From a virus, in IMG/VR virus record IMGVR_UViG_3300032164_000003, positions 27,089-91,088 of that record: a stretch of DNA of 64,000 bases; one strand, 5' to 3'. Below, piece after piece: positions 1-64,000 of this stretch. A program made the position numbers and the translations under genes. The notes beneath the pieces were generated by a model. It saw nothing but the letters and a program-made list of their open reading frames with translations, searched no databases and had not been told where the DNA came from. Numbering within the stretch: the stretch's first letter is position 1; each line of letters begins with the position of its first letter.

Positions 1-351
1 GGACCATGTACGGCCTTCCTTGTCTTCCTCGTCCTCCAGCTTGATCATTACAACTGCTTTCAAGCACTTTTCCAGGTCAATCTCTTCCTTCGTTACATCC
101 AAGCCGCAGGCGCGCGCCCACTTGTATAGCTTAGATAGCTCGGAGAACTTAGCAGAGGTTAATCCTGTAACCCTTACCTTGCCCTCTAGGGGCTTGTCTT
201 CGTTGGTGGCATTCTTTACCAGGAAGGTCCACTGATAGAAGGTGCCATCATCGAACTTACCGCCGGATTTCTCCTCAATGTTTGCTACCACAGCCTTGTA
301 CTTTCCTTCATCCACGTGCACGTTCTGCGTCTTCTTGATCTTCATTGCCAT
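1..351 (-). CDS. putative ssDNA-binding / DUF669-like replication protein (partial, runs off window)
   Basis: Translated by hand, not in track: ATG at 351 after AGGAG, MAMKIKKTQNVHVDEGKYKAVVANIEEK...FYQWTFLV...KLYKWARACG; beta-rich pattern; last visible gene of the recA operon. Confidence 0.5.
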   Translation of the reverse strand, partial: MAMKIKKTQNVHVDEGKYKAVVANIEEKSGGKFDDGTFYQWTFLVKNATNEDKPLEGKVRVTGLTSAKFSELSKLYKWARACGLDVTKEEIDLEKCLKAVVMIKLEDEEDKEGRTWS

Positions 352-363
352 GTTACTGTTCTC

Positions 364-945
364 CTATCTGTGGGTTACTTGTTCAAGAGACAATGCTTTT
401 ACTTGTTTACCTAGCGTAGTCAGTACCGATGTCAAATCCTTTTTCTTGGTTTCTATCATAAGCATGAAGCTCTGCGATTCGTCCAACTTGTCTTGGAATT
501 TTCTTAGTGTCCGTCTCTCCTTCCCAACTGCATTCTTTACTGCCGCAGTTGCTTTCATGTTCGTCATTTCTGCAATATCTTCCCTTCCCAGCAATCTGTA
601 TTCTTTGTCCTCTATGTAGCCATCCATAAGATTTACTAGCCGCTTCCATCTGGAATGATTGTCTATCGCGTTTACCTCTATAGCGGTAACCCGTGATGAC
701 CATGATTGCGCAATTGCATAAAGCTTGTTTATTGACGATAGATCCTTGAAATCTGGGCTGTGCGGAAGCTCTACAAGATATCCCTGTATCTCGTCTTTCT
801 CGGACCGGTAATTTGGGCATGCTGACTTAGCAATCTTATACTCTTCCTTGATCAAGGATACCTTGTCCTTTTCGTTCATGTCCTCTGGATCGTCGCTAAG
901 AGTGGCATCCATGGGCTTTTTCTTTACAACCATTTTACTACTCAT
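364..945 (-). CDS. hypothetical helical protein, possibly UvsY-like recombination mediator
   Basis: 193 aa, coiled-coil C-half, two genes downstream of recA; function inferred. Confidence 0.4.
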   Translation of the reverse strand: MSSKMVVKKKPMDATLSDDPEDMNEKDKVSLIKEEYKIAKSACPNYRSEKDEIQGYLVELPHSPDFKDLSSINKLYAIAQSWSSRVTAIEVNAIDNHSRWKRLVNLMDGYIEDKEYRLLGREDIAEMTNMKATAAVKNAVGKERRTLRKFQDKLDESQSFMLMIETKKKDLTSVLTTLGKQVKALSLEQVTHR

Positions 946-1231
946 CTAGCACCTTCTCTGCATCTCGCTCATTTTGCTGGCTTTGTACGGCATGTTTTAT
1001 TCCTAAAAGTATTTCCTTAATAACCGCATCAAGTTTTATTGCCCGTCGAATGTCTGTTTGCGTGGCAAGATACGCAGCCTTCGCTAAATTCTTATCGATC
1101 AGATCTGCATCCTCTTTCTTTATAGCGCCGTCTGTATCTTCTGCATATTGTGTTCCGAAACTTACCGAGGCTATATCACCGTTTGGAAACTTATGAGAAA
1201 AGGTTGCATCGAAATGTTTCTCAATCTTCAC
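938..1231 (-). CDS. hypothetical protein
   Basis: 97 aa, overlaps both neighbours in operon fashion. Confidence 0.6.
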   Translation of the reverse strand: MKIEKHFDATFSHKFPNGDIASVSFGTQYAEDTDGAIKKEDADLIDKNLAKAAYLATQTDIRRAIKLDAVIKEILLGIKHAVQSQQNERDAEKVLDE

Positions 1232-3287
1232 TGGTTGCCCTTTCTATCTTTATATCGGCAATGATAGACTCGTAGGTGTCTCGGTTTTCTTTCAGCACTG
1301 TTATAGCCCCAACCTTGCCCTTACCTAGCAAGTCACCCTTGTAATAATACTTCGTTCCTCGGAGTTCTACGATATCTTTTTCTTCGGCCATAGCAAGTAG
1401 TTCTGCTTCTTTACTAAAGCCGCTGCCAAATATAAGGTCTGTTTGGATCACCTTGAATGGGGGAGCAAGTTTATTCTTTACGATCTTTACCTGAACGCGG
1501 TTTCCCACAATCTTTTCCTTTAGTTTCAGGCTTCCTATACGCCGAATGTCCACGCGAACACTGGCGTAGAACTTTAGCGCGTTGCCGCCGGATGTCGTTT
1601 CTGGATTGCCAAACATTACTCCAATTTTGTGCCGTACTTGATTAATAAAGATGGCCAGCGTCCCAGTCCGCGCGACAGGTGTACTTATTTTACGCATGCC
1701 TTGGCCCATCAACCTGGCCTGTGCGCCCATCTGGGCATCACCCATGTTTCCGTCAATCTCAGACTGTGGAGTGAGCGCGGACACAGAGTCAATGACCGCG
1801 ACGTCGAACTTACCAGAAGAAACAGCCATCTCAAAGATTTCTAGGGCCTGTTCCCCAGAGTCCGGCTGACTGATAACAAGCTTTGCCGGGTCTACCCCAA
1901 TCTTCATGGCAAGATTCATATCTAATGCATGTTCTGCATCGATAAAGATAGCTTGTCCACCTGCTCTCTGCGCCTCCGCGATGCAATGGAGAGCTAGCGT
2001 AGTATTATGTGTGACTATAAAATCGTCTGTAATGTAAAGGTGGTCAGGATCGTCTATTAATATGCAGCTGGCTTCTTTTTTTCCAACTGGAATTATGTCT
2101 GTTATCCACCTATTTAAGTAGTCACACTTTGCAGTACTTCTGTTATTAAGAAGTACATTTTTCTTCCTGGACAAGCGGAAGGGCATTAGATTATGGGGAA
2201 GCATGATTATAATACGATACGCTCGCTTACCCGAAACACACGCCCCGGCTTTTATGTAATGTGTTTTCTTTGTGGCTACATTTACTTTACCGCCTAAACT
2301 GCGTACGATATGTGTTACACCATCTTTTAACCATGGGCTGGTAGTAATGTACTCTAGCGATTGATGCGCCTTGCAAATGTGCCCATCAGTGTCAAGGAGC
2401 CCCTGTAATACTGCAAGGCGATCTTCTACTGAGGAGTACAAATAACAATCTGGTATAAACTTAACTGGGGATGTATGATTGTGTAAGTTTAATTCCTCTA
2501 GTATATTTCTTAGTGGTGCCTTTTCGTGCGATCTTGTTTTTTTTGATATACTGTAATCATACTTAGACACCTGGGTTACTTTTTGATTAGTGCTCATTGC
2601 ATAATCTACTATGGCGTCCACAATTTCTGCATCTGTGGTGCTCATTCTGATTGTAGCATTTCTAAAACAACCATCACCAAGTAGCAAGCCAAGTATATAT
2701 GGATCTAATGGCAACTCCTTTTTCGGAAAATTTATAGGTGACACCATTGGAATATAGTATTTAAATCTGTCGGTTAACTTAAAATCGATCATTAGTTCGG
2801 TAAGCGGTAGAACGCGCCACAAATCATTTTCTTTATCATCCCAAGTTTGAACGGCCCACAGGTGATCTCTACAGCATTCTGTGCTGCTTCCATCAGAGAA
2901 AACAACTTTGAAAATTTCTTTTTCTCCCTGCGGAAATACACCAAGTACTACTGATGGCTTTCCGCTAGAAGAAAATACGATGCTTCCTGGAAACAGGTCC
3001 CTTATAGTTTTCCACCCACGCGGAGTTAGCACCTTGGAATCTAGCGGTTGCGCTTTTCCACCCCCCTCAGGTCCGTATATTTCTACGATCCTGCCTCGCG
3101 GGAACCCGCCGATTCCTAGGGCCTCGTCAACCCAAAACGAACCGGTAGATATTACATCCACTCTCTCTGTGGACATATCATCCATTTTACGAACGCATGC
3201 TTTACCATGCTTCTTTTGAATCTCGTACAGGATTTCATCGATGGACTTATCTGTGAGATCTGCCTTTGGTACTCTCTTTTTTGCCAC
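1221..3287 (-). CDS. recA: RecA recombinase, intein-containing
   Basis: GIGGFPRGRIVEIYGPEGGGK..TT, FIDAEHALD, SQPDSGEQALEI, IDSVSAL, GAQARLM, FINQVR, GGNALKFYASVR; GTG start at 3287 after AAGGAG. Confidence 0.97.
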   Translation of the reverse strand: MAKKRVPKADLTDKSIDEILYEIQKKHGKACVRKMDDMSTERVDVISTGSFWVDEALGIGGFPRGRIVEIYGPEGGGKAQPLDSKVLTPRGWKTIRDLFPGSIVFSSSGKPSVVLGVFPQGEKEIFKVVFSDGSSTECCRDHLWAVQTWDDKENDLWRVLPLTELMIDFKLTDRFKYYIPMVSPINFPKKELPLDPYILGLLLGDGCFRNATIRMSTTDAEIVDAIVDYAMSTNQKVTQVSKYDYSISKKTRSHEKAPLRNILEELNLHNHTSPVKFIPDCYLYSSVEDRLAVLQGLLDTDGHICKAHQSLEYITTSPWLKDGVTHIVRSLGGKVNVATKKTHYIKAGACVSGKRAYRIIIMLPHNLMPFRLSRKKNVLLNNRSTAKCDYLNRWITDIIPVGKKEASCILIDDPDHLYITDDFIVTHNTTLALHCIAEAQRAGGQAIFIDAEHALDMNLAMKIGVDPAKLVISQPDSGEQALEIFEMAVSSGKFDVAVIDSVSALTPQSEIDGNMGDAQMGAQARLMGQGMRKISTPVARTGTLAIFINQVRHKIGVMFGNPETTSGGNALKFYASVRVDIRRIGSLKLKEKIVGNRVQVKIVKNKLAPPFKVIQTDLIFGSGFSKEAELLAMAEEKDIVELRGTKYYYKGDLLGKGKVGAITVLKENRDTYESIIADIKIERATSED
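2004..3053 (-). mobile_element. class 3 intein with LAGLIDADG homing endonuclease in RecA Walker A (350 aa)
   Basis: GGGK|AQPLDSKVLTPRGWK...DHLW...LGLLLGDG...LQGLLDTDG...EASCIL...IVTHN|TT. Confidence 0.93.
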
Positions 3288-3300
3288 GGTGCGCTCCTTT

Positions 3301-6300
3301 TTATAATTCAACGACTTCCAAAGTTCCCAGTGTGGTTCCAATCTCGAAGTCCAGTTTCATCTTGCACAAAAACCCAGGAAAAGCAGTCGCGACAACTTTA
3401 TTCATAACATTGATCAAAGATTCTTCCTGTCCCTTTTTTACTTGAATCACATTAGCGTCGTGAATGGTTGTCATAGGATAACAAGTTATACCTTCTTTCT
3501 TTGCTAACCGAAGGGTCATTACCATGTAGTGATTATTCATATCAGAGGCGAGCCCTTGGATTGGACTATTCCGAGCTTGGCGCTCTGCTTCTGCCTGCAC
3601 CATCTTGTCATAACTGTCGATCTCTGGTAGCCTTCTAATACGACCCATCCATGTTTTAACTGTCTTGTATTCATGCGCCTGCTGCACTTGCTTATCCAAC
3701 CAAATTGAGGCGTCAGGATACTTTTGGAAGAATAGATCGCGCACTGCTTCTGCCTCGTCCTCAGTTATCCCGTATTGTTTAGCAATGGCCTTTACACCAC
3801 GCCCATACATTAATCCAAACACGCAATCGAGTGTATAAAAACCATTGGCTACCATAACCTTATCACCTGTTGTAACAAAGTCGTACACAGGCAATTTACC
3901 AATATGTTTTATCGCAGTTATTTTAACAGAATAAATATTATTTTTTACCAATGTGTCTATTGTACTGTTAATCCCAAAACAATACTTCCTTAGAAAAGAA
4001 TGTGTTAATTTCTTTCTGATTTTAATTCCATACCGTACATCACAATTAGTATGGTGTGTCCGATAAAATTGGTTAACATTATGCAAAAACTTCCTTCCAC
4101 GATTCTGTCTAGGGTATGCCCATCCTTTTGGTACATGCACACCAACCGTGTCCACCAACAGTGCCAATTCGTCAGTATTGGTGATTTGTATATTGTAAAA
4201 TACGCGTCCATGGTTTGGGTGTTCAATAGCTATTTTGGGATATATGCCAAACCCACGTAACAATAAACACAGGGCGTCACATGTGTCTCGGCAAACAGTT
4301 CCAGCGCATGCCCTGTCCCATTTAAACGTGCCGTCCCCCAAAAAGTATCCTTGTAAAAAGGCTTTTTGAACATCCGTTGGAGACATAATAATCTTGTCTG
4401 GAAATGTTTTAAATCCTTTCTTATTTCCTGGAGTCATTCCAAGGTACTTCAAAAATTCAACAAACTCTAAGGAGGTTACAGCCCAAGTAACAAGGCCATT
4501 ACGTTTGTCAATATATCGCTTAACTCTGGCACCAAATATTTTTTTGCTCAAAACATCAATCATGTTCACAAATTTGCCCTTTTGACACCACCGTACATAA
4601 ACATGTCTAGTCCTGGTATTTATAGAGCCCTCTGCCAAAATAAAACCCAACAGGTACCCTAATTCCGGAGTTAGTACCCAGCGCCTAAAGATAGGCTTGA
4701 AAGATGTTCTTCTGTCGCCTACAAAACTCCAAGTAATGTACTTCTTTTGTTTGTTCCGTGGTGTGCAAGATAATATGTAGTCCCCATTGGATAGTTCAGA
4801 TAATTTCTTAGTGATCACATTACCATGTACATCGATTACATAAAATGGGTGATTGGCTGTACATTTTATGCTGCCACATTCAGTGTCCACCAAATAAACA
4901 TTGTCTAGTTTAGTAACTGTTTTCAGAACAGTTTGGCGACGATTAAGATGATCTAAAACAATATCGCCCTTGTTAATACTGTTTATCTGTCTTAGACCGA
5001 CACTTGTAGGTATCCAGGTATCCCCCGAAACACAATTTTTCGCGGCGGTGCGTTGTTCCTTTGTGACAGCATCCTCCGTTGTGCCAAATATCTCTGCAGC
5101 AATCTTGCGATGGATGTCCAAGCCTGCTTCAATATCTGCGATCATCTGTGCATCTTCAGAATAGTGCGCCCAGCACCGGAACTCTGCTTGGGCAAGGTCT
5201 GACTTTACTATGGTCATCCCCGGATCTGCCAAGAAGCATTCTTTCAAATCAGCTGCGTTTCTAGGGATGTTTTGGAAGTTGGGGTTTTGACTAGCGATAC
5301 GACCAGTTACAGTGCGGTGCTGCATATACCCGGGGTGCACGCGTCCATCAAACTTTGACTTACTGTAAATAGACTTAATGTAAGTTGAAAGGAACTTGGT
5401 CAATTGCCGGTATTCTATAATCTGCTTTGCCAGATTTACATTATCTTCGCTAGCAAGGAGCTTTAATGTTTCTTCGTTAGTGCTATAGTCCCCTTTTCCA
5501 GTTTTATTTTCTGTTTCAAGCCCCATCATGTCAAAGAATATCTCTCGTAATTGCTTAGTAGACCCCGGGTTGAAGACCCAGTCATCTTCTTTTATTCTAA
5601 TCTTAGTGTAATCTGAAGCACAGGGAAAGCGCCCGCGCAATGTTTTAGATTGTTCCCACTTCGCCTCTAACATCTTGGAGGCGCGCATGTAGCGGATCTT
5701 CTGGTATTTACCTACTTCTTTATTCTCCATTATCGCAGCTAGGGCATTCCGAACCTTTGCAGTATATTTTTTACCAAGCTTCTTTAGCTTTTTGCGATCA
5801 ACGAGTATGCCGTGATACTCCATCTTTAGCAGAACCCATAATGTAGGGATCGTGTATGTGTTATAGAAATCTAGAAGGTTTTGCCGGAGCAATTCTTTTC
5901 TGAATTTTATAAACAAGCGGAACGTTGCGTCTCCGTCGCACTGGGCGTACGAGGAAAGTATAGAATAAGGAATGCGACTATATGTATAGTCATCCTTATT
6001 TATTTTATTCTTCTTCATGTCCTCTTTTTTGAAGTCTTCTAAATCTACCCAATACTCTCCCATGTCTAGATAGCGTAGAGTTAGCGTATCCAGTGACTTG
6101 TCTCGAAGATTTTCATTGAGTAAAGCAATCGCAGGTAGACAGTCAAAGATCGGATTCTTTACTCTTATCCCATTCGCGAGCAAAACCTGTATATCAAACT
6201 TAAGGTTATGTCCTACCTTGAGCTTCCCTTTAGCAGCAAGTATTCTTTGCAAACGATCCAGTTGTTGTGGTGTAAGTCTGTCCCAGCGGATAGTTACACC

Positions 6301-7035
6301 GAGCCCAATCGTCCAAGAAAATGATATAAGTAGTATTTTTGCGTCGTGTGGATTTAGTGATGTTGTCTCTAAGTCGAAAGCGAATTCATCGGCTCGTTCT
6401 AGAGCACGCAATACCGCATTTATTTGCTCCGGTGTCTTTGCATCGATATGTCTTGTCTGTACCTTGTCTTTCGCTCCCTTAACTTCCCCGTGCGCAGTCG
6501 ATTCTCTCTTTATTATTTCCAGACCCTTTTTAAGATCTGCCTCGGCAGAAGGATTTCTTAGAACATACGCAGGATGTACAACTGGCACTACCTTGACGTT
6601 GAATTCCTTACTGAATAGAACATTGTTCTGTATCTTAGTTATTCCTGTGCGTTTAAGGACTGCGTCAAGAGCTATATTCCCAATAACTCCAATTACATTT
6701 GGTTTGATCTTATTTATTTCAGCTATCAGATATTCTCGGCAAAGTGCTATTTCTAGCTTTGCTGGTTTCTGATTTTCATCCGGAGTCGCACACTTTATGG
6801 CGTTAGTTATATAAACTTGATCGCGATCTATGCCGACCTCTGCGAATAAGTCGGTAAGAACCTCACCGGACGCCCCAATGAATGGGATTCCTTTCCGATC
6901 TTCTTCCTGCCCCGGCGCTTCTCCTATAAACATTATCTTAGCGTCGGTCGGCCCAACACCGCGCAGTTTAGGAGAACAAATGTCAGCTGATTTGCGGGTG
7001 CACTTCTCAGAACAACCATGACGTGGATCTGCCAT
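3301..7035 (-). CDS. polA: family A DNA polymerase with N-terminal family-4 uracil-DNA glycosylase domain, 3'-5' exonuclease and intein
   Basis: UDG: IGEAPGQEED..G.PFIGASG, YITNAIKC, HPAYVLRN; exo: FDLETT, GHNLKFD, YAQCD; pol: TGRIASQNPNFQNIP, DLAQAEFR, RTAAKN/CVFGLMYG, NSPIQG, IHDA. Confidence 0.96.
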   Translation of the reverse strand: MADPRHGCSEKCTRKSADICSPKLRGVGPTDAKIMFIGEAPGQEEDRKGIPFIGASGEVLTDLFAEVGIDRDQVYITNAIKCATPDENQKPAKLEIALCREYLIAEINKIKPNVIGVIGNIALDAVLKRTGITKIQNNVLFSKEFNVKVVPVVHPAYVLRNPSAEADLKKGLEIIKRESTAHGEVKGAKDKVQTRHIDAKTPEQINAVLRALERADEFAFDLETTSLNPHDAKILLISFSWTIGLGVTIRWDRLTPQQLDRLQRILAAKGKLKVGHNLKFDIQVLLANGIRVKNPIFDCLPAIALLNENLRDKSLDTLTLRYLDMGEYWVDLEDFKKEDMKKNKINKDDYTYSRIPYSILSSYAQCDGDATFRLFIKFRKELLRQNLLDFYNTYTIPTLWVLLKMEYHGILVDRKKLKKLGKKYTAKVRNALAAIMENKEVGKYQKIRYMRASKMLEAKWEQSKTLRGRFPCASDYTKIRIKEDDWVFNPGSTKQLREIFFDMMGLETENKTGKGDYSTNEETLKLLASEDNVNLAKQIIEYRQLTKFLSTYIKSIYSKSKFDGRVHPGYMQHRTVTGRIASQNPNFQNIPRNAADLKECFLADPGMTIVKSDLAQAEFRCWAHYSEDAQMIADIEAGLDIHRKIAAEIFGTTEDAVTKEQRTAAKNCVSGDTWIPTSVGLRQINSINKGDIVLDHLNRRQTVLKTVTKLDNVYLVDTECGSIKCTANHPFYVIDVHGNVITKKLSELSNGDYILSCTPRNKQKKYITWSFVGDRRTSFKPIFRRWVLTPELGYLLGFILAEGSINTRTRHVYVRWCQKGKFVNMIDVLSKKIFGARVKRYIDKRNGLVTWAVTSLEFVEFLKYLGMTPGNKKGFKTFPDKIIMSPTDVQKAFLQGYFLGDGTFKWDRACAGTVCRDTCDALCLLLRGFGIYPKIAIEHPNHGRVFYNIQITNTDELALLVDTVGVHVPKGWAYPRQNRGRKFLHNVNQFYRTHHTNCDVRYGIKIRKKLTHSFLRKYCFGINSTIDTLVKNNIYSVKITAIKHIGKLPVYDFVTTGDKVMVANGFYTLDCVFGLMYGRGVKAIAKQYGITEDEAEAVRDLFFQKYPDASIWLDKQVQQAHEYKTVKTWMGRIRRLPEIDSYDKMVQAEAERQARNSPIQGLASDMNNHYMVMTLRLAKKEGITCYPMTTIHDANVIQVKKGQEESLINVMNKVVATAFPGFLCKMKLDFEIGTTLGTLEVVEL
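3826..5034 (-). mobile_element. intein with LAGLIDADG endonuclease in PolA motif B (403 aa), ends in Asp
   Basis: AAKN|CVSGDTWI...CTANHPF...LGFILAEG...LQGYFLGDG...VYDFVT..VANGFYTLD|CVFGLMYG. Confidence 0.9.
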
Positions 7036-7039
7036 GGTT

Positions 7040-7050
7040 GTATTATACTT
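7040..7050 (-). promoter_or_regulatory. TATAAT -10-like box upstream of polA
   Basis: minus strand AAGTATAATAC about 6 nt before the ATG; same GTATAAT upstream of helicase (13514), GT9 (27474) and gene 38373. Confidence 0.4.
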
Positions 7051-7111
7051 GAAGGCTTGGAAGTTTTTGGGAGCTTATAGAACTATTAGCGGAAGGATCA
7101 GCTTGCGGGTC

Positions 7112-8830
7112 CTACTTGTGCTTGATCGTGTACACGCCGCGCTTCGGGACCTTCAAGCCGATGTCCTCGCGCTTGAGATTGGACAGCATGACGGACACGT
7201 AGTTCTTTACCTTGTCCACGGACTTGTTGGCAGTTAGGCCACCTTTGATGATTGCCTTGGCCAACTCGTCTCGGGTATGCTCACCCTTGCCCAACAGGGT
7301 AAGAACCAATTCCTTAGCTGTGCCAGTGCGCGGGTTACGCTGTTTCTTAACATCGCGCACCTTATTGGTGGTTCCCTTTGGCCGACCGAGCTTGCGGTGC
7401 ATTTTTACCTTTTTGGTCTTCTTGATCTTCTTGATCATCTTCTTTGTCTTCTTTCTACCGCTCTTTCGCGGTTTCTCATTATCTTCCTCTTCTTCAGCAT
7501 CTTCCTCTTCTTCAGCATCTTCCTCTTCTTCAGCATCTTCCTCTTCTTCAGCATCTTCCTCTTCTTCAGCATCTTCCTCTTCTTCAGCTTCTTCAGCATC
7601 TTCCTCTTCCTTGGCTTCCTTAGCTGGCTTCTTTGCAGGGGCTACTGCGGCCTCATCTTCGTCGTCTGCATCGTCGTCCGTCTCTTCCTCTTCGTCCTCT
7701 TCCTCTTCGTCCTCTTCCTCTTCCGCCTCTTCCGCCTCTTCCTCTTCCTCTTCCTCGTCTTCAGCCACTTCTTCTTTCTCGGGCGCAGCCTTGCTCGTCG
7801 CTGCCTCTACTGGATCTTCCTCGTCCTTTTTGTTCTTCTCTTCCATCGCTTCCTCCACTGGCTTGACCTTGTAATTGGGTGGCACATCTAGTTCGTCATC
7901 GGTGGCAAGGATCTTGATCGTGACCTTCTTGGGAGATTTTGAAACGATCTGTATTTTCTTGCCGTGTGGTGTTACATATTGCTTCTTCAAAATCCCATCT
8001 TCGATACTGATGAATCCGTCGTCTGGCATGCTCTGCTCCTTTTCGTTTTCGGTTATCACATCAGAAAATTCTATCCTAAGTTTACTTTCTATCGGGTCGC
8101 CTTTCTTAGTATAAACTCCATCTGTCCTTATCTCATTATACCCCAAGTTTACATCCTTATCGGTTTTTTCTTCTTGGACTTCGAGTAATGGTGTCAAGAC
8201 AGCAGAGAATGTTTTCTTTATGTTCTTTATGCTGGCCCCAGAAATCAGCGACCACAGTTCAAGGCAAAGCCTGTGTTTCTCAGAAAGTTCAAGATGTTTA
8301 GCATATTCCATGATTTCCGGGATAGTGAGTTTTTGTGGCATTTGTTCCTCGCATATCTTGTCAATAACTGCGCGTTGTTTATCTGTAAGTGATTCGCTAA
8401 GGCAAACTAAATCTAACGGATCGCTTTTAGGCATCCGAGACAAACCGCTAAGATTTCCCTCAGGATCTTCAACAAGTATTCCATCGAGGGATTCCGCCAT
8501 AAAGTTTAGTTTACTCTTATGCGAATTCCTTTTCTTATGGTTATTGGTCAAAACATTATTGACCTTCATCCTCAGGAAATCTATAAAAGGTTTTCCCTGG
8601 TAACGTGGGCCATACCGTTGTAAACCTTGCCACAGGTGCAAATAAATGTCACCTATGGCATTTTCCTTATCATATTTGTCGGAACGATGCGCCGACTTGT
8701 GGACGTATCCCTCTACCATCGAGAAGAACTCGGTGGCATACTTATGGTCCAAATCCCAGGTTCCATCAGCCTTTTGTTTGGACGCCATGGCGTCCACGAT
8801 GCGCTGAAGCCGCTCGGGGTCTAGAGACAT
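7112..8830 (-). CDS. sigma70 region-2-like protein fused to long acidic tract, basic AT-hook segment and C-terminal winged-helix
   Basis: N-term D..GDIYLHLWQGLQRY....PFIDFLRMKVNNVL resembles ECF sigma region 2; E/D tract; KLGRPKG; TAKELVLTLL..TRDELAKAI..YVSVMLSNLK..PKRGVYTI wHTH. Confidence 0.55.
   Translation of the reverse strand: MSLDPERLQRIVDAMASKQKADGTWDLDHKYATEFFSMVEGYVHKSAHRSDKYDKENAIGDIYLHLWQGLQRYGPRYQGKPFIDFLRMKVNNVLTNNHKKRNSHKSKLNFMAESLDGILVEDPEGNLSGLSRMPKSDPLDLVCLSESLTDKQRAVIDKICEEQMPQKLTIPEIMEYAKHLELSEKHRLCLELWSLISGASIKNIKKTFSAVLTPLLEVQEEKTDKDVNLGYNEIRTDGVYTKKGDPIESKLRIEFSDVITENEKEQSMPDDGFISIEDGILKKQYVTPHGKKIQIVSKSPKKVTIKILATDDELDVPPNYKVKPVEEAMEEKNKKDEEDPVEAATSKAAPEKEEVAEDEEEEEEEAEEAEEEEDEEEEDEEEETDDDADDEDEAAVAPAKKPAKEAKEEEDAEEAEEEEDAEEEEDAEEEEDAEEEEDAEEEEDAEEEEDNEKPRKSGRKKTKKMIKKIKKTKKVKMHRKLGRPKGTTNKVRDVKKQRNPRTGTAKELVLTLLGKGEHTRDELAKAIIKGGLTANKSVDKVKNYVSVMLSNLKREDIGLKVPKRGVYTIKHK
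7482..7589. repeat. 18-bp tandem repeat x6 encoding AEEEED
   Basis: TCTTCCTCTTCTTCAGCA five perfect copies plus one near-perfect copy. Confidence 0.95.
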
Positions 8831-8863
8831 AAGTTTCCTCCGGGGAAGTTTGGCAAGGCTCGT

Positions 8864-8891
8864 ATGGTAAGCGTGATACCAGGAAAGTCAA
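8864..8891 (-). promoter_or_regulatory. sigma70-type promoter for the sigma-like gene
   Basis: minus strand TTGACT-N16-TACCAT with upstream A-tract in the 8831-8915 gap. Confidence 0.55.
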
Positions 8892-8915
8892 GCTATTTTT
8901 TCAATGCTCACTAAC

Positions 8916-9374
8916 TTATTGATTTTCAACGAGTTTAGAAATCTTACGCATACCACGATGAACAAAGGTTGCCACTTCTAGTAATGTGGCCTCTGGTCGA
9001 TCTGCTAAGGACTTAACGTCAATAAATAATGAATCGAACATGTCGTACAGTTTGAATTTTACCTTCTGTGTGCAATCTATCAATATTAAGCTAAGCTCTG
9101 TTTCGGCGCGGGACTTTAGGGTATCAACCTTCTCAGTAACATGATCCTTAGTCTCCGTAAAGATATCTACTATGGTGCGAAAGTCTATATCATAGAGATC
9201 CTGTATATCTTTAGCCTTTCCGTGGGCACCGCAACCAAAGCAGTGAAAGCTGCCGTCTGGGTAAACAACGAACGAGGCGTCCAATTCTTTATGAAACGGA
9301 CAAATAGATTTCCACCTATCACCGGTTTTCTTAAGTTCAATTCCGATTTCCTTGTAAAATGATTCAATGTTCAA
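8916..9374 (-). CDS. stand-alone CHC2 zinc-finger (primase zinc-binding domain) protein
   Basis: CPFHKE..ASFVVYPDGSFHCFGCGAHG; no TOPRIM domain in 152 aa. Confidence 0.85.
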   Translation of the reverse strand: MNIESFYKEIGIELKKTGDRWKSICPFHKELDASFVVYPDGSFHCFGCGAHGKAKDIQDLYDIDFRTIVDIFTETKDHVTEKVDTLKSRAETELSLILIDCTQKVKFKLYDMFDSLFIDVKSLADRPEATLLEVATFVHRGMRKISKLVENQ

Positions 9375-10774
9375 GAATCTTTACCTTCGTTATATGCCGG
9401 AGAGCGCTTTTCTTTGTTAACAATCAGATTGTTTTTAATTAGGTTATCCCCCACATATGTTCTATCCCATAACGCTAATAGTGGTATTTCATCGCCCTGT
9501 CGTCCGTATCTTACTTTGTCCAGGATGCCCCACAATCTGTTGTGCGTTTTATCTTTGCTGTCCTGTTTTAATCTTATGACGATGTCACAATGCACGGCCA
9601 TAAAGTTACTCAGCCCGATTTTGTGGACACCGTGCTCTACATCAATTTTCTTTCTACGCGCCTCAATGTCCTCCTTAGAGGCATCCCTACTTTCCTGCGT
9701 AGCAGTAAGAAGTGCCACGTGCTCGTATTTAGCAATTTCATGGTATTCCTGGAATAAACAATCGTATTTTTCGGATCTCCCAGAATACCGAGCCACCGGC
9801 TCCATAATGTTGGCGTAATCTATAATTACAAGGTCTGGCGGGACACCATAAGCAGCTTTGTAAAGTTCTATCTCTTCCAGAATTAAGGAAGATTTGGCAC
9901 CCATTGAAACATCTACAATCCATATGTTTAGCTTGTCCTTCAATTGCTTTCTTAGTGTTTCAGCATATATCTTTTTCTCTTCTTTGCTCAACTTTCCAAA
10001 CATGATCTTGTTACTATCAAGTTTGGACATCCTACTATCGAAGCGTATGGCAAGTGAATTGAATGCCATCTCCAGCGTGATATACATAACTCTATAACCG
10101 GCTAATGCTGCATTGTAGGCGATATTTACTGCCGTGGTTGTTTTTCCACCACTAGTCTTAGAATAGATTAGTGTCAAAAAAGACTTCTTCATTCCGCCTA
10201 GGCGGGAATCAAATGAATCTATGCCAAACGGGACTATGTCTCCCATGTCTCCCATTTCTACCTTCTTAAAATCCTCTATGCGGTCGTTAATCTTTTCGTG
10301 TAGCATCCCGCGACTGATTGCTTCTCCAGATGATGCAGACTTTAGCAATTCCGCCATTATCTCCTGACGCATTTCTACAAATTCTGACTCCCCCTGCTCA
10401 AACTTGGTCTTTATTGTATCTGCGAGATCTGCCAACGCCCTTCCTATTCTGAGATTGTCTGCACGCTGAAATTCGAAATTTGCATCGGCTATTCTTACTT
10501 TTGGTAGTTGAGAAAGCTCTTCAAAAACCTTGATTAGGCTTTCTGTTTCCTCCACGTCATTGCTATACATATTTTCCGCGTATGTCTTTAGTGTGGACAT
10601 GCTCGGAGGAGACTTGTACTTGCGCACATACTTTTTTATAAGCTCCGCTGCCTGTCGTCTTGAAGAATGTGCAAATGTGTCGAGCGGTATGTTAATCGCT
10701 TTCATGTGTGTTGGAGACTTCATAAGAAGTGCCAGCAACCGACGCTCGTTATTTTTAGAACTAAGAATCGGCAT
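9371..10774 (-). CDS. dnaB: DnaB-like replicative helicase
   Basis: Walker A SKTSGGKT, YITLEM, IIDYAN, TATQESR, KVRYG. Confidence 0.88.
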   Translation of the reverse strand: MPILSSKNNERRLLALLMKSPTHMKAINIPLDTFAHSSRRQAAELIKKYVRKYKSPPSMSTLKTYAENMYSNDVEETESLIKVFEELSQLPKVRIADANFEFQRADNLRIGRALADLADTIKTKFEQGESEFVEMRQEIMAELLKSASSGEAISRGMLHEKINDRIEDFKKVEMGDMGDIVPFGIDSFDSRLGGMKKSFLTLIYSKTSGGKTTTAVNIAYNAALAGYRVMYITLEMAFNSLAIRFDSRMSKLDSNKIMFGKLSKEEKKIYAETLRKQLKDKLNIWIVDVSMGAKSSLILEEIELYKAAYGVPPDLVIIDYANIMEPVARYSGRSEKYDCLFQEYHEIAKYEHVALLTATQESRDASKEDIEARRKKIDVEHGVHKIGLSNFMAVHCDIVIRLKQDSKDKTHNRLWGILDKVRYGRQGDEIPLLALWDRTYVGDNLIKNNLIVNKEKRSPAYNEGKDS

Positions 10775-11510
10775 TACGCATGTCTTCCCGCCCGGAGGCA
10801 CCCTTTATGGTTATGAACATAAGCGATTTGAACCGATCTTGTATCCAAACTGGTAGTGTTGGAATTGTCTCCTCGAATGTTTCGTTGGAACTTATCATTA
10901 ATGACAGCCCAGCATTATACACGTCAGACAAAAATTGATAAAATAACTTTCCTGCCATTGACCCGTGTCGATCAGTCTGTTTCTCTCCCAAATCGCGCTT
11001 GTCAATTTCTTCTATTGCGAGGAGATGCACATTCTTAATTATATTCTTTACCGTGGCACGCGCTTCTGGATCTCTCTCCATGGTTGACTGAAACAAGAGT
11101 GATATAAGATGCGACGCAGTGTCATAGTACACACTATACTTTTTATTAAGCGCCATGCGCATTATGTAACATATCATGGAACTTTTCGCAGTGCCAGGAG
11201 GGCCAGCGAACCATATTCCGCGTCCGCGATTCAAATTGAAATCTATATTCCTAATGTATTTGTTTATGTGGGATATGGAAATTTTGTTTGTCACAAGAAA
11301 TTGCTCATTAAGTTTTTTCATATTCCATCTGCGGTATGTAAGTGGGATATTGGCTTCTATGAGCGCTATTTCTTTTTCAATTCGTTGTACACACGCACAA
11401 TCTTCAATGAGAATACCGTCCGGTTTTTCTACTTCCTTGTAACCAATCCCATTGCAGACGGTGCACGCAGATCGAATTTTATGAAGTCTATCCAGATCGC
11501 GCTGATACAA
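10761..11510 (-). CDS. DnaC/IstB-like AAA+ ATPase, helicase loader
   Basis: CTVCNG..DCAC zinc site, ANIP..Y, GPPGTAKS, LLAIEEID, ISSN, DR; adjacent to dnaB. Confidence 0.8.
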   Translation of the reverse strand: MYQRDLDRLHKIRSACTVCNGIGYKEVEKPDGILIEDCACVQRIEKEIALIEANIPLTYRRWNMKKLNEQFLVTNKISISHINKYIRNIDFNLNRGRGIWFAGPPGTAKSSMICYIMRMALNKKYSVYYDTASHLISLLFQSTMERDPEARATVKNIIKNVHLLAIEEIDKRDLGEKQTDRHGSMAGKLFYQFLSDVYNAGLSLMISSNETFEETIPTLPVWIQDRFKSLMFITIKGASGREDMRNADS

Positions 11511-11517
11511 GTGGCAC

Positions 11518-12057
11518 CTAGGCGGTGAATTTGTTCACGTATTGATCGAATTTTTCTTGCTCTTGGAGCAGATCATGATCTAGATTATGGAAATCATCTG
11601 TAGATACAAACTTGTTCACGTTCGCCATGATGTGATTATACAAGCGGGAACTACAAATATGCGATATTTTTGGGAGATTAATTTTGTTGAAGTAGCGACC
11701 GAATGCTAAGTCTATGAATTGTTTGTAATCCTTCTTTGGTATCTGCCCGCCGAGACGGAATTCATCAATCTTTTGGTATGTCAACACAATATTTCCAATT
11801 TGCCGATACTCGTGACCATAGCGTTCTACATACTTAGTACAGAAGTAATGGTAGAAGTCGAATGGCTTCCATAATTCGACATCCTTCAAGTGTGACCATC
11901 CACTAGTTTTTTGTATGTGATCCTTCAGGCGCTTGTTCTGGTGACGAAGGCGCTGCAAATGAAGAATGATGTGGCGCTCTATCGGATCGTCACTTACCGT
12001 TGCGTCGCGTACCATTAATTCTTCTAAACTTAGGTCTTTTAGATTTCGGTTTGCCAC
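11518..12057 (-). CDS. hypothetical replication-module protein
   Basis: 179 aa between helicase and loader. Confidence 0.6.
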   Translation of the reverse strand: MANRNLKDLSLEELMVRDATVSDDPIERHIILHLQRLRHQNKRLKDHIQKTSGWSHLKDVELWKPFDFYHYFCTKYVERYGHEYRQIGNIVLTYQKIDEFRLGGQIPKKDYKQFIDLAFGRYFNKINLPKISHICSSRLYNHIMANVNKFVSTDDFHNLDHDLLQEQEKFDQYVNKFTA

Positions 12058-13514
12058 CGGGAACCCTCCATCTGATAGAAGTCTGCTGACACTTTTCGAA
12101 TCTTTATTTTTGAACCCTGTATGGTTTTGTACAGACTGAACCGTTGTTTGCTGTGCTTACTTAGGTATTTTCCACGGTCAAAGAAGTCTATCACGATTCC
12201 GTATTTTTTTCCTTCAGCGGCAGTAAGAGAACGCATCTTTTGGATGGTCGTCACTTTTGATTTTAAACCCTCTGCATTTATCACGGCGTTCAATTGGGGT
12301 ATGTTTAGGCCTTCTTTTCCTACGGTCGCAATTATACAATGAATGTCTTTTCTTTGCAACGCTTCGTACAACTCACCCCGTTCTTTACTGTCAATACTTC
12401 CATTTACAAAAACACTTCCAGGAATCATTGCTCTAAGAATAGGTCCGTGCGGCAGCTTGCGAATCATAATGAAAGATGTCTTTCCAGACTTATGCAGACT
12501 TTCTACAATGTCTGCGATAAACTGATTTCTGCAAAGGTTTTCCACCACGTTGCTATCGTAAATATCTTGATAATTTCCTAGTCCAGTTGAGTACCATCGA
12601 TATGGCATTTGGTACATGATGATCATAGGGCGTGCGAGGCGCTTGTGATTAATAAGTGTTTTGTATTTTACGGTGAGCACGATTGAACCCAGAGCAGCCT
12701 CTAGTTCCAGCATCCGCGCGTGCTGTGGTTTTGGAGTACCAGACAACCCAATGACGTATCCAGCGGAGTCCATGGTGGCGAGAAGGTTCTTGTTTTTCGG
12801 AGAGAGCGAATGGTGGCATTCATCGAAAATGAAAACCCGCGCGCTCCGGATCATTTTGTTAATAGCTTCATTTCTTGCACGTGTGTCAGCGCCTATTCTA
12901 ACTTTACCTTTTGTTACCGTAAGTGCTCTGGTTATAGCTTGATAACTGGTTACTACAATATCCCCGTGTTCATACTCTCCTTCGGAGAATGAACCAATCT
13001 GGCGCTGAAGATGAAACTCCAAATCCTTTTTAGTTTGGTTGACTAGATCTTTACCATAGGTAATTAACCACACTGGAAAATGCCCGATGTTCTTTATTAT
13101 GCTAGCAGCTATGGCGGTTTTCCCTGCGCGGACAGGTGCCTGGATGACTGCACGCCGATACTTTATGGCTCTCTGCACAGCAAGCTTCTGAAATGATTCT
13201 AGCTGCAGGCCATGGATATCTGGTGTACCACGGGGTTTGTAATCATGTGAATAGACTATTTCTACAGTATGTCCACACTTCTTTTCCAGTATATATTTTA
13301 TTCTGTACAAGCAGCCAGTTGGTGCTGTCTGATCTTTCAAAAGAAGGCGTTTCTTACCGTCCCACCCATACTCTTTATGCTGCTTTGTGAATTGGTAGTT
13401 GAATACAACGAATGTCAGTTTCTCTCTTAACAGTGCGAAGTCCACATCCGAAAGTCCCGGAGTAATCTTCAAGCGCACTGGACCGACTTCTATGCAGACA
13501 TTCATCAGGATCAT
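12039..13514 (-). CDS. SF2 helicase (UvsW/XPB-like)
   Basis: APVRAGKT, DECHH, GLSGTP, EGLNIP, QKMRSL. Confidence 0.9.
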   Translation of the reverse strand: MILMNVCIEVGPVRLKITPGLSDVDFALLREKLTFVVFNYQFTKQHKEYGWDGKKRLLLKDQTAPTGCLYRIKYILEKKCGHTVEIVYSHDYKPRGTPDIHGLQLESFQKLAVQRAIKYRRAVIQAPVRAGKTAIAASIIKNIGHFPVWLITYGKDLVNQTKKDLEFHLQRQIGSFSEGEYEHGDIVVTSYQAITRALTVTKGKVRIGADTRARNEAINKMIRSARVFIFDECHHSLSPKNKNLLATMDSAGYVIGLSGTPKPQHARMLELEAALGSIVLTVKYKTLINHKRLARPMIIMYQMPYRWYSTGLGNYQDIYDSNVVENLCRNQFIADIVESLHKSGKTSFIMIRKLPHGPILRAMIPGSVFVNGSIDSKERGELYEALQRKDIHCIIATVGKEGLNIPQLNAVINAEGLKSKVTTIQKMRSLTAAEGKKYGIVIDFFDRGKYLSKHSKQRFSLYKTIQGSKIKIRKVSADFYQMEGSRWQTEI

Positions 13515-13520
13515 TATACT

Positions 13521-14285
13521 TCAAGAAACAGGATACTTCTTCCTTATTATTTTCATATTATATTTACGTAATGATTCTGTTCCTATATTTAGTTCGGAGA
13601 ATGTGGCACGATGGACATGGTGAATGAACGTCCCAAGACTAAGCAAGATATTGTATCCATACGAGCGCATGCGTAGACAAAATTCGTCATCGTCCCCTAG
13701 CCCTATGCTCAACTCCTCACAAAGAGGCCCGATCTCAGTAAACAGTGCGCGGCGCATGGCGACGCAGAAGAATGAAAGGGACATCTTCTCCAGCTGTACA
13801 TATTTATCCTTTAATTTGGACAGACTATGTATAAAATCCTGCTTGTTTGCATGCCCGGTAGGCAGTTCCACACCAAGATTCTGCTGTATGCCGTAGGGCG
13901 TTTGCCAGGCAGAATTAAAGGTGACTGGACCCACTGCACCGACTCCCGGATAATGCATCAATGGTTTTATTAGTGTAATGTCCCAACCCCTAGTTACGCG
14001 CGTGTCATTGTTTAGCAAAATTACATAATCGCCAGTGGCCTCTTTAATCCCTTGATTGGTCGCCCGAATGAATCCCAAATTTTCTTTATTTAGGATCACC
14101 TTGCAATTTGATAACCGCGATGCCTGTCTCCTTATAATTTCTATTTCGTGCGTTTGCGATCCGTTGTCAACCCAGATTACCTCTGTAGGCAAACCAGTAT
14201 TTAGTCGGATGGATTCGAAGCACTGGACGGTATAGCCAGACTGGTTCAACACTGGAATAACAATGCTTACAGACGGATTACCCAT
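13521..14285 (-). CDS. GT2 glycosyltransferase
   Basis: SIVIPVLN, VDNGS, NLGF..ATNQG, LLNNDT, DDDEFC.R. Confidence 0.92.
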   Translation of the reverse strand: MGNPSVSIVIPVLNQSGYTVQCFESIRLNTGLPTEVIWVDNGSQTHEIEIIRRQASRLSNCKVILNKENLGFIRATNQGIKEATGDYVILLNNDTRVTRGWDITLIKPLMHYPGVGAVGPVTFNSAWQTPYGIQQNLGVELPTGHANKQDFIHSLSKLKDKYVQLEKMSLSFFCVAMRRALFTEIGPLCEELSIGLGDDDEFCLRMRSYGYNILLSLGTFIHHVHRATFSELNIGTESLRKYNMKIIRKKYPVS

Positions 14286-15105
14286 TAGGCCTTAGCTCTT
14301 TATCTATCTTGTTCTTCTTTTCCTTTAATAACCGGATGTTAGTTCTCCGTATATTGTCTACAGGGAGTTTGAGGGCGTTGAATGTAGTTCGGTGCCAGTG
14401 ATATACGAAAGTTCCTAAACTAATGAGTAACTTATATCCGTGCGCTCGCAATCTATAGCAATATTCATCATCATCGCACAACCCCATGCCGAAATCTTCA
14501 TCCAGTATGCCTATCTTATTTATAGTTGCTTTTGCTAGGGCGACACAAAAGAAGGACAGTGGGTTACCGTGTGTCTCCACATATTTTTCTTTGAACTTGG
14601 CGGTGAGTGCAGACCCGTACTGTGCAATTAGATTAGATATATTCCTGGTGATTGTGGGCGGATTGAACGCCGGAAGTCCGAGATGCCAGCGCCGGTTGAG
14701 ATGATTTGCAGCTTGCCAGGCTAACGCGCTTTGTGTTATCGGGCCAACGGCACCTATTATTGGATCTTTTAATGGGGCGACCAGCTTATTTACCCAACCT
14801 GCAGTTACTTCTGTGTCATTATTCAACAGAATTATATATTTTGCGCTTGGGGAAGCTGCACGAATGCCAATATTAGTTGCCTTTACAAATCCAACATTAG
14901 CTTGTAGGCGTATGGAATTTAGGCGTTCTCCAAACCTGGCAGAATGTTTTTTTATCGCCGCGTACATTCCGGGAATGGACCCATTGTCAACCCAGATTAC
15001 TTCATATGGAAGGTCTGTGTTAGCCAAAATGCTAGAAAAGCAGCGTGTCGTTTTTTCTTGTTCATTCCATGTAGGAATAATTATACTTACAATTGGGACA
15101 GTCAT
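14278..15105 (-). CDS. GT2 glycosyltransferase (paralog of neighbour)
   Basis: SIIIPTWN, VDNGS, LLNNDT, LDEDFGMGLCDDDEYC. Confidence 0.92.
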   Translation of the reverse strand: MTVPIVSIIIPTWNEQEKTTRCFSSILANTDLPYEVIWVDNGSIPGMYAAIKKHSARFGERLNSIRLQANVGFVKATNIGIRAASPSAKYIILLNNDTEVTAGWVNKLVAPLKDPIIGAVGPITQSALAWQAANHLNRRWHLGLPAFNPPTITRNISNLIAQYGSALTAKFKEKYVETHGNPLSFFCVALAKATINKIGILDEDFGMGLCDDDEYCYRLRAHGYKLLISLGTFVYHWHRTTFNALKLPVDNIRRTNIRLLKEKKNKIDKELRPNG

Positions 15106-15107
15106 AA

Positions 15108-15860
15108 TTATCTCACGGATTGTGCCTTGTGCATTTCTGCATTTTTCAGCATTCTGTATTTAGGATCATCGACATTTCCACGATGGTACACTAGATCACT
15201 AGTATTAAAATACCCGATCCAATACCCGTGATCTGCCGCTCGGCAACTCATGGGGTAGTCCACCCCGTAAACTATGCCTCCAGGATGCCCACCGATGTCC
15301 AGGAACTCTTTTCTGGGAGAGAGCCGGCATACCCCGTTCATCATCCACATTCTAGGATTGTAGCAGAGCAGTGCACGTTCTGAGTTTCCTAATGGGACTA
15401 TCTTACCCATGGCGTTCTGGTACATGCCTATTCCTGAGCGCGTTGCAAATGTTCCACTTCCACCCGTAGAATTTTGTCCACTCCAACCCATGTCCCATCC
15501 CAGGAACAGCAACTTTTTTTCGTTCAGTTTTTCGTATGCTTCTACCAGGCGTCGTCCAAAGTTATTGGGAACATCTATGTCGTCGTCCACTTTCAGTATA
15601 TACTTTCCGCGAGCATCTGTGGCCATAGTGTTGAAGGCTTCCATACCTATATTATTAGTGGCCCCATATACTTTATAGACTCTACAGTCAGCGTTTCCAT
15701 AAGAATAAATCCAATCGTATGATCCGTCAATGGATCCGTTGTCCCATAGGAGCACTTCGAATGGTATATTGCCTACCTTATCTACAATCTTTGGTATATA
15801 GTTACTGGATAGAATAACCCTATTGTAAGTTAAGATCAGAATAGAAATTGTAATACTCAT
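15108..15860 (-). CDS. GT2 glycosyltransferase
   Basis: SILILTYNR, DNGSIDG, ARGKYILKVDDD. Confidence 0.88.
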   Translation of the reverse strand: MSITISILILTYNRVILSSNYIPKIVDKVGNIPFEVLLWDNGSIDGSYDWIYSYGNADCRVYKVYGATNNIGMEAFNTMATDARGKYILKVDDDIDVPNNFGRRLVEAYEKLNEKKLLFLGWDMGWSGQNSTGGSGTFATRSGIGMYQNAMGKIVPLGNSERALLCYNPRMWMMNGVCRLSPRKEFLDIGGHPGGIVYGVDYPMSCRAADHGYWIGYFNTSDLVYHRGNVDDPKYRMLKNAEMHKAQSVR

Positions 15861-16232
15861 AAATCTGGTGCCTGGGGAATCTCGTACGTAATAATTTCAA
15901 CTGTCGGATTTGGAACATCAAATACGATCAGGCGCTGATCATATCCTCTCGCTGCCTCTTCTGCTCCTTCGTCAATGACTGTGCGCCGATTCAAACAGTT
16001 AAGATGCCCCTTTGTTCTTTTGTACATTACGATGCCCCTTTGTTCTTTTGTACATTACGATGCCATCTGGAACCGGTCGCTTTATTCTGCGGTGTGGTTT
16101 CTTTTCCTGCAGAGTAGGTTTTTTCTTTGGCTCTTTATGCGCCAGCCCATTAACAGTGGCACGCGGCCCAAGCGGACCTTTTCCAATTGCTGTCCGTCCT
16201 ATATTTTCTTGTCTAGTACGCATAATAAACAT
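15857..16232 (-). pseudogene. basic hypothetical gene frameshifted by a 28-bp tandem duplication
   Basis: Removing one repeat copy restores a 115-aa ORF whose TGA overlaps the next ATG (15860). Confidence 0.75.
16003..16064. repeat. perfect 28-bp tandem duplication
   Basis: GATGCCCCTTTGTTCTTTTGTACATTAC x2 followed by GATGCC. Confidence 0.97.
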
Positions 16233-16728
16233 TTTGTAAAGTGTATGCTGCTCCGATTAGCGCTTCTTTGCAGACGGTCGAATAATGTTTATTAAACATA
16301 CCTAGAAAACTTTCAGTGTTAAACAACGGGGCTATTCCTTGCGGTAGCTTACCGCCGGTAGCTGCCAATATAGCAACCACGTCCAGGTATGAAAAAACTA
16401 TTGATGAGCATGCCATCACAATGTTATTAATAAATGCAGGAACATCAAATATGTATTCAAAGATGCCAAGGCAGACACACATGGTGTCCTCTCTTGGAGT
16501 TACAATTTTTGGAAAATCCACGTTGAAATCTACAACTGTCACTCCTGGGAATGCCATGTATGAGTCATGTGGAAAATATACTTTATCGCTTTTCCACAAC
16601 TGCATGCCCATGTGCCCGGGTCCGCATCCGAGATCGTACACGTTTTTCTGCGGTAATTTTTTCACTAAGGTAGCGGCAATTCCCATTCTTTCGTCTATAA
16701 GGACAGTTGGACTTTTGTAGATGTTCAT
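16213..16728 (-). CDS. class I SAM-dependent methyltransferase
   Basis: VYDLGCGPG motif I, CLGIFEYI. Confidence 0.8.
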   Translation of the reverse strand: MNIYKSPTVLIDERMGIAATLVKKLPQKNVYDLGCGPGHMGMQLWKSDKVYFPHDSYMAFPGVTVVDFNVDFPKIVTPREDTMCVCLGIFEYIFDVPAFINNIVMACSSIVFSYLDVVAILAATGGKLPQGIAPLFNTESFLGMFNKHYSTVCKEALIGAAYTLQNVYYAY

Positions 16729-17372
16729 TTTATCCCTCGGAATTGATTTTCCAGTTCAATAACCTTCCCAAGCACAGTATTTAAGGATGCGTCAGAATAG
16801 TGACACCACATCAGTTTGCTTTGAAACGGATCTGACATCTGAACCATTGGCCAATGGCAAAGAGTACGCAGCGCCTGATTGTCATACGCAATTACTCTGT
16901 TCTTATCTGCTACATCCGCTAACTTTGTATTGTCATATATGACAAGTATTCTAAGTGTGTTGGATCCCCACATCGCAATTACTTTTTTCTCCATCGCAAG
17001 CATGCTTTTAGAAAATTCGTCGATGGACAAGCGTTCTACCGGTTTAGCTATCTTCTTTAGCTGCACCGCTCCCTCGTGCGGTCCAATTGCATATCGAATA
17101 CCGTCCTCAAACACGAAGTTGGGATGGTACGATTCATTGAATGGCGAAAATAAAAATGTATCTATTTTCTTTGGGATTTTGAACACGCGCACGTACCCAC
17201 TTGGCCACATATCAGTGTGCATAGCAGGTATCCGTGCGCCCGGCTCTGCTTTCTTCATAAACATATCCATAGTCATTGCATGCGCAGTATATGTCTCTGG
17301 AAAGTAAACGGTCATGCAATTAGCCATACTAAACCGTTTCACATACTCTATGTCCACTTCTTGGTGATGCAT
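16725..17372 (-). CDS. hypothetical protein
   Basis: 215 aa, coupled within operon. Confidence 0.6.
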   Translation of the reverse strand: MHHQEVDIEYVKRFSMANCMTVYFPETYTAHAMTMDMFMKKAEPGARIPAMHTDMWPSGYVRVFKIPKKIDTFLFSPFNESYHPNFVFEDGIRYAIGPHEGAVQLKKIAKPVERLSIDEFSKSMLAMEKKVIAMWGSNTLRILVIYDNTKLADVADKNRVIAYDNQALRTLCHWPMVQMSDPFQSKLMWCHYSDASLNTVLGKVIELENQFRGIK

Positions 17373-17379
17373 GCTAATC

Positions 17380-18405
17380 CTAAGGAAGATTTACCGTCGG
17401 ACCAAACCTACAGTAGTATGCGTCGTCTTGACGGGCTCCTGGGATATAGTTCCATGGGTTGAGTCCGTACCACAATCCCCAGAACGGTGTGCCGCAATAA
17501 TTGGCCGGGCACGCGGTTGGGCTGGATCTAAAATTGAAATTGCCACCAACAAAGTCCCCAATATGGTGTGTGTTCAATCCAAAGCACGGAAAGATGCTTC
17601 CAGAAATGTCCATATATGCATAGCTACATCCGGCATCACAGGGCATACCCTTAAAGAATCCCGCCCCGGCACAGTACAACTGCTGACATGTTCTTCTATA
17701 CTTTGTAACGCTTGCCAGAATTTCTCGTTCTTTTTGTGTGTATGCTTGTGGGTATGCGCCGTTTGAATTCGCTACGCTCTTTGGAGATCCGTGTATAAAC
17801 ACCCATGGAAGTATTGGGGCGTTTTCCGGAAGCAATGTTTGTAACCATTTCATTTTGTCAGGAAACGCAGTTATCTCTGCTGGTTGTACTACGGTTTTAA
17901 GTATTGTAGTAAATCCACGCGCTGCTGCCTCATGAAAATTGTTCATGTATATACTGCGGGCATACTCATCTGTGTCCAAGCGCCACCCATGATAGGTAGC
18001 CATAATCTGCCCAACGTGTGCCGGGTCAACCTGATTTACCCACTCAGTGAATCGGCCAGTGGTTAGATTAGTGTGTAATTCTAAAACGAATCCCCGTTTT
18101 CCAAGCTCCTTATACAATTCAGGAAGCTGTTTTACCATTGTCGGCTCACCACCGCTAATGGTTAGATATACATTTTTCTTGGCGGCGATTCTAAGTTGTT
18201 CCATTCGCGCAACGACCTTGTCAACACCACCCAACATATTTATCAATGTGGGTACTGGCGTCTTAGACTTCCAGCCTACGCAATAAGGGCAGTTCATTGT
18301 GCACTGATGCGTAATTATCCAGGCGAGGTTGAGCCAATCTAGTCGTTTCCTGGATGGAAAGTCTCCTAGCTCCATTTCGCCGTTTGGCAATGTGTATATA
18401 TTCAA
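17380..18405 (-). CDS. radical SAM enzyme with SPASM/twitch-like domain
   Basis: CTMNCPYC, SGGEP, HTN, CDAG....G.IFPC, CPANYC. Confidence 0.92.
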   Translation of the reverse strand: MNIYTLPNGEMELGDFPSRKRLDWLNLAWIITHQCTMNCPYCVGWKSKTPVPTLINMLGGVDKVVARMEQLRIAAKKNVYLTISGGEPTMVKQLPELYKELGKRGFVLELHTNLTTGRFTEWVNQVDPAHVGQIMATYHGWRLDTDEYARSIYMNNFHEAAARGFTTILKTVVQPAEITAFPDKMKWLQTLLPENAPILPWVFIHGSPKSVANSNGAYPQAYTQKEREILASVTKYRRTCQQLYCAGAGFFKGMPCDAGCSYAYMDISGSIFPCFGLNTHHIGDFVGGNFNFRSSPTACPANYCGTPFWGLWYGLNPWNYIPGARQDDAYYCRFGPTVNLP

Positions 18406-19283
18406 GTTATCCTCTTTATTGTTTTATCACACCAGTACATGAATGCACTTTTTGTTGCGTCTACAATGCTCCTATATGTGCTCGGATTCTGCAGGGTCAT
18501 AGGAGCAGTTTTACCAAGCGGATTTATAATAATACCAAAAAGATCTAAAAGTGAAAATCTAGAATCTGCCGGATCCCCGAAAAAGTACACTGGTTTGTCT
18601 TGAGATAATGCCGGGAGAACACTATGCAATCTTCCAGTATATACTGCCCGTGTTCCTGCGTACACATTCATAACCTCATCCGGATTATCATAATAAATTG
18701 CATCTGCATGCAGTCCGATAGCCATTGGAAGTTCGAAGTGGCGTTCTTGAATAGACGCCACTATCTTTCCAGGAATCTTAGACAAAAATGAAAGCTGCCA
18801 TGGGACATTCGTTCGGGCGAAGCCCACAATGTTATAAGGAATAGTACTGCTCCATTTTCTCTTAGGCAAATATGCAGTAGGACAACCGACCAAGATAGCG
18901 GATATTCCCAAGTTGCGACAAGCAGCCAGGGTAGCCGGATCGCGCACCCCGATTGGTGGTGTGATGTGTTTAAGAATTTCTTTGTTTATAGGGTATGTTG
19001 GTCCCCAGAAGGACGCGGCGGTACAGAATTTTGGAACCTTTATCTTAGAAAGCGCTGCAGTAGCCTCTCCCTGACCTTGTCCGGTAGCTAAAATTGTAGA
19101 TCCTGGAAGCAGCACAAAGTCACATTTATTTAGTTCTACAATCTCCTGCGCGGAAGGGTACGAAAACATAGAAACAGCTACTGATGGGGCAGGAAGATTT
19201 GCCAACGTCTTTACCGCATACTCGATTAGTCGATTTCCAAGATTAGAATTCGGAGTATCTATAGTAAGTATTCCGTATTTCAT
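18402..19283 (-). CDS. polysaccharide pyruvyl transferase family protein
   Basis: NLGNRLI, GVRD..T, GCP, TGRLHS motifs. Confidence 0.75.
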   Translation of the reverse strand: MKYGILTIDTPNSNLGNRLIEYAVKTLANLPAPSVAVSMFSYPSAQEIVELNKCDFVLLPGSTILATGQGQGEATAALSKIKVPKFCTAASFWGPTYPINKEILKHITPPIGVRDPATLAACRNLGISAILVGCPTAYLPKRKWSSTIPYNIVGFARTNVPWQLSFLSKIPGKIVASIQERHFELPMAIGLHADAIYYDNPDEVMNVYAGTRAVYTGRLHSVLPALSQDKPVYFFGDPADSRFSLLDLFGIIINPLGKTAPMTLQNPSTYRSIVDATKSAFMYWCDKTIKRIT

Positions 19284-20011
19284 TTTCCATCTCTGAAGTT
19301 GAAGAAGCGTGTTCTGTTTTCTACAAGCAGTCTTTCATAAACATCCTTTTTTCCAATCTTTTCCATCAGTGCGCTATACGGGGGATGCCATATATGAATA
19401 GGATGAATGTTAGTATTACGTGCGCCTACGCCACTTCTAGTTAATCGAACGAATAAATCGTTGTCTTCCCCACCCCATCCTTTGTAAGCTTCGTTGTACC
19501 CCCCGTGTGCAGAGAACCACTGCTTCATTACACCCATGTGGCTAAAACCGTCTGGGCGTGTATCATGTATTCCTTGACCGTTTATGCTAGCTAGTACGTC
19601 ATTGTAATTGCCTGTTTGGCGCACCCCTTCTAAGCTGTCATAAACCAAATTGAACGTGAATGCTCGACTATTAATAAATTTTATATTCTCTTGTACATAG
19701 TTTGGTGGTATCACACAATCTGCATCGACGAAAAGTATAACGTCACCAGGAGCATTCTTTATTCCGACATTCAGTGCACAGCTTCTGCTCCAAATCGGTC
19801 CCTCTCCACGTAAATATGTTAATCCATTATTTTGTGCAACATCTTTTATACTTTTTACGTATGCCGACTCACTACCATAATCAACCAGTACATTTTTGCA
19901 GTGTATGTTCTGTTTGCTTACAGATTCTGCAGACAGAACTAGGTTTCCTAGATAGACCTCAAACGCTGGTTCGGAAACACGGATTGGAATTATGATTGTT
20001 GGTATTGTCAT
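19280..20011 (-). CDS. GT2/GT7C-type glycosyltransferase
   Basis: VDYGS, RSCALNVG, FVDAD, GGYNEAYKGWGGEDNDL. Confidence 0.9.
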   Translation of the reverse strand: MTIPTIIIPIRVSEPAFEVYLGNLVLSAESVSKQNIHCKNVLVDYGSESAYVKSIKDVAQNNGLTYLRGEGPIWSRSCALNVGIKNAPGDVILFVDADCVIPPNYVQENIKFINSRAFTFNLVYDSLEGVRQTGNYNDVLASINGQGIHDTRPDGFSHMGVMKQWFSAHGGYNEAYKGWGGEDNDLFVRLTRSGVGARNTNIHPIHIWHPPYSALMEKIGKKDVYERLLVENRTRFFNFRDGK

Positions 20012-21024
20012 TTAAGTCCTATGGACGAGAGCACATCTAATAGGTAATCGACACGATGTGCATATGTGTGTTGCGCCAGTATTTTCTTCCTAGCATTCTC
20101 GCCTATCTTGTTGCGAGCGTCTGGATTTTTTAGATAGTAACTAGCCTTGTTTTTGAAATCAGTAATGTCAGAATAATATACTAGGTCTTCTCCATCTGTG
20201 AAGAACTTATCTATTTCTGGCTGATTATCTAGTAATAGAAATCCACCGACCCCCATTACCATAAACACACGGTCATTTAGGTATCCAGGAGATCGTACTA
20301 TATGGTTAGAAAAGTTTATCCTAGACTTCTCGAACAGTGTATGCACGGTGCTCCAATTGTCCCAAGATCCTTTGTAATGTTGTGTCAGCCTAGGATCTCC
20401 ACTAAGTACTTTCCCGCCAGCGGCTACCCACATCTTATCGCCATATAGCTGTACATTAATTCCAGAATTTATTAATGACCATATCATGTCCGTTCTTTTA
20501 AGTGGAGAAATTACATACGGAGATCCTGCGAATATACAGTCTATTTTATCCGCTTCCTCCACAGGAGAAACTTTTCTGTCTACATTGTCCCATGCTGGCC
20601 ACCACAAATGTGCATAAGAAAATCCTAAAGATTTGTAGACTGCCATGCTTGCCATGTCACAGGTTAATGCGATCTGATACCCACGATGCATATAGTGACT
20701 GGAGAACTGTTGCACAAAAAATGGATCGTCTTGGCTCCAGTATATGGTCGTACCTACTTTTGCCCGGATCCACTCTGTAGTCTCTGGAAGGATGTATTTA
20801 TCGAAAAAGTATCCCTTGCAGCAAATGTACACATCTGGTTTTTCTTCTTCTATCTGTCTTCTTAGTATCACATCATATTGTTTCATACTCACATTTGGAT
20901 TGGCAAAATACGAGTAACAAACGTAGTCATTTATATTTCGATCAGCACCAACTACAGTGTGCCCACGCTCTTGCAGGCGGTGAATTATTCCGGGATATGC
21001 ACCAGAGTTTATGAAGAATTTCAT
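20008..21024 (-). CDS. CgeB/YkvP-like GT-B glycosyltransferase
   Basis: WSQDDP, LNDRVF...GVGGFLL, F.DGEDLVYY, HTYAHRV. Confidence 0.85.
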   Translation of the reverse strand: MKFFINSGAYPGIIHRLQERGHTVVGADRNINDYVCYSYFANPNVSMKQYDVILRRQIEEEKPDVYICCKGYFFDKYILPETTEWIRAKVGTTIYWSQDDPFFVQQFSSHYMHRGYQIALTCDMASMAVYKSLGFSYAHLWWPAWDNVDRKVSPVEEADKIDCIFAGSPYVISPLKRTDMIWSLINSGINVQLYGDKMWVAAGGKVLSGDPRLTQHYKGSWDNWSTVHTLFEKSRINFSNHIVRSPGYLNDRVFMVMGVGGFLLLDNQPEIDKFFTDGEDLVYYSDITDFKNKASYYLKNPDARNKIGENARKKILAQHTYAHRVDYLLDVLSSIGLK

Positions 21025-21746
21025 TACAATTCTCCCCAAGCGGTATCTTCGTTTACGATTATTTTTCCGGCTCGCTGGTTCGCACAGAATAATGCGCTGT
21101 TTTGTACATGGCCAGTTAAGTCAATATCATGTGGCATGTGCACCATACTTGTAAAATTATCAATGAAGGTAATCCCATATCCAAGTAATGACAGTCTATA
21201 AACAAAATCACAGTCTTCATAGCCCCAGCCAATAAACTGCTCATCGAAGCCGTGCATATATAGTGCATGTTCGGTGTGGCACCCTAAACAGCAACCCTCT
21301 CCTAAGAATTTATTATTCTTTTTAGCTATTTCCAAAACCGCATTGTAGGATTTGTACAGACTTGCTCTTGGTATATTTTTTGGGATTTCCGGGAGAAAGT
21401 ATGTGTTGCATTTTGCTAGAACACGCGAAGTTCCAATTGTATCCCTAACGGTCTTGAAAAAATCGGTGGCAAACAATTGGTCCGCATCCGTAAAGACCAC
21501 ATACTTGGTTGTTACATGGCGCAGTCCGATATTAAGCGCACGCGCCTTGTGAAATCTACCTGTATTTCTTCCCACATGTACAACCTTCAACCATTCCGGA
21601 CCGCACATTGTTACTGGTGGATAACTTCCGAAGTCCACGATTATGCACTTTGGGATATCAGAGTTTACAGATATAGAGTTTACACAGCACGCTATGTTTT
21701 CATTTCTGTTCTTAACCGCAATTACTGCTGTAAGATCTGTCAGCAT
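21024..21746 (-). CDS. GT2/GT7C-type glycosyltransferase
   Basis: VDFGS, KARALNIG, FTDAD, GFDEQFIGWGYEDCD. Confidence 0.9.
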   Translation of the reverse strand: MLTDLTAVIAVKNRNENIACCVNSISVNSDIPKCIIVDFGSYPPVTMCGPEWLKVVHVGRNTGRFHKARALNIGLRHVTTKYVVFTDADQLFATDFFKTVRDTIGTSRVLAKCNTYFLPEIPKNIPRASLYKSYNAVLEIAKKNNKFLGEGCCLGCHTEHALYMHGFDEQFIGWGYEDCDFVYRLSLLGYGITFIDNFTSMVHMPHDIDLTGHVQNSALFCANQRAGKIIVNEDTAWGEL

Positions 21747-21748
21747 TA

Positions 21749-22750
21749 TTACTTTAATATTCTATTGAGTTCTTCTAAGAATCTTTTTGTTGCATTTGCC
21801 CAAGAAAATGTTTTTACAAGCGCCCTCCCGTTTTCGGATAATGTCTTGTGCAACACTACATCAGAAATTATTCTATGCGCGGCGGCAGCTACATCATTAG
21901 AATTATCTTTAGAGATTAGGCATGTCTTGCCATCTCTCATGTACTCGTCCAAACCCATGCTTGGAATATACACTACTGGGGTTCCACATGCAAGGCTTTC
22001 TAGCGTTGGAAGTCCCCAGCCCTCGCTTAATGATGTAGATAACCATACAGTGCACATAGCATATATAGTAGGAATTGTTAGCTGTTGCGGATTTGTGTAA
22101 ATCTGATACTTTATACCCCGTTTGGAAAACTCTCCTATTGAATTAATGTTAGTAGAGGAGATCATTATTGGAACCACATTTATATTATATGTTTCCTTCA
22201 GCAGAATTACGGCCTCGACAAATCTGTTGAAGTTCTTCATGGGGCTTTTGTGAAAAAGACCGCCGACTAAAATAGTGTGGGGATCTCTAGTAACCAGGCT
22301 CGGAGAGAAGATGCCGTCTATTCCAGGATGGATAATCGTGATGTCCTTGTGCCCATACTTTAGTGCTACATCTGCTAGCCACTTGGATGTTGCAATGACT
22401 GCGGTATATGGGAACTTCAGATTCCTTTCCTCTGTGGGCATGTGCTGTGTTCCAAAACCTTGAAGAAGTAGTATTTGTTTTTTATTATGCAGTTCCGGGA
22501 ATATCCTGCCATCTGCAAAGTTCACTATACACGCCGCAGAAGCTAACCAGGGATGTGTTGGGCTACTTGCTTGAGCGAAGGGAGTTTGCTGTGCCGCGCC
22601 ATCAATTAGCCAGGGCATATTTGCATCTGTGATACGGCGTACTGCTATTACCGCATCAACGCCCTGTTTGCGCAGGGCATGTGCAAACCTAAATATTACC
22701 TTAACTCCACCAGACACGCTGGTGTGTGGGCACATAAATACTAGTTTCAT
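21749..22750 (-). CDS. GT4 glycosyltransferase
   Basis: SGGVKV, EGWGLPTLESLACGTPVV, FSW. Confidence 0.92.
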   Translation of the reverse strand: MKLVFMCPHTSVSGGVKVIFRFAHALRKQGVDAVIAVRRITDANMPWLIDGAAQQTPFAQASSPTHPWLASAACIVNFADGRIFPELHNKKQILLLQGFGTQHMPTEERNLKFPYTAVIATSKWLADVALKYGHKDITIIHPGIDGIFSPSLVTRDPHTILVGGLFHKSPMKNFNRFVEAVILLKETYNINVVPIMISSTNINSIGEFSKRGIKYQIYTNPQQLTIPTIYAMCTVWLSTSLSEGWGLPTLESLACGTPVVYIPSMGLDEYMRDGKTCLISKDNSNDVAAAAHRIISDVVLHKTLSENGRALVKTFSWANATKRFLEELNRILK

Positions 22751-23388
22751 CTTTTTACAATGCACCCGCGCTCTCTCCAGTAGAGCTTTCGTGCGATAAG
22801 GCGTTCCGCTTTTATATTGACGCCACTCTTCTTAGAACTGGCTTCTCCTATGTGATAGACAAACGCGTCCTTGCGCCAAAGGAACTTGTATCCCAGCTGT
22901 CTTCCGCGATCTTCTAGATCTGTATCTTGGCCATATAGATAGTAGCGCTCATCGAAGCCGCCTAGTTTTCTCCAAAGTTCCCTTTCAAACAATAAACAAA
23001 ATCCACTTAGTGGATCTACTACTTCGGCGCACTGCCCAAAACACTTTTCGGCTTGTTCCCAGGTTCTGATCGTCCTTGACGGTCCAAAATGACAGTTGGT
23101 AGATGGACCTACAAATCCGCATTTAGGATACGCGGCGAGCGTCTCTATCATTCTGGAGAGCCAGTGCGGATATACTAATGTATCATTATTCAACAAACAA
23201 ATATATTTATTGTCGCAATCTTTTATCAGCCTATTCCAGATCTCTGTAAGTGTATGTCCGCTTTTAAAATTATCGAGGAAGGTTATGGTAGCAGGAATGT
23301 CGGTGTTTTTCTTAACACTCTCTATGCATGCTGCTTCTTCTTTTGGTAAATTGTATCCTATTATGATAATGTTTATCTTGTCATTCAC
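22747..23388 (-). CDS. GT2 glycosyltransferase
   Basis: LLNNDT, SGFCLL, GGFDERY..YGQDTD. Confidence 0.88.
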   Translation of the reverse strand: MNDKINIIIIGYNLPKEEAACIESVKKNTDIPATITFLDNFKSGHTLTEIWNRLIKDCDNKYICLLNNDTLVYPHWLSRMIETLAAYPKCGFVGPSTNCHFGPSRTIRTWEQAEKCFGQCAEVVDPLSGFCLLFERELWRKLGGFDERYYLYGQDTDLEDRGRQLGYKFLWRKDAFVYHIGEASSKKSGVNIKAERLIARKLYWRERGCIVKR

Positions 23389-23947
23389 TTCTTTTCTCCA
23401 GCGTGCACTTGTTCCCTATCTTCTTTAATATGTCCGCGATTTGCTTTGATGCTTTCTCCCCATTTAGATACAGAAGCAATGCTATGCCCATTTTTGCTAA
23501 GCAAAACGCGTCAACTTGATTATTGTCTGTGAGTGTATCTGACCCTAAGCCAAACTTACGAAAGGTTTGTTCTAGCATTATCTCTTTTGGGGCATTTCCC
23601 TTACCTGTAATAAACTTCTTCAGCGACGTAGGGGGAACCTCGTAGTATCCGTTCCATTTTCGTGCAAGGAGTAACCGTAGGACTCCACCTAGCTCTCCTA
23701 GATCGAATACGCGCCCCTTTCCGGCAAATGCGTACCCCTCTATAAATAGGGCCGGTTGTTCTCCTGCAGAAAATTCTGTTACGCGGGCATTTACCTTTCT
23801 AGAAATCCAGTCTATGCGCCGTATACCACGAAGCCCATCTGGGGGATTTAGCGTACATGTGTGTAGGAGCTTTCCGGAAAGCCGCGAAAGTGCGCACATC
23901 CCAGTGCCGACGAGGCTAGGATCAATCCCGATAACTATCTGGGACAT
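23381..23947 (-). CDS. ruvC: RuvC-like Holliday junction resolvase
   Basis: IGIDPSL..TG, IEGY, LGELGG, PT.LKKFITGKGNA.KE, NQVDAF. Confidence 0.88.
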   Translation of the reverse strand: MSQIVIGIDPSLVGTGMCALSRLSGKLLHTCTLNPPDGLRGIRRIDWISRKVNARVTEFSAGEQPALFIEGYAFAGKGRVFDLGELGGVLRLLLARKWNGYYEVPPTSLKKFITGKGNAPKEIMLEQTFRKFGLGSDTLTDNNQVDAFCLAKMGIALLLYLNGEKASKQIADILKKIGNKCTLEKRSE

Positions 23948-24539
23948 CTTTTACTCCAAACACGGGCTTGTAGTGTGGGTCTGATACCAACGGTGGTGTA
24001 CTCAGTGCCTCATTTATAAGATCCTTGAACAGTTCCTCATTAGTAATTGCTAGAAAGGCACTACCAAGTATATGACGTAGTAATGCGAACAGCCTTGCAT
24101 TAGTTATGTCGCCATTCTCGTTTGTATTGTCGCAGAACGAATATGAAGACGGGTCTTTAGCACCCAAACTGAGATCGGCAATGGAGACATCGATCACAAT
24201 GCCGTCAAGCGGATAGTATATTTTATTTCCTTCATCCACACGGCAGGCCTCCTTCAAGCCAACACACCGGTAACACACACCCTGAACCGTGCTCTCGGTT
24301 GCAACTACAGACATACGTAATGCGCGTGATGTTTTCCTGTCCACAAATAATCCGCCACGCTGCTCTGTTCTGTAGCCATCCTCATTAGTGGCGTGCAGAA
24401 TAGGAAGCTCGTGGAATTGATCCACACCATCCCAGAGCACTGTATTCGCAAAAAGTAACGTATTGAGATAATCGATGATGTACTTTTTCGTTATCTTTTC
24501 TATGTGATAATTTACTGCCGTTTGCGGTTTTTCGTTCAT
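23922..24539 (-). CDS. hypothetical protein
   Basis: ATG at 24539 overlaps upstream TGA. Confidence 0.6.
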   Translation of the reverse strand: MNEKPQTAVNYHIEKITKKYIIDYLNTLLFANTVLWDGVDQFHELPILHATNEDGYRTEQRGGLFVDRKTSRALRMSVVATESTVQGVCYRCVGLKEACRVDEGNKIYYPLDGIVIDVSIADLSLGAKDPSSYSFCDNTNENGDITNARLFALLRHILGSAFLAITNEELFKDLINEALSTPPLVSDPHYKPVFGVKDVPDSYRD

Positions 24540-24877
24540 TTTGCGTCTCCGCATTTTAACAAGTACGCTTCTACCGGATCTTTGATCTGGCTTGCCCATA
24601 CTTCCTTCATCTTTATGGATGTATCCTTAACTGTGGCCTCTAATTTCTCTATAGCATTGATCAGTGTCCGTATGCTTCCGTCCAGCGTTTTAGCTGTTTC
24701 CTCGCTTCGTAGCATGTGCCGAACATACCCGCGAACTACATCGCCAATCTCATAATAAAAGTACTTCGAAATCCATTGTTCTCCATCTTTCGTTCGTACA
24801 CGAAGGACAAAGGATTCATTGGCAGCGACAAGCTGCGTGCTCTTATCCAAATTACATAGAACATATCCGTCAGTCAT
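24536..24877 (-). CDS. hypothetical protein
   Basis: 113 aa in operon. Confidence 0.6.
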   Translation of the reverse strand: MTDGYVLCNLDKSTQLVAANESFVLRVRTKDGEQWISKYFYYEIGDVVRGYVRHMLRSEETAKTLDGSIRTLINAIEKLEATVKDTSIKMKEVWASQIKDPVEAYLLKCGDAK

Positions 24878-24880
24878 CGC

Positions 24881-25312
24881 TTATTTCCTCGGTAGAAGGT
24901 GCGAAACATTACCTGGAATATCTCCTGGTGTTGCTAATGTTATTCCACTTAGTGCAGCACGATACTTTGCAACTGCATCGGTATAACTTTGGAACAACCT
25001 TTGATTTTTTATGCAACTTTCGTTATTGGTTTCATCAGCAATAACTTCTCCAAGTACCTCTACAGAAGTGGGGAAAAGTGCTAATGTTTCCTGTTGGGTA
25101 TCTCCAAAATATGGAGATCCTATGCTCATTGCCACACGCCGACCATCGCCAACCGGTTGAACAAATATCGCCCGCACATCATGCATGACAAGTGCGGTTT
25201 CTCCATCACGCCATGTTGCATATTCGGCCGTTGTAGCTACGCCAAGCCACACGTTTGGCATTGAATCAGGTACCACAAGTAAAAATATCTTAGGGCCAAC
25301 TAGATTACTCAT
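24881..25312 (-). CDS. hypothetical protein
   Basis: 143 aa in operon. Confidence 0.6.
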   Translation of the reverse strand: MSNLVGPKIFLLVVPDSMPNVWLGVATTAEYATWRDGETALVMHDVRAIFVQPVGDGRRVAMSIGSPYFGDTQQETLALFPTSVEVLGEVIADETNNESCIKNQRLFQSYTDAVAKYRAALSGITLATPGDIPGNVSHLLPRK

Positions 25313-26327
25313 CTTTCCTCCCTAGGACGTCGGTTATAGCCGCGTCCCATAGTTTGTAATTTGTAGAAATACTAAAGTTTTCTTTAACTACGCGCTTGGC
25401 ATTTTCCAAAATGCGCTTGTGCATGTCTTGATCTGCAAGTACCATACGAACCTTTTCATACCACTCGCTGTTGTCAGAGACTAAGATCCCAGTTACCCCG
25501 TCCTCGATGGTGTCCTTATACGGTCCAAAGTTCGATGCAACGGTCACGGCATCATGAACTGTATATTCAAGAAACTTAAGGTTAGATTTGCTTTTGTTAA
25601 ACACGTTGGCGCAGAGCGGAGCCAAGCCAACGTAGGTTCCCACCTGTGAGAACATCTGATAGAAGGCTTCGAAGGGCACCAATTGTAATGTCTCAGCACC
25701 AGGAATATTGAATGCCGGTTCTCGCGTCTTGCCATCATAGCCACACCAGAGTTTAAATATGATATCTTGGTCCTTTGCCAACTGTTCGAATCCAGCACGG
25801 GCAACCATAAGATCTCGTTCATGTGTCGTTGAGCCCTGCCAACAGACTACAGGCTTTACTGTATTTCTGTTACATGGATAGATAATCTCAGAGTCTACAG
25901 AATTTGGAAGCACATATATGTTCTCACAATAATTTCGGTATATACCGCGTAATTCTTCTGTTGTGACAAATATTGCATCAACATTGGACACGAAGTACTT
26001 TATTCCGTCTTGAACCTTCTTGACATTGAGTGTTTTTGCGGCAGGATTCCATTCAGGTATATTGAATAAGTCATCATCAATTTCATATATAAGCTTTGCG
26101 CCCTTCTTTTTCATCTCAAGCGCGGGTGCCAGTACTTCAAGCTTGTACTGGCGTTGTAGAATGACTACATCATATTTACCAATTTGATCCTTTGAAATAG
26201 ATCCAGAAACACTGATCTCAAACTTCTCCTGATTATTCCTAGCAATATAGACAAGCGGGGAATGGATCCTATAAAACCAACACGCGGCACGGTCACCGCG
26301 ATACGCAATTAGTTTAGTCTTACTCAT
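25305..26327 (-). CDS. GT4-like glycosyltransferase
   Basis: ACWFYR, YEIDDDL, LPNS, FNKSKSNLKFLEY, EDGVTGILV. Confidence 0.9.
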   Translation of the reverse strand: MSKTKLIAYRGDRAACWFYRIHSPLVYIARNNQEKFEISVSGSISKDQIGKYDVVILQRQYKLEVLAPALEMKKKGAKLIYEIDDDLFNIPEWNPAAKTLNVKKVQDGIKYFVSNVDAIFVTTEELRGIYRNYCENIYVLPNSVDSEIIYPCNRNTVKPVVCWQGSTTHERDLMVARAGFEQLAKDQDIIFKLWCGYDGKTREPAFNIPGAETLQLVPFEAFYQMFSQVGTYVGLAPLCANVFNKSKSNLKFLEYTVHDAVTVASNFGPYKDTIEDGVTGILVSDNSEWYEKVRMVLADQDMHKRILENAKRVVKENFSISTNYKLWDAAITDVLGRKDE

Positions 26328-27474
26328 TGTACTCTTCCTTAGTGGAGGCAAACGAGGGCTGTGGATCACTGGCCAAATTAGGATCTCCTGCCATCACGAT
26401 TCCAGGAACTAGTGATGTAGCAGTGCTATACTTTTGATCGCTTGGCGGTGGTGCACGCCGCGCTGCCTCTAATTCTGGATTTCCTTTGTTCTCTTGCTTT
26501 CTCTTTCTGTTGTCTTCAAGAGCTTCAAGTAAGCTCTTTTCAAGATCTCCCGCTGGCATCTTTGCGCATACCTGATTTGGACATTCCCACAGGAGGGATT
26601 GCCGCGTCTTTGGATTTTTGTAGCCCGGGGCCATATCAAGTAATGCGCCAACGGGCCGGTTACACGGCCACAAATTACATCCTCCACTGTACGACACATT
26701 ATAGTTATTGGCATATCCAAAGAACTTAGGATCAGTATTTTGAAACACAACAATGCCCCGAGTGCCAAGCCCGTTTGAACAGTGCGCAAATAGACTTTCT
26801 ATAAATATGTACGTGTCTACAAGCGGGATCAGAGCGATTGTTTCGCGCATCTGCATGCCAAGTGCATCAATGGTGCCTGGTACCTTCGGTTCTCCTTCGA
26901 GTCCAATATGAATAAACAGTGCTTTGTCCTTTAGCTTTTCTACAACTGTAGACACCATCTGTATGTTCAGATCTTTTAAATTGTTAGTCTTATTGAAGTT
27001 TCCATCTGACGGGATCGCCCCCGTACAGTGCAATAGCACCAATGGTTTATTCAGTATGCGGTACTGATCCAAAAATGTATGCGCTGCGCGGCGCTCATAC
27101 TCTGTACTTGTATAGTCCAAAGGTAATCCATCGTACTCAGCGCCGTACACCCGACAGATGAACTCTGGTAGAGTTTTGCATCCCGTAGCAGGTTCGTCCA
27201 TTATTGCATCATAAACAAAATGCTTTTTGAAAAACCTAATATTGTAATTTAGAACGTGTTCCGAATAAAAATCCTTGGGATCCTTCAACGGAATAAGTTT
27301 ATCTATGTTAGCATTGTTTTCCAAAAGCTGTGCGTATGTGCTAGTTACTACAATTTCATCGTCAGGATATTTTTTTCTAAAATAGCGAATCATGGGGGTA
27401 TGAGACAATACATCGCCTGCGCCGCCTTGGCAGAACAAAATTATGCGCGATTTCTTTTCAAACTTCGTAGCCAT
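26320..27474 (-). CDS. GT9-like (heptosyltransferase-type) glycosyltransferase
   Basis: GGAGDVL..TP, R...ALI, IESLFAH, Cys-rich tail CNLWPC..C...C. Confidence 0.8.
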   Translation of the reverse strand: MATKFEKKSRIILFCQGGAGDVLSHTPMIRYFRKKYPDDEIVVTSTYAQLLENNANIDKLIPLKDPKDFYSEHVLNYNIRFFKKHFVYDAIMDEPATGCKTLPEFICRVYGAEYDGLPLDYTSTEYERRAAHTFLDQYRILNKPLVLLHCTGAIPSDGNFNKTNNLKDLNIQMVSTVVEKLKDKALFIHIGLEGEPKVPGTIDALGMQMRETIALIPLVDTYIFIESLFAHCSNGLGTRGIVVFQNTDPKFFGYANNYNVSYSGGCNLWPCNRPVGALLDMAPGYKNPKTRQSLLWECPNQVCAKMPAGDLEKSLLEALEDNRKRKQENKGNPELEAARRAPPPSDQKYSTATSLVPGIVMAGDPNLASDPQPSFASTKEEYNE

Positions 27475-27579
27475 CGGAGCCTCCTATCAAATATGCCTGT
27501 CACTATTATACAAAGATATTCGACATTTTCGTATAGAATTTTTCTATAACACCTTCGATACCAAATGAAAAATGAAATT

Positions 27580-27935
27580 TGTACGCACTATAAAATTATA
27601 AATTTATAGAAAACGTGCTATCAACCTTATTGTAGGCGATACCACTAGTACTAGTAACCTAGCTATATGCACCTGGGCACATATACTAGGCATAGCACAA
27701 GTCCTATATCCTTTAGGGCTAATATTACACCTGGGGCCTAATATTAGGCCTTAAGGACTAGGCTATAGGCTATAGGCTATAGGCTATAGGCCTTGGGGCT
27801 AATATTACACCTAAGTCCTAATATTAGGCTTAAGGGTTAAATTACCATTATATAAGGACTAGTAGATAGATCTCCGCCCTCAGAGCCGGGCGTAGATCCT
27901 TATATCTAAGTCCTAGTCCTATAGGCTATAGGGCA
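27580..27935. repeat. repeat/palindrome cluster at the strand switch, candidate replication origin
   Basis: (GGCTATA)x4 at 27761-27788; GGGCTAATATTACACCT at 27716 and 27796; palindrome GGCCTAATATTAGGCC 27735-27750; long inverted repeat 27855-27920. Confidence 0.75.
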
Positions 27936-27960
27936 CAATTGAAATATAAACTAAGGAGTC

Positions 27961-28182
27961 GTGGAACCCGACCTGATTCCGGGGGTGTTGATTAAACAGA
28001 TGGCAGGCCTTGACGCACTGCGTCATACAAAACGCACATATTTTCTTTCAGAACACGGGGAAGGGAGTATGATATCTGGTGTCGCTGACGATAGGAGAAA
28101 TCAATGGCGAAAAAGAATGGTGGTAAAAATACTAAGTCCGTTCCAACACAGTATGACCCGGCTGAAGACGTCGAGAAATTAG
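27961..28182 (+). CDS. possible small hypothetical protein
   Basis: TAAGGAG directly before GTG, but overlaps the next gene by 79 nt. Confidence 0.3.
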   Translation: MEPDLIPGVLIKQMAGLDALRHTKRTYFLSEHGEGSMISGVADDRRNQWRKRMVVKILSPFQHSMTRLKTSRN

Positions 28183-28817
28183 CCAAAACGCTTATCCCGA
28201 AAAATCACTCGCATTTGGTTACCTGCAAGATCGCGTATCTTTACAAAAATAAAGCTATAAAATTGAAGGGCCGTGATGTTGCAGCGACGGCTGAGAAGGT
28301 ACCCCAGAAGCACCGTACATTGTCTGGCTATCACTTTTTGATTACTGTGGCGTACCCCACATGGAAGGAGCTTGACGATAAAATTCGGCTTGCTGTTTTG
28401 GACCATGAGCTAGAGCACTGCTTCGTCGAGGATGATGAAAAGACCGGTGAGCCGAAGTATTCGATCCTTCCCCACGATGTTGAAGAGTTTAGTTCCATAA
28501 TCCTTCGCCATGGGTTGTACACTGTGGACCTAATTCGGTTGGGCACAGTTGTGCAGGATGCCATGGAAAACATGCCCAAGGATGTAATTGTAAAAAAGCT
28601 TGGGGACACGACGACCAAGCCAGCCGCAGCTGACGAAGAAGATCCGGTTGACAAAGCTATGGATCGTTCACATAATGAAAAGCGGAAGGACAAACCAAAC
28701 GGATCGCTAAAAGTAAAGAAGACAAAGCCGTCGAGAGATGACACAAATTACACTGAAGATGAGGACGGCGGAGACGAGAACGAAGGATCGGATTTTATTG
28801 CTGACGAAGATATTTAA
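28104..28817 (+). CDS. phage metallopeptidase with acidic tail
   Basis: AVLDHELEHC and PHDVEEF motifs; AGGAG RBS. Confidence 0.8.
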   Translation: MAKKNGGKNTKSVPTQYDPAEDVEKLAKTLIPKNHSHLVTCKIAYLYKNKAIKLKGRDVAATAEKVPQKHRTLSGYHFLITVAYPTWKELDDKIRLAVLDHELEHCFVEDDEKTGEPKYSILPHDVEEFSSIILRHGLYTVDLIRLGTVVQDAMENMPKDVIVKKLGDTTTKPAAADEEDPVDKAMDRSHNEKRKDKPNGSLKVKKTKPSRDDTNYTEDEDGGDENEGSDFIADEDI

Positions 28818-28829
28818 TGGGGACCTAAT

Positions 28830-29672
28830 ATGCTGCTAAATCGCTCCATTTTTGTCGGGGATAACCTCGTTGTGTTAAATCGGCTACCGACAGAATCTGT
28901 AGATTTAATTTATATCGATCCTCCTTTCAATACACACAAAATGCGTACGTACACACGGTTAAGAACGGATAAAGATCCGTCTGGAGATCGCACCGGCTTT
29001 GGTGGAAAGCGCTATCGTTCTTCTGCGCGTGGTACACAGCAGTACGCAGATAGCTTCGAAGATTACATTTCTTTTCTTGAACCCCGCTTGAACCGCGCAT
29101 ACAATCTGTTAACGCCTACAGGATCTTTATTTTTCCATATAGACTACCGGGAGTCGCATTACTGTAAGATCCTGTTGGACAAGATTTTTGGGCGTGACTG
29201 TTTTCAGAACGAGATCATCTGGGCCTACGATTACGGTGGAAGGTCCAAAACTAAGTGGCCGTGCAAACACGACACGATCTTTTGGTACACCAAACACCCC
29301 ACTAAGTTTACATTTAACTATTCGGAGATCGACCGTATTCCATACATGGCTCCCGGCTTGGTTGGCCCAGAAAAGGCCAAGCGTGGAAAGACGATTACAG
29401 ACACGTGGTGGCACACCATCGTGCCGACCAATGGCCGCGAGCGCACCGGCTATCCTACACAGAAGCCAATTGGAATTTTGAAGCGTATTATTTCTGTTCA
29501 CTCAAATCCCGGAGATATGGTTCTAGACTTCTTTGCTGGCGCTGGAACTACCGGAGAGGCGGCAGCGGTCCTGGGGCGAGCCTTTGTCCTCGTAGATAAT
29601 AATCTTACAGCGATAAGAGTAATGCAGAAGCGCCTCCAGAAATATTCTGTTCGATTAATTAAGATTCAGTAG
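28830..29672 (+). CDS. N4/N6 DNA methyltransferase (beta class)
   Basis: LIYIDPPFN, YPTQKP, VLDFFAGAGTT. Confidence 0.95.
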   Translation: MLLNRSIFVGDNLVVLNRLPTESVDLIYIDPPFNTHKMRTYTRLRTDKDPSGDRTGFGGKRYRSSARGTQQYADSFEDYISFLEPRLNRAYNLLTPTGSLFFHIDYRESHYCKILLDKIFGRDCFQNEIIWAYDYGGRSKTKWPCKHDTIFWYTKHPTKFTFNYSEIDRIPYMAPGLVGPEKAKRGKTITDTWWHTIVPTNGRERTGYPTQKPIGILKRIISVHSNPGDMVLDFFAGAGTTGEAAAVLGRAFVLVDNNLTAIRVMQKRLQKYSVRLIKIQ

Positions 29673-29738
29673 TTTAAACTACCAGCTTTGTGGTTGTAGA
29701 ATGTCCCAGCGTGTAAGTACTAACCTGGAGGCCATTCT

Positions 29739-30233
29739 ATGACTAAAGTGTTCGATCTGTTCGGTGGAAAAAAGTACTTCTTGGCGCTGTTCTTCTACGC
29801 CGCAGTTACTGTCGGCTTCTTCCTGCGCTGGGTTCCTGATGCGACGTGGCTAAACGCATTGGAATGGTGCCTGGCTATCTATCTCGGTGCAAACGCAATC
29901 AAGGGCATTCCCGATGCACTCGCCCGAGACGGGGTTGTAGAAAACGGAGACAATAAATTCTTCGATTGGTTTGGCGGACGCAAGATGTTTTTGGCCATTG
30001 TGTTTGTTCTGACGATCTGCGCTGCGTTCTTTATCCCAGCCGATCCTAAATTCTTGACTGTGGATCAGTGGATCGGTGGCTTGGAATGGTGCCTAGCAAT
30101 CTATCTTGGTGCTAACGTGGTGAGCGCTGTTCCAGAATTTCTCACTCGGAAGACCACACCAGAGGGTACTGCGGTTCCTACCGTTCCGGTGATCCCGTCC
30201 GTACAGCCAACTACACCGCCAACCATCGCCTAG
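29739..30233 (+). CDS. holin-like membrane protein with internal duplication
   Basis: two copies of FD.FGG.K.FLA...W...LEWCLAIYLGAN; four TM segments. Confidence 0.6.
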   Translation: MTKVFDLFGGKKYFLALFFYAAVTVGFFLRWVPDATWLNALEWCLAIYLGANAIKGIPDALARDGVVENGDNKFFDWFGGRKMFLAIVFVLTICAAFFIPADPKFLTVDQWIGGLEWCLAIYLGANVVSAVPEFLTRKTTPEGTAVPTVPVIPSVQPTTPPTIA

Positions 30234-30460
30234 TGCTCCGTACGCCCACCCAACAACGCTGAGAGTCTATTTGACAGTTCCTCATTCTCCTTCCTTAGCC
30301 GGGTGATCTCTTCCCGAAGTTCCTTGACCTTCCAGGCTAACTGCGCGACAGATTCGGTCACATCTTTTCCTAGGAGCAGGCGGGCATTTTCATCCTGAAG
30401 CTTAGCGGTAGCTTTCTTCAAGTCTTCCAATGCTTCCAATGAGTCTTTTTGAGATGCCAT
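30230..30460 (-). CDS. small coiled-coil protein (sole antisense gene in this arm)
   Basis: AAGGAGG RBS; TTTACA-N16-TACAAT upstream; heptad pattern. Confidence 0.7.
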   Translation of the reverse strand: MASQKDSLEALEDLKKATAKLQDENARLLLGKDVTESVAQLAWKVKELREEITRLRKENEELSNRLSALLGGRTEH

Positions 30461-30601
30461 GTTTTCCTCCTTCATACTTACATTGTAAGTCTTTCTGGCA
30501 AGTTGTAAAGAAGAAATTTTCCCAACAGAAGTTAATGACGTAAGTTAACATACTTTCAATAACTTGGGTTATACATAGGTAGGCAAACAAAGGAAATAAC
30601 C

Positions 30602-31135
30602 ATGTCAAATAAATTTAGGGTCGAAGCACAGGAAAGTGGTGGAGGCGGTGTCCTTCCCGGTGGTGGCATGTCGGAAGAGGAAATTCAGCAGCTTGAGCAG
30701 TCCGCGCCGCCTGCTGCTGCTCCGGGCAACACATTGGAAGTTCTCTGGGCTGACTATCAACGAAGGGGCCAAGCGCTTACTGTAGAACTTACACTAGCAG
30801 ATTCACAAAATAGATTGTACTCTGTTTCCGTGGCTCCTGACGGACAACAAATTCTTGTGTACCCAATTCAGCAAATCATGCGACCAGATTATAACTCTGG
30901 AGAGATGATTCCACCCGCGCAGTCCGGGGAACCGAATTGGGATGCTGTAACACAAAAGTATTTCCCAGGTGGTTTTACAGAACTTCCATCCCAATTTCCT
31001 GAACCAGATGAGCGTACTATGGCATCGTCACGGAAGTCCCCCAATGACTTTTGGATGCGCGTGTTGGCCAATGTTCTTCGTGGCTACTCTCGTAGAACTG
31101 AGATACTACGGAAACTAAATCCGTATTTGCGATAG
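30602..31135 (+). CDS. hypothetical protein
   Basis: 177 aa, AAGGA RBS. Confidence 0.7.
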   Translation: MSNKFRVEAQESGGGGVLPGGGMSEEEIQQLEQSAPPAAAPGNTLEVLWADYQRRGQALTVELTLADSQNRLYSVSVAPDGQQILVYPIQQIMRPDYNSGEMIPPAQSGEPNWDAVTQKYFPGGFTELPSQFPEPDERTMASSRKSPNDFWMRVLANVLRGYSRRTEILRKLNPYLR

Positions 31136-31165
31136 TGAATTAACCACTAACGAAACGAGCACGAA

Positions 31166-31513
31166 ATGGAAACGCTGAAGAAGATCTGGCAATGGGTCAC
31201 TACGCATCTCAAATTGGTTAGTTTGTTCGCGGTAATTATTCTCCTTACAATATTCATTTTGTGGTGGGGCCGCAAGAATAGTAAGATCAGATCGCTGGAA
31301 AATCAACTTGCAATATTGACAGCTAAGGTAAAGATAGAGAAGCTTGCTATGCAGTATGACGCCAAGGTCGCGGAATTGAAAACGCTCAAAGAAAAAGATG
31401 ACAAGCTTAGTGCTGACATAGCAAGTATAGAAACTTCTCTCACCACTAGACTACGCCAAGATATGACCGCAGAAGAGATCGCCGCCAAGTTTAGAGAGAT
31501 CGGTATACGGTAG
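31166..31513 (+). CDS. i-spanin-like protein (N-terminal TM plus coiled coil)
   Basis: single TM LVSLFAVIILLTIFILWW then coiled coil. Confidence 0.5.
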   Translation: METLKKIWQWVTTHLKLVSLFAVIILLTIFILWWGRKNSKIRSLENQLAILTAKVKIEKLAMQYDAKVAELKTLKEKDDKLSADIASIETSLTTRLRQDMTAEEIAAKFREIGIR

Positions 31514-31521
31514 AGGCTACC

Positions 31522-31929
31522 ATGCTAAAGATCATATCATTATTATTGGTAGGCTTCTGCGTTCCGGTCGCTTCAATGGCTGCGGACCTAGATGTTCGGG
31601 CGCATGACATTGACGGAACGGCTTTTGTTTGTTTCACACAGAACGATGCGCGGGATCTTCTGCAACTGACATTAGACTTTCCAAAGCTAACGCTTGAACT
31701 TTCTAAGTATAAAGAGCTTGCGGATGTAAAAGATAAAGAGATACTTACGTTAAAGGACATGAACTTAAATCTAAATCAACAGAACAGTGTATATGTAGAT
31801 GAGAATGTGCGGCTGCACGAAGAGAACGAATCCATGAACAAGTGGTACCGCAGTCCATATCTCTGGTTCTGTGTGGGACTTTTTGTCGGCGCTGGTATAA
31901 GTATTGGTATCGCCCTGGCTGTAAAGTAG
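31522..31929 (+). CDS. spanin-like protein (signal peptide, coiled coil, C-terminal TM)
   Basis: N-terminal signal, C-terminal hydrophobic anchor, follows TM/coiled-coil gene. Confidence 0.45.
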   Translation: MLKIISLLLVGFCVPVASMAADLDVRAHDIDGTAFVCFTQNDARDLLQLTLDFPKLTLELSKYKELADVKDKEILTLKDMNLNLNQQNSVYVDENVRLHEENESMNKWYRSPYLWFCVGLFVGAGISIGIALAVK

Positions 31930-31936
31930 GTGCCAC

Positions 31937-32683
31937 GTGAAAGGTATAATTTTAGCTGGTGGCACCGGCTCTCGCATGCTTCCTGTAACTAAGGTAACCA
32001 ATAAGCACTTGCTGCCAGTAGGCAAGAAGCCAATGATTTTCCACGCTATCGAAAAATTGGTACGCGCGAAAATCACAGACATTCTTGTAATTACTGGAAC
32101 AGATCATATGGGCGATATGATCGCGTGCCTTGGGTCTGGGAATAGTTTTGGTTGCCAACTAACATACCGTGTACAGGATACAGCCGGCGGCATTGCACAG
32201 GCATTAGGCCTAGCGCGCGATTTCTGTAGCGGTCAGGACATGTGCGTTCTTTTAGGGGATAATATATTTGAGGATAGCCTGACCCCGTGGATCGAAGAAT
32301 ACAATAAACAAGGGCGTGGAGCACACGTTGTACTTAAAGAGGTCAGCGATCCCAGTCGCTACGGTGTTGCTGTTGTAGCTAATAATAAGCTTGTTGAGAT
32401 TGTAGAGAAACCTACACTAGATATGATAACAGGTATAATTTCATCTTACTCTCATATCTATGCAGTTACTGGGATATATTTTTACGACAAAAATGTGTTC
32501 GATATAATTGCTTCATTGAAGCCGTCCGGCCGGGATGAACTTGAAATAACAGATGTAAATAATGCTTACAACGCACTGGGTGTACTTACGTATTCGGTAG
32601 CCCCTGGGTGGTGGTCGGATGCAGGAACTTTTCCTTCATGGTTTTTGGCCAATCAACTCGTAATGAAGAATGACACATGGTAG
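31937..32683 (+). CDS. rmlA: glucose-1-phosphate thymidylyltransferase (RmlA/RfbA/SpsI family)
   Basis: KGIILAGGTGSR..P.TKVTNKHLLPV, LGDNIF, VEKP, KPSGRDELEITD, WSDAGT. Confidence 0.93.
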   Translation: MKGIILAGGTGSRMLPVTKVTNKHLLPVGKKPMIFHAIEKLVRAKITDILVITGTDHMGDMIACLGSGNSFGCQLTYRVQDTAGGIAQALGLARDFCSGQDMCVLLGDNIFEDSLTPWIEEYNKQGRGAHVVLKEVSDPSRYGVAVVANNKLVEIVEKPTLDMITGIISSYSHIYAVTGIYFYDKNVFDIIASLKPSGRDELEITDVNNAYNALGVLTYSVAPGWWSDAGTFPSWFLANQLVMKNDTW

Positions 32684-33276
32684 TTCTATATAAAAAGAGA
32701 ACCAATAAGAGTCCGCAGACGGTCCGCAATAAGATCAAAGATTGTAGGCAAGAAGGACGTTGTCCCGCTTGCGGAGAAGGCCTCAAACTTACTGAGGCGG
32801 GAAAAGATCGAGATACATTTGCCTGTCAGAAATGTAAAGCTACAGTAACATTTACCAAGTCTCCATTTGAGCAGCCGTCGCAGAGAAAGCATGAAAAGCG
32901 GATGGGCGCGATCACGCTACGTGACAAATCTACGCGATCAACATACAAAGAAAGCCCGAGTGAGTTTGGTCTTTCGTCTACAGCAGATGTGGCGGCACTG
33001 TCCAAAATACGTGAATGCATGACCGATCATAGTCTTATCAATTTTGATTATACTGATAGCAACAAGATTACTACGGCCCGAACGGTAGAGCCATATAAGC
33101 TTACAAAAAGGAATGGTGATATAATACTTTATGGTTACGATGTAGAAGGAAACGGAATTCGCGTATTCAAAATTTCCAGAATCGCAGCACTGGAGAAACA
33201 ATCATATTCGTTCAAGCCACGATGGGAAATAGAAGATAAGCTAATCCGGAAGGACGATAATGCCGAAGTATCTTGA
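32677..33276 (+). CDS. zinc-ribbon plus WYL domain protein
   Basis: CPACG..CQKC; FDYTD....RTVEPYKL.....LYGYD....IRVFKISRI. Confidence 0.85.
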   Translation: MVVLYKKRTNKSPQTVRNKIKDCRQEGRCPACGEGLKLTEAGKDRDTFACQKCKATVTFTKSPFEQPSQRKHEKRMGAITLRDKSTRSTYKESPSEFGLSSTADVAALSKIRECMTDHSLINFDYTDSNKITTARTVEPYKLTKRNGDIILYGYDVEGNGIRVFKISRIAALEKQSYSFKPRWEIEDKLIRKDDNAEVS

Positions 33277-35197
33277 AAATCCGGATGGTTCAAGTAGGCG
33301 TGATATATTCGAGGGGATCTCTAGTCTGCTTGCCGGAAAAGTGCATGTACAACCGAAGAGTAAGGGACGTGTTCAACTTGAATTAGCGTCCAGTCCATTA
33401 ATATTTATAGAATCCCCGCGCTTTCTTGATGGCCCAACCTTACACTACCCGCAGTACGCAGTAGTCCGTGATTTCTTCGAATTGCTTTGCCCACACTGTA
33501 ATGATATAGATGAGCTACACGAAAAAACTACAATGGATCGTGCAGGAGAGATCTTACTGGATTACGGGATCTGTGCAAAGTGTGGCTTCAATAAATATGA
33601 AAATCCGGAAGCGTTCAATCACTACAATGAAATGGTTGGCGTGGTAGGCATGCGTGGTGGTAAGTCTGTGCTCGTAGCGTGTATGTCTGCTGCAATTCTA
33701 CACGAACTTATATGCGTAGAAAACCTGCAAGATAAACTTGGGTTGGTAAAGAGCCAGGAAATAGACGGGGCATTCGTAGCTGCGTCTGGAGAGCAGGCTA
33801 GTGAAACAATCTACGGCCACTTTCGTGGCTTTTATGACAACAGCCCATGGTTTCAAGACTACAGAAAAAAGCTTATGGATCTGGAGATCACTGATCCTGA
33901 TTTACGGAGGGGAGATCTATATTGGGAGACAGAGAAATCTATATTATTCAAAGAAAAGCGGATACGGATAAAATCACTTACCTCTAACTCTGGTTCTATC
34001 GCAGGAAAAACTAGAATATTTGCTGTTATCGACGAGATTTCTCGCATGGACGCGGGGGAGAGTCGGCGCAGTGCAACTGAAGTTTATCGCGTCTTGAAAC
34101 GATCTCTTATTACTATCAAATCTTCCGTTGAGCGGCGTCGCCAGAATGGGGACTATCAGATACCAGACGCGCGTATGTTTTGTATCTCATCTCCAATCTT
34201 TGAAGATGACAAGGCGATGCAGCTTTTGAAGATCGCTGAAAAGAATCACAAGATGTTTTCTTTTCACCGCACTACATGGGAATTCAACCCAGACATTACT
34301 AAAGAGGATCTGGCAGAAGAGTTCGCAACGGATCCAATTGGTGCGGAGCGCGATTACGCGGCAAATCCTCCCGGTGCGGAGAATCCATTTGTTACAAATC
34401 CAACAATTATTGAAATATGTGTAGACAAAAATAGAGTCAATACTGTCTCCACACGCGAAGACTTCTTCGAGGAGGAACTTGAGGGTTACAAGTTTAAGTA
34501 TGTTAAGCCAATCATCTTGAACGTGGCCTACAAAAATCTGTTCGATTACGTTATCCACTGCGATCCGGGCCACAAGGGAGATAGCTTCGGACTTGCTATT
34601 GGGCACAGGGAGGGAGAGAAGGTACTGATTGATGGAGCTATTGAGTGCCGCCCCATACCAAAAAATAATAGGCAGGGATTAGATCCAAGAGAGGTATATT
34701 TTCCTGCCATGACAGATCTTATTTTAGATCTTTCCAAGAAACTTTCTATACGTTATGTTTCTTATGACCGCTGGAATTCTACAGAACAGATACAGCGTCT
34801 TAGGAAAGGTAAGATCCTGGCGTTTCAAAAAAACATTAATCGGGAAGATCATATGCGCTTTTTGAGTACCATGGTGAATAGGAGCATCGGATTTCCAAAT
34901 CGCGAAAATGAATTTTTGGATCCTTCAATTGCGCGGAGTATGCCCTGCTCCAAAGCACTCTGGGAACTCAAGAAGTTAAACGACAATGGACAAAAGGTGG
35001 ACCACCCCGTTGGTGGGTCATCTGATATGGTTCAGTGCTATGTTGGTGTTCATCGATTATTGCTACATGCGGAAGAAGTGATAACGCCGCAGGAAATGCA
35101 AAAGGCACAGCGTAATAGAATGGGCAGATACAATAGCGGAAACGTTGGTCAAGTTATTAGGCTTCCCCAAAAGGGCAGCCGTCTGCAACGTCGGTAG
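33260..35197 (+). CDS. terL: terminase large subunit
   Basis: GMRGGKS, AASGEQA, VIDE, ISSP, TWEFNP, HCDPG..GDSFG, YDRWNS, KVDHP.GGSSD. Confidence 0.9.
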   Translation: MPKYLENPDGSSRRDIFEGISSLLAGKVHVQPKSKGRVQLELASSPLIFIESPRFLDGPTLHYPQYAVVRDFFELLCPHCNDIDELHEKTTMDRAGEILLDYGICAKCGFNKYENPEAFNHYNEMVGVVGMRGGKSVLVACMSAAILHELICVENLQDKLGLVKSQEIDGAFVAASGEQASETIYGHFRGFYDNSPWFQDYRKKLMDLEITDPDLRRGDLYWETEKSILFKEKRIRIKSLTSNSGSIAGKTRIFAVIDEISRMDAGESRRSATEVYRVLKRSLITIKSSVERRRQNGDYQIPDARMFCISSPIFEDDKAMQLLKIAEKNHKMFSFHRTTWEFNPDITKEDLAEEFATDPIGAERDYAANPPGAENPFVTNPTIIEICVDKNRVNTVSTREDFFEEELEGYKFKYVKPIILNVAYKNLFDYVIHCDPGHKGDSFGLAIGHREGEKVLIDGAIECRPIPKNNRQGLDPREVYFPAMTDLILDLSKKLSIRYVSYDRWNSTEQIQRLRKGKILAFQKNINREDHMRFLSTMVNRSIGFPNRENEFLDPSIARSMPCSKALWELKKLNDNGQKVDHPVGGSSDMVQCYVGVHRLLLHAEEVITPQEMQKAQRNRMGRYNSGNVGQVIRLPQKGSRLQRR

Positions 35198-35296
35198 CGG
35201 GAGTAAACGTCATTAGGCGAACGCACATGCTAGACGTTAGTTAAATTATATTCGTGTTGTAGTTGTAAGATCACACTTGCAGAAAGGAGTTATTTT

Positions 35297-35908
35297 ATGT
35301 ATAAAGTTCAAAATATTACATCAGGTAACCTGAGTTTGGATCTTGAGAATGGTGGAGCTATCACTTTACAATCTGGCCGCGCATTTGATCTTGAAGGATC
35401 GTGTTCTAGGGAATGGCTTGAGGCAGATATTACCTTGAAAAGGCTAATTATTGCTGGGCATATAAAGCTGTTGCACGATTCTACAGAGGGTCTACCAGCA
35501 CAACCTACCCATGAAGTTGTAGCTATTCGCGCAGTACAGCCACCGGCTGTGATTCAAATTGTTACTGCCCCAGCGGAACTTCCACGGCAGCCTATTATTA
35601 TAGATATCGGTGGAAAACCGGATCCGACTCCGGAAAGGTGCACGCCGGTAGAGGAAAAGGTAGAAGTTATTACTGTAAAAGAATCTCCGGTTGTTACTAC
35701 TATCAATTCTGCCATAGACATCGTCCCGGTCAACTCGTCTGTTTTCGGATCTCGGACGAACACAGACGTACCAGTGGCAGACGTACCAGACGTACCAGAC
35801 GTACCAGTGGCAGACGTACCAGCCACGGAAGACGAAGAACCAGCCATCAAAATTATTGATCCCGTAGAAAAGATCCTTGGCAAGAAAAAGAAGAACAGAA
35901 ATAAGTAA
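35297..35908 (+). CDS. hypothetical virion-module protein with Pro/Val-rich linker
   Basis: AAAGGAG RBS; DVP repeats. Confidence 0.7.
   Translation: MYKVQNITSGNLSLDLENGGAITLQSGRAFDLEGSCSREWLEADITLKRLIIAGHIKLLHDSTEGLPAQPTHEVVAIRAVQPPAVIQIVTAPAELPRQPIIIDIGGKPDPTPERCTPVEEKVEVITVKESPVVTTINSAIDIVPVNSSVFGSRTNTDVPVADVPDVPDVPVADVPATEDEEPAIKIIDPVEKILGKKKKNRNK
35764..35823. repeat. short in-frame repeats AGACGTACC (DVP)
   Basis: five copies, two followed by AGTGGC. Confidence 0.85.
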
Positions 35909-35923
35909 TTTTGGAGTGATACC

Positions 35924-37177
35924 ATGGCAACGTTCGAAGAACTGAAAGCAAAATTCGCGGCTATTGCTGCCGCACGCGGATTCATTCTTGAATCAGATTA
36001 TAATGGAATCTGCCACGGGATCACTGATCAAGCACTCCTGAACCATGTGGCCCATTGGATTCTTAGCCAAGGTATTCCGCTAAAGAAGTGTGTTGGGCCA
36101 CAGTATAAACAGGAACTTATGCGGCGGGTAAAGAATCCGCATGTTCGTGATGTTGTTGATACCAAAGATCGGACACATAACAATCCGGATAAGCTTCAGG
36201 AATCAAAGAAGACATCTATTGAAGCACCAACGGATACAAAGCAGGCCACATTGAATTTGAACGATAAAATTGAGGACAACAAAGATAAAGATTTCAAAGA
36301 GCCGTTCCTTCCTCCCTGGAAGAAGCGCACGATAATGCTAAAGAAGGGCATGCGTGTGGAAGCATCTACATCTCCGGTCGCAGCTAGTTTGAAGTTGTAT
36401 GCATTTATGCAGGAAAATCCGGAGGTATTTGATCTTCTTGTTGCAACCTTTGGTTTGGACGCGGCCACCTGGGACATTATGTACAATGCCGACGGCGTGC
36501 GGCAATATATTAACACATCGGTTGTTCCATATCTACCAGATCGCGCATACTTGGACCCAAACACGTTCCCACAACTTTCTGGTATAAATCTTGGAAATCA
36601 GCAGGCGGCAGAACAAGCACTGTCCACTATTGATGATGTAGATACGCTAAACAATATTGTTATGTCTTTGGAGCGCAGAGAATATTTCGAAGATCCAGCC
36701 GGTGCGACAGAGGAAACCTGGGACAAGATGCCATCAGGCACCCGAGAGATTGAGTTTGATGCCGCAAAGAAGGCAGTCCGGCAGGCTAAACTAGCAAGGG
36801 ACCTTCCACATGTGGATTTTAGCAATCCTACAGCGTCTTTTGTTGTGGATATTGCGGATACTCCTGCCAAAAAGGCGGCAGGCCTAGAGACATTTGAGGC
36901 ACTCGCAGCTGATCATGGGCTTTATTTTCCATTCGGGGATCCAAACTTAGTAACATTCCATATGGGATCTGTAAAGTTCCCAATTGATATTGTGTTTTTG
37001 ATGCCCACGCCGCACGGGATGGAGATTAACAAGATCGTTGAGGATGTAAAGCCGGGAGCGCTAGATGTATGGACGGCTAATAATGTGGTTGCCGTGCTCG
37101 AAGTAATTGGTGGTGCATGCAAGAAACATGGGCTGCGGGTCGGTTCCAACTGCACCTACGCGGCTGAAAAGGAATAA
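35924..37177 (+). CDS. protein with C-terminal DUF192-like domain
   Basis: IADTP.KKAAGL....GLYF.F....FHMGSVKFPIDIVFL...VLEV.GG. Confidence 0.75.
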   Translation: MATFEELKAKFAAIAAARGFILESDYNGICHGITDQALLNHVAHWILSQGIPLKKCVGPQYKQELMRRVKNPHVRDVVDTKDRTHNNPDKLQESKKTSIEAPTDTKQATLNLNDKIEDNKDKDFKEPFLPPWKKRTIMLKKGMRVEASTSPVAASLKLYAFMQENPEVFDLLVATFGLDAATWDIMYNADGVRQYINTSVVPYLPDRAYLDPNTFPQLSGINLGNQQAAEQALSTIDDVDTLNNIVMSLERREYFEDPAGATEETWDKMPSGTREIEFDAAKKAVRQAKLARDLPHVDFSNPTASFVVDIADTPAKKAAGLETFEALAADHGLYFPFGDPNLVTFHMGSVKFPIDIVFLMPTPHGMEINKIVEDVKPGALDVWTANNVVAVLEVIGGACKKHGLRVGSNCTYAAEKE

Positions 37178-37180
37178 GCT

Positions 37181-38335
37181 ATGAGATTCAATACCAAGGC
37201 CGAAGGCGATGCCCTGGCTAAGAAGATCGCTGCACATGTTTGCAGTCGCCGCGCAGACAAGAACATTATAGTCGCGGATAAGCCAGAGTCCGACACTAAG
37301 GATGAGGCCAAGCAAAGCGCGATTAGTTATTGGATGATGGGCTGGACGTGGGATGAAATTGAAACCATCTTGGAAGATTCAGAATATAACAAGGCCGTGG
37401 TGTCTTATGCCATGAAAGAGGCCAAGGAATATGCCAAGAAAGTTTTGAACGATGGTCCATTTGCAGTTCTGACAAGCGGGCAAGGTATAAGATTGATAAA
37501 TGGCGAAGTTGGCGCGCTGGAAGAGAAGCACGCCGATCATGTAACTGTTGCTCTGCCTGGTCAAGGCCGTGTAAAGATTATGGCAAACCAGATCGATACT
37601 GCAGCAACAAATAAGCTTAGCAAGGCATTCGAACTTCGAAAAGAATCCGCGACCATGATTGAAGGTCTTCCGGAGCTAAAGCAGGTAGCACTGAAGACGG
37701 CATCAGCGAATGTGGTGCAAAGTCATCTGGACTCTGCATTATCGAAGACGGTTAACACATTACTTTCTACTATTGCTGCCGTCTCCCAGGACATGGACGA
37801 GGTCATTCATGGATACGCTGCAGTACAAACAGCACTAGATTCAAACAAGGAGCAGTTTAAGCTAAATTCAGAGTGCAAATTGCCCTTCGCACAATACGTT
37901 GCTGCGATCATTCATCAAGAGGGAGAGAATTATAAGTTTATTGGTGGACTATTAAACCAGCTAAACAGACATGTGGCCATGCTCCACGATTCTCTGGCCG
38001 AATTTCCAGATGCCGAAAAAGATCTACAGAGTTATCTGTCAGCATATATTAGAAGCTCCGTGTTCCCAATCGTAAATAATATTTCTGCACACTTGACGGA
38101 CAGTCTTCAGAACAAGATCGCGGCCACAGAACATATCAGTACACCAAACGCAGCCGCTGTAGACTGGGCACGTATGGTATGGGAGAATACTAAGGTGTTC
38201 GAAGGAACATTAGAAGAAGAAATCGCTCCAGCTGTAGAATTGGCAGGTAGGGAGATCGCAGGATACTTGTTCAAGTCACAAAAGAGCAACCGGGCTGCAA
38301 AAATTGCTAGTGTTATACAGAATGGAAATCGCTAG
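37181..38335 (+). CDS. hypothetical protein (possible internal head protein)
   Basis: 384 aa, helical. Confidence 0.7.
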   Translation: MRFNTKAEGDALAKKIAAHVCSRRADKNIIVADKPESDTKDEAKQSAISYWMMGWTWDEIETILEDSEYNKAVVSYAMKEAKEYAKKVLNDGPFAVLTSGQGIRLINGEVGALEEKHADHVTVALPGQGRVKIMANQIDTAATNKLSKAFELRKESATMIEGLPELKQVALKTASANVVQSHLDSALSKTVNTLLSTIAAVSQDMDEVIHGYAAVQTALDSNKEQFKLNSECKLPFAQYVAAIIHQEGENYKFIGGLLNQLNRHVAMLHDSLAEFPDAEKDLQSYLSAYIRSSVFPIVNNISAHLTDSLQNKIAATEHISTPNAAAVDWARMVWENTKVFEGTLEEEIAPAVELAGREIAGYLFKSQKSNRAAKIASVIQNGNR

Positions 38336-38372
38336 ATTCAAATCCTTTTGTATAATAGTAGTGAGGTGTTAA

Positions 38373-38624
38373 ATGTTTTTGTACTATGATAGGGTTTCTA
38401 AAATGTTCACCCTGGACCGTGGCGATGAAGGTGTAGTGTTTCTCGGTCCGATAACCAATACGATGGTAAATCTTAAAAGACAGTACGGTCTTACAGATTC
38501 CCAAGCACGCGAAGCAGTTCTCCAAGCAGTGTTCAATATGGGAGACTCTGTAAATATAGATACTGTAAAAAAGATTGCCTCCGAACAAAGCAAATTTTTT
38601 ATAAGAAATGTCCAACCAGCGTAA
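38373..38624 (+). CDS. hypothetical protein
   Basis: GAGGTG RBS and TATAAT upstream. Confidence 0.7.
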   Translation: MFLYYDRVSKMFTLDRGDEGVVFLGPITNTMVNLKRQYGLTDSQAREAVLQAVFNMGDSVNIDTVKKIASEQSKFFIRNVQPA

Positions 38625-38811
38625 CGAAAATACTGTTGTAATGTACAGTGTAGTGAAAGACCCACCGTGCGGACTATCCGCTTATGTGCAATTCGTAAGC
38701 AACCTGTGCCCATTCTCTGGGGAGGCATCCTGTACGGAGTGTGTGTCTACTGAATTTGACGAAACGTGCATCCGTTGTTTAATAGGTGCAAAAAGATTTG
38801 GACGAACTTAA
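38608..38811 (+). CDS. small Cys-rich hypothetical protein
   Basis: six Cys; stop directly abuts the portal ATG. Confidence 0.45.
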   Translation: MSNQRNENTVVMYSVVKDPPCGLSAYVQFVSNLCPFSGEASCTECVSTEFDETCIRCLIGAKRFGRT

Positions 38812-40680
38812 ATGGCCACTAAAAAGAAAGCAACGGGGAAAAAGTCTAATCAGAAGGCCGCGCGTCCTCTGCTACATAGCCCGAATGCTCTTTACACGCG
38901 CGCTGCCGGACTCATGCGCAGGACAGCGACCACTCTTAGTGGGGGTCAAATGTCCGGGGCCAGTTCAATGGGCTCCGCCCAATCGGTCGCACAGTCTCCT
39001 CTTTATTACGACTACAGGTGGTCAACACCAGATAAATTCTACTTCCCGAGAAACCGTGTAATTGCCAATGCAATTTGGCGTGAGGTATACAAAAGAGATC
39101 CAGCAGTTGCTATTGCTACAGACATGTACGCAGAGCTACCCTGGTCCCAATTCGATTTGACCGGCGTAGATGATAAGTATGTACTCCGCATTTATGAAGA
39201 TATGTTTAATCGGTTGAACATTGTTCCGAAGCTTGGTCCCTTTACGCGGGATTTCTTCGTTACAGGAGAACTCATACTCCATAATATTTTCAACAATACA
39301 CGGGGTATTTGGGAACGGATCATTCCGCATAATCCGGATTACGTTAGGATAGACGGGGTTGGTTTGGCTATAGATCAGCCGCTTATGTCATTGCTTCCAA
39401 CACCCGAGATCAAGCGGCTGATCAATTCTCCAGATCCGCGTGTGCGAAAGTTGCAGAAGCTTATTCCAAAAGAGATTATAAACTCGTTTAGGGCTAACCG
39501 TGACGTTCCACTAGATGCGCTTAACACTACGTATCTCCCCAGATTGAATTCCTCTAATGAAGTCCGGGGCACTTCAATATACACTAGATTGTTCCGCGTT
39601 ATTATGTATGAGGATTTTATTGTAAATGCTAGCTTGGCAGTCGCCCAGCGCAACGCTGCGCCATTGAGAATATTCAAGCTAGGTGATCCAGCTACCGGAT
39701 GGTTGCCAGATCAAGAAGACGAAGCCGCATTTGCCGAGATGTTGTCCATGGCAGAGGCTGATCCGCTCGCTGCTATTATTATGCATCACAATGTCAGCTG
39801 CGAGTTGGTCGGTGTATCTGATAAGGTTCTTCTCATTTCCAAGGAATGGGATTATATAGAGCGGGTCAAGCTGCTTGCCTTAGGTGTCTCGAAGGCGTTC
39901 CTGGTGGGAGAAACCAGTTTTGCTAGTTCAATAGCCGGCTTGCAGACGTTGATGGAGCGTTTACAATCCTTGCGCTTGCGGTTTGAGCATGACTGGTTAA
40001 TAAAGAAGATCTGTGAGCCTATTGCTGAAATACAGGAATTTTACCGTCGGCCACAGCATGAACTAGATCACAGAATTCGAATCAAGAAGCCGATGGACGA
40101 AGTAGAATTGATCGTGCCTAAAATCAAATGGCATAAGAATCTAGAGTCTACCCAGGATGTAGCGATTCTTAACATTTGGCGAGATTTAAAAGAGCGCGGG
40201 ATCCTGTCTGAACATACTTATGGGATGGGTGCTGGTATTGACATCGATACAGAGCGCAAGAATATCGCTGAAGAAAAGAAGTATAAGGAAGAGCACCCCG
40301 AGATTTACGGTATTCCACAACAGGCCCCTGCCGCTCCTGGGGCTCCTGGTGGCAAGCCGCCACAAAAGCCGCCTGCTGGCTTTGGGGTTCCTCCACCAGC
40401 GCCGCCTATGGCATCTGCATCGAAGTACGGTCGGAATAATCCGTATGTTGCGCGTGATCGCAGACGCAAGGTGGTCGAGGCTTTTGAAGAACGTATGGAA
40501 GAACTTTCTAGTAGGACTAAGGACGAAAAGATACAACGGGTTGGTGTGGAAGACGCTGTAGAGGCACTGGAAGAAGTAATCGAAGATGTTGACATTCACA
40601 CGGATCCTCCTTCAAGCCTTATTGGGGCGGAAGAGGCTGCTATTCCTAGTGCAAATCTCCTGACCGGCTTGGATAAATAA
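38812..40680 (+). CDS. portal protein
   Basis: Y..DP.V..A.D.YAELP, RGTS...R, P.RIFKLG, ALGVSKAFL.GE.SFA; position after terL. Confidence 0.85.
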   Translation: MATKKKATGKKSNQKAARPLLHSPNALYTRAAGLMRRTATTLSGGQMSGASSMGSAQSVAQSPLYYDYRWSTPDKFYFPRNRVIANAIWREVYKRDPAVAIATDMYAELPWSQFDLTGVDDKYVLRIYEDMFNRLNIVPKLGPFTRDFFVTGELILHNIFNNTRGIWERIIPHNPDYVRIDGVGLAIDQPLMSLLPTPEIKRLINSPDPRVRKLQKLIPKEIINSFRANRDVPLDALNTTYLPRLNSSNEVRGTSIYTRLFRVIMYEDFIVNASLAVAQRNAAPLRIFKLGDPATGWLPDQEDEAAFAEMLSMAEADPLAAIIMHHNVSCELVGVSDKVLLISKEWDYIERVKLLALGVSKAFLVGETSFASSIAGLQTLMERLQSLRLRFEHDWLIKKICEPIAEIQEFYRRPQHELDHRIRIKKPMDEVELIVPKIKWHKNLESTQDVAILNIWRDLKERGILSEHTYGMGAGIDIDTERKNIAEEKKYKEEHPEIYGIPQQAPAAPGAPGGKPPQKPPAGFGVPPPAPPMASASKYGRNNPYVARDRRRKVVEAFEERMEELSSRTKDEKIQRVGVEDAVEALEEVIEDVDIHTDPPSSLIGAEEAAIPSANLLTGLDK

Positions 40681-40690
40681 GGAAAATCTA

Positions 40691-41350
40691 ATGGACTATC
40701 GGAATGTGTACAATTCCTTTGTTATAGATATGTTATGCCTGCACTTTCCTACGGTGAAAATAAAGTATAAAGACGAAAGCTTGTTTATGAAGATCCTGGG
40801 AAAGCTCTTGTTCTTCGTGCCTACTTTTATGACAAACTACACTACTACGATTGGAAAAACAATATATTTCCCGGACAAAAAGTATGTTGATGCTGATTAT
40901 TACCGTGCCCTGACAGTGATAACGCACGAATTTATTCATGTATGGGACGAGGATTCTAAGAAGAGCTTGTTCAACCTTAGTTTTCTGTCTCCTCAAATAT
41001 TCGCTGTGTTTAGTCTGCTTTCCGTCTTTTCATTTGTAAGTCCATTTTTCTTACTTTCCTTGCTTAGCCTACTATTCCTTGCCCCTTTTCCTTCTCCTTG
41101 GCGCACGGAATGGGAGTCTACTGCCTATATTATGGGAATGCTTTTAAGTAGTATTGATCAGGGCGCGCGGTATAATGCTAGAGAGCACGCAGAAGAACTT
41201 TCAGGTTATTTCACAGGTAGTGCGTATTATTACATGTGCCCAGATAAGGATAAAGTAGTAGGTACACTTTTGTATAAATACGAAACGTTACCGCAAACGC
41301 ACGCTGGAATACGCGAGGTACATCAATGGCTCATAGCGCAGCATCGCTGA
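40691..41350 (+). CDS. membrane-associated zincin-like metallopeptidase
   Basis: YTTTIG..IY, THEFIHV, TM segment, R..WE..AY. Confidence 0.65.
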   Translation: MDYRNVYNSFVIDMLCLHFPTVKIKYKDESLFMKILGKLLFFVPTFMTNYTTTIGKTIYFPDKKYVDADYYRALTVITHEFIHVWDEDSKKSLFNLSFLSPQIFAVFSLLSVFSFVSPFFLLSLLSLLFLAPFPSPWRTEWESTAYIMGMLLSSIDQGARYNAREHAEELSGYFTGSAYYYMCPDKDKVVGTLLYKYETLPQTHAGIREVHQWLIAQHR

Positions 41351-42114
41351 CGCTCTCCCCAACGAAGGTTGATGTATTCTTCGGATGTAGGCGCTTGTTT
41401 CGATATCGATTTATTGCCCCGCCGTTTACTCCTCCAGAGAATAGGTACTTCTTGATAGGTAATGTGGCGCATCGTGCTCTCGAAACATTACACAAAGAAC
41501 ATTTGGTAACCCCTATCAGTAATTGGAAGAAGGCTATGGGGCAACATTTTCGCGATGCCGCCAAGTCACATAATGTTGATAAGAAGATAGCAACGGGGGT
41601 CATTACTAAGAGCGATCTGTTTTCCATCAAAGATATGATGCGAAAGTATTTAGTACATCTCGATGGGTTGGATGCTATTCCCAAGGTACATAAGGTAGAA
41701 GCATTAAAGAAAATCAATATAGGGGGAGTTGTCGTTTGGCTAAAGGCAGACCGGATAGATATGATCAAAGATCACATGTACAGGGTTGTGGATTACAAGT
41801 CCGGGCGGCCTGCAAACAGAAAAGATGAACAAGCTTCCGTACAGATACCGTCTTATGGTATACTTGTTCGGCAGCTTATTGACAAGGCTGCGGCGATTGA
41901 GGGATCGTATGTTTATTTGAAGTTTCTTGATACTAAGAATGGTGTGCATAATTATAAGATAACGGATGAGTGGATGGATCAGGCTACGGAACAGTATGTT
42001 AAGGTGGACAAAGCACTGAAAAATGGGTGTGATTTTAAGCAGAACTTCAAATACAAATATTGTTTTACCTGTGACTTTAAGCGGCACTGTCTCAATGACA
42101 AAGACAATGATTAA
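41326..42114 (+). CDS. PD-(D/E)XK nuclease, RecB/Cas4-like
   Basis: GC...F.Y, GNVAHRALE, ADRID, VVDYKSG, Q..SY, CFTCDFKRHC. Confidence 0.88.
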   Translation: MAHSAASLTLSPTKVDVFFGCRRLFRYRFIAPPFTPPENRYFLIGNVAHRALETLHKEHLVTPISNWKKAMGQHFRDAAKSHNVDKKIATGVITKSDLFSIKDMMRKYLVHLDGLDAIPKVHKVEALKKINIGGVVVWLKADRIDMIKDHMYRVVDYKSGRPANRKDEQASVQIPSYGILVRQLIDKAAAIEGSYVYLKFLDTKNGVHNYKITDEWMDQATEQYVKVDKALKNGCDFKQNFKYKYCFTCDFKRHCLNDKDND

Positions 42115-42125
42115 GGGAGAAAGAA

Positions 42126-42317
42126 ATGACCTTTAGAAAAAATGGAGATAACATTCCTGTACATCGTGTGCTCTGCAAATGCGGCCATGAACTGCGAGGA
42201 GCGTTCGACAAATGCCCCAATTGCGGCAAGACGGTGCTTCCGGAAGGGTTGCAACCTGTGCAGGAACCGCCCGCCGAAAAAGATCCTGTAGAAGATAATC
42301 AAAAGTTAAATAAGTAG
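42126..42317 (+). CDS. small zinc-ribbon protein
   Basis: CKCG..CPNCG; AAGGGAG RBS. Confidence 0.65.
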   Translation: MTFRKNGDNIPVHRVLCKCGHELRGAFDKCPNCGKTVLPEGLQPVQEPPAEKDPVEDNQKLNK

Positions 42318-42383
42318 CTTATTTACAAGCTATAATCTCTTCCGTGACAGGGGTTCGATCACCCCGCGACACGGGAGAGAACA

Positions 42384-43265
42384 ATGCCGTTTTACAAGAC
42401 TGCCGCTGCTCCAATCCTTAGTGTTTATCAATCGTCAGGAAAATTTACAAAGCGGGCACAGCAATCCGCCGAGGTAACTGAGGGGGAAGATGAAGCCGTA
42501 AAGAAGGCAATCAATATCCTATCCAAGGATGTTTTGAAAGCCGTTGCACGTGTTTATAACATCTCGGACGACATTAACGACTATATCTTTCCGGTTCCCC
42601 GTGCAGTAACTGCTGACATTCCTAACAACAACGGTGACAATTTCCAGCATGACGAGCTTACCCGGTTTTCCCCAGGGCACCGCTGCATGGTATACCAAAC
42701 GTTCCATAATGATCCCCTACATGTAGAGCACTGCGCTGATAATCCAAAGACAGCGCGCGGTTATCTTCCCGATGTTCACTATTTGACGGGCAATCCAGAA
42801 GATAAGTTTGTCATTACCATTGTTGCTATGGACGCAAGCAAGGATCCACCACTCGCAGAAGGTTTGTTAAGTGGCGAGATCGACTCTTTCTCCATGGGAT
42901 GTATCTGTGATCAGGTTAGGTGCAGCAAGTGTGGGCACACCGCCAACTCGGACAAGGAGCTATGTGAGTGTCTGCGCTGGTACAAGATGTCAAAGATAGA
43001 CGGAAAGCTTGTTTATGAGGATTGCCTAGGTGTAGAATACCAAGAACTTTCTGTTGTTGGAAATCCCGCAGATCCAAAAGCACGTACACAAGCACTGCTA
43101 AAGTATGCATCTCGTCAGGCTACAGCAAATAACATGCGCGCATCATTTAATGTTCTTTCTACGATGTTAGATCCTGAAGATCAGCGAGAAGTTGCCAGAT
43201 TCTTTAGCTTGAATGCTGGGAAACTTCCTTCTTCGATGCTCCGGTTGGCCGATAAGTTGTTCTAA
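42384..43265 (+). CDS. prohead protease (HK97/assemblin-like, zinc-finger insert)
   Basis: PNNNGD.F, HVEH, SFSMGC, CSKCG..CECL, ELSVVGNPADPKA. Confidence 0.8.
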   Translation: MPFYKTAAAPILSVYQSSGKFTKRAQQSAEVTEGEDEAVKKAINILSKDVLKAVARVYNISDDINDYIFPVPRAVTADIPNNNGDNFQHDELTRFSPGHRCMVYQTFHNDPLHVEHCADNPKTARGYLPDVHYLTGNPEDKFVITIVAMDASKDPPLAEGLLSGEIDSFSMGCICDQVRCSKCGHTANSDKELCECLRWYKMSKIDGKLVYEDCLGVEYQELSVVGNPADPKARTQALLKYASRQATANNMRASFNVLSTMLDPEDQREVARFFSLNAGKLPSSMLRLADKLF

Positions 43266-43378
43266 GTCAAATATATAGCCTTTATATTGAAGGATTGAAT
43301 AATTTTATAGGTTAACCTAACAGAAGTTAAATAATTTTGCTTTCTACTTTCATAATAACTAAATAAGGAGTTCGATTG

Positions 43379-45127
43379 ATGGATCAATTAAGAACACGGA
43401 TTGCGCGCAAAGCTCAGCAGCTAATACAGCGGGCGCAAGTAACTCCTCCAGGTGCACCACCCCCGGGTGCTCCTGCGCCAACGCCTGCTCCCGGTGTTCC
43501 ACCGATGGCTCCGAAACCACCGGCTGCCGGACCAGCTGCTCCAAAGCCTGCAATGCCCCCGGGGCTTCCTCCAGGTATGCCGCGTCCGAAGGAAGACATT
43601 GAAAAGGATGTAGAGGGCGATATTCGTCGGCGCAAGGAACAGGAAAAGAAGATTGAAGACCTTAGTGAGAAGGTAAACACGATTGGTGATCAGGTAGAAG
43701 GGCTTACGAAGTCTATAAACAATCTTGTGAATGTGATGCAGAAGCAGGTTGGTGGCCCGACTAATTTTGATAACAAGTATGACGAGTTAAAGGACGAAAA
43801 GGAAGAGGGCGATGAGCCATCTTCTTCAGAGTTTGGAATGGGTAAAAGTGACGAAAGTCTCGTAAGAGCTAAGGAGGAATCCCTGATGCCTAACGCCGGA
43901 AATCTGAGAACTGCCCGTGAGAAGCGGCTCACTGGAGAAGAACTACAGTTCCATGAGAAGAACCCGCCGAACAAGAAGTATACACAGCAAGTTGTTGGCC
44001 CCCCGTCAGTGAAGACTACGAAGGATGAGCCGAAGGATTGGGACGAGTACTACAACAAGCTTACTGCAGCCAATCTAGCATTGGATCGTAACGCTGTCGG
44101 CACGGAATGGTCCGTAGTTGACAAGACAAACAACGAAGTGTTCTTCAAGATTCACCCGACTGCCGAGACTGCAGACAATTTCCCGACGAAGGAATTTGCC
44201 GAGCAGATCATTCGGGACATCAAACAACTTGGGCTAAAGTCCGCTATGGAAAAGTACGGTGCAGAACCGTTCTCTTCTGGTATTTTCAAGCGGAAGGATA
44301 AGGGCGAGCCCGAGAAGCCAGTCGGTGGCGACAAGAAGCCATTCTCTTCAGATCTTTTGAAGCCAAAGGATGGCCCGAAGGTCGGCCCGAAGGTCGGCCC
44401 GAAGGTTGGTCCTACATCTTCTCCGAAGCCGTTCCCGAAGGCCGGTCCGAAGATGATGACCAAGGGTCCGAAGCCGGTATCGTCTGGCCCTACTGGTGGC
44501 GCTCCAGGGTCTGATGTTCCAAAGTCTTCTGGGATGCCCGCAGTAAAGGCAGCTGATGAAACTGAAGTCCCAGTGGTTGAAGCTGCGCCTGCTGAAGTCG
44601 TACAGGAAGTCGCCCCCGCACAGGCTCCCGTAGCAACCCCAGAGAAGATTGCTTCCCTGGAAGATGTGACTCGTCGGTTCATGCGCGCATTCCGCCTTGC
44701 TCTTTCTGCCCAGCAGAAGAACTTGGTGGAGAGCCCGCTGAAGGCAGCGTGGTATGAGACGTTGAAGGGCATGGACGTAGATAATCCAGAGGCCATTATC
44801 GAAGCAACTTTCAATCGTGCTGCAGCAGAGCACTTTGAAATTGCACTCGCGAAGACCGCTGAATATCTGAAGATGGGCGACGAAGCGTTTGTACAGGTTG
44901 AGTCCGAGATTGGTGAGCTTGATATCCTCACCCCGAGGACTGCTTCGGAACAAGACGAAGAAGAGATCATTAGTCGGTCTGCCAAGCTACGCGCTCGTGC
45001 ACTCCGCAATTCTCTGCCACTGAGCACCTCGACCAATGTCAATCCGGAAGAGGACAAGGTTCAGCGGTTGGCGTCTGCTCTGCCTAAGCCGAAGTTGATT
45101 GGTGCTGGAAAGTACCTGAGAAAGTAA
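43379..45127 (+). CDS. scaffold-like head protein
   Basis: Pro-rich/coiled-coil, between protease and capsid genes. Confidence 0.6.
   Translation: MDQLRTRIARKAQQLIQRAQVTPPGAPPPGAPAPTPAPGVPPMAPKPPAAGPAAPKPAMPPGLPPGMPRPKEDIEKDVEGDIRRRKEQEKKIEDLSEKVNTIGDQVEGLTKSINNLVNVMQKQVGGPTNFDNKYDELKDEKEEGDEPSSSEFGMGKSDESLVRAKEESLMPNAGNLRTAREKRLTGEELQFHEKNPPNKKYTQQVVGPPSVKTTKDEPKDWDEYYNKLTAANLALDRNAVGTEWSVVDKTNNEVFFKIHPTAETADNFPTKEFAEQIIRDIKQLGLKSAMEKYGAEPFSSGIFKRKDKGEPEKPVGGDKKPFSSDLLKPKDGPKVGPKVGPKVGPTSSPKPFPKAGPKMMTKGPKPVSSGPTGGAPGSDVPKSSGMPAVKAADETEVPVVEAAPAEVVQEVAPAQAPVATPEKIASLEDVTRRFMRAFRLALSAQQKNLVESPLKAAWYETLKGMDVDNPEAIIEATFNRAAAEHFEIALAKTAEYLKMGDEAFVQVESEIGELDILTPRTASEQDEEEIISRSAKLRARALRNSLPLSTSTNVNPEEDKVQRLASALPKPKLIGAGKYLRK
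44372..44412. repeat. 12-bp tandem repeat encoding GPKV x3
   Basis: GGCCCGAAGGTC repeats. Confidence 0.85.
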
Positions 45128-45181
45128 CTTTGTTTTCAAAAAGAAATAGATAGAAAAAGACTAAGAAAAGGGAGAAGAGCT

Positions 45182-45898
45182 ATGCTAGACAAGAAGAGAG
45201 GTTACGCACCTGACCGGCCGTTCTATGATGTGGACACTAATGTCCAGATCCATGCAGGAATGGTCGCATTTTTGGCGCAGAATGGTAACGTTGTGGTTGC
45301 CACTACTGCAGCTAGCGGAAACGTTCCGATTGGCACGTTCTGGAAGGATCGGGCATCTACCTTCATTCGTAGTTCCATCGAGCAGCACGCGTTTAGCGTT
45401 GCAGGTATTGTAACGCTGAACCATGGCAACGTGCTAAATACTGTAGACGTAAAGGTAACTAACTTCGCCGGCACGGTGGTCTATACACAGGGTGCAGACT
45501 ACGGCGTAAACACTAACAACGGTGTTATTACGCGCTTGGGCGGGTTGATTCCTGCGCTGTCCACCGTCATGGTGTGGTACAAGTACTCAGTACAGAATGC
45601 ACAAGTGTACTGGGACAATGTAAGCACCAAGTGGACTGCTGTTGGTTATAACTATGACCGGCAGCCAGACGACACGCTGGGCAGTGGGAAGATTACCATT
45701 GCCGAGGCCTATGCTAAGCTGTACACCGATCAGTATGACGTAACCCTGACTTACGCCATCAATGATCCACTGTATAGTGATGCGAACAGCATGTGGACCA
45801 ACACACCGGGCTTCTGCACTGTGTGCGGTCGTGTAATTAAGGTTCCAACTGCTACCGATCCATTCTTGGGCGTGCAGCAGATTCCAGTGGCTCTCTAA
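45182..45898 (+). CDS. head decoration / cement protein
   Basis: DDTLGSGKIT, TDQYD, GRVIKVPTA.DPFLG; directly upstream of MCP. Confidence 0.6.
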   Translation: MLDKKRGYAPDRPFYDVDTNVQIHAGMVAFLAQNGNVVVATTAASGNVPIGTFWKDRASTFIRSSIEQHAFSVAGIVTLNHGNVLNTVDVKVTNFAGTVVYTQGADYGVNTNNGVITRLGGLIPALSTVMVWYKYSVQNAQVYWDNVSTKWTAVGYNYDRQPDDTLGSGKITIAEAYAKLYTDQYDVTLTYAINDPLYSDANSMWTNTPGFCTVCGRVIKVPTATDPFLGVQQIPVAL

Positions 45899-45959
45899 GG
45901 TAGCGTAGCCGGGAGCTTTCGCTACGAAGTAACTTTGATTTCTAAAGGAGGAAGTGAAA

Positions 45960-47087
45960 ATGAAATTCAACCCGTACAACAAAAAGGCTTCCGGTGCTAC
46001 GGTAGACAGAAAGACCGGAGAACCATTCAACCCGATTAACGTCGGGAAGACCGCTACTGGCTCGATTGAGCGCTCTGCCAGCGAACGCATGTTCAATGAC
46101 AAGGGTGAGTTCAATGCCAATAGCAAATCAGAAATTCTTGATCAGATCAAGAATTTGCTCGACGGCATGAGCAACGGAACCTATGATGTGGCTCGCACTG
46201 CATCATATGCTGGCGAAGGCGTGAGCGCACAGGAGAGCGATTCGATTCTGCGCGAAGCTTTCTCTGATCCATCCAGCGAAGGTTTCCGGCAGGTTGGCCA
46301 GGGCCTCTTGAACCCGATTAAAGAGGTCATCGACTACGAAGGTCTGGCCCGAAAAGTGTTTGCGCCACGCACAGTTAAGGCCGGTGAGATCGTTCGCTAC
46401 GATAAGGATGTTTACGTCCAGGGTTGGGTTATCGCAGAGGACGGAACCACTCCGCAGTCCACGGTTGAAGGCCGCTATATTTATCCTCCGGAGTTCGAGG
46501 TAACTGCTTACCCGAGCATCGAGATCAAGGATAAGTATCGGGCGCAGTATGACATCCTTGCTCGTACACAAGACCGTGCACGCATGAGCATCGAGTACCA
46601 GGAAGACCTGGCGTTGATCAATCTGTTGCAGGCTGGTGCAAACCAGTCGAACACTACCACGTTCTTCGCAACATTGAACATGGCAGCGTTCGAAGCAATC
46701 AGATACCAGATCGAACGGCACAGGCTGATTTGTGACAAGTTCATCATTCACCGTCAAGAAGTGTCCGACATGGTAAATACCCTGCGTACACAGGTTGATC
46801 CTGTAACGCAGAGGGAATTGGTCATGGCCGGGTACATTGGTACCTTGCTTAATGCTATGATCATTACCACTGCCGGTACCCAGACCTTCGAGATCTTGCA
46901 GCCGGGACAGGTTGTAGCAGTAACGGCTCCTGAGTATCTCGGTGGTATGCCGATCCGCGTTGAGTTGTTCAGCGAACCGGTTAACGAGTTCATGATGGGC
47001 AAGCCGCGTCAAGGATGGTTCTGGTACGAACTGATCAGCCAGGTGCTTGTGAACCCGGCTGGTGTTGCAATCGGCTCGAAGCTCTAG
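45960..47087 (+). CDS. major capsid protein (HK97 fold)
   Basis: PI...DYEG.ARK, PPEFEV...P.I, I..QED, GW..YE; strong AGGAGG RBS, biased codons, hairpin after stop. Confidence 0.88.
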   Translation: MKFNPYNKKASGATVDRKTGEPFNPINVGKTATGSIERSASERMFNDKGEFNANSKSEILDQIKNLLDGMSNGTYDVARTASYAGEGVSAQESDSILREAFSDPSSEGFRQVGQGLLNPIKEVIDYEGLARKVFAPRTVKAGEIVRYDKDVYVQGWVIAEDGTTPQSTVEGRYIYPPEFEVTAYPSIEIKDKYRAQYDILARTQDRARMSIEYQEDLALINLLQAGANQSNTTTFFATLNMAAFEAIRYQIERHRLICDKFIIHRQEVSDMVNTLRTQVDPVTQRELVMAGYIGTLLNAMIITTAGTQTFEILQPGQVVAVTAPEYLGGMPIRVELFSEPVNEFMMGKPRQGWFWYELISQVLVNPAGVAIGSKL

Positions 47088-47113
47088 TAGCTTGTTGAAC
47101 TGACGATGTAGCA

Positions 47114-47149
47114 ATCCGCCCGGGTGGCTTTGCGGCTTCCCGGGCGGAT
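47114..47149 (+). terminator. GC-rich stem-loop after MCP
   Basis: ATCCGCCCGGG...CCCGGGCGGAT 11-bp stem, weak U-tail. Confidence 0.6.
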
Positions 47150-47181
47150 CATTATCAATCCTTTATGTAGGGAGGCCGAAA

Positions 47182-47619
47182 ATGAAGTTCAACAAGACCG
47201 CAGTACAACATGAATTGGATATGGCTGCTCACGAATTGGAAAAAGCTGGGTTTACTGATTTAGCAGAGAAGGTGGATTACTATGCTAACAGACTAATTAA
47301 CGCCGCTGCTGGGGAAGTACCACTACTCCGCAGGGCACTGTCAAGAATTCTTGACGAGTCCAAGCGTAGGATCCAAACTGCTCAACCAAAGGAACCGACA
47401 ACTGCAGAGTCAAAGGCACGTACCGCCGTAGATAAAACACGGCGGGCATCAGATGACCGTAAGGAAGTCTTGAAACGTCGGCTTTTGGAGATTGCAGCAC
47501 AGCGCAAGCAGGCCGCACAGCGTCTGGAAGCCCTCAGGGCCAAAAGAGAAACGCGTACGGAAACTGCTGCTACACGGCGTGAGCGCCGCCAGGAGCGTCT
47601 GGAGCAGAACACTAAATAG
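47182..47619 (+). CDS. basic helical hypothetical protein
   Basis: GGAGG RBS, Arg-rich. Confidence 0.75.
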   Translation: MKFNKTAVQHELDMAAHELEKAGFTDLAEKVDYYANRLINAAAGEVPLLRRALSRILDESKRRIQTAQPKEPTTAESKARTAVDKTRRASDDRKEVLKRRLLEIAAQRKQAAQRLEALRAKRETRTETAATRRERRQERLEQNTK

Positions 47620-47647
47620 CTAATGTTCTAGGCGCTTCTTTTTCATA

Positions 47648-47680
47648 GGGGCGCACCTTCGGGTGCGCCTCATTTTTTAT
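47648..47680 (+). terminator. rho-independent terminator
   Basis: GGGGCGCACC-TTCG-GGTGCGCCTC then T-run. Confidence 0.85.
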
Positions 47681-47792
47681 ATAATGAAAACACATAACTC
47701 TGACAGTAATTAAGTTTTTTGCCCACAAACTACTAGAATATATGGTTGATAGCTCATGGTGAGTTATCAAGACGAAACGAAAAGGAGAAAGA

Positions 47793-48443
47793 ATGTCTAA
47801 GGAAAAGAAGGAAAAGTTGTCAGTGCCGGACACCTCACAACGCGGACGCAGATTAACATTGCAGAACTTGTTGGCAGCCGGTTCTGAAATCTGGGTACGC
47901 AATAACTCCGGTAAACTTACCGGACGAGATGCAGGTAACATTGTCGTGCAAGTCGGTGATGGCAACATGATAGACATCGTTGTAATCCCGCCTGGAAACG
48001 ACCCGGTGTGTCTTACCGATCAAGTTACACCGAAGTTATTGGCTGAGTGCATGGACTTGTTCAAGCTCGTGAAGTCCGGAGCTTTGGAAATTCTGGATCC
48101 TGTGAATGCTAATGACTACTATGACCAGAATCAAGAGCGTAAGAAGATTGTAGAGGACAAGATTAACAATCTGCTTACACAGAAGCGCGACGAGGACACC
48201 TCCGGAGCACGTCCAAAGCCGAAGTTGGCAGCACAGACAACTATCCATGTGAATCAAAAGGTCGGGGACATCTGCCTGAAGGCTAAGCACGCTGCTATTT
48301 CTGAGCAAGAAGCTTTGGAGCGTATGTTTGAGCAGGAAAGTGTGCTTACTCTAGACGATTACAACTATATAATGATGAACGGCGTGTTCAATGGTGTAAA
48401 GAGTTGGGCTAAGGAACAGGCCAAGAAGGTTATGGCACAGTAG
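47793..48443 (+). CDS. hypothetical protein
   Basis: AAGGAG RBS, 216 aa. Confidence 0.75.
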   Translation: MSKEKKEKLSVPDTSQRGRRLTLQNLLAAGSEIWVRNNSGKLTGRDAGNIVVQVGDGNMIDIVVIPPGNDPVCLTDQVTPKLLAECMDLFKLVKSGALEILDPVNANDYYDQNQERKKIVEDKINNLLTQKRDEDTSGARPKPKLAAQTTIHVNQKVGDICLKAKHAAISEQEALERMFEQESVLTLDDYNYIMMNGVFNGVKSWAKEQAKKVMAQ

Positions 48444-48455
48444 TAGGATTGTGTG

Positions 48456-48488
48456 CGGTGGGGGCCGAAAGGCCCCCACCGTATATTT
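48456..48488 (+). terminator. stem-loop, probable terminator
   Basis: CGGTGGGGGCC-GAAA-GGCCCCCACCG then TATATTT. Confidence 0.7.
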
Positions 48489-48504
48489 GACTTAGGAGTT
48501 TACG

Positions 48505-49236
48505 ATGCCACTGCTTACCGCTCAAAAACATCAATGGACAAAGCAGCCTCCGTATAACTTCTATCACTTTCCGGATGAGCACCTTGTTGGCTGGCAGAAG
48601 TTCTGGGAAGAGATGGATGGGGATCTGGACAAAATCCTGGCCTTTGCAGAAAAGGCTAGTATAGAATGCCCGTGTGAGTGGTTCGAAAGCCTGCACCGCT
48701 TCTTGTTTGGCACCTTCGCAGGAGATGTCAAGCTGTTGAAGACCGCCGCCGAGAAGGACTTCAAGGCGTTCCTGAAGCAGACCGCAGAGAATCATCAGAA
48801 AGAACCACTGAGTAAGGAATGGTACACAGTAAAGGGCATCACACAAAATAATTTTATTGCGATGCTTGAGCGCGCAGCAGAGATTACCGATGTTCGTCAG
48901 GCCGTAGCATTTGTAAACTCTCGCATTCGTGATCTTGGATTCTTCCTTTACAGCGCTTACATTTTGTCGAAGACGAAGGGAAAAAGCGAAGTGAAGGCGC
49001 TCGCTTCTGATCTAAACAAGAAAGCTTATGTACTAGAGACTGACGCAATCGGAGAATCTCCGATCAATGGAATCACCGCTGGGCTGACAGTAACCCATGC
49101 CTTGTTCCCCGGAGACTTCTTTATGATTACAGAAGTTCTTCGTACCGCGTCGGATGAGATAGAAACACTTGTAACGCGCGATCCACGTGGCCATATTGCG
49201 TTCATAAATGATGTTTGGAACGTACAAGTAGTTTGA
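48505..49236 (+). CDS. hypothetical protein
   Basis: AGGAG RBS, 243 aa. Confidence 0.75.
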   Translation: MPLLTAQKHQWTKQPPYNFYHFPDEHLVGWQKFWEEMDGDLDKILAFAEKASIECPCEWFESLHRFLFGTFAGDVKLLKTAAEKDFKAFLKQTAENHQKEPLSKEWYTVKGITQNNFIAMLERAAEITDVRQAVAFVNSRIRDLGFFLYSAYILSKTKGKSEVKALASDLNKKAYVLETDAIGESPINGITAGLTVTHALFPGDFFMITEVLRTASDEIETLVTRDPRGHIAFINDVWNVQVV

Positions 49237-49261
49237 CGCAGTATAAACGAAAACGACCAAA

Positions 49262-49504
49262 ATGAAACAGTTCAACACTAATGACTTGAGCCTCGCCGCG
49301 TATCTTATGATGCGCGGATGTCCACTGATGGCTGCGAAGAAGCTTGGCAAAACATTCAGATTTACACTGGACATTGGCGAACGCAATGAGCAGTCCCTGA
49401 AAATAGAGTTTATAAATTCTGAATCGGCAAGATTCGACGCGGCAGTAAGAGATTTGAAGAAGATTATGTTCAGTGGAGGCGTCGTTGCCACAGTCAGTAA
49501 CTGA
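49262..49504 (+). CDS. DUF5659-like small protein
   Basis: F.T.DL.LAAYL...G pattern. Confidence 0.55.
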   Translation: MKQFNTNDLSLAAYLMMRGCPLMAAKKLGKTFRFTLDIGERNEQSLKIEFINSESARFDAAVRDLKKIMFSGGVVATVSN

Positions 49505-50351
49505 TTTTGATGTTCTGCTCAAGGGTCAAACGGAATATCTCACCGCGTTCGTCCGAGATCCGAAAACAGACGAGTTGACCGATGTAATTGGCAACAGCAC
49601 ATTTTCTTTGATCGACATAGCCGACGATTCTGTCAAGTTCACAGAAACATTCGCTACGTCAGGTAGCGCAAATATTATACATCCATCACAGGGGGTTTAT
49701 CAATATAGTTTTAACACGGTGACATATCCTGATCAATATCTTGCTGCATTCCGCTGCGTGTTAGATGGTGAAGTTATAAATAATAATGTATTCGTAAAAA
49801 ATGAGCCAGCTGCGATGTTTGCTTATGCAGCACAGCTACGTGTACAGGTAGACAAGGCACGAAAGTCCGTGTCCGATGATATTGAGAATGTGGACAAAGC
49901 TGAATCGGAACCGTCTACTAAATTCTTCTATGGTTATTCTGACGCCCACCTAATATTTTATCTAGAACGTGGCGCGCAACTAGTTAATGTTGTTCCTCCA
50001 TACACACAATTTACACCTGTTACATTCCCGTGGTATTCTTCCGGCACGATCTTGATTGATGCTGCTACAATTGCGGCATTGGAATCACAGGGCATATTTG
50101 CAATAGACACTGATTATAGCTATCAACTGGGTGGGAACAGCCTTGTTATTGATCACTTTACTAAACTAAATACGGCTCTTACTTCATTAGTCACTAGATT
50201 TGACACAAACCTAGTACGGTTCAAGCAGCAATTTCGCTCCAAAGGCCTGGTCATGTTCCAATGGATGCCGGGTGGTGTAAGAGCCGCGAGACAACTTTCT
50301 GCGATGCCCTCAGGTTTTTGGAGCCGCATGCTAAGTAGCGCATTTGTGTAG
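49473..50351 (+). CDS. putative head-tail adaptor
   Basis: N-terminal Ig-like segment (GVYQY.F), helical C-half with D..L..YL, DYSY..GG.SL; position. Confidence 0.55.
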   Translation: MEASLPQSVTDFDVLLKGQTEYLTAFVRDPKTDELTDVIGNSTFSLIDIADDSVKFTETFATSGSANIIHPSQGVYQYSFNTVTYPDQYLAAFRCVLDGEVINNNVFVKNEPAAMFAYAAQLRVQVDKARKSVSDDIENVDKAESEPSTKFFYGYSDAHLIFYLERGAQLVNVVPPYTQFTPVTFPWYSSGTILIDAATIAALESQGIFAIDTDYSYQLGGNSLVIDHFTKLNTALTSLVTRFDTNLVRFKQQFRSKGLVMFQWMPGGVRAARQLSAMPSGFWSRMLSSAFV

Positions 50352-50381
50352 CCTATGGAAACATAATGTAAGGTTAATTGA

Positions 50382-52577
50382 ATGGCGACCGGAATTACAC
50401 CAGGCAAACCGTGTACGGTAAATACGTACCTTGCCTATGAGGTATTGGGTAGTCAGTCCCAACAGACTGGCAACAATACTGTTGTGGTGTCCAATACCAT
50501 CCAATTGCTGCCGCAATACTACCTTTTCATAGGTACAAAGTACACTACCTATGTAGGGCGCTGCCTCGTTCTTAATCCTTCGGGAACTCCAACGACACAG
50601 CGCCGTGTAGTTATTTCCCAGGCCAATGGCACAGGTAATACCAAGATTCTGACGGTCAATAGAGACTGGGACACTAACCCCGCCCAGACTACAGATTCTC
50701 TGTATGTTTGTTACGATATGGATGATCTAGAAACTGGCGGTTCTAATACCGGCGTTGCCCTTGGTGCAAGAACTGGTACCTACGACTGGACTGGTGTTCT
50801 GAACATAGGCGATGGCACCCAATACGCTGGCCTTTATATGGGTGCCGGTGAAGGGGCTGATATTTATGACAACGGCAGTACAAACTCGCTGATTGTCAAA
50901 AATAACGCTCGGCTAGACATGGGTTACAGAAATAGCAGCGGCGCGTTCGTATCTGGTGGTATTTGCTTGTACACGCACAATACTGCTGGCGAGCCCATGG
51001 TACAGTTTCAGTCAGGTGCAAAGGGGGAGATTATAGATGCTCTGCACTGGGGCATGCTTGTATCGATGTTTCTTGAAAACGCAGCAGGCTCTGCGATAAC
51101 ATATCGAGGTACAAAGTTTCTTAGTGCAACATACGGCACAACGTTCTTTGGATCGTCGCTGTATGACTGTTCAGTTGGTGGGCGCAGCGGGGCTAGTGAG
51201 TATATTCGATTCAACGCTAATTCGACAGTTGACGGTTTAATTCTTGAAAAGACCGCTGGGATAACTGGAACGAATGACACGTCAACTGAGACGATAACTC
51301 TACGTGATGTTGTATTTGTTAACAACCTGGCATTTATAATCCTAAACTCCAATAAAACGTTCTACGTCATTAATCCTACCTGGACAGCTACTACGTATAG
51401 CAATTTTACCTGGACGACTTCAACGGCTAATTATGTTTATGATCAAAGAAGCATTGATGCTGTAGTACAGCAGGCGACGGGCACCGCAATTGCCAACGCC
51501 AATGTCCTAGTCTACGAGAACACGACCCTGGCGGACTTGGTGCTGGAGACGTACACGAATGGGAGTGGCGTGGCGGCCGGGGTGTTTACCTACAAGAAGC
51601 ACTCGACCAATTCCTCGACCGTGACCTACGGCGGGCACGCGATCCGGGTGGACTGCTGGCTGTACCTGCCCTATGCAGCGGCACAGACTTCGACCTCATA
51701 CTTCAACGGTACTGTGGTGCTGATACCCGATGCTGGAATAGTACAAACGGTCCAGGCCACCGCGCTAACCGACGGGTCGGGAATTACTTGGAACAAGGAT
51801 ACCAATGCATCTAGCATCATAGAGTACACTGCAGGCACCGGAACATTGTCAGTTGGTAACACCGTAACGCAGGCCACTTCTGGGGCGACTGGGGTTGTGA
51901 CGAAGATTGTGGACGGTGACAGCACGGCTGGGACGGTGCATTTGAAGAGCCGAAATGGAACAGCCTTTTCTGGAACCTATGGGTTGAGTGCTACTGCGTG
52001 GAGCGCAACCTACACAGCCAGCACCGAGCAGCGGTTTGCGATCTGGATCGACGGCAACAGCAAGTCGCTACAGACCATTTATGACTACCTGGCTGCGCTC
52101 ACGGCGCAGACCACCCTATCTGCCACTGGTGAACTGATTCACGAGTGGGGAAAACAGTACCAAGTGCGGGCGCTCTATAGTGGTGCGTCTGGTTTCTACA
52201 CAGAGCGATCTGGAACGCTTGGTGTGTTCATCACGAATGCTGGGTCGGGCACGGTGCAGAAATACACCGACGATGCTGGAGTTACTTGGACCCCACCGAC
52301 ATCGGGTACGTTGACAGTTACCTGCAAAAACGCGTCGGGGTTTGCCATCGAAGGGGTCCGGGTTCGCATAGAGACTACGGGAGGGGTTCTTATTTCTGAA
52401 GGATCGACAATCGGCTCTGGGGTGTTTACTGATAGCTACCTCGGAATTGATCAAGCCGTGTATGTGGTTGTTCGGCTCAAGGGCTACAAGGCCACCCGTA
52501 TCTCTGGAAATATCGCAAGCGGAAACCTGACCATTCCAGTAACGCTAATCAATGACAGAGCCGTTGATTTGCCCTAA
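50382..52577 (+). CDS. Thr/Ser/Gly-rich virion fibre/appendage protein
   Basis: beta-rich 731 aa, C-terminal Ig-like domain. Confidence 0.6.
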   Translation: MATGITPGKPCTVNTYLAYEVLGSQSQQTGNNTVVVSNTIQLLPQYYLFIGTKYTTYVGRCLVLNPSGTPTTQRRVVISQANGTGNTKILTVNRDWDTNPAQTTDSLYVCYDMDDLETGGSNTGVALGARTGTYDWTGVLNIGDGTQYAGLYMGAGEGADIYDNGSTNSLIVKNNARLDMGYRNSSGAFVSGGICLYTHNTAGEPMVQFQSGAKGEIIDALHWGMLVSMFLENAAGSAITYRGTKFLSATYGTTFFGSSLYDCSVGGRSGASEYIRFNANSTVDGLILEKTAGITGTNDTSTETITLRDVVFVNNLAFIILNSNKTFYVINPTWTATTYSNFTWTTSTANYVYDQRSIDAVVQQATGTAIANANVLVYENTTLADLVLETYTNGSGVAAGVFTYKKHSTNSSTVTYGGHAIRVDCWLYLPYAAAQTSTSYFNGTVVLIPDAGIVQTVQATALTDGSGITWNKDTNASSIIEYTAGTGTLSVGNTVTQATSGATGVVTKIVDGDSTAGTVHLKSRNGTAFSGTYGLSATAWSATYTASTEQRFAIWIDGNSKSLQTIYDYLAALTAQTTLSATGELIHEWGKQYQVRALYSGASGFYTERSGTLGVFITNAGSGTVQKYTDDAGVTWTPPTSGTLTVTCKNASGFAIEGVRVRIETTGGVLISEGSTIGSGVFTDSYLGIDQAVYVVVRLKGYKATRISGNIASGNLTIPVTLINDRAVDLP

Positions 52578-52587
52578 AGGAGAAGCC

Positions 52588-52872
52588 ATGCCAGGTAAGA
52601 AGAAAGAGAAGGAAGCGGAGAAGCCGGTGGAGACGGTAGAGCAGAAGATGGCAGCGGAAGCCATCTGCCCGAAGTGCATGAAGCCGGTGGAGTCGCACAT
52701 GTGCCGGTTCTGTGGAGCGACCAAGGCGATCAACGACGCCAGCGGCAACGTGATCTGGATGCTCAACGGCCGGGTGGTCGCCGCCTTCCGCGACGAGAAG
52801 GACGCCTACGTGAAAATGGCCCTGCGCTCCGGAATCCCCGAGAGCGAGTGGCCTCAACGCTTTCGGAGCTAG
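52588..52872 (+). CDS. small zinc-finger protein
   Basis: AAGGAG RBS; CPKC..CRFCG. Confidence 0.7.
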   Translation: MPGKKKEKEAEKPVETVEQKMAAEAICPKCMKPVESHMCRFCGATKAINDASGNVIWMLNGRVVAAFRDEKDAYVKMALRSGIPESEWPQRFRS

Positions 52873-52884
52873 AGGAGAAATACC

Positions 52885-55800
52885 ATGTCCATTGCAAACG
52901 ATTGGGATGTAAACTACAGCGCGAAGGTGATCAGCCACATCGACGGTGTGCTGAGCTACAACACGGGTGACGGCACACAGCCCGCCGTGGGGCAGATGGT
53001 GCTCGGCGGGACCAGCGGAGCAGTCGGGAAGATCCTGGCCCGCACTGGCAACGCCGCATCCGGCACCCTGACCCTGACCAACGTCATCGGCCAGTGGGCT
53101 ACTGGTGAGCGTCTCTACGTCATGAGCGAGTTGATGTTCGATGGTGTGAACAACACCAACAAGGCGCTAATCGTCGTCGGAGCCACCGTCACCGGGAACT
53201 CCTCGGCCTCGACCATGCCCATCCTGTTCGTCGAGTTCAACATCGACGGGGTGGCCGGGCACGGCAAGTTCTACGGGCGCTCGATGAGCGCGGCCTTCAC
53301 AAACAACGAGGATCTGAAGATCGCCACCCTCGTTGTTGCCGTGGCCGACGGGACCGGAACCGACAACGACGCCCTCAACACGACTACGCTGGTGAACGGA
53401 ACCCTGGCTGTGCCAGGGACCGCCAGCACCAACAACAGCGTGATCATCCACTACGACGCCGGGACCATCGCCGTTCCCGAGGACGCGCACATCAAAAGCG
53501 GATCGGCCGGAGCGACTGGCTACGCCCAGCGGGTGATCGGCGCGGTGGCGACGGGTTCGATCCGGGTTGTGGACAGCGACACGTCCGGGGGCTCCTGGAC
53601 CAACGACCAGGCGCTCCGCATTCTGGATTGTGTGTACTACGATGCGCTGGTGGCCGGGAAGGTGTTCAGCGCAGGCGACGTGATCAAAGCCGCCAACGGG
53701 ACCACCCCAACCGCCGTGGGGCGCGTGCTTGCGGTCATCGACGACGGCGACAACACCGGCAAGCTGATCCTCGCGGGTTTCTCTGGCACCTGGCAGGACG
53801 ATAACGAAATCCACGTCAAGCAGAGTGACGACACCTACGTCAAGTACGGGGAAGTCGAGAACAGCACCAGCAAGTACCTCGACGTGGCCACGATCAACAT
53901 CCCTGGCGGAGTCCGGAGCGTGCAGCGGTCGGACCAGGGAGGGATCTTCCCGACCGGGAGCCTGAACATCGTGCGGAGCGGCAACGCGCTCTACACCTAC
54001 CTCGTGGATCTGTACGATGAACTGAGCGCCCTGGATGATCTGCCTCCGATGGACGGCGACGTGAAGGACCAGCTTTACACCGTGCTCAACAGCTACGTGA
54101 TCCCCGACCTGTCCTTCCGGTTCTTGGAGAAGGGCTCGTTCAAGGACACGGCCAACAACAACGTGTTCACCGGCGTCCAGACCGTGGGAGCCCTTGCCGA
54201 CGTGGGCAACCACGGGTTCTACTACTCCTCGACCAACCCGACCCCGCAGCCCGATATGTACATCGAGCAGAACGGTGCGGTGAACCGGCAGGACTGGCTG
54301 GAGGGGAACCTGGACGTGATGCTCAAGGTCAAGACCTCGACCAACCCGGCCTACATCAACCCGACCGTCGCGGCCCTGGGGCAGCTTATCAACGGTGCCG
54401 CGTTCACTGTCCACCTTCGCCCGTACCGGCGCACCTACGACAGCAACGAGGTGACCAAGATCGGTGGCATCGCCACGGTGGCCCTCGGGAACGCCAAGGA
54501 CCTGAACAACACGACCGGCCAGTACCGGAGCGCGTTCTCCACCGGAGGTGCCGGGGCCTTCACGGTTGGAGAGGAAATCACGACCTCCGGCGGGAAGCGG
54601 GGGGTCGTGACCGCCTCCGACTCCGGGGCCGCAGGCAACGTGGACTACGCGCTCAAGTCTTCGGTCAACTTCGTGGTCAGCGACGTCGTCACGGGATCGA
54701 TCAGCGCCAAGTCCGCCACGCTCGCCACCCCCTCAGACCTCGTGGCCGGGTACGGGACCAACATCCGGGCCATGACCGTGGACCGACGGTTCACGGGCGG
54801 CACCACCACCGGGACCTTCGTGATCGGGGAGGTGGTTACCCAGACCGGCACGGGGGCCACCGGCTACATTTTGGAGGACGATGCCGGGACGATCTACATG
54901 CAGGACGCCAGCGGAACCTTCAACGGGACGGGCCTACTCACGGGTGTGTCCTTGGCAACCAACACCCCGACCGCGACGGCAGACTACACCACCGTGCCCA
55001 AGGACATCGGCGGCGGGGTCGGAGACAAGAACTACACGGCAGTGGTCAGCGCCAACATTACCAACGCCAGCGCGAGGCCGGTCAGCGAGGTGTACGAGTG
55101 GTTCAAGTTCCTGACCAGAGCCGAGAGCTTGCTGCTCCAGGGCGGGCCTGGAGCCACAGCCGGGAAGTACGGACGGATCTACCGGCGGCTCGTTGATACC
55201 TTCGCAGAGGTGCGCGGCGCGAGCCCCTACGGGCTCAAGGCAGGATCCTTGCTCATCGGAGCCCAGGGCGTGTATGTCGAGAAGTACACCCTGGCCACGG
55301 CTGATCTGCGAAACATTCAGCTTGTGGACAACGACGGGAACACTTGGGATCCGCCCAACCTCCAGACGCTGGAAGTCATCAACTTGGTGACTGGCGTGCG
55401 CGTCGCTGTGTATCGCTCCACCGGGGCGGGGTCCGAGAGCATCCTGCTCACGGAGTTCATGGTTGGCGCAGTCGGCGGCGGGTACAACCAAAGCGCCGAC
55501 GCCAACATCAAGGTCGCGGCCAACACCCGCACGGTCAGCCCGCTGCCCAACGACGTTCCCGACTCCGGGGTCTTGCATGTGCTCGACCCCAACGACACGG
55601 GCAACTACCTGCGGTTCATCTACGACACCGTGGACCGCACGACCAACGTGTTCCACCTCACGCAGGGGGTGGGCCAGAACACTATCGGAGCCGTCACGGG
55701 CTCGGTGGACCTCACCGCCAGCGACAACACCCTGGTTGTCCCCATCGAGAAGGAGTCCACCGGAACCAGCGTCAGCAACACCCTCCAGGTAGTCTCTTCC

Positions 55801-55926
55801 TTCCCCCTGTACGTCGTGGTGCGCATCAAGGGCAAGAAGCCGTTCAAGACCACGGCGACGTTCAGCAGCACGGGCGCGAGCATCGGCGCGGTGCTGAACC
55901 CAGACAATGTCGTGAATCTTCCCTAA
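52885..55926 (+). CDS. large virion fibre/appendage protein with repeated beta modules
   Basis: 1013 aa; repeats such as F.VGE.VT..SGATG.V; GAGGAG RBS. Confidence 0.65.
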   Translation: MSIANDWDVNYSAKVISHIDGVLSYNTGDGTQPAVGQMVLGGTSGAVGKILARTGNAASGTLTLTNVIGQWATGERLYVMSELMFDGVNNTNKALIVVGATVTGNSSASTMPILFVEFNIDGVAGHGKFYGRSMSAAFTNNEDLKIATLVVAVADGTGTDNDALNTTTLVNGTLAVPGTASTNNSVIIHYDAGTIAVPEDAHIKSGSAGATGYAQRVIGAVATGSIRVVDSDTSGGSWTNDQALRILDCVYYDALVAGKVFSAGDVIKAANGTTPTAVGRVLAVIDDGDNTGKLILAGFSGTWQDDNEIHVKQSDDTYVKYGEVENSTSKYLDVATINIPGGVRSVQRSDQGGIFPTGSLNIVRSGNALYTYLVDLYDELSALDDLPPMDGDVKDQLYTVLNSYVIPDLSFRFLEKGSFKDTANNNVFTGVQTVGALADVGNHGFYYSSTNPTPQPDMYIEQNGAVNRQDWLEGNLDVMLKVKTSTNPAYINPTVAALGQLINGAAFTVHLRPYRRTYDSNEVTKIGGIATVALGNAKDLNNTTGQYRSAFSTGGAGAFTVGEEITTSGGKRGVVTASDSGAAGNVDYALKSSVNFVVSDVVTGSISAKSATLATPSDLVAGYGTNIRAMTVDRRFTGGTTTGTFVIGEVVTQTGTGATGYILEDDAGTIYMQDASGTFNGTGLLTGVSLATNTPTATADYTTVPKDIGGGVGDKNYTAVVSANITNASARPVSEVYEWFKFLTRAESLLLQGGPGATAGKYGRIYRRLVDTFAEVRGASPYGLKAGSLLIGAQGVYVEKYTLATADLRNIQLVDNDGNTWDPPNLQTLEVINLVTGVRVAVYRSTGAGSESILLTEFMVGAVGGGYNQSADANIKVAANTRTVSPLPNDVPDSGVLHVLDPNDTGNYLRFIYDTVDRTTNVFHLTQGVGQNTIGAVTGSVDLTASDNTLVVPIEKESTGTSVSNTLQVVSSFPLYVVVRIKGKKPFKTTATFSSTGASIGAVLNPDNVVNLP

Positions 55927-55945
55927 GCCGTAGCGAGGTGCCTGC

Positions 55946-58357
55946 TTGGCAGAACGCAGCGACATCGTAGTAGACTGGCCGCTCTCTCCGCGCATAATCA
56001 CGGTGCAGGCCCCCTCCACCGAGATCACGCAGCAGGATCTGCTCGACACCCTGCGGAAACTGGAGAGTCAGCTAACCGCCCTGGACGACGACCCTCTCAC
56101 CGACGCGGCGGGAAAAGAGAACTTGGGCGGTGGCGTTCTGGTAGGAATCTCGCAGACCCTCCAGAACGCGCAGCTTGCTTTCGAGGCACGGACAACCCCC
56201 ACGGAGGAAGGCACAGCGACCTCCGTGGGGACCATCATACTGACCGACACGGCGGCGCAGTTTGTTACTGTAGGAGTGCAACGTGGGGCATTGATCGTCA
56301 ACTTCACGGACAAGGCGGTGGCCGAGGTGCTGAGCGTGGAGAATCAGACCCACCTCACGCACCGGCCCCTGACCGGAGGCTCGGGCAACGACTGGGGCAT
56401 CGGGGACGCCTACAGAATTTATAACATCGTGCAGTGCGACGTGACCGGAGGAAACCTCGTTGCGCTGGACGAGGCGGGCGACCCCATGTCGCCAATCTTC
56501 CCGGCGGCATTCACTCAGGTGGTCAAGACATCAAGTTCGTCGGCCACGCTCCAGGAGTTGGGCGCGATCCAATACTCGTCTTACAACGGTGGCGTGACGG
56601 TGGACACCAGCAGCCCGTACTCGGGTATTGTGTTTCCAGTGGGGACACCGCAGCAGCCTGTCAACAACATGACGGACGCCATGCTCATAGCAGTAGCGCG
56701 GGGGCTCACCACAATTTTTGTCGTTGGGGATCTTACGCTCGACGCCGGGGGTGACTACTCGGAGATGGTGTTCATCGGGGAGTCCATTGGCAAGACCGCC
56801 ATTGACATCAGCCCCGCTGCCCAGGTGGAGAACTGCGAGTTCTACGAGGCGACAATCGCTGGGACGCTGGACGGAAACGCCAAGGTAAAGAACTGCCAGA
56901 TTCTGGATCTAAACTACATCAACGGGGTGGTGGAACTATGTATGCTCGGGCCAGGCGAAATCGTGCTCGGGGGGGCAGACGAGGCGAATTTCCTCGACTG
57001 CTGGAGTGGCGGGGCAAACGTCGTGGGAAGGCCGGTCATCAACTGTGGCGGTAGCGGCCAGTCGCTGTCGATGAGGAACTACAGCGGCGGGGTGATCATC
57101 AGGAACAAGACGGGGGCGGCAGACAGGATAGTAATCGACATGGCGAGCGGGGAGGTGGTGCTGGAGAGCACCGTGACGGCGGGGCTGGTGACGGTGCGCG
57201 GGGTCGGGGTCATTGACGATCAGAGCGTCGGTGCCACCGTTGACTCTGCCAACCTGCTCAACAAGGCGACCATTTCCAAAGCCGTTTTAGATGAACCGCT
57301 CCCTGGCCATCTGATCCCCGGCACGGTGGGGGAGGTGATGCGAACCGCTGCCTACGCCGGGGCGGTCTACGTGGACACCCTCGGAGGCGGTGTACCGGGA
57401 ACGAGTTTCCCTCGGGGCACCCCTACCATGCCGGTGGACAACCTGGCGGACGCCAGGACGATAGCCGATGGCGTGATGCTCCGGGAGTTCCGGATACGCG
57501 GTTCGGTGACGCTGGACCAGGACTACACGGGGTACGCCTTCTTCGGGCAGGGGGATATCAAGACAGACGTGCTCAGCCTTGCCGGGCGCTCCGTGGACAA
57601 GTCGTACTTCAACCGCCTGATGCTCCAGGGGGTGGCGACCGGGAACATCAACGCCCAGCTTTGCATCCTGACCGGAGTGAGCGGGATCGGCGGAGTCCTG
57701 GTGGACTCCGGACTGCAAGGGACCACGACACTCGGCGGCCCTGGTTGCCAGCTAATCTGCAAGAGTCTGTCCTTCATCACCGCCCCGGCCTACGTGGACA
57801 TGGTTGGCCCCGGTCGGGTGTTCGTGGCTCAGGGTTCCGGCGACGTGACCTTCAAGAACGCCATGTCCGGAGCGCCGTTCCCGACGCAGATCCAGATCGG
57901 GCTCACGCACGGCCTGGTGACGTTTGATGTCTCCTGCACGGGTGGGGCCGCGTTGGTGCGCGGCGTGATGACTCTGGTGAACAACGGGGCGATCACGGTC
58001 ACGGATTGGGCGCTGTACCTGGACCACATCTCGGACCACGTTGACACTAAGCTGACTGGAACGCACGGAAGCGGAAGTTGGGTAGACACTGGCGCACCTC
58101 CGTCCCCTGAGACTATTGCAGATGCTGTTGTTGCTAAGGACGTTGGTGGACAGACCGTAGGAACATTACTTAGCCAGATCCCTGGAATCGGCGCAAATGT
58201 CGAGCTTATTAAAGAGGTAGAATCCGGTAAGTGGGAGATTATAAACAACCAGATGATTTTTTACAGCCCAGCAGGTGTAGAAATTCTACGTTTCAATTTG
58301 TTTGGGCCTACGGGTAATCCATCTATGACGGACGTGTACAAGCGTGTGCCAGTATGA
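55946..58357 (+). CDS. virion fibre protein with duplicated beta-helix-like domain
   Basis: two copies of Y.G.V.VDT....G..FP.GTP..PV.N..DA..IA; TTG start after GAGGTG. Confidence 0.65.
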   Translation: MAERSDIVVDWPLSPRIITVQAPSTEITQQDLLDTLRKLESQLTALDDDPLTDAAGKENLGGGVLVGISQTLQNAQLAFEARTTPTEEGTATSVGTIILTDTAAQFVTVGVQRGALIVNFTDKAVAEVLSVENQTHLTHRPLTGGSGNDWGIGDAYRIYNIVQCDVTGGNLVALDEAGDPMSPIFPAAFTQVVKTSSSSATLQELGAIQYSSYNGGVTVDTSSPYSGIVFPVGTPQQPVNNMTDAMLIAVARGLTTIFVVGDLTLDAGGDYSEMVFIGESIGKTAIDISPAAQVENCEFYEATIAGTLDGNAKVKNCQILDLNYINGVVELCMLGPGEIVLGGADEANFLDCWSGGANVVGRPVINCGGSGQSLSMRNYSGGVIIRNKTGAADRIVIDMASGEVVLESTVTAGLVTVRGVGVIDDQSVGATVDSANLLNKATISKAVLDEPLPGHLIPGTVGEVMRTAAYAGAVYVDTLGGGVPGTSFPRGTPTMPVDNLADARTIADGVMLREFRIRGSVTLDQDYTGYAFFGQGDIKTDVLSLAGRSVDKSYFNRLMLQGVATGNINAQLCILTGVSGIGGVLVDSGLQGTTTLGGPGCQLICKSLSFITAPAYVDMVGPGRVFVAQGSGDVTFKNAMSGAPFPTQIQIGLTHGLVTFDVSCTGGAALVRGVMTLVNNGAITVTDWALYLDHISDHVDTKLTGTHGSGSWVDTGAPPSPETIADAVVAKDVGGQTVGTLLSQIPGIGANVELIKEVESGKWEIINNQMIFYSPAGVEILRFNLFGPTGNPSMTDVYKRVPV

Positions 58358-58515
58358 ACCGATTAATTACTCGTGGAATGGGTGATAAACAGTTACTTAT
58401 CACACGTGGTTTGGCTGGGTTAGTAGGACCGGTATGGCGTGAGATTCTGCGGTTAAAGTCCGCTATAACAACAACACTTAGATTGGAATCTAGATGGAAG
58501 AAGCAAACAAGTTAG
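58354..58515 (+). CDS. 53-aa protein with LITRG repeat (below track cutoff)
   Basis: ATGA overlap with upstream stop; MNRLITRGMGDKQLLITRGLAG... Confidence 0.55.
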   Translation: MNRLITRGMGDKQLLITRGLAGLVGPVWREILRLKSAITTTLRLESRWKKQTS

Positions 58516-58685
58516 AGCTAAACTCGTATATCAACAGGAGCCTCCCTTTAATTTCTGAGCCCTCCTTTACTCTATATTTCTGTGACAATAACAAATCAGG
58601 AATTAATAAAGAACTGACATTGTCATCTATTATTAGTCAGCAACTTGTTGTAGATTCAGGAATTGACTTGGAGGCACTCACATGA
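58494..58685 (+). CDS. hypothetical protein
   Basis: 63 aa, stop overlaps next ATG. Confidence 0.4.
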   Translation: MEEANKLELNSYINRSLPLISEPSFTLYFCDNNKSGINKELTLSSIISQQLVVDSGIDLEALT

Positions 58686-58990
58686 TAACACAGAAGAAAA
58701 ACTATGTAAATGATGTTGGAACAGAGATCTTGGTGGATACTGGGTCCGATCTCTCGACAGCTACCGAGCTAGCACTCTATGTAAGGAAGCCCTCTGGAAA
58801 AGCAGTCACGTGGGCAGGCACTCTTGGACCCATTAATCCACAGGGTGTGAAAGTATACATAAAGTACATTGTAGAGACAGGTGATTGGGACGAACCCGGT
58901 TGGTGGTCGCTGCAGTCATATGTAAAAATAACAGCTTGGGAAGGCCGAGGAGAAACAGTAAAATTCCAACTATTCCCGGAGTTCAAGTAA
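58682..58990 (+). CDS. BppU N-terminal-like Ig-fold virion protein
   Basis: DVGT.I.V, VRKPSG, Y....GD.DE.G.W.LQ..V. Confidence 0.6.
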   Translation: MITQKKNYVNDVGTEILVDTGSDLSTATELALYVRKPSGKAVTWAGTLGPINPQGVKVYIKYIVETGDWDEPGWWSLQSYVKITAWEGRGETVKFQLFPEFK

Positions 58991-58991
58991 G

Positions 58992-59906
58992 ATGCCTGTA
59001 TGGGGAAAACCATATAAGATAAGACGCTCCACGCGTGCACTGAGCTTTGCTGTCCGGCAAAATTATACATTGCTAGAAGTTTGCGGCGAGGAGTGCTATC
59101 TGTTGCAACGTAAGGCCCGCGCTAAGACTACTTTCCAATGGGCATCTCGTGAAGTTGATGTATTGACTACGACAACGGCCCCCAGCGCGTACACGGCGGA
59201 TCCCGAAACCGGGTATTTCAGATACCTGCTATGGAATGAGGCCACTGATTCAGCAACTACATATCCAGATATTGGAGTAATGACTGTAACTGTGCAAGCA
59301 ACGGGTGGTGTCGCAAGCGTTTGGGAGCCAGCAGTGGACAAATACTCATTTTTGCCGGACAGGAATGAGTACGCAGTTGACATTTTCCAGGATCAATTGG
59401 ATAGTACAGGTACATCAGTACCAGATGCAGTATATATAGTGTTCAATACACCGCCATTTATAATGGGGAACATCGTTCTGTTTACTTATGGAAACATTAA
59501 TCCACTAGTAAACTTCGCTGGAATGCAACCAATTAGGGATAATCAACCAGATTACCAAAATAGCTTGTTTGGGTTCGAACAATGGTTAGATCCGAACCAG
59601 AAGATTCGTAGTAGGCACACACCAAATGCCTTCTTGCTGGCCTTCCCGGGCGTTCTGTCAGACTTTACAATCACCGAGGGTGGTTTGCTGCAAGAAACGA
59701 AGGGAGACTTCTGGACGACTCCAATCAAGGCACCAATTATAACAGAGCACGATGTCGTTATTAGGAATTCTACTGGGGAGCGGTATCAAGTAACGAATTA
59801 CACGCCTATTTTTCTTGAGTCGATATTAGTAAGTCAACATATGGACTTGACAGAACTGGACCCCAGAAGTTCGATCTATAATGTACCAATCGTAACTGGG
59901 TTGTAA
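58992..59906 (+). CDS. putative neck / head-closure protein
   Basis: GEECYLLQRK, FWT...PII.EHDV.IR..GERY.V; position. Confidence 0.55.
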   Translation: MPVWGKPYKIRRSTRALSFAVRQNYTLLEVCGEECYLLQRKARAKTTFQWASREVDVLTTTTAPSAYTADPETGYFRYLLWNEATDSATTYPDIGVMTVTVQATGGVASVWEPAVDKYSFLPDRNEYAVDIFQDQLDSTGTSVPDAVYIVFNTPPFIMGNIVLFTYGNINPLVNFAGMQPIRDNQPDYQNSLFGFEQWLDPNQKIRSRHTPNAFLLAFPGVLSDFTITEGGLLQETKGDFWTTPIKAPIITEHDVVIRNSTGERYQVTNYTPIFLESILVSQHMDLTELDPRSSIYNVPIVTGL

Positions 59907-59916
59907 GGAGATTGCG

Positions 59917-60552
59917 ATGGCAATCACTGTATGGTACCGTGGAATACGGTTTGTAAAGGATTTCATTGTTCAATATCTGAACTATATATTTTTGGCTAAT
60001 CAAAAGGGCAGTCTCCTTTTCACGGATGGGACTAAAGAGATAAAGTTTTCGACACTTCCGACGGCAATCAAGCGCGCCTCATGGGATCCACGTCGGATGC
60101 CCGCTGTACTTATTGGAAAAGCTGGCGGGGGAATGAAGTACATTAGCTTTTCTAAGGATAAACTAAAGAGCGATGTAATACCTTCTAGCACTGGAGAGAC
60201 GGCCACACTTTATTATACGGTTGGCGGAGACTTCGATCTCAATATTGGATTGTCTGTGCGCGCGACAACTATAGAAGAGAGAGACAATCTGGTAGATATA
60301 GTTGGCATTTATCTTGCTCATCCAGTAGCTAAAGATTACTTTATGCGGCATTACTTGGTGCTTCCAGAAGCCCCCGCTTTAGCAGGAGAATCGGACGTAC
60401 ACGAGCCCGGACTTGACCATCCAATATACGCTACGGATCTAAATTTACGTGTAATGACGCGCTGGCAAGAATATACCTCAACGGAAGAGGCGACAGTAGG
60501 CAACATCATTGCCGATTTGGAAGCCGTTGAGGAATTTGATGAAGTACCCTAA
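59917..60552 (+). CDS. putative tail terminator/completion protein
   Basis: MPAVLI, VRATTIEERDNLVD; directly before sheath. Confidence 0.55.
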   Translation: MAITVWYRGIRFVKDFIVQYLNYIFLANQKGSLLFTDGTKEIKFSTLPTAIKRASWDPRRMPAVLIGKAGGGMKYISFSKDKLKSDVIPSSTGETATLYYTVGGDFDLNIGLSVRATTIEERDNLVDIVGIYLAHPVAKDYFMRHYLVLPEAPALAGESDVHEPGLDHPIYATDLNLRVMTRWQEYTSTEEATVGNIIADLEAVEEFDEVP

Positions 60553-60625
60553 AAGTGACGAGAGTTTAATTCTAAGCATGTTTTGATGCTAACCTTACTA
60601 CGGTTTGTAACAATGGAGAGATCCA

Positions 60626-61987
60626 ATGGCAATTAGAGTACCTGGAATCATAGTACGTATCGTTAATGATACGGGCATCATTGCGCCTCCCATTTTTCAA
60701 AGATATCCTGTAATAATCGGTGAAGGCGACCCATATAGGACCATCTCCGATTATAGAATTAGGAAGACGGCGGATGACTATGACGGGCTAGGCGCTATCA
60801 CAACGGTAAATGATATTGTAAGTGTAGGAGATCTTCCGGGAATCGCAAGCTATGTAGCAACTACAGATTATGAATTGTCTGGAAATACCATTCATTGGGT
60901 AGGTGTACACAAGCCGGACGACGGAGATTACTACTACGCAACGTATACAGAAACCCGCCCCGCCAGCGCATATGTTCCGATGCTATATTTCGATGAAAAC
61001 CTTATTTATGCCGACCACGGAAATCAAACAAGGACAAGTGGCGCGATAAACGATGTGTCCGTTGGCTCGTCCCTGGCGTTGTCTGCTGGAAGTGGTGGCG
61101 TAATTGTTATGCAGCTGGACCTTAGTGGTGCAGCAGATCCAGATGTGCCGACCCCAACAGAACTAGAAAACGCGTTCATCGATTCTGTTGATCTTTTGAA
61201 CCGCATCACAGACTATAAGCTGTTCCTGGTCCCAATGTCGTCTGGAACATTGCTTACAACCACGGCAGCAAACATCTTCTTCAACCATGCCGTTATCGCA
61301 AGCCAGCCTGCGCGGAAGCAGGAGCGTACAGTTGTTGCTTCCCTGGCTAAGGGCGTTGATTATCAGGGTGCAGCTACTTTCGCTATCAGCTACTTCCACG
61401 AGCGCATGGTGGTTCCGTACGTCCCGGATGCCACTGTGAACGTGGTTGGCTTTACAGCAGACTATGACATGCGGTTCTACGCTGCTGCGCTGACTGGCAA
61501 GCTTTGCTCGGTGTCCATCGGTAGGAACATTTCCGACGAGATCATTCCTAATGTCTCGTTCCCTGGAAACTTTAGCCCAGACGAGGCAGATTACTTGGTA
61601 CAGCGCGGCGTGTCTCCAGCTAAGGTAAGCGGTGCCGTGGTCAGAAACATCATGGCTATAACTACAGACACTACGAATGCGCTTACTGAAGACCTGGGCG
61701 TACAGGATGTAAAGGACTATGTAAAGAAGTACTGGAGAGAAGGCCTCTGGACAGCGTTCAAGAACGCTCCTATTACAAGAAGCCTAATCGCCCAAGTGCG
61801 CGCTGCCTCCGTTGGGATTTTGGATTACTTGGTTTCACAGGGCACCATTGCAGAATATAGAGAACTGGCTGTCGCACAGGATATTACTGAGCCTAGAAAA
61901 CTGTTGATATCTGGCAAGATTAAGCCAGCGTTCGGACTACAGTGGATGGACATAACATTTACCTTTGTTATGGCCTTCACAGGCTAG
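60626..61987 (+). CDS. tail sheath protein
   Basis: RVPGI.V N-term, S..RKQER, L..RGV, TTD, ..KPAFGL.W..ITF. Confidence 0.85.
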   Translation: MAIRVPGIIVRIVNDTGIIAPPIFQRYPVIIGEGDPYRTISDYRIRKTADDYDGLGAITTVNDIVSVGDLPGIASYVATTDYELSGNTIHWVGVHKPDDGDYYYATYTETRPASAYVPMLYFDENLIYADHGNQTRTSGAINDVSVGSSLALSAGSGGVIVMQLDLSGAADPDVPTPTELENAFIDSVDLLNRITDYKLFLVPMSSGTLLTTTAANIFFNHAVIASQPARKQERTVVASLAKGVDYQGAATFAISYFHERMVVPYVPDATVNVVGFTADYDMRFYAAALTGKLCSVSIGRNISDEIIPNVSFPGNFSPDEADYLVQRGVSPAKVSGAVVRNIMAITTDTTNALTEDLGVQDVKDYVKKYWREGLWTAFKNAPITRSLIAQVRAASVGILDYLVSQGTIAEYRELAVAQDITEPRKLLISGKIKPAFGLQWMDITFTFVMAFTG

Positions 61988-61996
61988 AGGTGAGCC

Positions 61997-62515
61997 ATGC
62001 CGTATCCCTACAATTCACTTCCGAATACAGCACACGTTGTATTTTACTCATATGCTATAACCATTGGCAGCGGTGCACAGATCGGATCGTTTGAAAAGTT
62101 CTCGTCAAGCTTCACCCGGACGGCAGAGCGTATTCGTGAGGTTTACTACAGCCGTGGCGCTCAAACCAAGGAAATAATCTGGTCAGGTACTGACATACAG
62201 GTTACCCTTGATCACGTAGAGCTTTACCAACAGTCCATTCTTCAGGCCATTGGGTTCCAGATTTACACCATTGAGGATTTGAACCAGAGCCTGGATATCC
62301 ACGAGCTTATGTTCATCCCAGCACAGCCTGGAAGTCCTACGCTGCCGCCAGAGTCGAATGAAGGTGAGATCCGGATTATTACCTACAGAGATTGTGTAGC
62401 AACGAACGCCACCAAGGAAGTAAACATTACCAGTGCCAAGATCGTTGAATCGATGACCTTTGAGTGCCGGACGGTAACTGGTGAAGGCTTGCCAATCTCT
62501 GTGAACGTTCCGTAA
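61997..62515 (+). CDS. tail tube protein
   Basis: 172 aa after sheath; IG, RIRE, YRDC, I.ES.T. Confidence 0.8.
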   Translation: MPYPYNSLPNTAHVVFYSYAITIGSGAQIGSFEKFSSSFTRTAERIREVYYSRGAQTKEIIWSGTDIQVTLDHVELYQQSILQAIGFQIYTIEDLNQSLDIHELMFIPAQPGSPTLPPESNEGEIRIITYRDCVATNATKEVNITSAKIVESMTFECRTVTGEGLPISVNVP

Positions 62516-62556
62516 GTAGTAATTTCGAAACGTCCTAGCCGAAACGAGTTTGTAAC

Positions 62557-63093
62557 ATGACGTTGATCCCAGAAGTTCAAGAGAGCTTTCCTACTAATAC
62601 CGAGAATCCTGGCGACAAGGAAAAACAGCAACAGCGCCAGATCCAGGATGACGTAATCAATCCCGGTAATGAAAGCTACGTGTACGAGCAGTTGTTCCTT
62701 CTGGGATATGCCGAATCTCCTGGGATACTTGTTTATAAAGATGACAAGAACGAGATCATAGCTAAGTTCAGAACGCTTACTCCCAATGAAATGCGGGATG
62801 TCTATGAGGCATCTACACGATTTCAGACGTCTGTGGCCCAGGCAATTACTGAAAAACTGGAAACATTAGCTCGGGCAATTACAACTATAAACAATACGCC
62901 TCTAGTTCTGCCGCAAAAGGAGCAGCAAGAGTACTTTGAGAAGTATAATCAGAACCCGTCTCCGCTAACAATGGCCAGAATCATCTTGCATCAGAAGATA
63001 AAGGCACTGGTTGTTATCGATGCACTGTACGACAAGTATCTAGAATTCTCGGAAGGTGTGTACAAAAAATTTGAGGACGGAAAAAAAAACTAA
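62557..63093 (+). CDS. tail assembly chaperone (G)
   Basis: FRTLT..E, LARAI..IN..P; ends in KKN at slippery site. Confidence 0.75.
   Translation: MTLIPEVQESFPTNTENPGDKEKQQQRQIQDDVINPGNESYVYEQLFLLGYAESPGILVYKDDKNEIIAKFRTLTPNEMRDVYEASTRFQTSVAQAITEKLETLARAITTINNTPLVLPQKEQQEYFEKYNQNPSPLTMARIILHQKIKALVVIDALYDKYLEFSEGVYKKFEDGKKN
63079..63093 (+). other. -1 programmed frameshift site A AAA AAC
   Basis: GGA AAA AAA AAC TAA; the -1 frame is open to 63533. Confidence 0.85.
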
Positions 63094-63533
63094 TTGAGAG
63101 TGATTTCTTCAAATTAGACCTTCAGTTACTTGTTTATTTCAAAATTCTTCCTACAGATCCTCGGTTTCAATCCTTAAATATCTTTCAAAAAGCCATGTTA
63201 GCATACGGAATTGGAGATGATTTCTCTTTGAAATTTAACCTCGCGAAAAATATACTAGACAAGGTGTTTTGCTACATGAATCCAGAGCTTTGGATAAAGG
63301 ACAAAGAGAGGGCCGGCGAATTACAGGATCCATACACTAAAGTAAACTTCGAGTTCAAAAAGATACAAGCATATGGGCGCGCTACTGGCATGATGCCACA
63401 AAATACCATGATTGCGGATGCACTAAAGAAGGTGTATGGAAATTCTTCCAAAGATGGGCGGCTTTCGGGTGTACCGGGTACAAAGCCGGCAGCAAAACCA
63501 CCGGTAAAGCCAGACGACGAGGTTTTAGGATAA
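63090..63533 (+). CDS. tail assembly chaperone frameshift extension (T)
   Basis: open -1 frame LIESDFFKLDLQLL... continuous with track ORF 63195-63533. Confidence 0.75.
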   Translation, partial: LIESDFFKLDLQLLVYFKILPTDPRFQSLNIFQKAMLAYGIGDDFSLKFNLAKNILDKVFCYMNPELWIKDKERAGELQDPYTKVNFEFKKIQAYGRATGMMPQNTMIADALKKVYGNSSKDGRLSGVPGTKPAAKPPVKPDDEVLG

Positions 63534-64000
63534 ATGGCCGAGGATACGTTCAAAGGCGGGGGTATAGATTTCCAGTTCGTGGAAAATGCCAAGACCGCAG
63601 AAGCGAGCATTGGCAATATCAATTCGTATTTAAACACTGTAAATAATAGTGCCTCTGCATTCTCTGCCGCTATGGCGCAATTAGTAGATCTCTTTGGCAA
63701 GCTCCAGAAATTAACTGAGGATATGGACAGTACGGATAAAGAACGATTAAAAACAGAAAAGGGAATGGAGATCTCTGTAGAGTCTCTTTCTAAGAAGCAA
63801 AAAAAGATTGCCGAATCGTTAGCTAAACAACTTGATTTGAAAAAGCAGTTTGTTAAGGTTGGCGGACAAGAAATAACAATGGGAAAGGTTACTGAGGCGG
63901 AGGCTAAGAAAAAAGAAGTACACTTCAAAAGAATTAAGCAAGAGATTAAGGAGCAGTTGGGTAGTTTGAAGGGCCAACTTACTTCTATGGTTGGATTCAA
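63534..64000 (+). CDS. tape measure protein, N-terminus (partial)
   Basis: ATG abuts previous TAA; MAEDTFKGGGIDFQF..., helical, open to window end; canonical position. Confidence 0.7.
   Translation, partial: MAEDTFKGGGIDFQFVENAKTAEASIGNINSYLNTVNNSASAFSAAMAQLVDLFGKLQKLTEDMDSTDKERLKTEKGMEISVESLSKKQKKIAESLAKQLDLKKQFVKVGGQEITMGKVTEAEAKKKEVHFKRIKQEIKEQLGSLKGQLTSMVGF

Follow-up and report, generated by a model that had tools for sequence, protein, structure and literature searches.

Within the 64,000-nt stretch of DNA that we analysed (the window), a minus-strand block of 14 kb at positions 13521-27474, referred to here as the island, encodes soluble sugar-transferring and sugar-decorating enzymes of an uncultured large phage. 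Its transferases comprise six of type GT2, one GT4, one divergent GT4-like, one CgeB-like and one GT9-fold enzyme, together with a pyruvyl transferase and a radical SAM (rSAM) enzyme. The features of the island and its surroundings are as follows.

27595..27624, minus strand: best sigma-70-like promoter match (TTGATA-18-TATAAT, 11/12), upstream of the GT9-like gene
26320..27474, minus strand: GT9-fold glycosyltransferase, 384 aa, assigned by AF2 model and fold match; first gene of the leftward operon
25305..26369, minus strand: divergent GT4-like GT-B transferase, 354 aa (sub-threshold Glycos_transf_1)
24881..25312, minus strand: conserved small protein, 143 aa
24536..24877, minus strand: conserved small protein, 113 aa
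23922..24539, minus strand: conserved protein, about 205 aa from an internal ATG
23381..23947, minus strand: RuvC-like resolvase, 188 aa (Pfam RuvC E 2.2e-4, just under cut-off), a DNA-metabolism gene inside the island
22747..23388, minus strand: GT2, 213 aa, conserved core (Glyco_tranf_2_3 34 bits; LLNNDT motif)
21749..22765, minus strand: GT4, 338 aa, core (Glycos_transf_1 58 bits, Glyco_trans_1_4 56 bits; EX7E at residue 248)
21024..21746, minus strand: GT2 with Glyco_transf_7C-like C-terminus, 240 aa (Pfam; DAD motif)
20008..21039, minus strand: CgeB-like GT-B transferase, 343 aa (Glyco_trans_1_2 99.9 bits)
19280..20011, minus strand: GT2, 243 aa, third in an rSAM/pyruvyl-transferase/GT2 cassette (Glyco_tranf_2_2 65.9 bits, Glyco_transf_7C)
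18402..19283, minus strand: polysaccharide pyruvyl transferase, 293 aa (PS_pyruv_trans 62.8 bits against a cut-off of 25.3)
17380..18405, minus strand: radical SAM enzyme, 341 aa, with four-Cys twitch-like C-terminal domain (Radical_SAM 36.5 bits)
16725..17372, minus strand: window-specific protein, 215 aa
16213..16728, minus strand: possible SAM-dependent methyltransferase, 171 aa (MTS match under the cut-off, E 0.008)
15999..16232, minus strand: window-specific small ORF, 77 aa, with the one sizeable gap of the island after it
15108..15860, minus strand: GT2, 250 aa, conserved helicase-proximal end (Glycos_transf_2 47 bits; DDD motif)
14278..15105, minus strand: GT2, 275 aa (Glycos_transf_2 83.8 bits)
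13521..14285, minus strand: GT2, 254 aa, last island gene (Glycos_transf_2 89.3 bits; LLNNDT motif)
12039..13514, minus strand: UvsW-like SF2 helicase (ResIII, Helicase_C, UvsW_N), the conserved downstream anchor of the island
31937..32683, plus strand: RmlA-like sugar-1-phosphate nucleotidylyltransferase (NTP_transferase 170 bits) in the late arm, two genes before terminase

The initial annotation had described co-oriented, mostly coupled genes, and this was borne out: 17 of the 18 junctions in the span are overlaps of 4-50 nt (12) or gaps of 2-7 nt (5), the last being a gap of 138 nt. All island ORFs are intact and closely packed, a pattern search matched DXD-type or EX7E motifs in seven of nine transferases, and the GC and GC3 of the island are the same as in the rest of the phage. 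Situated outside the structural module, the island makes up the promoter-proximal portion of a leftward early replication operon, with replication and recombination genes interleaved. The promoter match, which lies in a divergent intergenic region of 630 nt, is a consensus match only, and total matches in the region were not above those in shuffles. Elsewhere the phage carries RNA repair genes (Ro60, RtcB and tRNAs).

The six GT2 enzymes initially claimed are all present, with Glycos_transf_2 above the Pfam cut-off in six ORFs. The two GT2 genes at 14278-15105 and 13521-14285 are paralogues (42% identical) represented by one copy in relatives; the latter ends 6 nt from the helicase gene and shares 50-52% identity with G002 and L037. 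Identities are 47-60% for the GT2 at 15108..15860 (G002, G004, G006, G007, L037), 47-56% for the 213-aa GT2 (G002, G004, G006, L033, L046), 36-41% for the GT2 at 21024..21746 (G002, G004, G007, L033, L046) and 33-36% for the GT4. The CgeB-like assignment also held; this protein is 40% identical to G002 42439-43455, and 50,697 GenBank phage records yielded one weak match only.

Of the two GT4 enzymes that had been proposed, the one at 21749-22765 is clear, while that at 25305-26369 falls just under the Pfam cut-offs and is recognised through its homologues. There are 111 of these, about 90 at 42-69% identity and with PF00534 on record, and the family profile matches the C-domains of PglH/WlaC, BshA and TreT in the PDB. 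The GT4-like gene is the most widely conserved of the island, occurring in every relative that has the island, and in the distant G008 it is the sole island gene found, near the helicase. Many other viral contigs have a weaker homologue as a single copy, frequently close to DnaB, PolA or RecA.

By sequence the GT9-like gene gave a weak NCBIfam match (E 2.7e-6, N-terminus only). Comparison of its AF2 model (pLDDT 87.7) confirms the GT9 fold predicted for 26320-27474, with VIA Z of 24.3 to the GT9 structure 3tov, 21.9 to TibC, 21.4 to WaaF and 19.8 to WaaC, and the next unrelated fold at 12. Nearly all of its 92 homologues are metagenomic. In 47 homologues a QGGAGD...TP N-terminal motif is conserved, as are four near-invariant C-lobe cysteines (C266/C271/C298/C303). 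Because the GT9-like gene of G002 lies 56 kb from the island, the two are not obligately linked.

Among the tailoring enzymes, the pyruvyl-transferase call was upheld by its profile score. A 50% identical homologue in G004 likewise adjoins an rSAM gene, and there the trio of rSAM, pyruvyl transferase and GT2 recurs as a unit, the GT2 being 33% identical. The radical SAM part of the radical SAM/SPASM assignment stands; the SPASM part is better named a four-Cys twitch/partial-SPASM C-terminal domain. Its cysteines are C35x3C39x2C42 and the invariant C256, C274, C299 and C304, its 22 homologues are metagenomic without exception, and the closest fold to its predicted model (pLDDT 93.7) is the sugar decarboxylase BlsE (VIA Z 19.1, with 17.7 for SkfB and at most 15.8 for others). 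The methyltransferase call is a weak one, based on a motif-I-like GCGPG (DLGCGPG) and on sub-threshold matches to MTS and to PDB Methyltransferase type 12 (E 0.19); residues 82-125 form a hydrophobic stretch. The late-arm RmlA is a real gene, though its best NCBIfam models, rmlA_long and rmlA, are both under their equivalog cut-offs. It occupies the same position beside terminase in G002, G003 and L033 (47-58% identity) and is absent from G007, which has the island, and from L035, which shows the island's first gene before the contig ends.

Four genes in the span, the RuvC-like gene and three small ones, appear unrelated to sugars. RuvC matches were found in three relatives (best E 7.5e-10), and in L046/L047 the gene is 530 aa long. 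The protein at 23922..24539, which starts at residue 21 in the Atlas, is 30-60% identical in relatives and has no Pfam or PDB match; a language model gave a weak lead to RdRP-type families (feature score 0.90, 147 shared features). In L046, the corresponding position is occupied by a gene 47% identical to the one for the 113-aa protein. Same-position homologues of the 143-aa protein (24-41% identity) occur in G002, G004, G006, G007, L033 and L046; it matches nothing in Pfam or NCBIfam and is probably outside the glycan pathway. Of the two window-specific ORFs, neither with a homologue in the relatives examined, 16725..17372 has no Pfam or NCBIfam match, and its poor Atlas model (pLDDT 0.31) resembled SGNH/GSCFA folds at no better than TM 0.4; 15999..16232 has no Pfam match and is possibly not a real gene.

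The initial annotation had asked whether the cluster co-occurs in related phages. It is kept in at least seven related IMG/VR phages, two of them represented by partial loci only, and in every case it lies upstream of the UvsW-like helicase (directly upstream in G002, G004, G006, G007 and L037); in loci recorded at both ends, its start is at the divergent promoter. Synteny with conserved ends and a variable middle, at 34-70% protein identity, extends over G002, G004, G006, L033, L037, L046/L047 and G007, a complete 183.8-kb genome with terminal repeats. The conserved frame consists of the GT9-like and GT4-like genes on the promoter side, the GT2 pair adjoining the helicase and, in the middle, the 213-aa GT2 with the GT4. 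The cassettes between frame genes are swapped in relatives, where they include a DegT sugar aminotransferase, a 4,6-dehydratase, two sulfotransferases, two GT10 fucosyltransferases, FkbM/TylF methyltransferases and a GT4-methyltransferase fusion.

Bacterial polysaccharide loci typically encode the island's enzyme families, as would be expected if the phage had lately picked up a fragment of a host LPS/EPS locus that is decaying and does nothing for it. We rejected this idea, which is extremely improbable, because the island is syntenic in relatives and its GC3 equals the phage average; the intact, tightly packed ORFs and preserved motifs likewise speak against it. For three genes that were tested, nearly all of the closest homologues are metagenomic, those with contigs fetched from IMG/VR are viral, and matches in bacterial genomes reach 21-30% identity at most. 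The best explanation is that the island is vertically inherited in an uncultured lineage of large (~180-200 kb) tailed phages.

As initially noted, membrane components are missing. Proteins with four or more hydrophobic segments were found neither in the phage's own contig nor in the complete G007 or what has been sequenced of G002, G004 and G006, and neither a Bac_transf priming phosphoglycosyl transferase nor a flippase, polymerase or exporter is encoded by the phage or the relatives examined. The lack of polytopic membrane proteins and of a priming enzyme indicates that assembly is cytoplasmic. The idea of a cytoplasmic glycan-building set with tailoring enzymes is thus supported, and the island is very probably functional and conserved as such.

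Soluble transferases could also act at the cytoplasmic face on host lipid-linked intermediates (lipid A-core, undecaprenyl-linked O-antigen, capsule or teichoic acid), with host exporters displaying the altered glycan; superinfection would then be blocked, or progeny kept from adsorbing to debris. Comparable cyanophage clusters have been read as host envelope remodelling (PMC12801897). Use of host machinery is compatible with the missing export parts, and this reading also suits the promoter-proximal place of the island in an early operon that follows the best sigma-70-like match. GT9, GT4, GT2, pyruvyl, fucosyl- and sulfotransferases are families of LPS core, O-antigen and EPS loci, and the LPS core is likewise built from a conserved inner and a variable outer part. 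Lipid-linked acceptors of hosts are usually strain-specific, however, and the frame enzymes are 42-69% identical across phages diverged enough for different hosts. The transferases have no membrane anchor, the gene for the sugar-nucleotide enzyme belongs to the late packaging operon, a ten-sugar surface glycan would be slow to rebuild in one lytic cycle, and no lysogeny genes were noticed in the scanned genome parts. We regard envelope remodelling as possible and somewhat unlikely.

The interleaving with replication and recombination genes, the predicted early expression and the weaker GT4-like homologues that neighbour DnaB, helicase or PolA on other viral contigs would fit DNA hypermodification, in which one or more transferases, such as the GT4-like enzyme, glycosylate modified bases against restriction and others extend the sugar. 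Known DNA glycosyltransferases include GT-B enzymes that resemble BshA, MshA and PglH, and are able to transfer heptose, or as many as three sugars (bioRxiv 10.1101/2023.12.21.572611). All known routes depend on a hydroxylated pyrimidine, the product of either a thymidylate-synthase homologue or a C5-methylase plus TET (PMC13326640; bioRxiv 10.1101/2023.12.21.572611). Since our own contig is only ~50% complete, the hydroxymethylase test rests on relatives: PF00303 was absent from all 30 records carrying the conserved transferase, seven of them at least 90% complete, so DNA glycosylation is disfavoured. A C5-methylase was not consistently present (3 of 18 records), and TET gave no match, a weak negative because its control was silent too. 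The initial report of no hydroxymethylase or TET gene in the window holds, more weakly for TET, and its DNA alternative loses ground. With at least ten transferases plus pyruvyl, sulfo and fucosyl tailoring, the system far exceeds any described DNA glycan, and we consider a DNA acceptor very unlikely.

Soluble enzymes, predicted early expression and missing export parts would equally suit another cytoplasmic acceptor: a non-virion phage or host protein, modified for anti-defence or takeover, an RNA, a soluble small molecule or a free oligosaccharide. The RNA repair genes could be in keeping with this, as could the match of several GT4 members to the Pfam family 'GT4 in conflict systems', although these matches are weaker than those to generic GT4. 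Nothing points to a specific target, and island size and lineage-specific diversification better suit an exposed structural glycan than a regulatory modification, which makes such an acceptor improbable.

As the leading candidates for the acceptor we tentatively propose virion proteins of the phage itself, one or several. A conserved acceptor in the cytoplasm would receive a conserved inner glycan, which the frame enzymes would link to it and lengthen, and cassette enzymes would add outer sugars and decorations specific to the lineage, in this phage a pyruvate ketal, a sugar edit by the radical SAM enzyme and possibly a methyl group. From the late operon, the RmlA-like enzyme, whose retention beside terminase in three relatives favours a virion acceptor, would top up dTDP-hexose during particle assembly. 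Against a virion acceptor stand the early-operon location behind a host-type promoter, outside the structural module, enzyme families just as characteristic of LPS, EPS or teichoic acid pathways, weaker GT4-like homologues occurring singly elsewhere, the missing RmlA-like gene in G007 and L035, and the unlinked GT9-like gene in G002; no virion protein has a Ser/Thr-rich tail or mucin-like tract. The GT9-fold enzyme matched TibC, a protein heptosyltransferase with a four-Cys iron finger, as well as it matched LPS heptosyltransferases, and its four conserved C-lobe cysteines lie where TibC has that finger (PMC4358343). With virion proteins as acceptor, each lineage would have its own surface glycan, as on Megavirinae fibrils and mycobacteriophage capsids. 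Comparable islands have already been published from cyanophages (13 GTs) and from Megavirinae, whose clusters of 6-33 genes vary between clades, encode pyruvyl- and sulfo-transferases among others, and adjoin a helicase in several clades (PMC10117803), a precedent for the present island.

The window contains a multi-enzyme sugar island that occupies positions 13521-27474 on the minus strand. The genes to which individual results refer are listed by window position.

Genes of the island and its surroundings
12039-13514, minus strand, UvsW-like helicase
13521-14285, minus strand, GT2 transferase
16213-16728, minus strand, possible methyltransferase
17380-18405, minus strand, radical SAM enzyme
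18402-19283, minus strand, pyruvyl transferase
20008-21039, minus strand, CgeB-like transferase
22747-23388, minus strand, GT2 transferase of 213 aa, a conserved core gene
23922-24599, minus strand, conserved protein of ~205 aa
25305-26369, minus strand, GT4-like transferase
26320-27474, minus strand, GT9-like transferase
31937-32683, plus strand, RmlA-like gene in the late arm

Pfam searches assigned six open reading frames to GT2, each above the curated cut-offs and in agreement with the initial annotation. The CgeB-like protein, the pyruvyl transferase and the radical SAM enzyme that it had named also exceeded curated cut-offs (Glyco_trans_1_2, polysaccharide pyruvyl transferase and radical SAM, respectively); against PF04230, the pyruvyl transferase scored 62.8 bits (gathering score 25.3) over profile positions 1-277 of 280. 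Both proposed GT4 transferases were upheld, one by a Pfam GT4 match above cut-off and the other, 25305-26369, which is sub-threshold by itself, by its family of 111 homologues, most with PF00534, and by a profile of 32 GT4-like homologues that matches the C-domains of PglH/WlaC, BshA, MshA-type enzymes and TreT. The call of a SAM methyltransferase at 16213-16728 (171 aa) is reduced to a possible SAM-dependent methyltransferase, with a GCGPG motif and methyltransferase matches that are below threshold and span ~35 residues. A DXD-type motif (LLNNDT, DDD or DAD) is present in five of the six GT2 genes, and an EX7E-pattern match in both the GT4 and the GT4-like gene. The motif pattern search gave no match in the CgeB-like gene or in the GT2 gene 13521-14285, whose LLNNDT was read by eye, and PDB sequence searches with single proteins returned generic matches or none.

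The genes are tightly packed: 12 of the 18 junctions in the span are overlaps of 4-50 nt and five are gaps of 2-7 nt, with a single larger gap of 138 nt. The helicase-proximal GT2 gene is doubled in the window, the paralogues being 42% identical. A RuvC-like gene and three small conserved proteins, none of them sugar-related, separate the first two transferases from the remaining ones. For the conserved protein at 23922-24599, the language model (Atlas) gave a lead to the RdRP-type family PF05183 with 147 shared features and a score of 0.90; the lead is weak, and the value is below the usual level for true members. Its start is probably the ATG at residue 21, in which case the overlap with 24536-24877 disappears. 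Atlas yielded nothing usable for a 215-aa protein specific to the window.

The GT9-like protein was modelled from 47 homologues with a pLDDT of 87.7. The model matches four GT9 proteins at Z 24.3, 21.9, 21.4 and 19.8, and the next fold reaches just Z 12, so that the modelled fold identifies 26320-27474 as a GT9 enzyme, as had been proposed. An N-terminal G-x-GD...TP motif aligns with 3tov, and PF01075 is recorded for five of the homologues, with matches in three relatives. One of the four matches is to TibC (Z 21.9 across 276 residues); LPS heptosyltransferases match equally well (Z 21.4 and 19.8). TibC glycosylates protein in the cytoplasm, carries a four-Cys iron finger in its C-lobe and has an N-terminal beta-barrel at residues 1-97 (PMC4358343). 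Besides sharing the GT9 GT-B fold, the phage protein has four cysteines (C266, C271, C298 and C303), conserved in at least 90% of the 47 homologues, in its C-lobe, the region of the TibC iron finger, to which they may correspond. In contrast, the beta-barrel appears to be missing from the modelled phage protein, because the match begins only at TibC residue 86-87; the first Rossmann strand opens the model at residues 10-15.

In the radical SAM enzyme, C35/C39/C42 (CX3CX2C), C256-X12-G269-X4-C274, C299 and C304 are invariant in 22 sequences. The radical SAM part of the initial call thus holds, whereas the full SPASM domain does not, since four auxiliary cysteines make the protein twitch-like. 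Its model (pLDDT 93.7) has twitch/SPASM enzyme folds at the head of the match list. The nearest is BlsE (PDB 7vob; Z 19.1, 274 of 327 residues aligned, 14% identity), followed 1.4 Z units behind by the peptide maturase SkfB (Z 17.7), and DesII, viperins and anSME are among the remaining folds, all at Z 15.8 or less. NCBIfam TIGR04466 (BlsE) also gave a faint match. BlsE is the cytosylglucuronate decarboxylase of blasticidin S biosynthesis and decarboxylates a glucuronic acid moiety. Both proteins combine a CX3CX2C site with an auxiliary-cluster C-terminal domain, and the substrate of BlsE is a sugar acid; they differ in that a pyruvyl transferase is the constant neighbor of the phage enzyme and BlsE has none. 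All 22 radical SAM homologues are metagenomic, and the gene adjoins a pyruvyl transferase in both phages with visible context. Taken together, the modelled BlsE match and this neighbor suggest that sugar editing is likelier than peptide maturation, by a small margin. We did not adopt the idea that the enzyme decarboxylates a pyruvate ketal, which is speculation from the adjacency and the BlsE match.

The window is the final 64 kb of one linear IMG/VR virus record of 91,088 bp with a CheckV completeness of ~50%, and the record is that of a tailed phage. Its leftward arm (364-27474) carries RecA/UvsX-like and PolA genes, both with inteins, together with DnaB, a DnaC-like loader and the UvsW-like helicase. 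On the rightward arm, from 28104, lie genes for a metallopeptidase, an N6/N4 DNA methylase, the RmlA-like protein, a WYL protein, terminase, portal, capsid and tail, and the 27 kb preceding the window contain tRNAs, RtcB, Ro60, ribonucleotide reductase and SbcCD. Two proteins, P0113 and P0204, that are identical or nearly so to the GT9-like and radical SAM proteins are carried by a 199,096-bp contig from another assembly. These proteins point to a near-complete copy of the window phage and to a full genome size of probably about 190-200 kb. Among named phages, Virus Rctr197k, which comes from a methane-oxidising enrichment, is closest, at a capsid identity of just 47%; GT2, GT4-like and GT9-like homologues were all not found in it, and it is uninformative about the island. 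Megablast of the island against GenBank phages gave zero matches.

Relatives were collected through the capsid protein, which gave 21 related IMG/VR loci, and many more through alignments of the GT4-like protein and the helicase; pattern scans of IMG/VR for one protein at a time, the CgeB-like one or the helicase, gave zero matches. Wherever the contig suffices, the island has the divergent promoter on its upstream side and is followed directly by the UvsW-like helicase.

Island in related IMG/VR viral records
G002: 121 kb, capsid 74% identical; island ~19 kb
G004: 145 kb; island ~19 kb
G006: island ~8 kb
G007: 183,765 bp, terminal repeats, 100% complete; island ~16 kb
L033, L037, L046/L047: partial loci; partial island

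In another relative, G003, the 12.5 kb upstream of the late arm are without island genes; this contig is 19% complete and was not counted as an absence.

The minimal form, found in G006, comprises the GT9-like and GT4-like genes, three small unknowns, the RuvC-like gene, the 213-aa GT2, two GT4 genes, two GT2 genes and the helicase, a set that constitutes the conserved frame. The stretch from the GT4 genes to the helicase-proximal GT2 pair is filled by cassettes particular to each phage. Those of both G002 and G004 include a methyltransferase, a DegT aminotransferase and an NDP-sugar 4,6-dehydratase; G002 additionally has two sulfotransferases, two GT10 fucosyltransferases and FkbM- and TylF-type methyltransferases, and G004 has homologues of one of these sulfotransferases, one fucosyltransferase and two methyltransferases. 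In the complete genome, G007, eight genes find little or no counterpart in either the window or G002, among them a GT4-methyltransferase fusion. The window trio of radical SAM enzyme, pyruvyl transferase and GT2 recurs as a unit in G004, at 53, 50 and 33% identity, respectively. When 90 island proteins of six relatives were typed with Pfam, the result was dominated by GT2, GT1/4, methyltransferases and sugar-nucleotide enzymes. The co-occurrence in related phages that the initial annotation had put forward as a check is thus borne out: the island keeps its place and its ends and exchanges its middle, so that the gene set varies by lineage within one conserved locus (G002, G004, G006, G007, L033, L037 and L046/47).

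The frame is not strictly fixed in every member. In G002, the GT9-like gene lies 56 kb from the island, which indicates that it moves independently and is not an obligate member of the operon. There it stands alone at 112515-113501 on the plus strand, just past the tail/baseplate module and amid small minus-strand genes.

We rejected the explanation that the island is a decaying host locus absent from relatives, since it is conserved in relatives and its GC and GC3 are phage-like. The GC3 of island genes is 0.36-0.47, and both GC and GC3 match those of the surrounding replication genes. Homologues of the GT4-like enzyme in bacterial genomes are just 21-30% identical and taxonomically scattered.

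A hydropathy scan of every open reading frame of at least 60 aa in the contig of the window phage, in all of the complete G007 and in what is sequenced of G002, G004 and G006 found none with more than three hydrophobic segments, and thus no WecA-type polytopic membrane protein; the priming family Bac_transf (PF02397) had no match in the same five records. This agrees with the earlier statement that no flippase or polymerase is present. With neither a polytopic protein nor Bac_transf, these phages are without the priming transferase, flippase, polymerase, ligase and ABC permease that distinguish Wzx/Wzy- or ABC-dependent loci. What they encode is a set of soluble, export-independent glycosyltransferases with a sugar-nucleotide supply (the RmlA-like gene), to which relatives add dehydratase and aminotransferase genes. 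Soluble enzymes without export parts indicate that the glycan is built in the cytoplasm on an existing acceptor. Such an acceptor could in principle be some other cytoplasmic target of the phage or cell, which we regard as improbable.

We tentatively favor virion proteins as the acceptor, a reading that falls a little short of probable. The frame enzymes are 42-69% identical across phages diverged enough to have different hosts, which points to a conserved acceptor, for example a phage protein. The RmlA-like gene lies two genes before terminase in the late operon, a place kept in G002, G003 and L033, and we counted this late position of a nucleotidylyltransferase for a virion target; the gene is missing from G007 and L035. 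Also counted for it were the GT9-like protein, which fits TibC as well as it fits LPS enzymes and has the C-lobe Cys4 site, and, by analogy, an architecture that parallels the Megavirinae fibril clusters. Against a virion target we counted the GT9-like gene lying 56 kb off in G002, a sequence scan that found no Ser/Thr-rich tail or mucin-like tract among the virion proteins, and the lack of any Pfam match in three large proteins between the head and tail genes. The scan result by itself neither shows nor excludes glycosylation.

For remodelling of the host envelope, we counted that these enzyme families are the ones used to make LPS core, O-antigen and EPS. The island also stands at the promoter end of the early operon, where the best sigma-70-like site of the region (27624-27595, 11/12) precedes it, and comparable cyanophage gene sets have been read as host-surface modification (PMC12801897). 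Set against the conserved frame enzymes and the late RmlA-like gene, these points leave envelope remodelling an unlikely explanation, without being far-fetched.

Glycosylation of DNA is a third reading. In its favor, many unrelated viral contigs have a lone, weaker homologue of the GT4-like enzyme (25-33% identical) in the vicinity of DnaB, PolA or RecA, and G008 has one close to the helicase. Known DNA glycans sit on 5-hydroxymethyl or 5-hydroxy pyrimidines, which are made by thymidylate-synthase homologues or by a C5-methylase plus TET (bioRxiv 10.1101/2023.12.21.572611; PMC13326640). The thymidylate-synthase family (PF00303) had no match in the phage's own contig (~50% complete), in G002, G004, G007 (complete) and G008, or in 25 further viral records with the conserved GT4-like enzyme. 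It is therefore absent from 30 of 30 records carrying that enzyme, seven of them at least 90% complete, in a test whose positive control matched in 10 of 14 genomes. The tested records with single GT4-like homologues likewise had no gene of this family. The C5-methylase family PF00145 occurs in 3 of 18 records (none of the five closest and 3 of the 13 others). The TET family PF12851 gave no match, and its positive control was likewise silent. Of the initial claim that no base-hydroxymethylase or TET gene is present, the hydroxymethylase part accordingly stands for the own contig and its relatives, and the TET part rests on this silent-control search. Moreover, ten transferases with pyruvyl, sulfo and fucosyl tailoring far exceed the mono- to trisaccharides described on DNA. 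We consider DNA a very improbable acceptor.

Returning to virion proteins, a fuller proposal is possible, albeit rather doubtful as a whole: that a widespread, uncultured lineage of phages of ~180-200 kb covers its virions with glycans that differ by lineage in being pyruvylated, methylated, sulfated or fucosylated, are built wholly in the cytoplasm, are primed by the TibC-like GT9 and are diversified through exchangeable cassettes. Under such a scheme, the pyruvyl transferase and the BlsE-like radical SAM enzyme would form one cassette, the latter perhaps editing a ketal or a uronic acid, and the whole would parallel, in a bacterial virus, the glycosylation of Megavirinae fibrils.

Glycosylation of virions by viral enzymes is already established in mycobacteriophages and giant viruses. 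Freeman et al. (2023, as cited in PMC12619734 and PMC12801897) reportedly described it for the actinobacteriophages Che8, Corndog and Myrna. In those phages, two to a few transferases are said to modify C-terminal tails of capsid and tail-tube subunits. Those systems resemble the island in having soluble phage glycosyltransferases outside the structural module, for which decoration of the phage's own virion is assumed or demonstrated. They differ in that the window has ten transferases plus tailoring enzymes, no such tails on its capsid or tube candidates and no homology for the CgeB-like gene, the one gene compared. A tblastn search with that gene across 50,697 phage records gave one partial match, to a faecal phage fragment that lacks annotation; mycobacteriophages and cyanophages gave none.

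Among giant viruses, the Megavirinae (Mimivirus, Moumouvirus, Megavirus, Cotonvirus and Tupanvirus) carry fibril glycosylation clusters (PMC10117803, PMC8456856) of 6-33 genes that vary by clade, include pyruvyl- and sulfo-transferases and adjoin a helicase in several clades (PMC10117803). In both cases, virus-encoded and host-independent soluble sugar-nucleotide enzymes accompany many glycosyltransferases, with a pyruvyl transferase, methyl- and sulfo-modifying enzymes and multi-domain glycosyltransferase-methyltransferase fusions; size and content vary by lineage (6-33 genes there, ~8-19 kb here). The shared helicase adjacency may be coincidence. The Megavirinae, in contrast, infect eukaryotes, and their glycans have been chemically determined on identified fibril proteins, whereas the phage island is known from genes alone.

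Also comparable are the cyanophage sets for 'cell wall synthesis and modification' of S-SCSM2R (13 glycosyltransferases), S-SCSM1 and P-SSM2, all large T4-like phages (PMC12801897). These too are large lytic environmental phages with at least ten glycosyltransferases and sugar-nucleotide enzymes, sharing GT10, GT2, GT1/4 and RmlC/epimerase-type genes. The window phage belongs to a different lineage, and its genes lie contiguously in a single operon segment, in which exchangeable cassettes are set into a conserved frame. Multi-transferase islands are thus already published, and the one described here is not a new kind of system. What is new is the phage lineage, the frame-plus-cassette anatomy between promoter and helicase, and, as typed from models, two enzymes, namely a GT9 that has a Cys4 site and a BlsE-like radical SAM enzyme that comes together with a pyruvyl transferase.

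The value of the island is limited by the phage being uncultured and by the comparable cyanophage islands. If the glycan is on the particle, virion self-glycosylation, so far a matter of mycobacteriophages and giant viruses, would also take in a common environmental phage group, and the frame-plus-cassette arrangement would show phage surface-glycan diversification akin to that of bacterial O-antigens. If the host envelope is rewritten instead, the island would be among the largest phage-borne surface-conversion kits. Either way, it offers a defined set of soluble, compact enzymes with laboratory-testable substrates (the GT9 with its Cys4 site and the pyruvyl transferase with its radical SAM partner), to which relatives add sulfo- and fucosyltransferases.

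Several further observations were made on these genomes. The single GT4-like homologues are 25-36% identical and occur in the viral records L071, L072, L054, L081, L082, L084 and L098 (G008); the gene directly follows DnaB in L071 and L072 and at most a few genes separate it from PolA, RecA or a helicase in L054, L081, L082, L084 and G008. The complete relative G007 is JBAZJW010000002.1, a whole phage genome of 183,765 bp whose GenBank entry is a scaffold of a 'Candidatus Paceibacterota' MAG; the label is either a binning artefact or a hint at the host of the lineage. The RmlA-like gene is preceded by two small proteins (31166-31929), one with a single hydrophobic segment and the other with two, which are possible lysis or membrane proteins, and is followed 3' by a WYL-domain protein (32677-33276) that overlaps the terminase start; this block is kept in G002, G003 and L033. 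Before the window, at 6581-10741 of its own genome, the phage encodes an early-arm protein of 1386 aa with DUF5661, a weak GNAT match and a Ser/Thr/Pro-rich linker of ~45 residues. This is the sole mucin-like stretch in the contig and could be an O-glycosylation site or a mere linker.

The RuvC-like gene is 530-533 aa long in L046 (12450-14042) and L047 (12422-14023), versus 173-245 aa elsewhere, and there may carry an insertion or intein, comparable to the RecA-like and PolA genes of the lineage. Finally, two large genes between the head and tail-sheath genes, 52885-55926 and 55946-58357, neither with a Pfam match or a homologue in G007, have a GC3 of 0.87 and 0.75 and a GC of 0.64 and 0.61, respectively, versus a GC3 of ~0.36-0.50 in other genes of the phage. 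The G002 orthologue of 52885-55926 has a GC3 of 0.43 and a protein identity of 71%, which exceeds the genome norm. The GC saturation of synonymous sites is thus confined to the window phage; a relative of high GC may have contributed the genes by recent recombination, or codon selection may be extreme.
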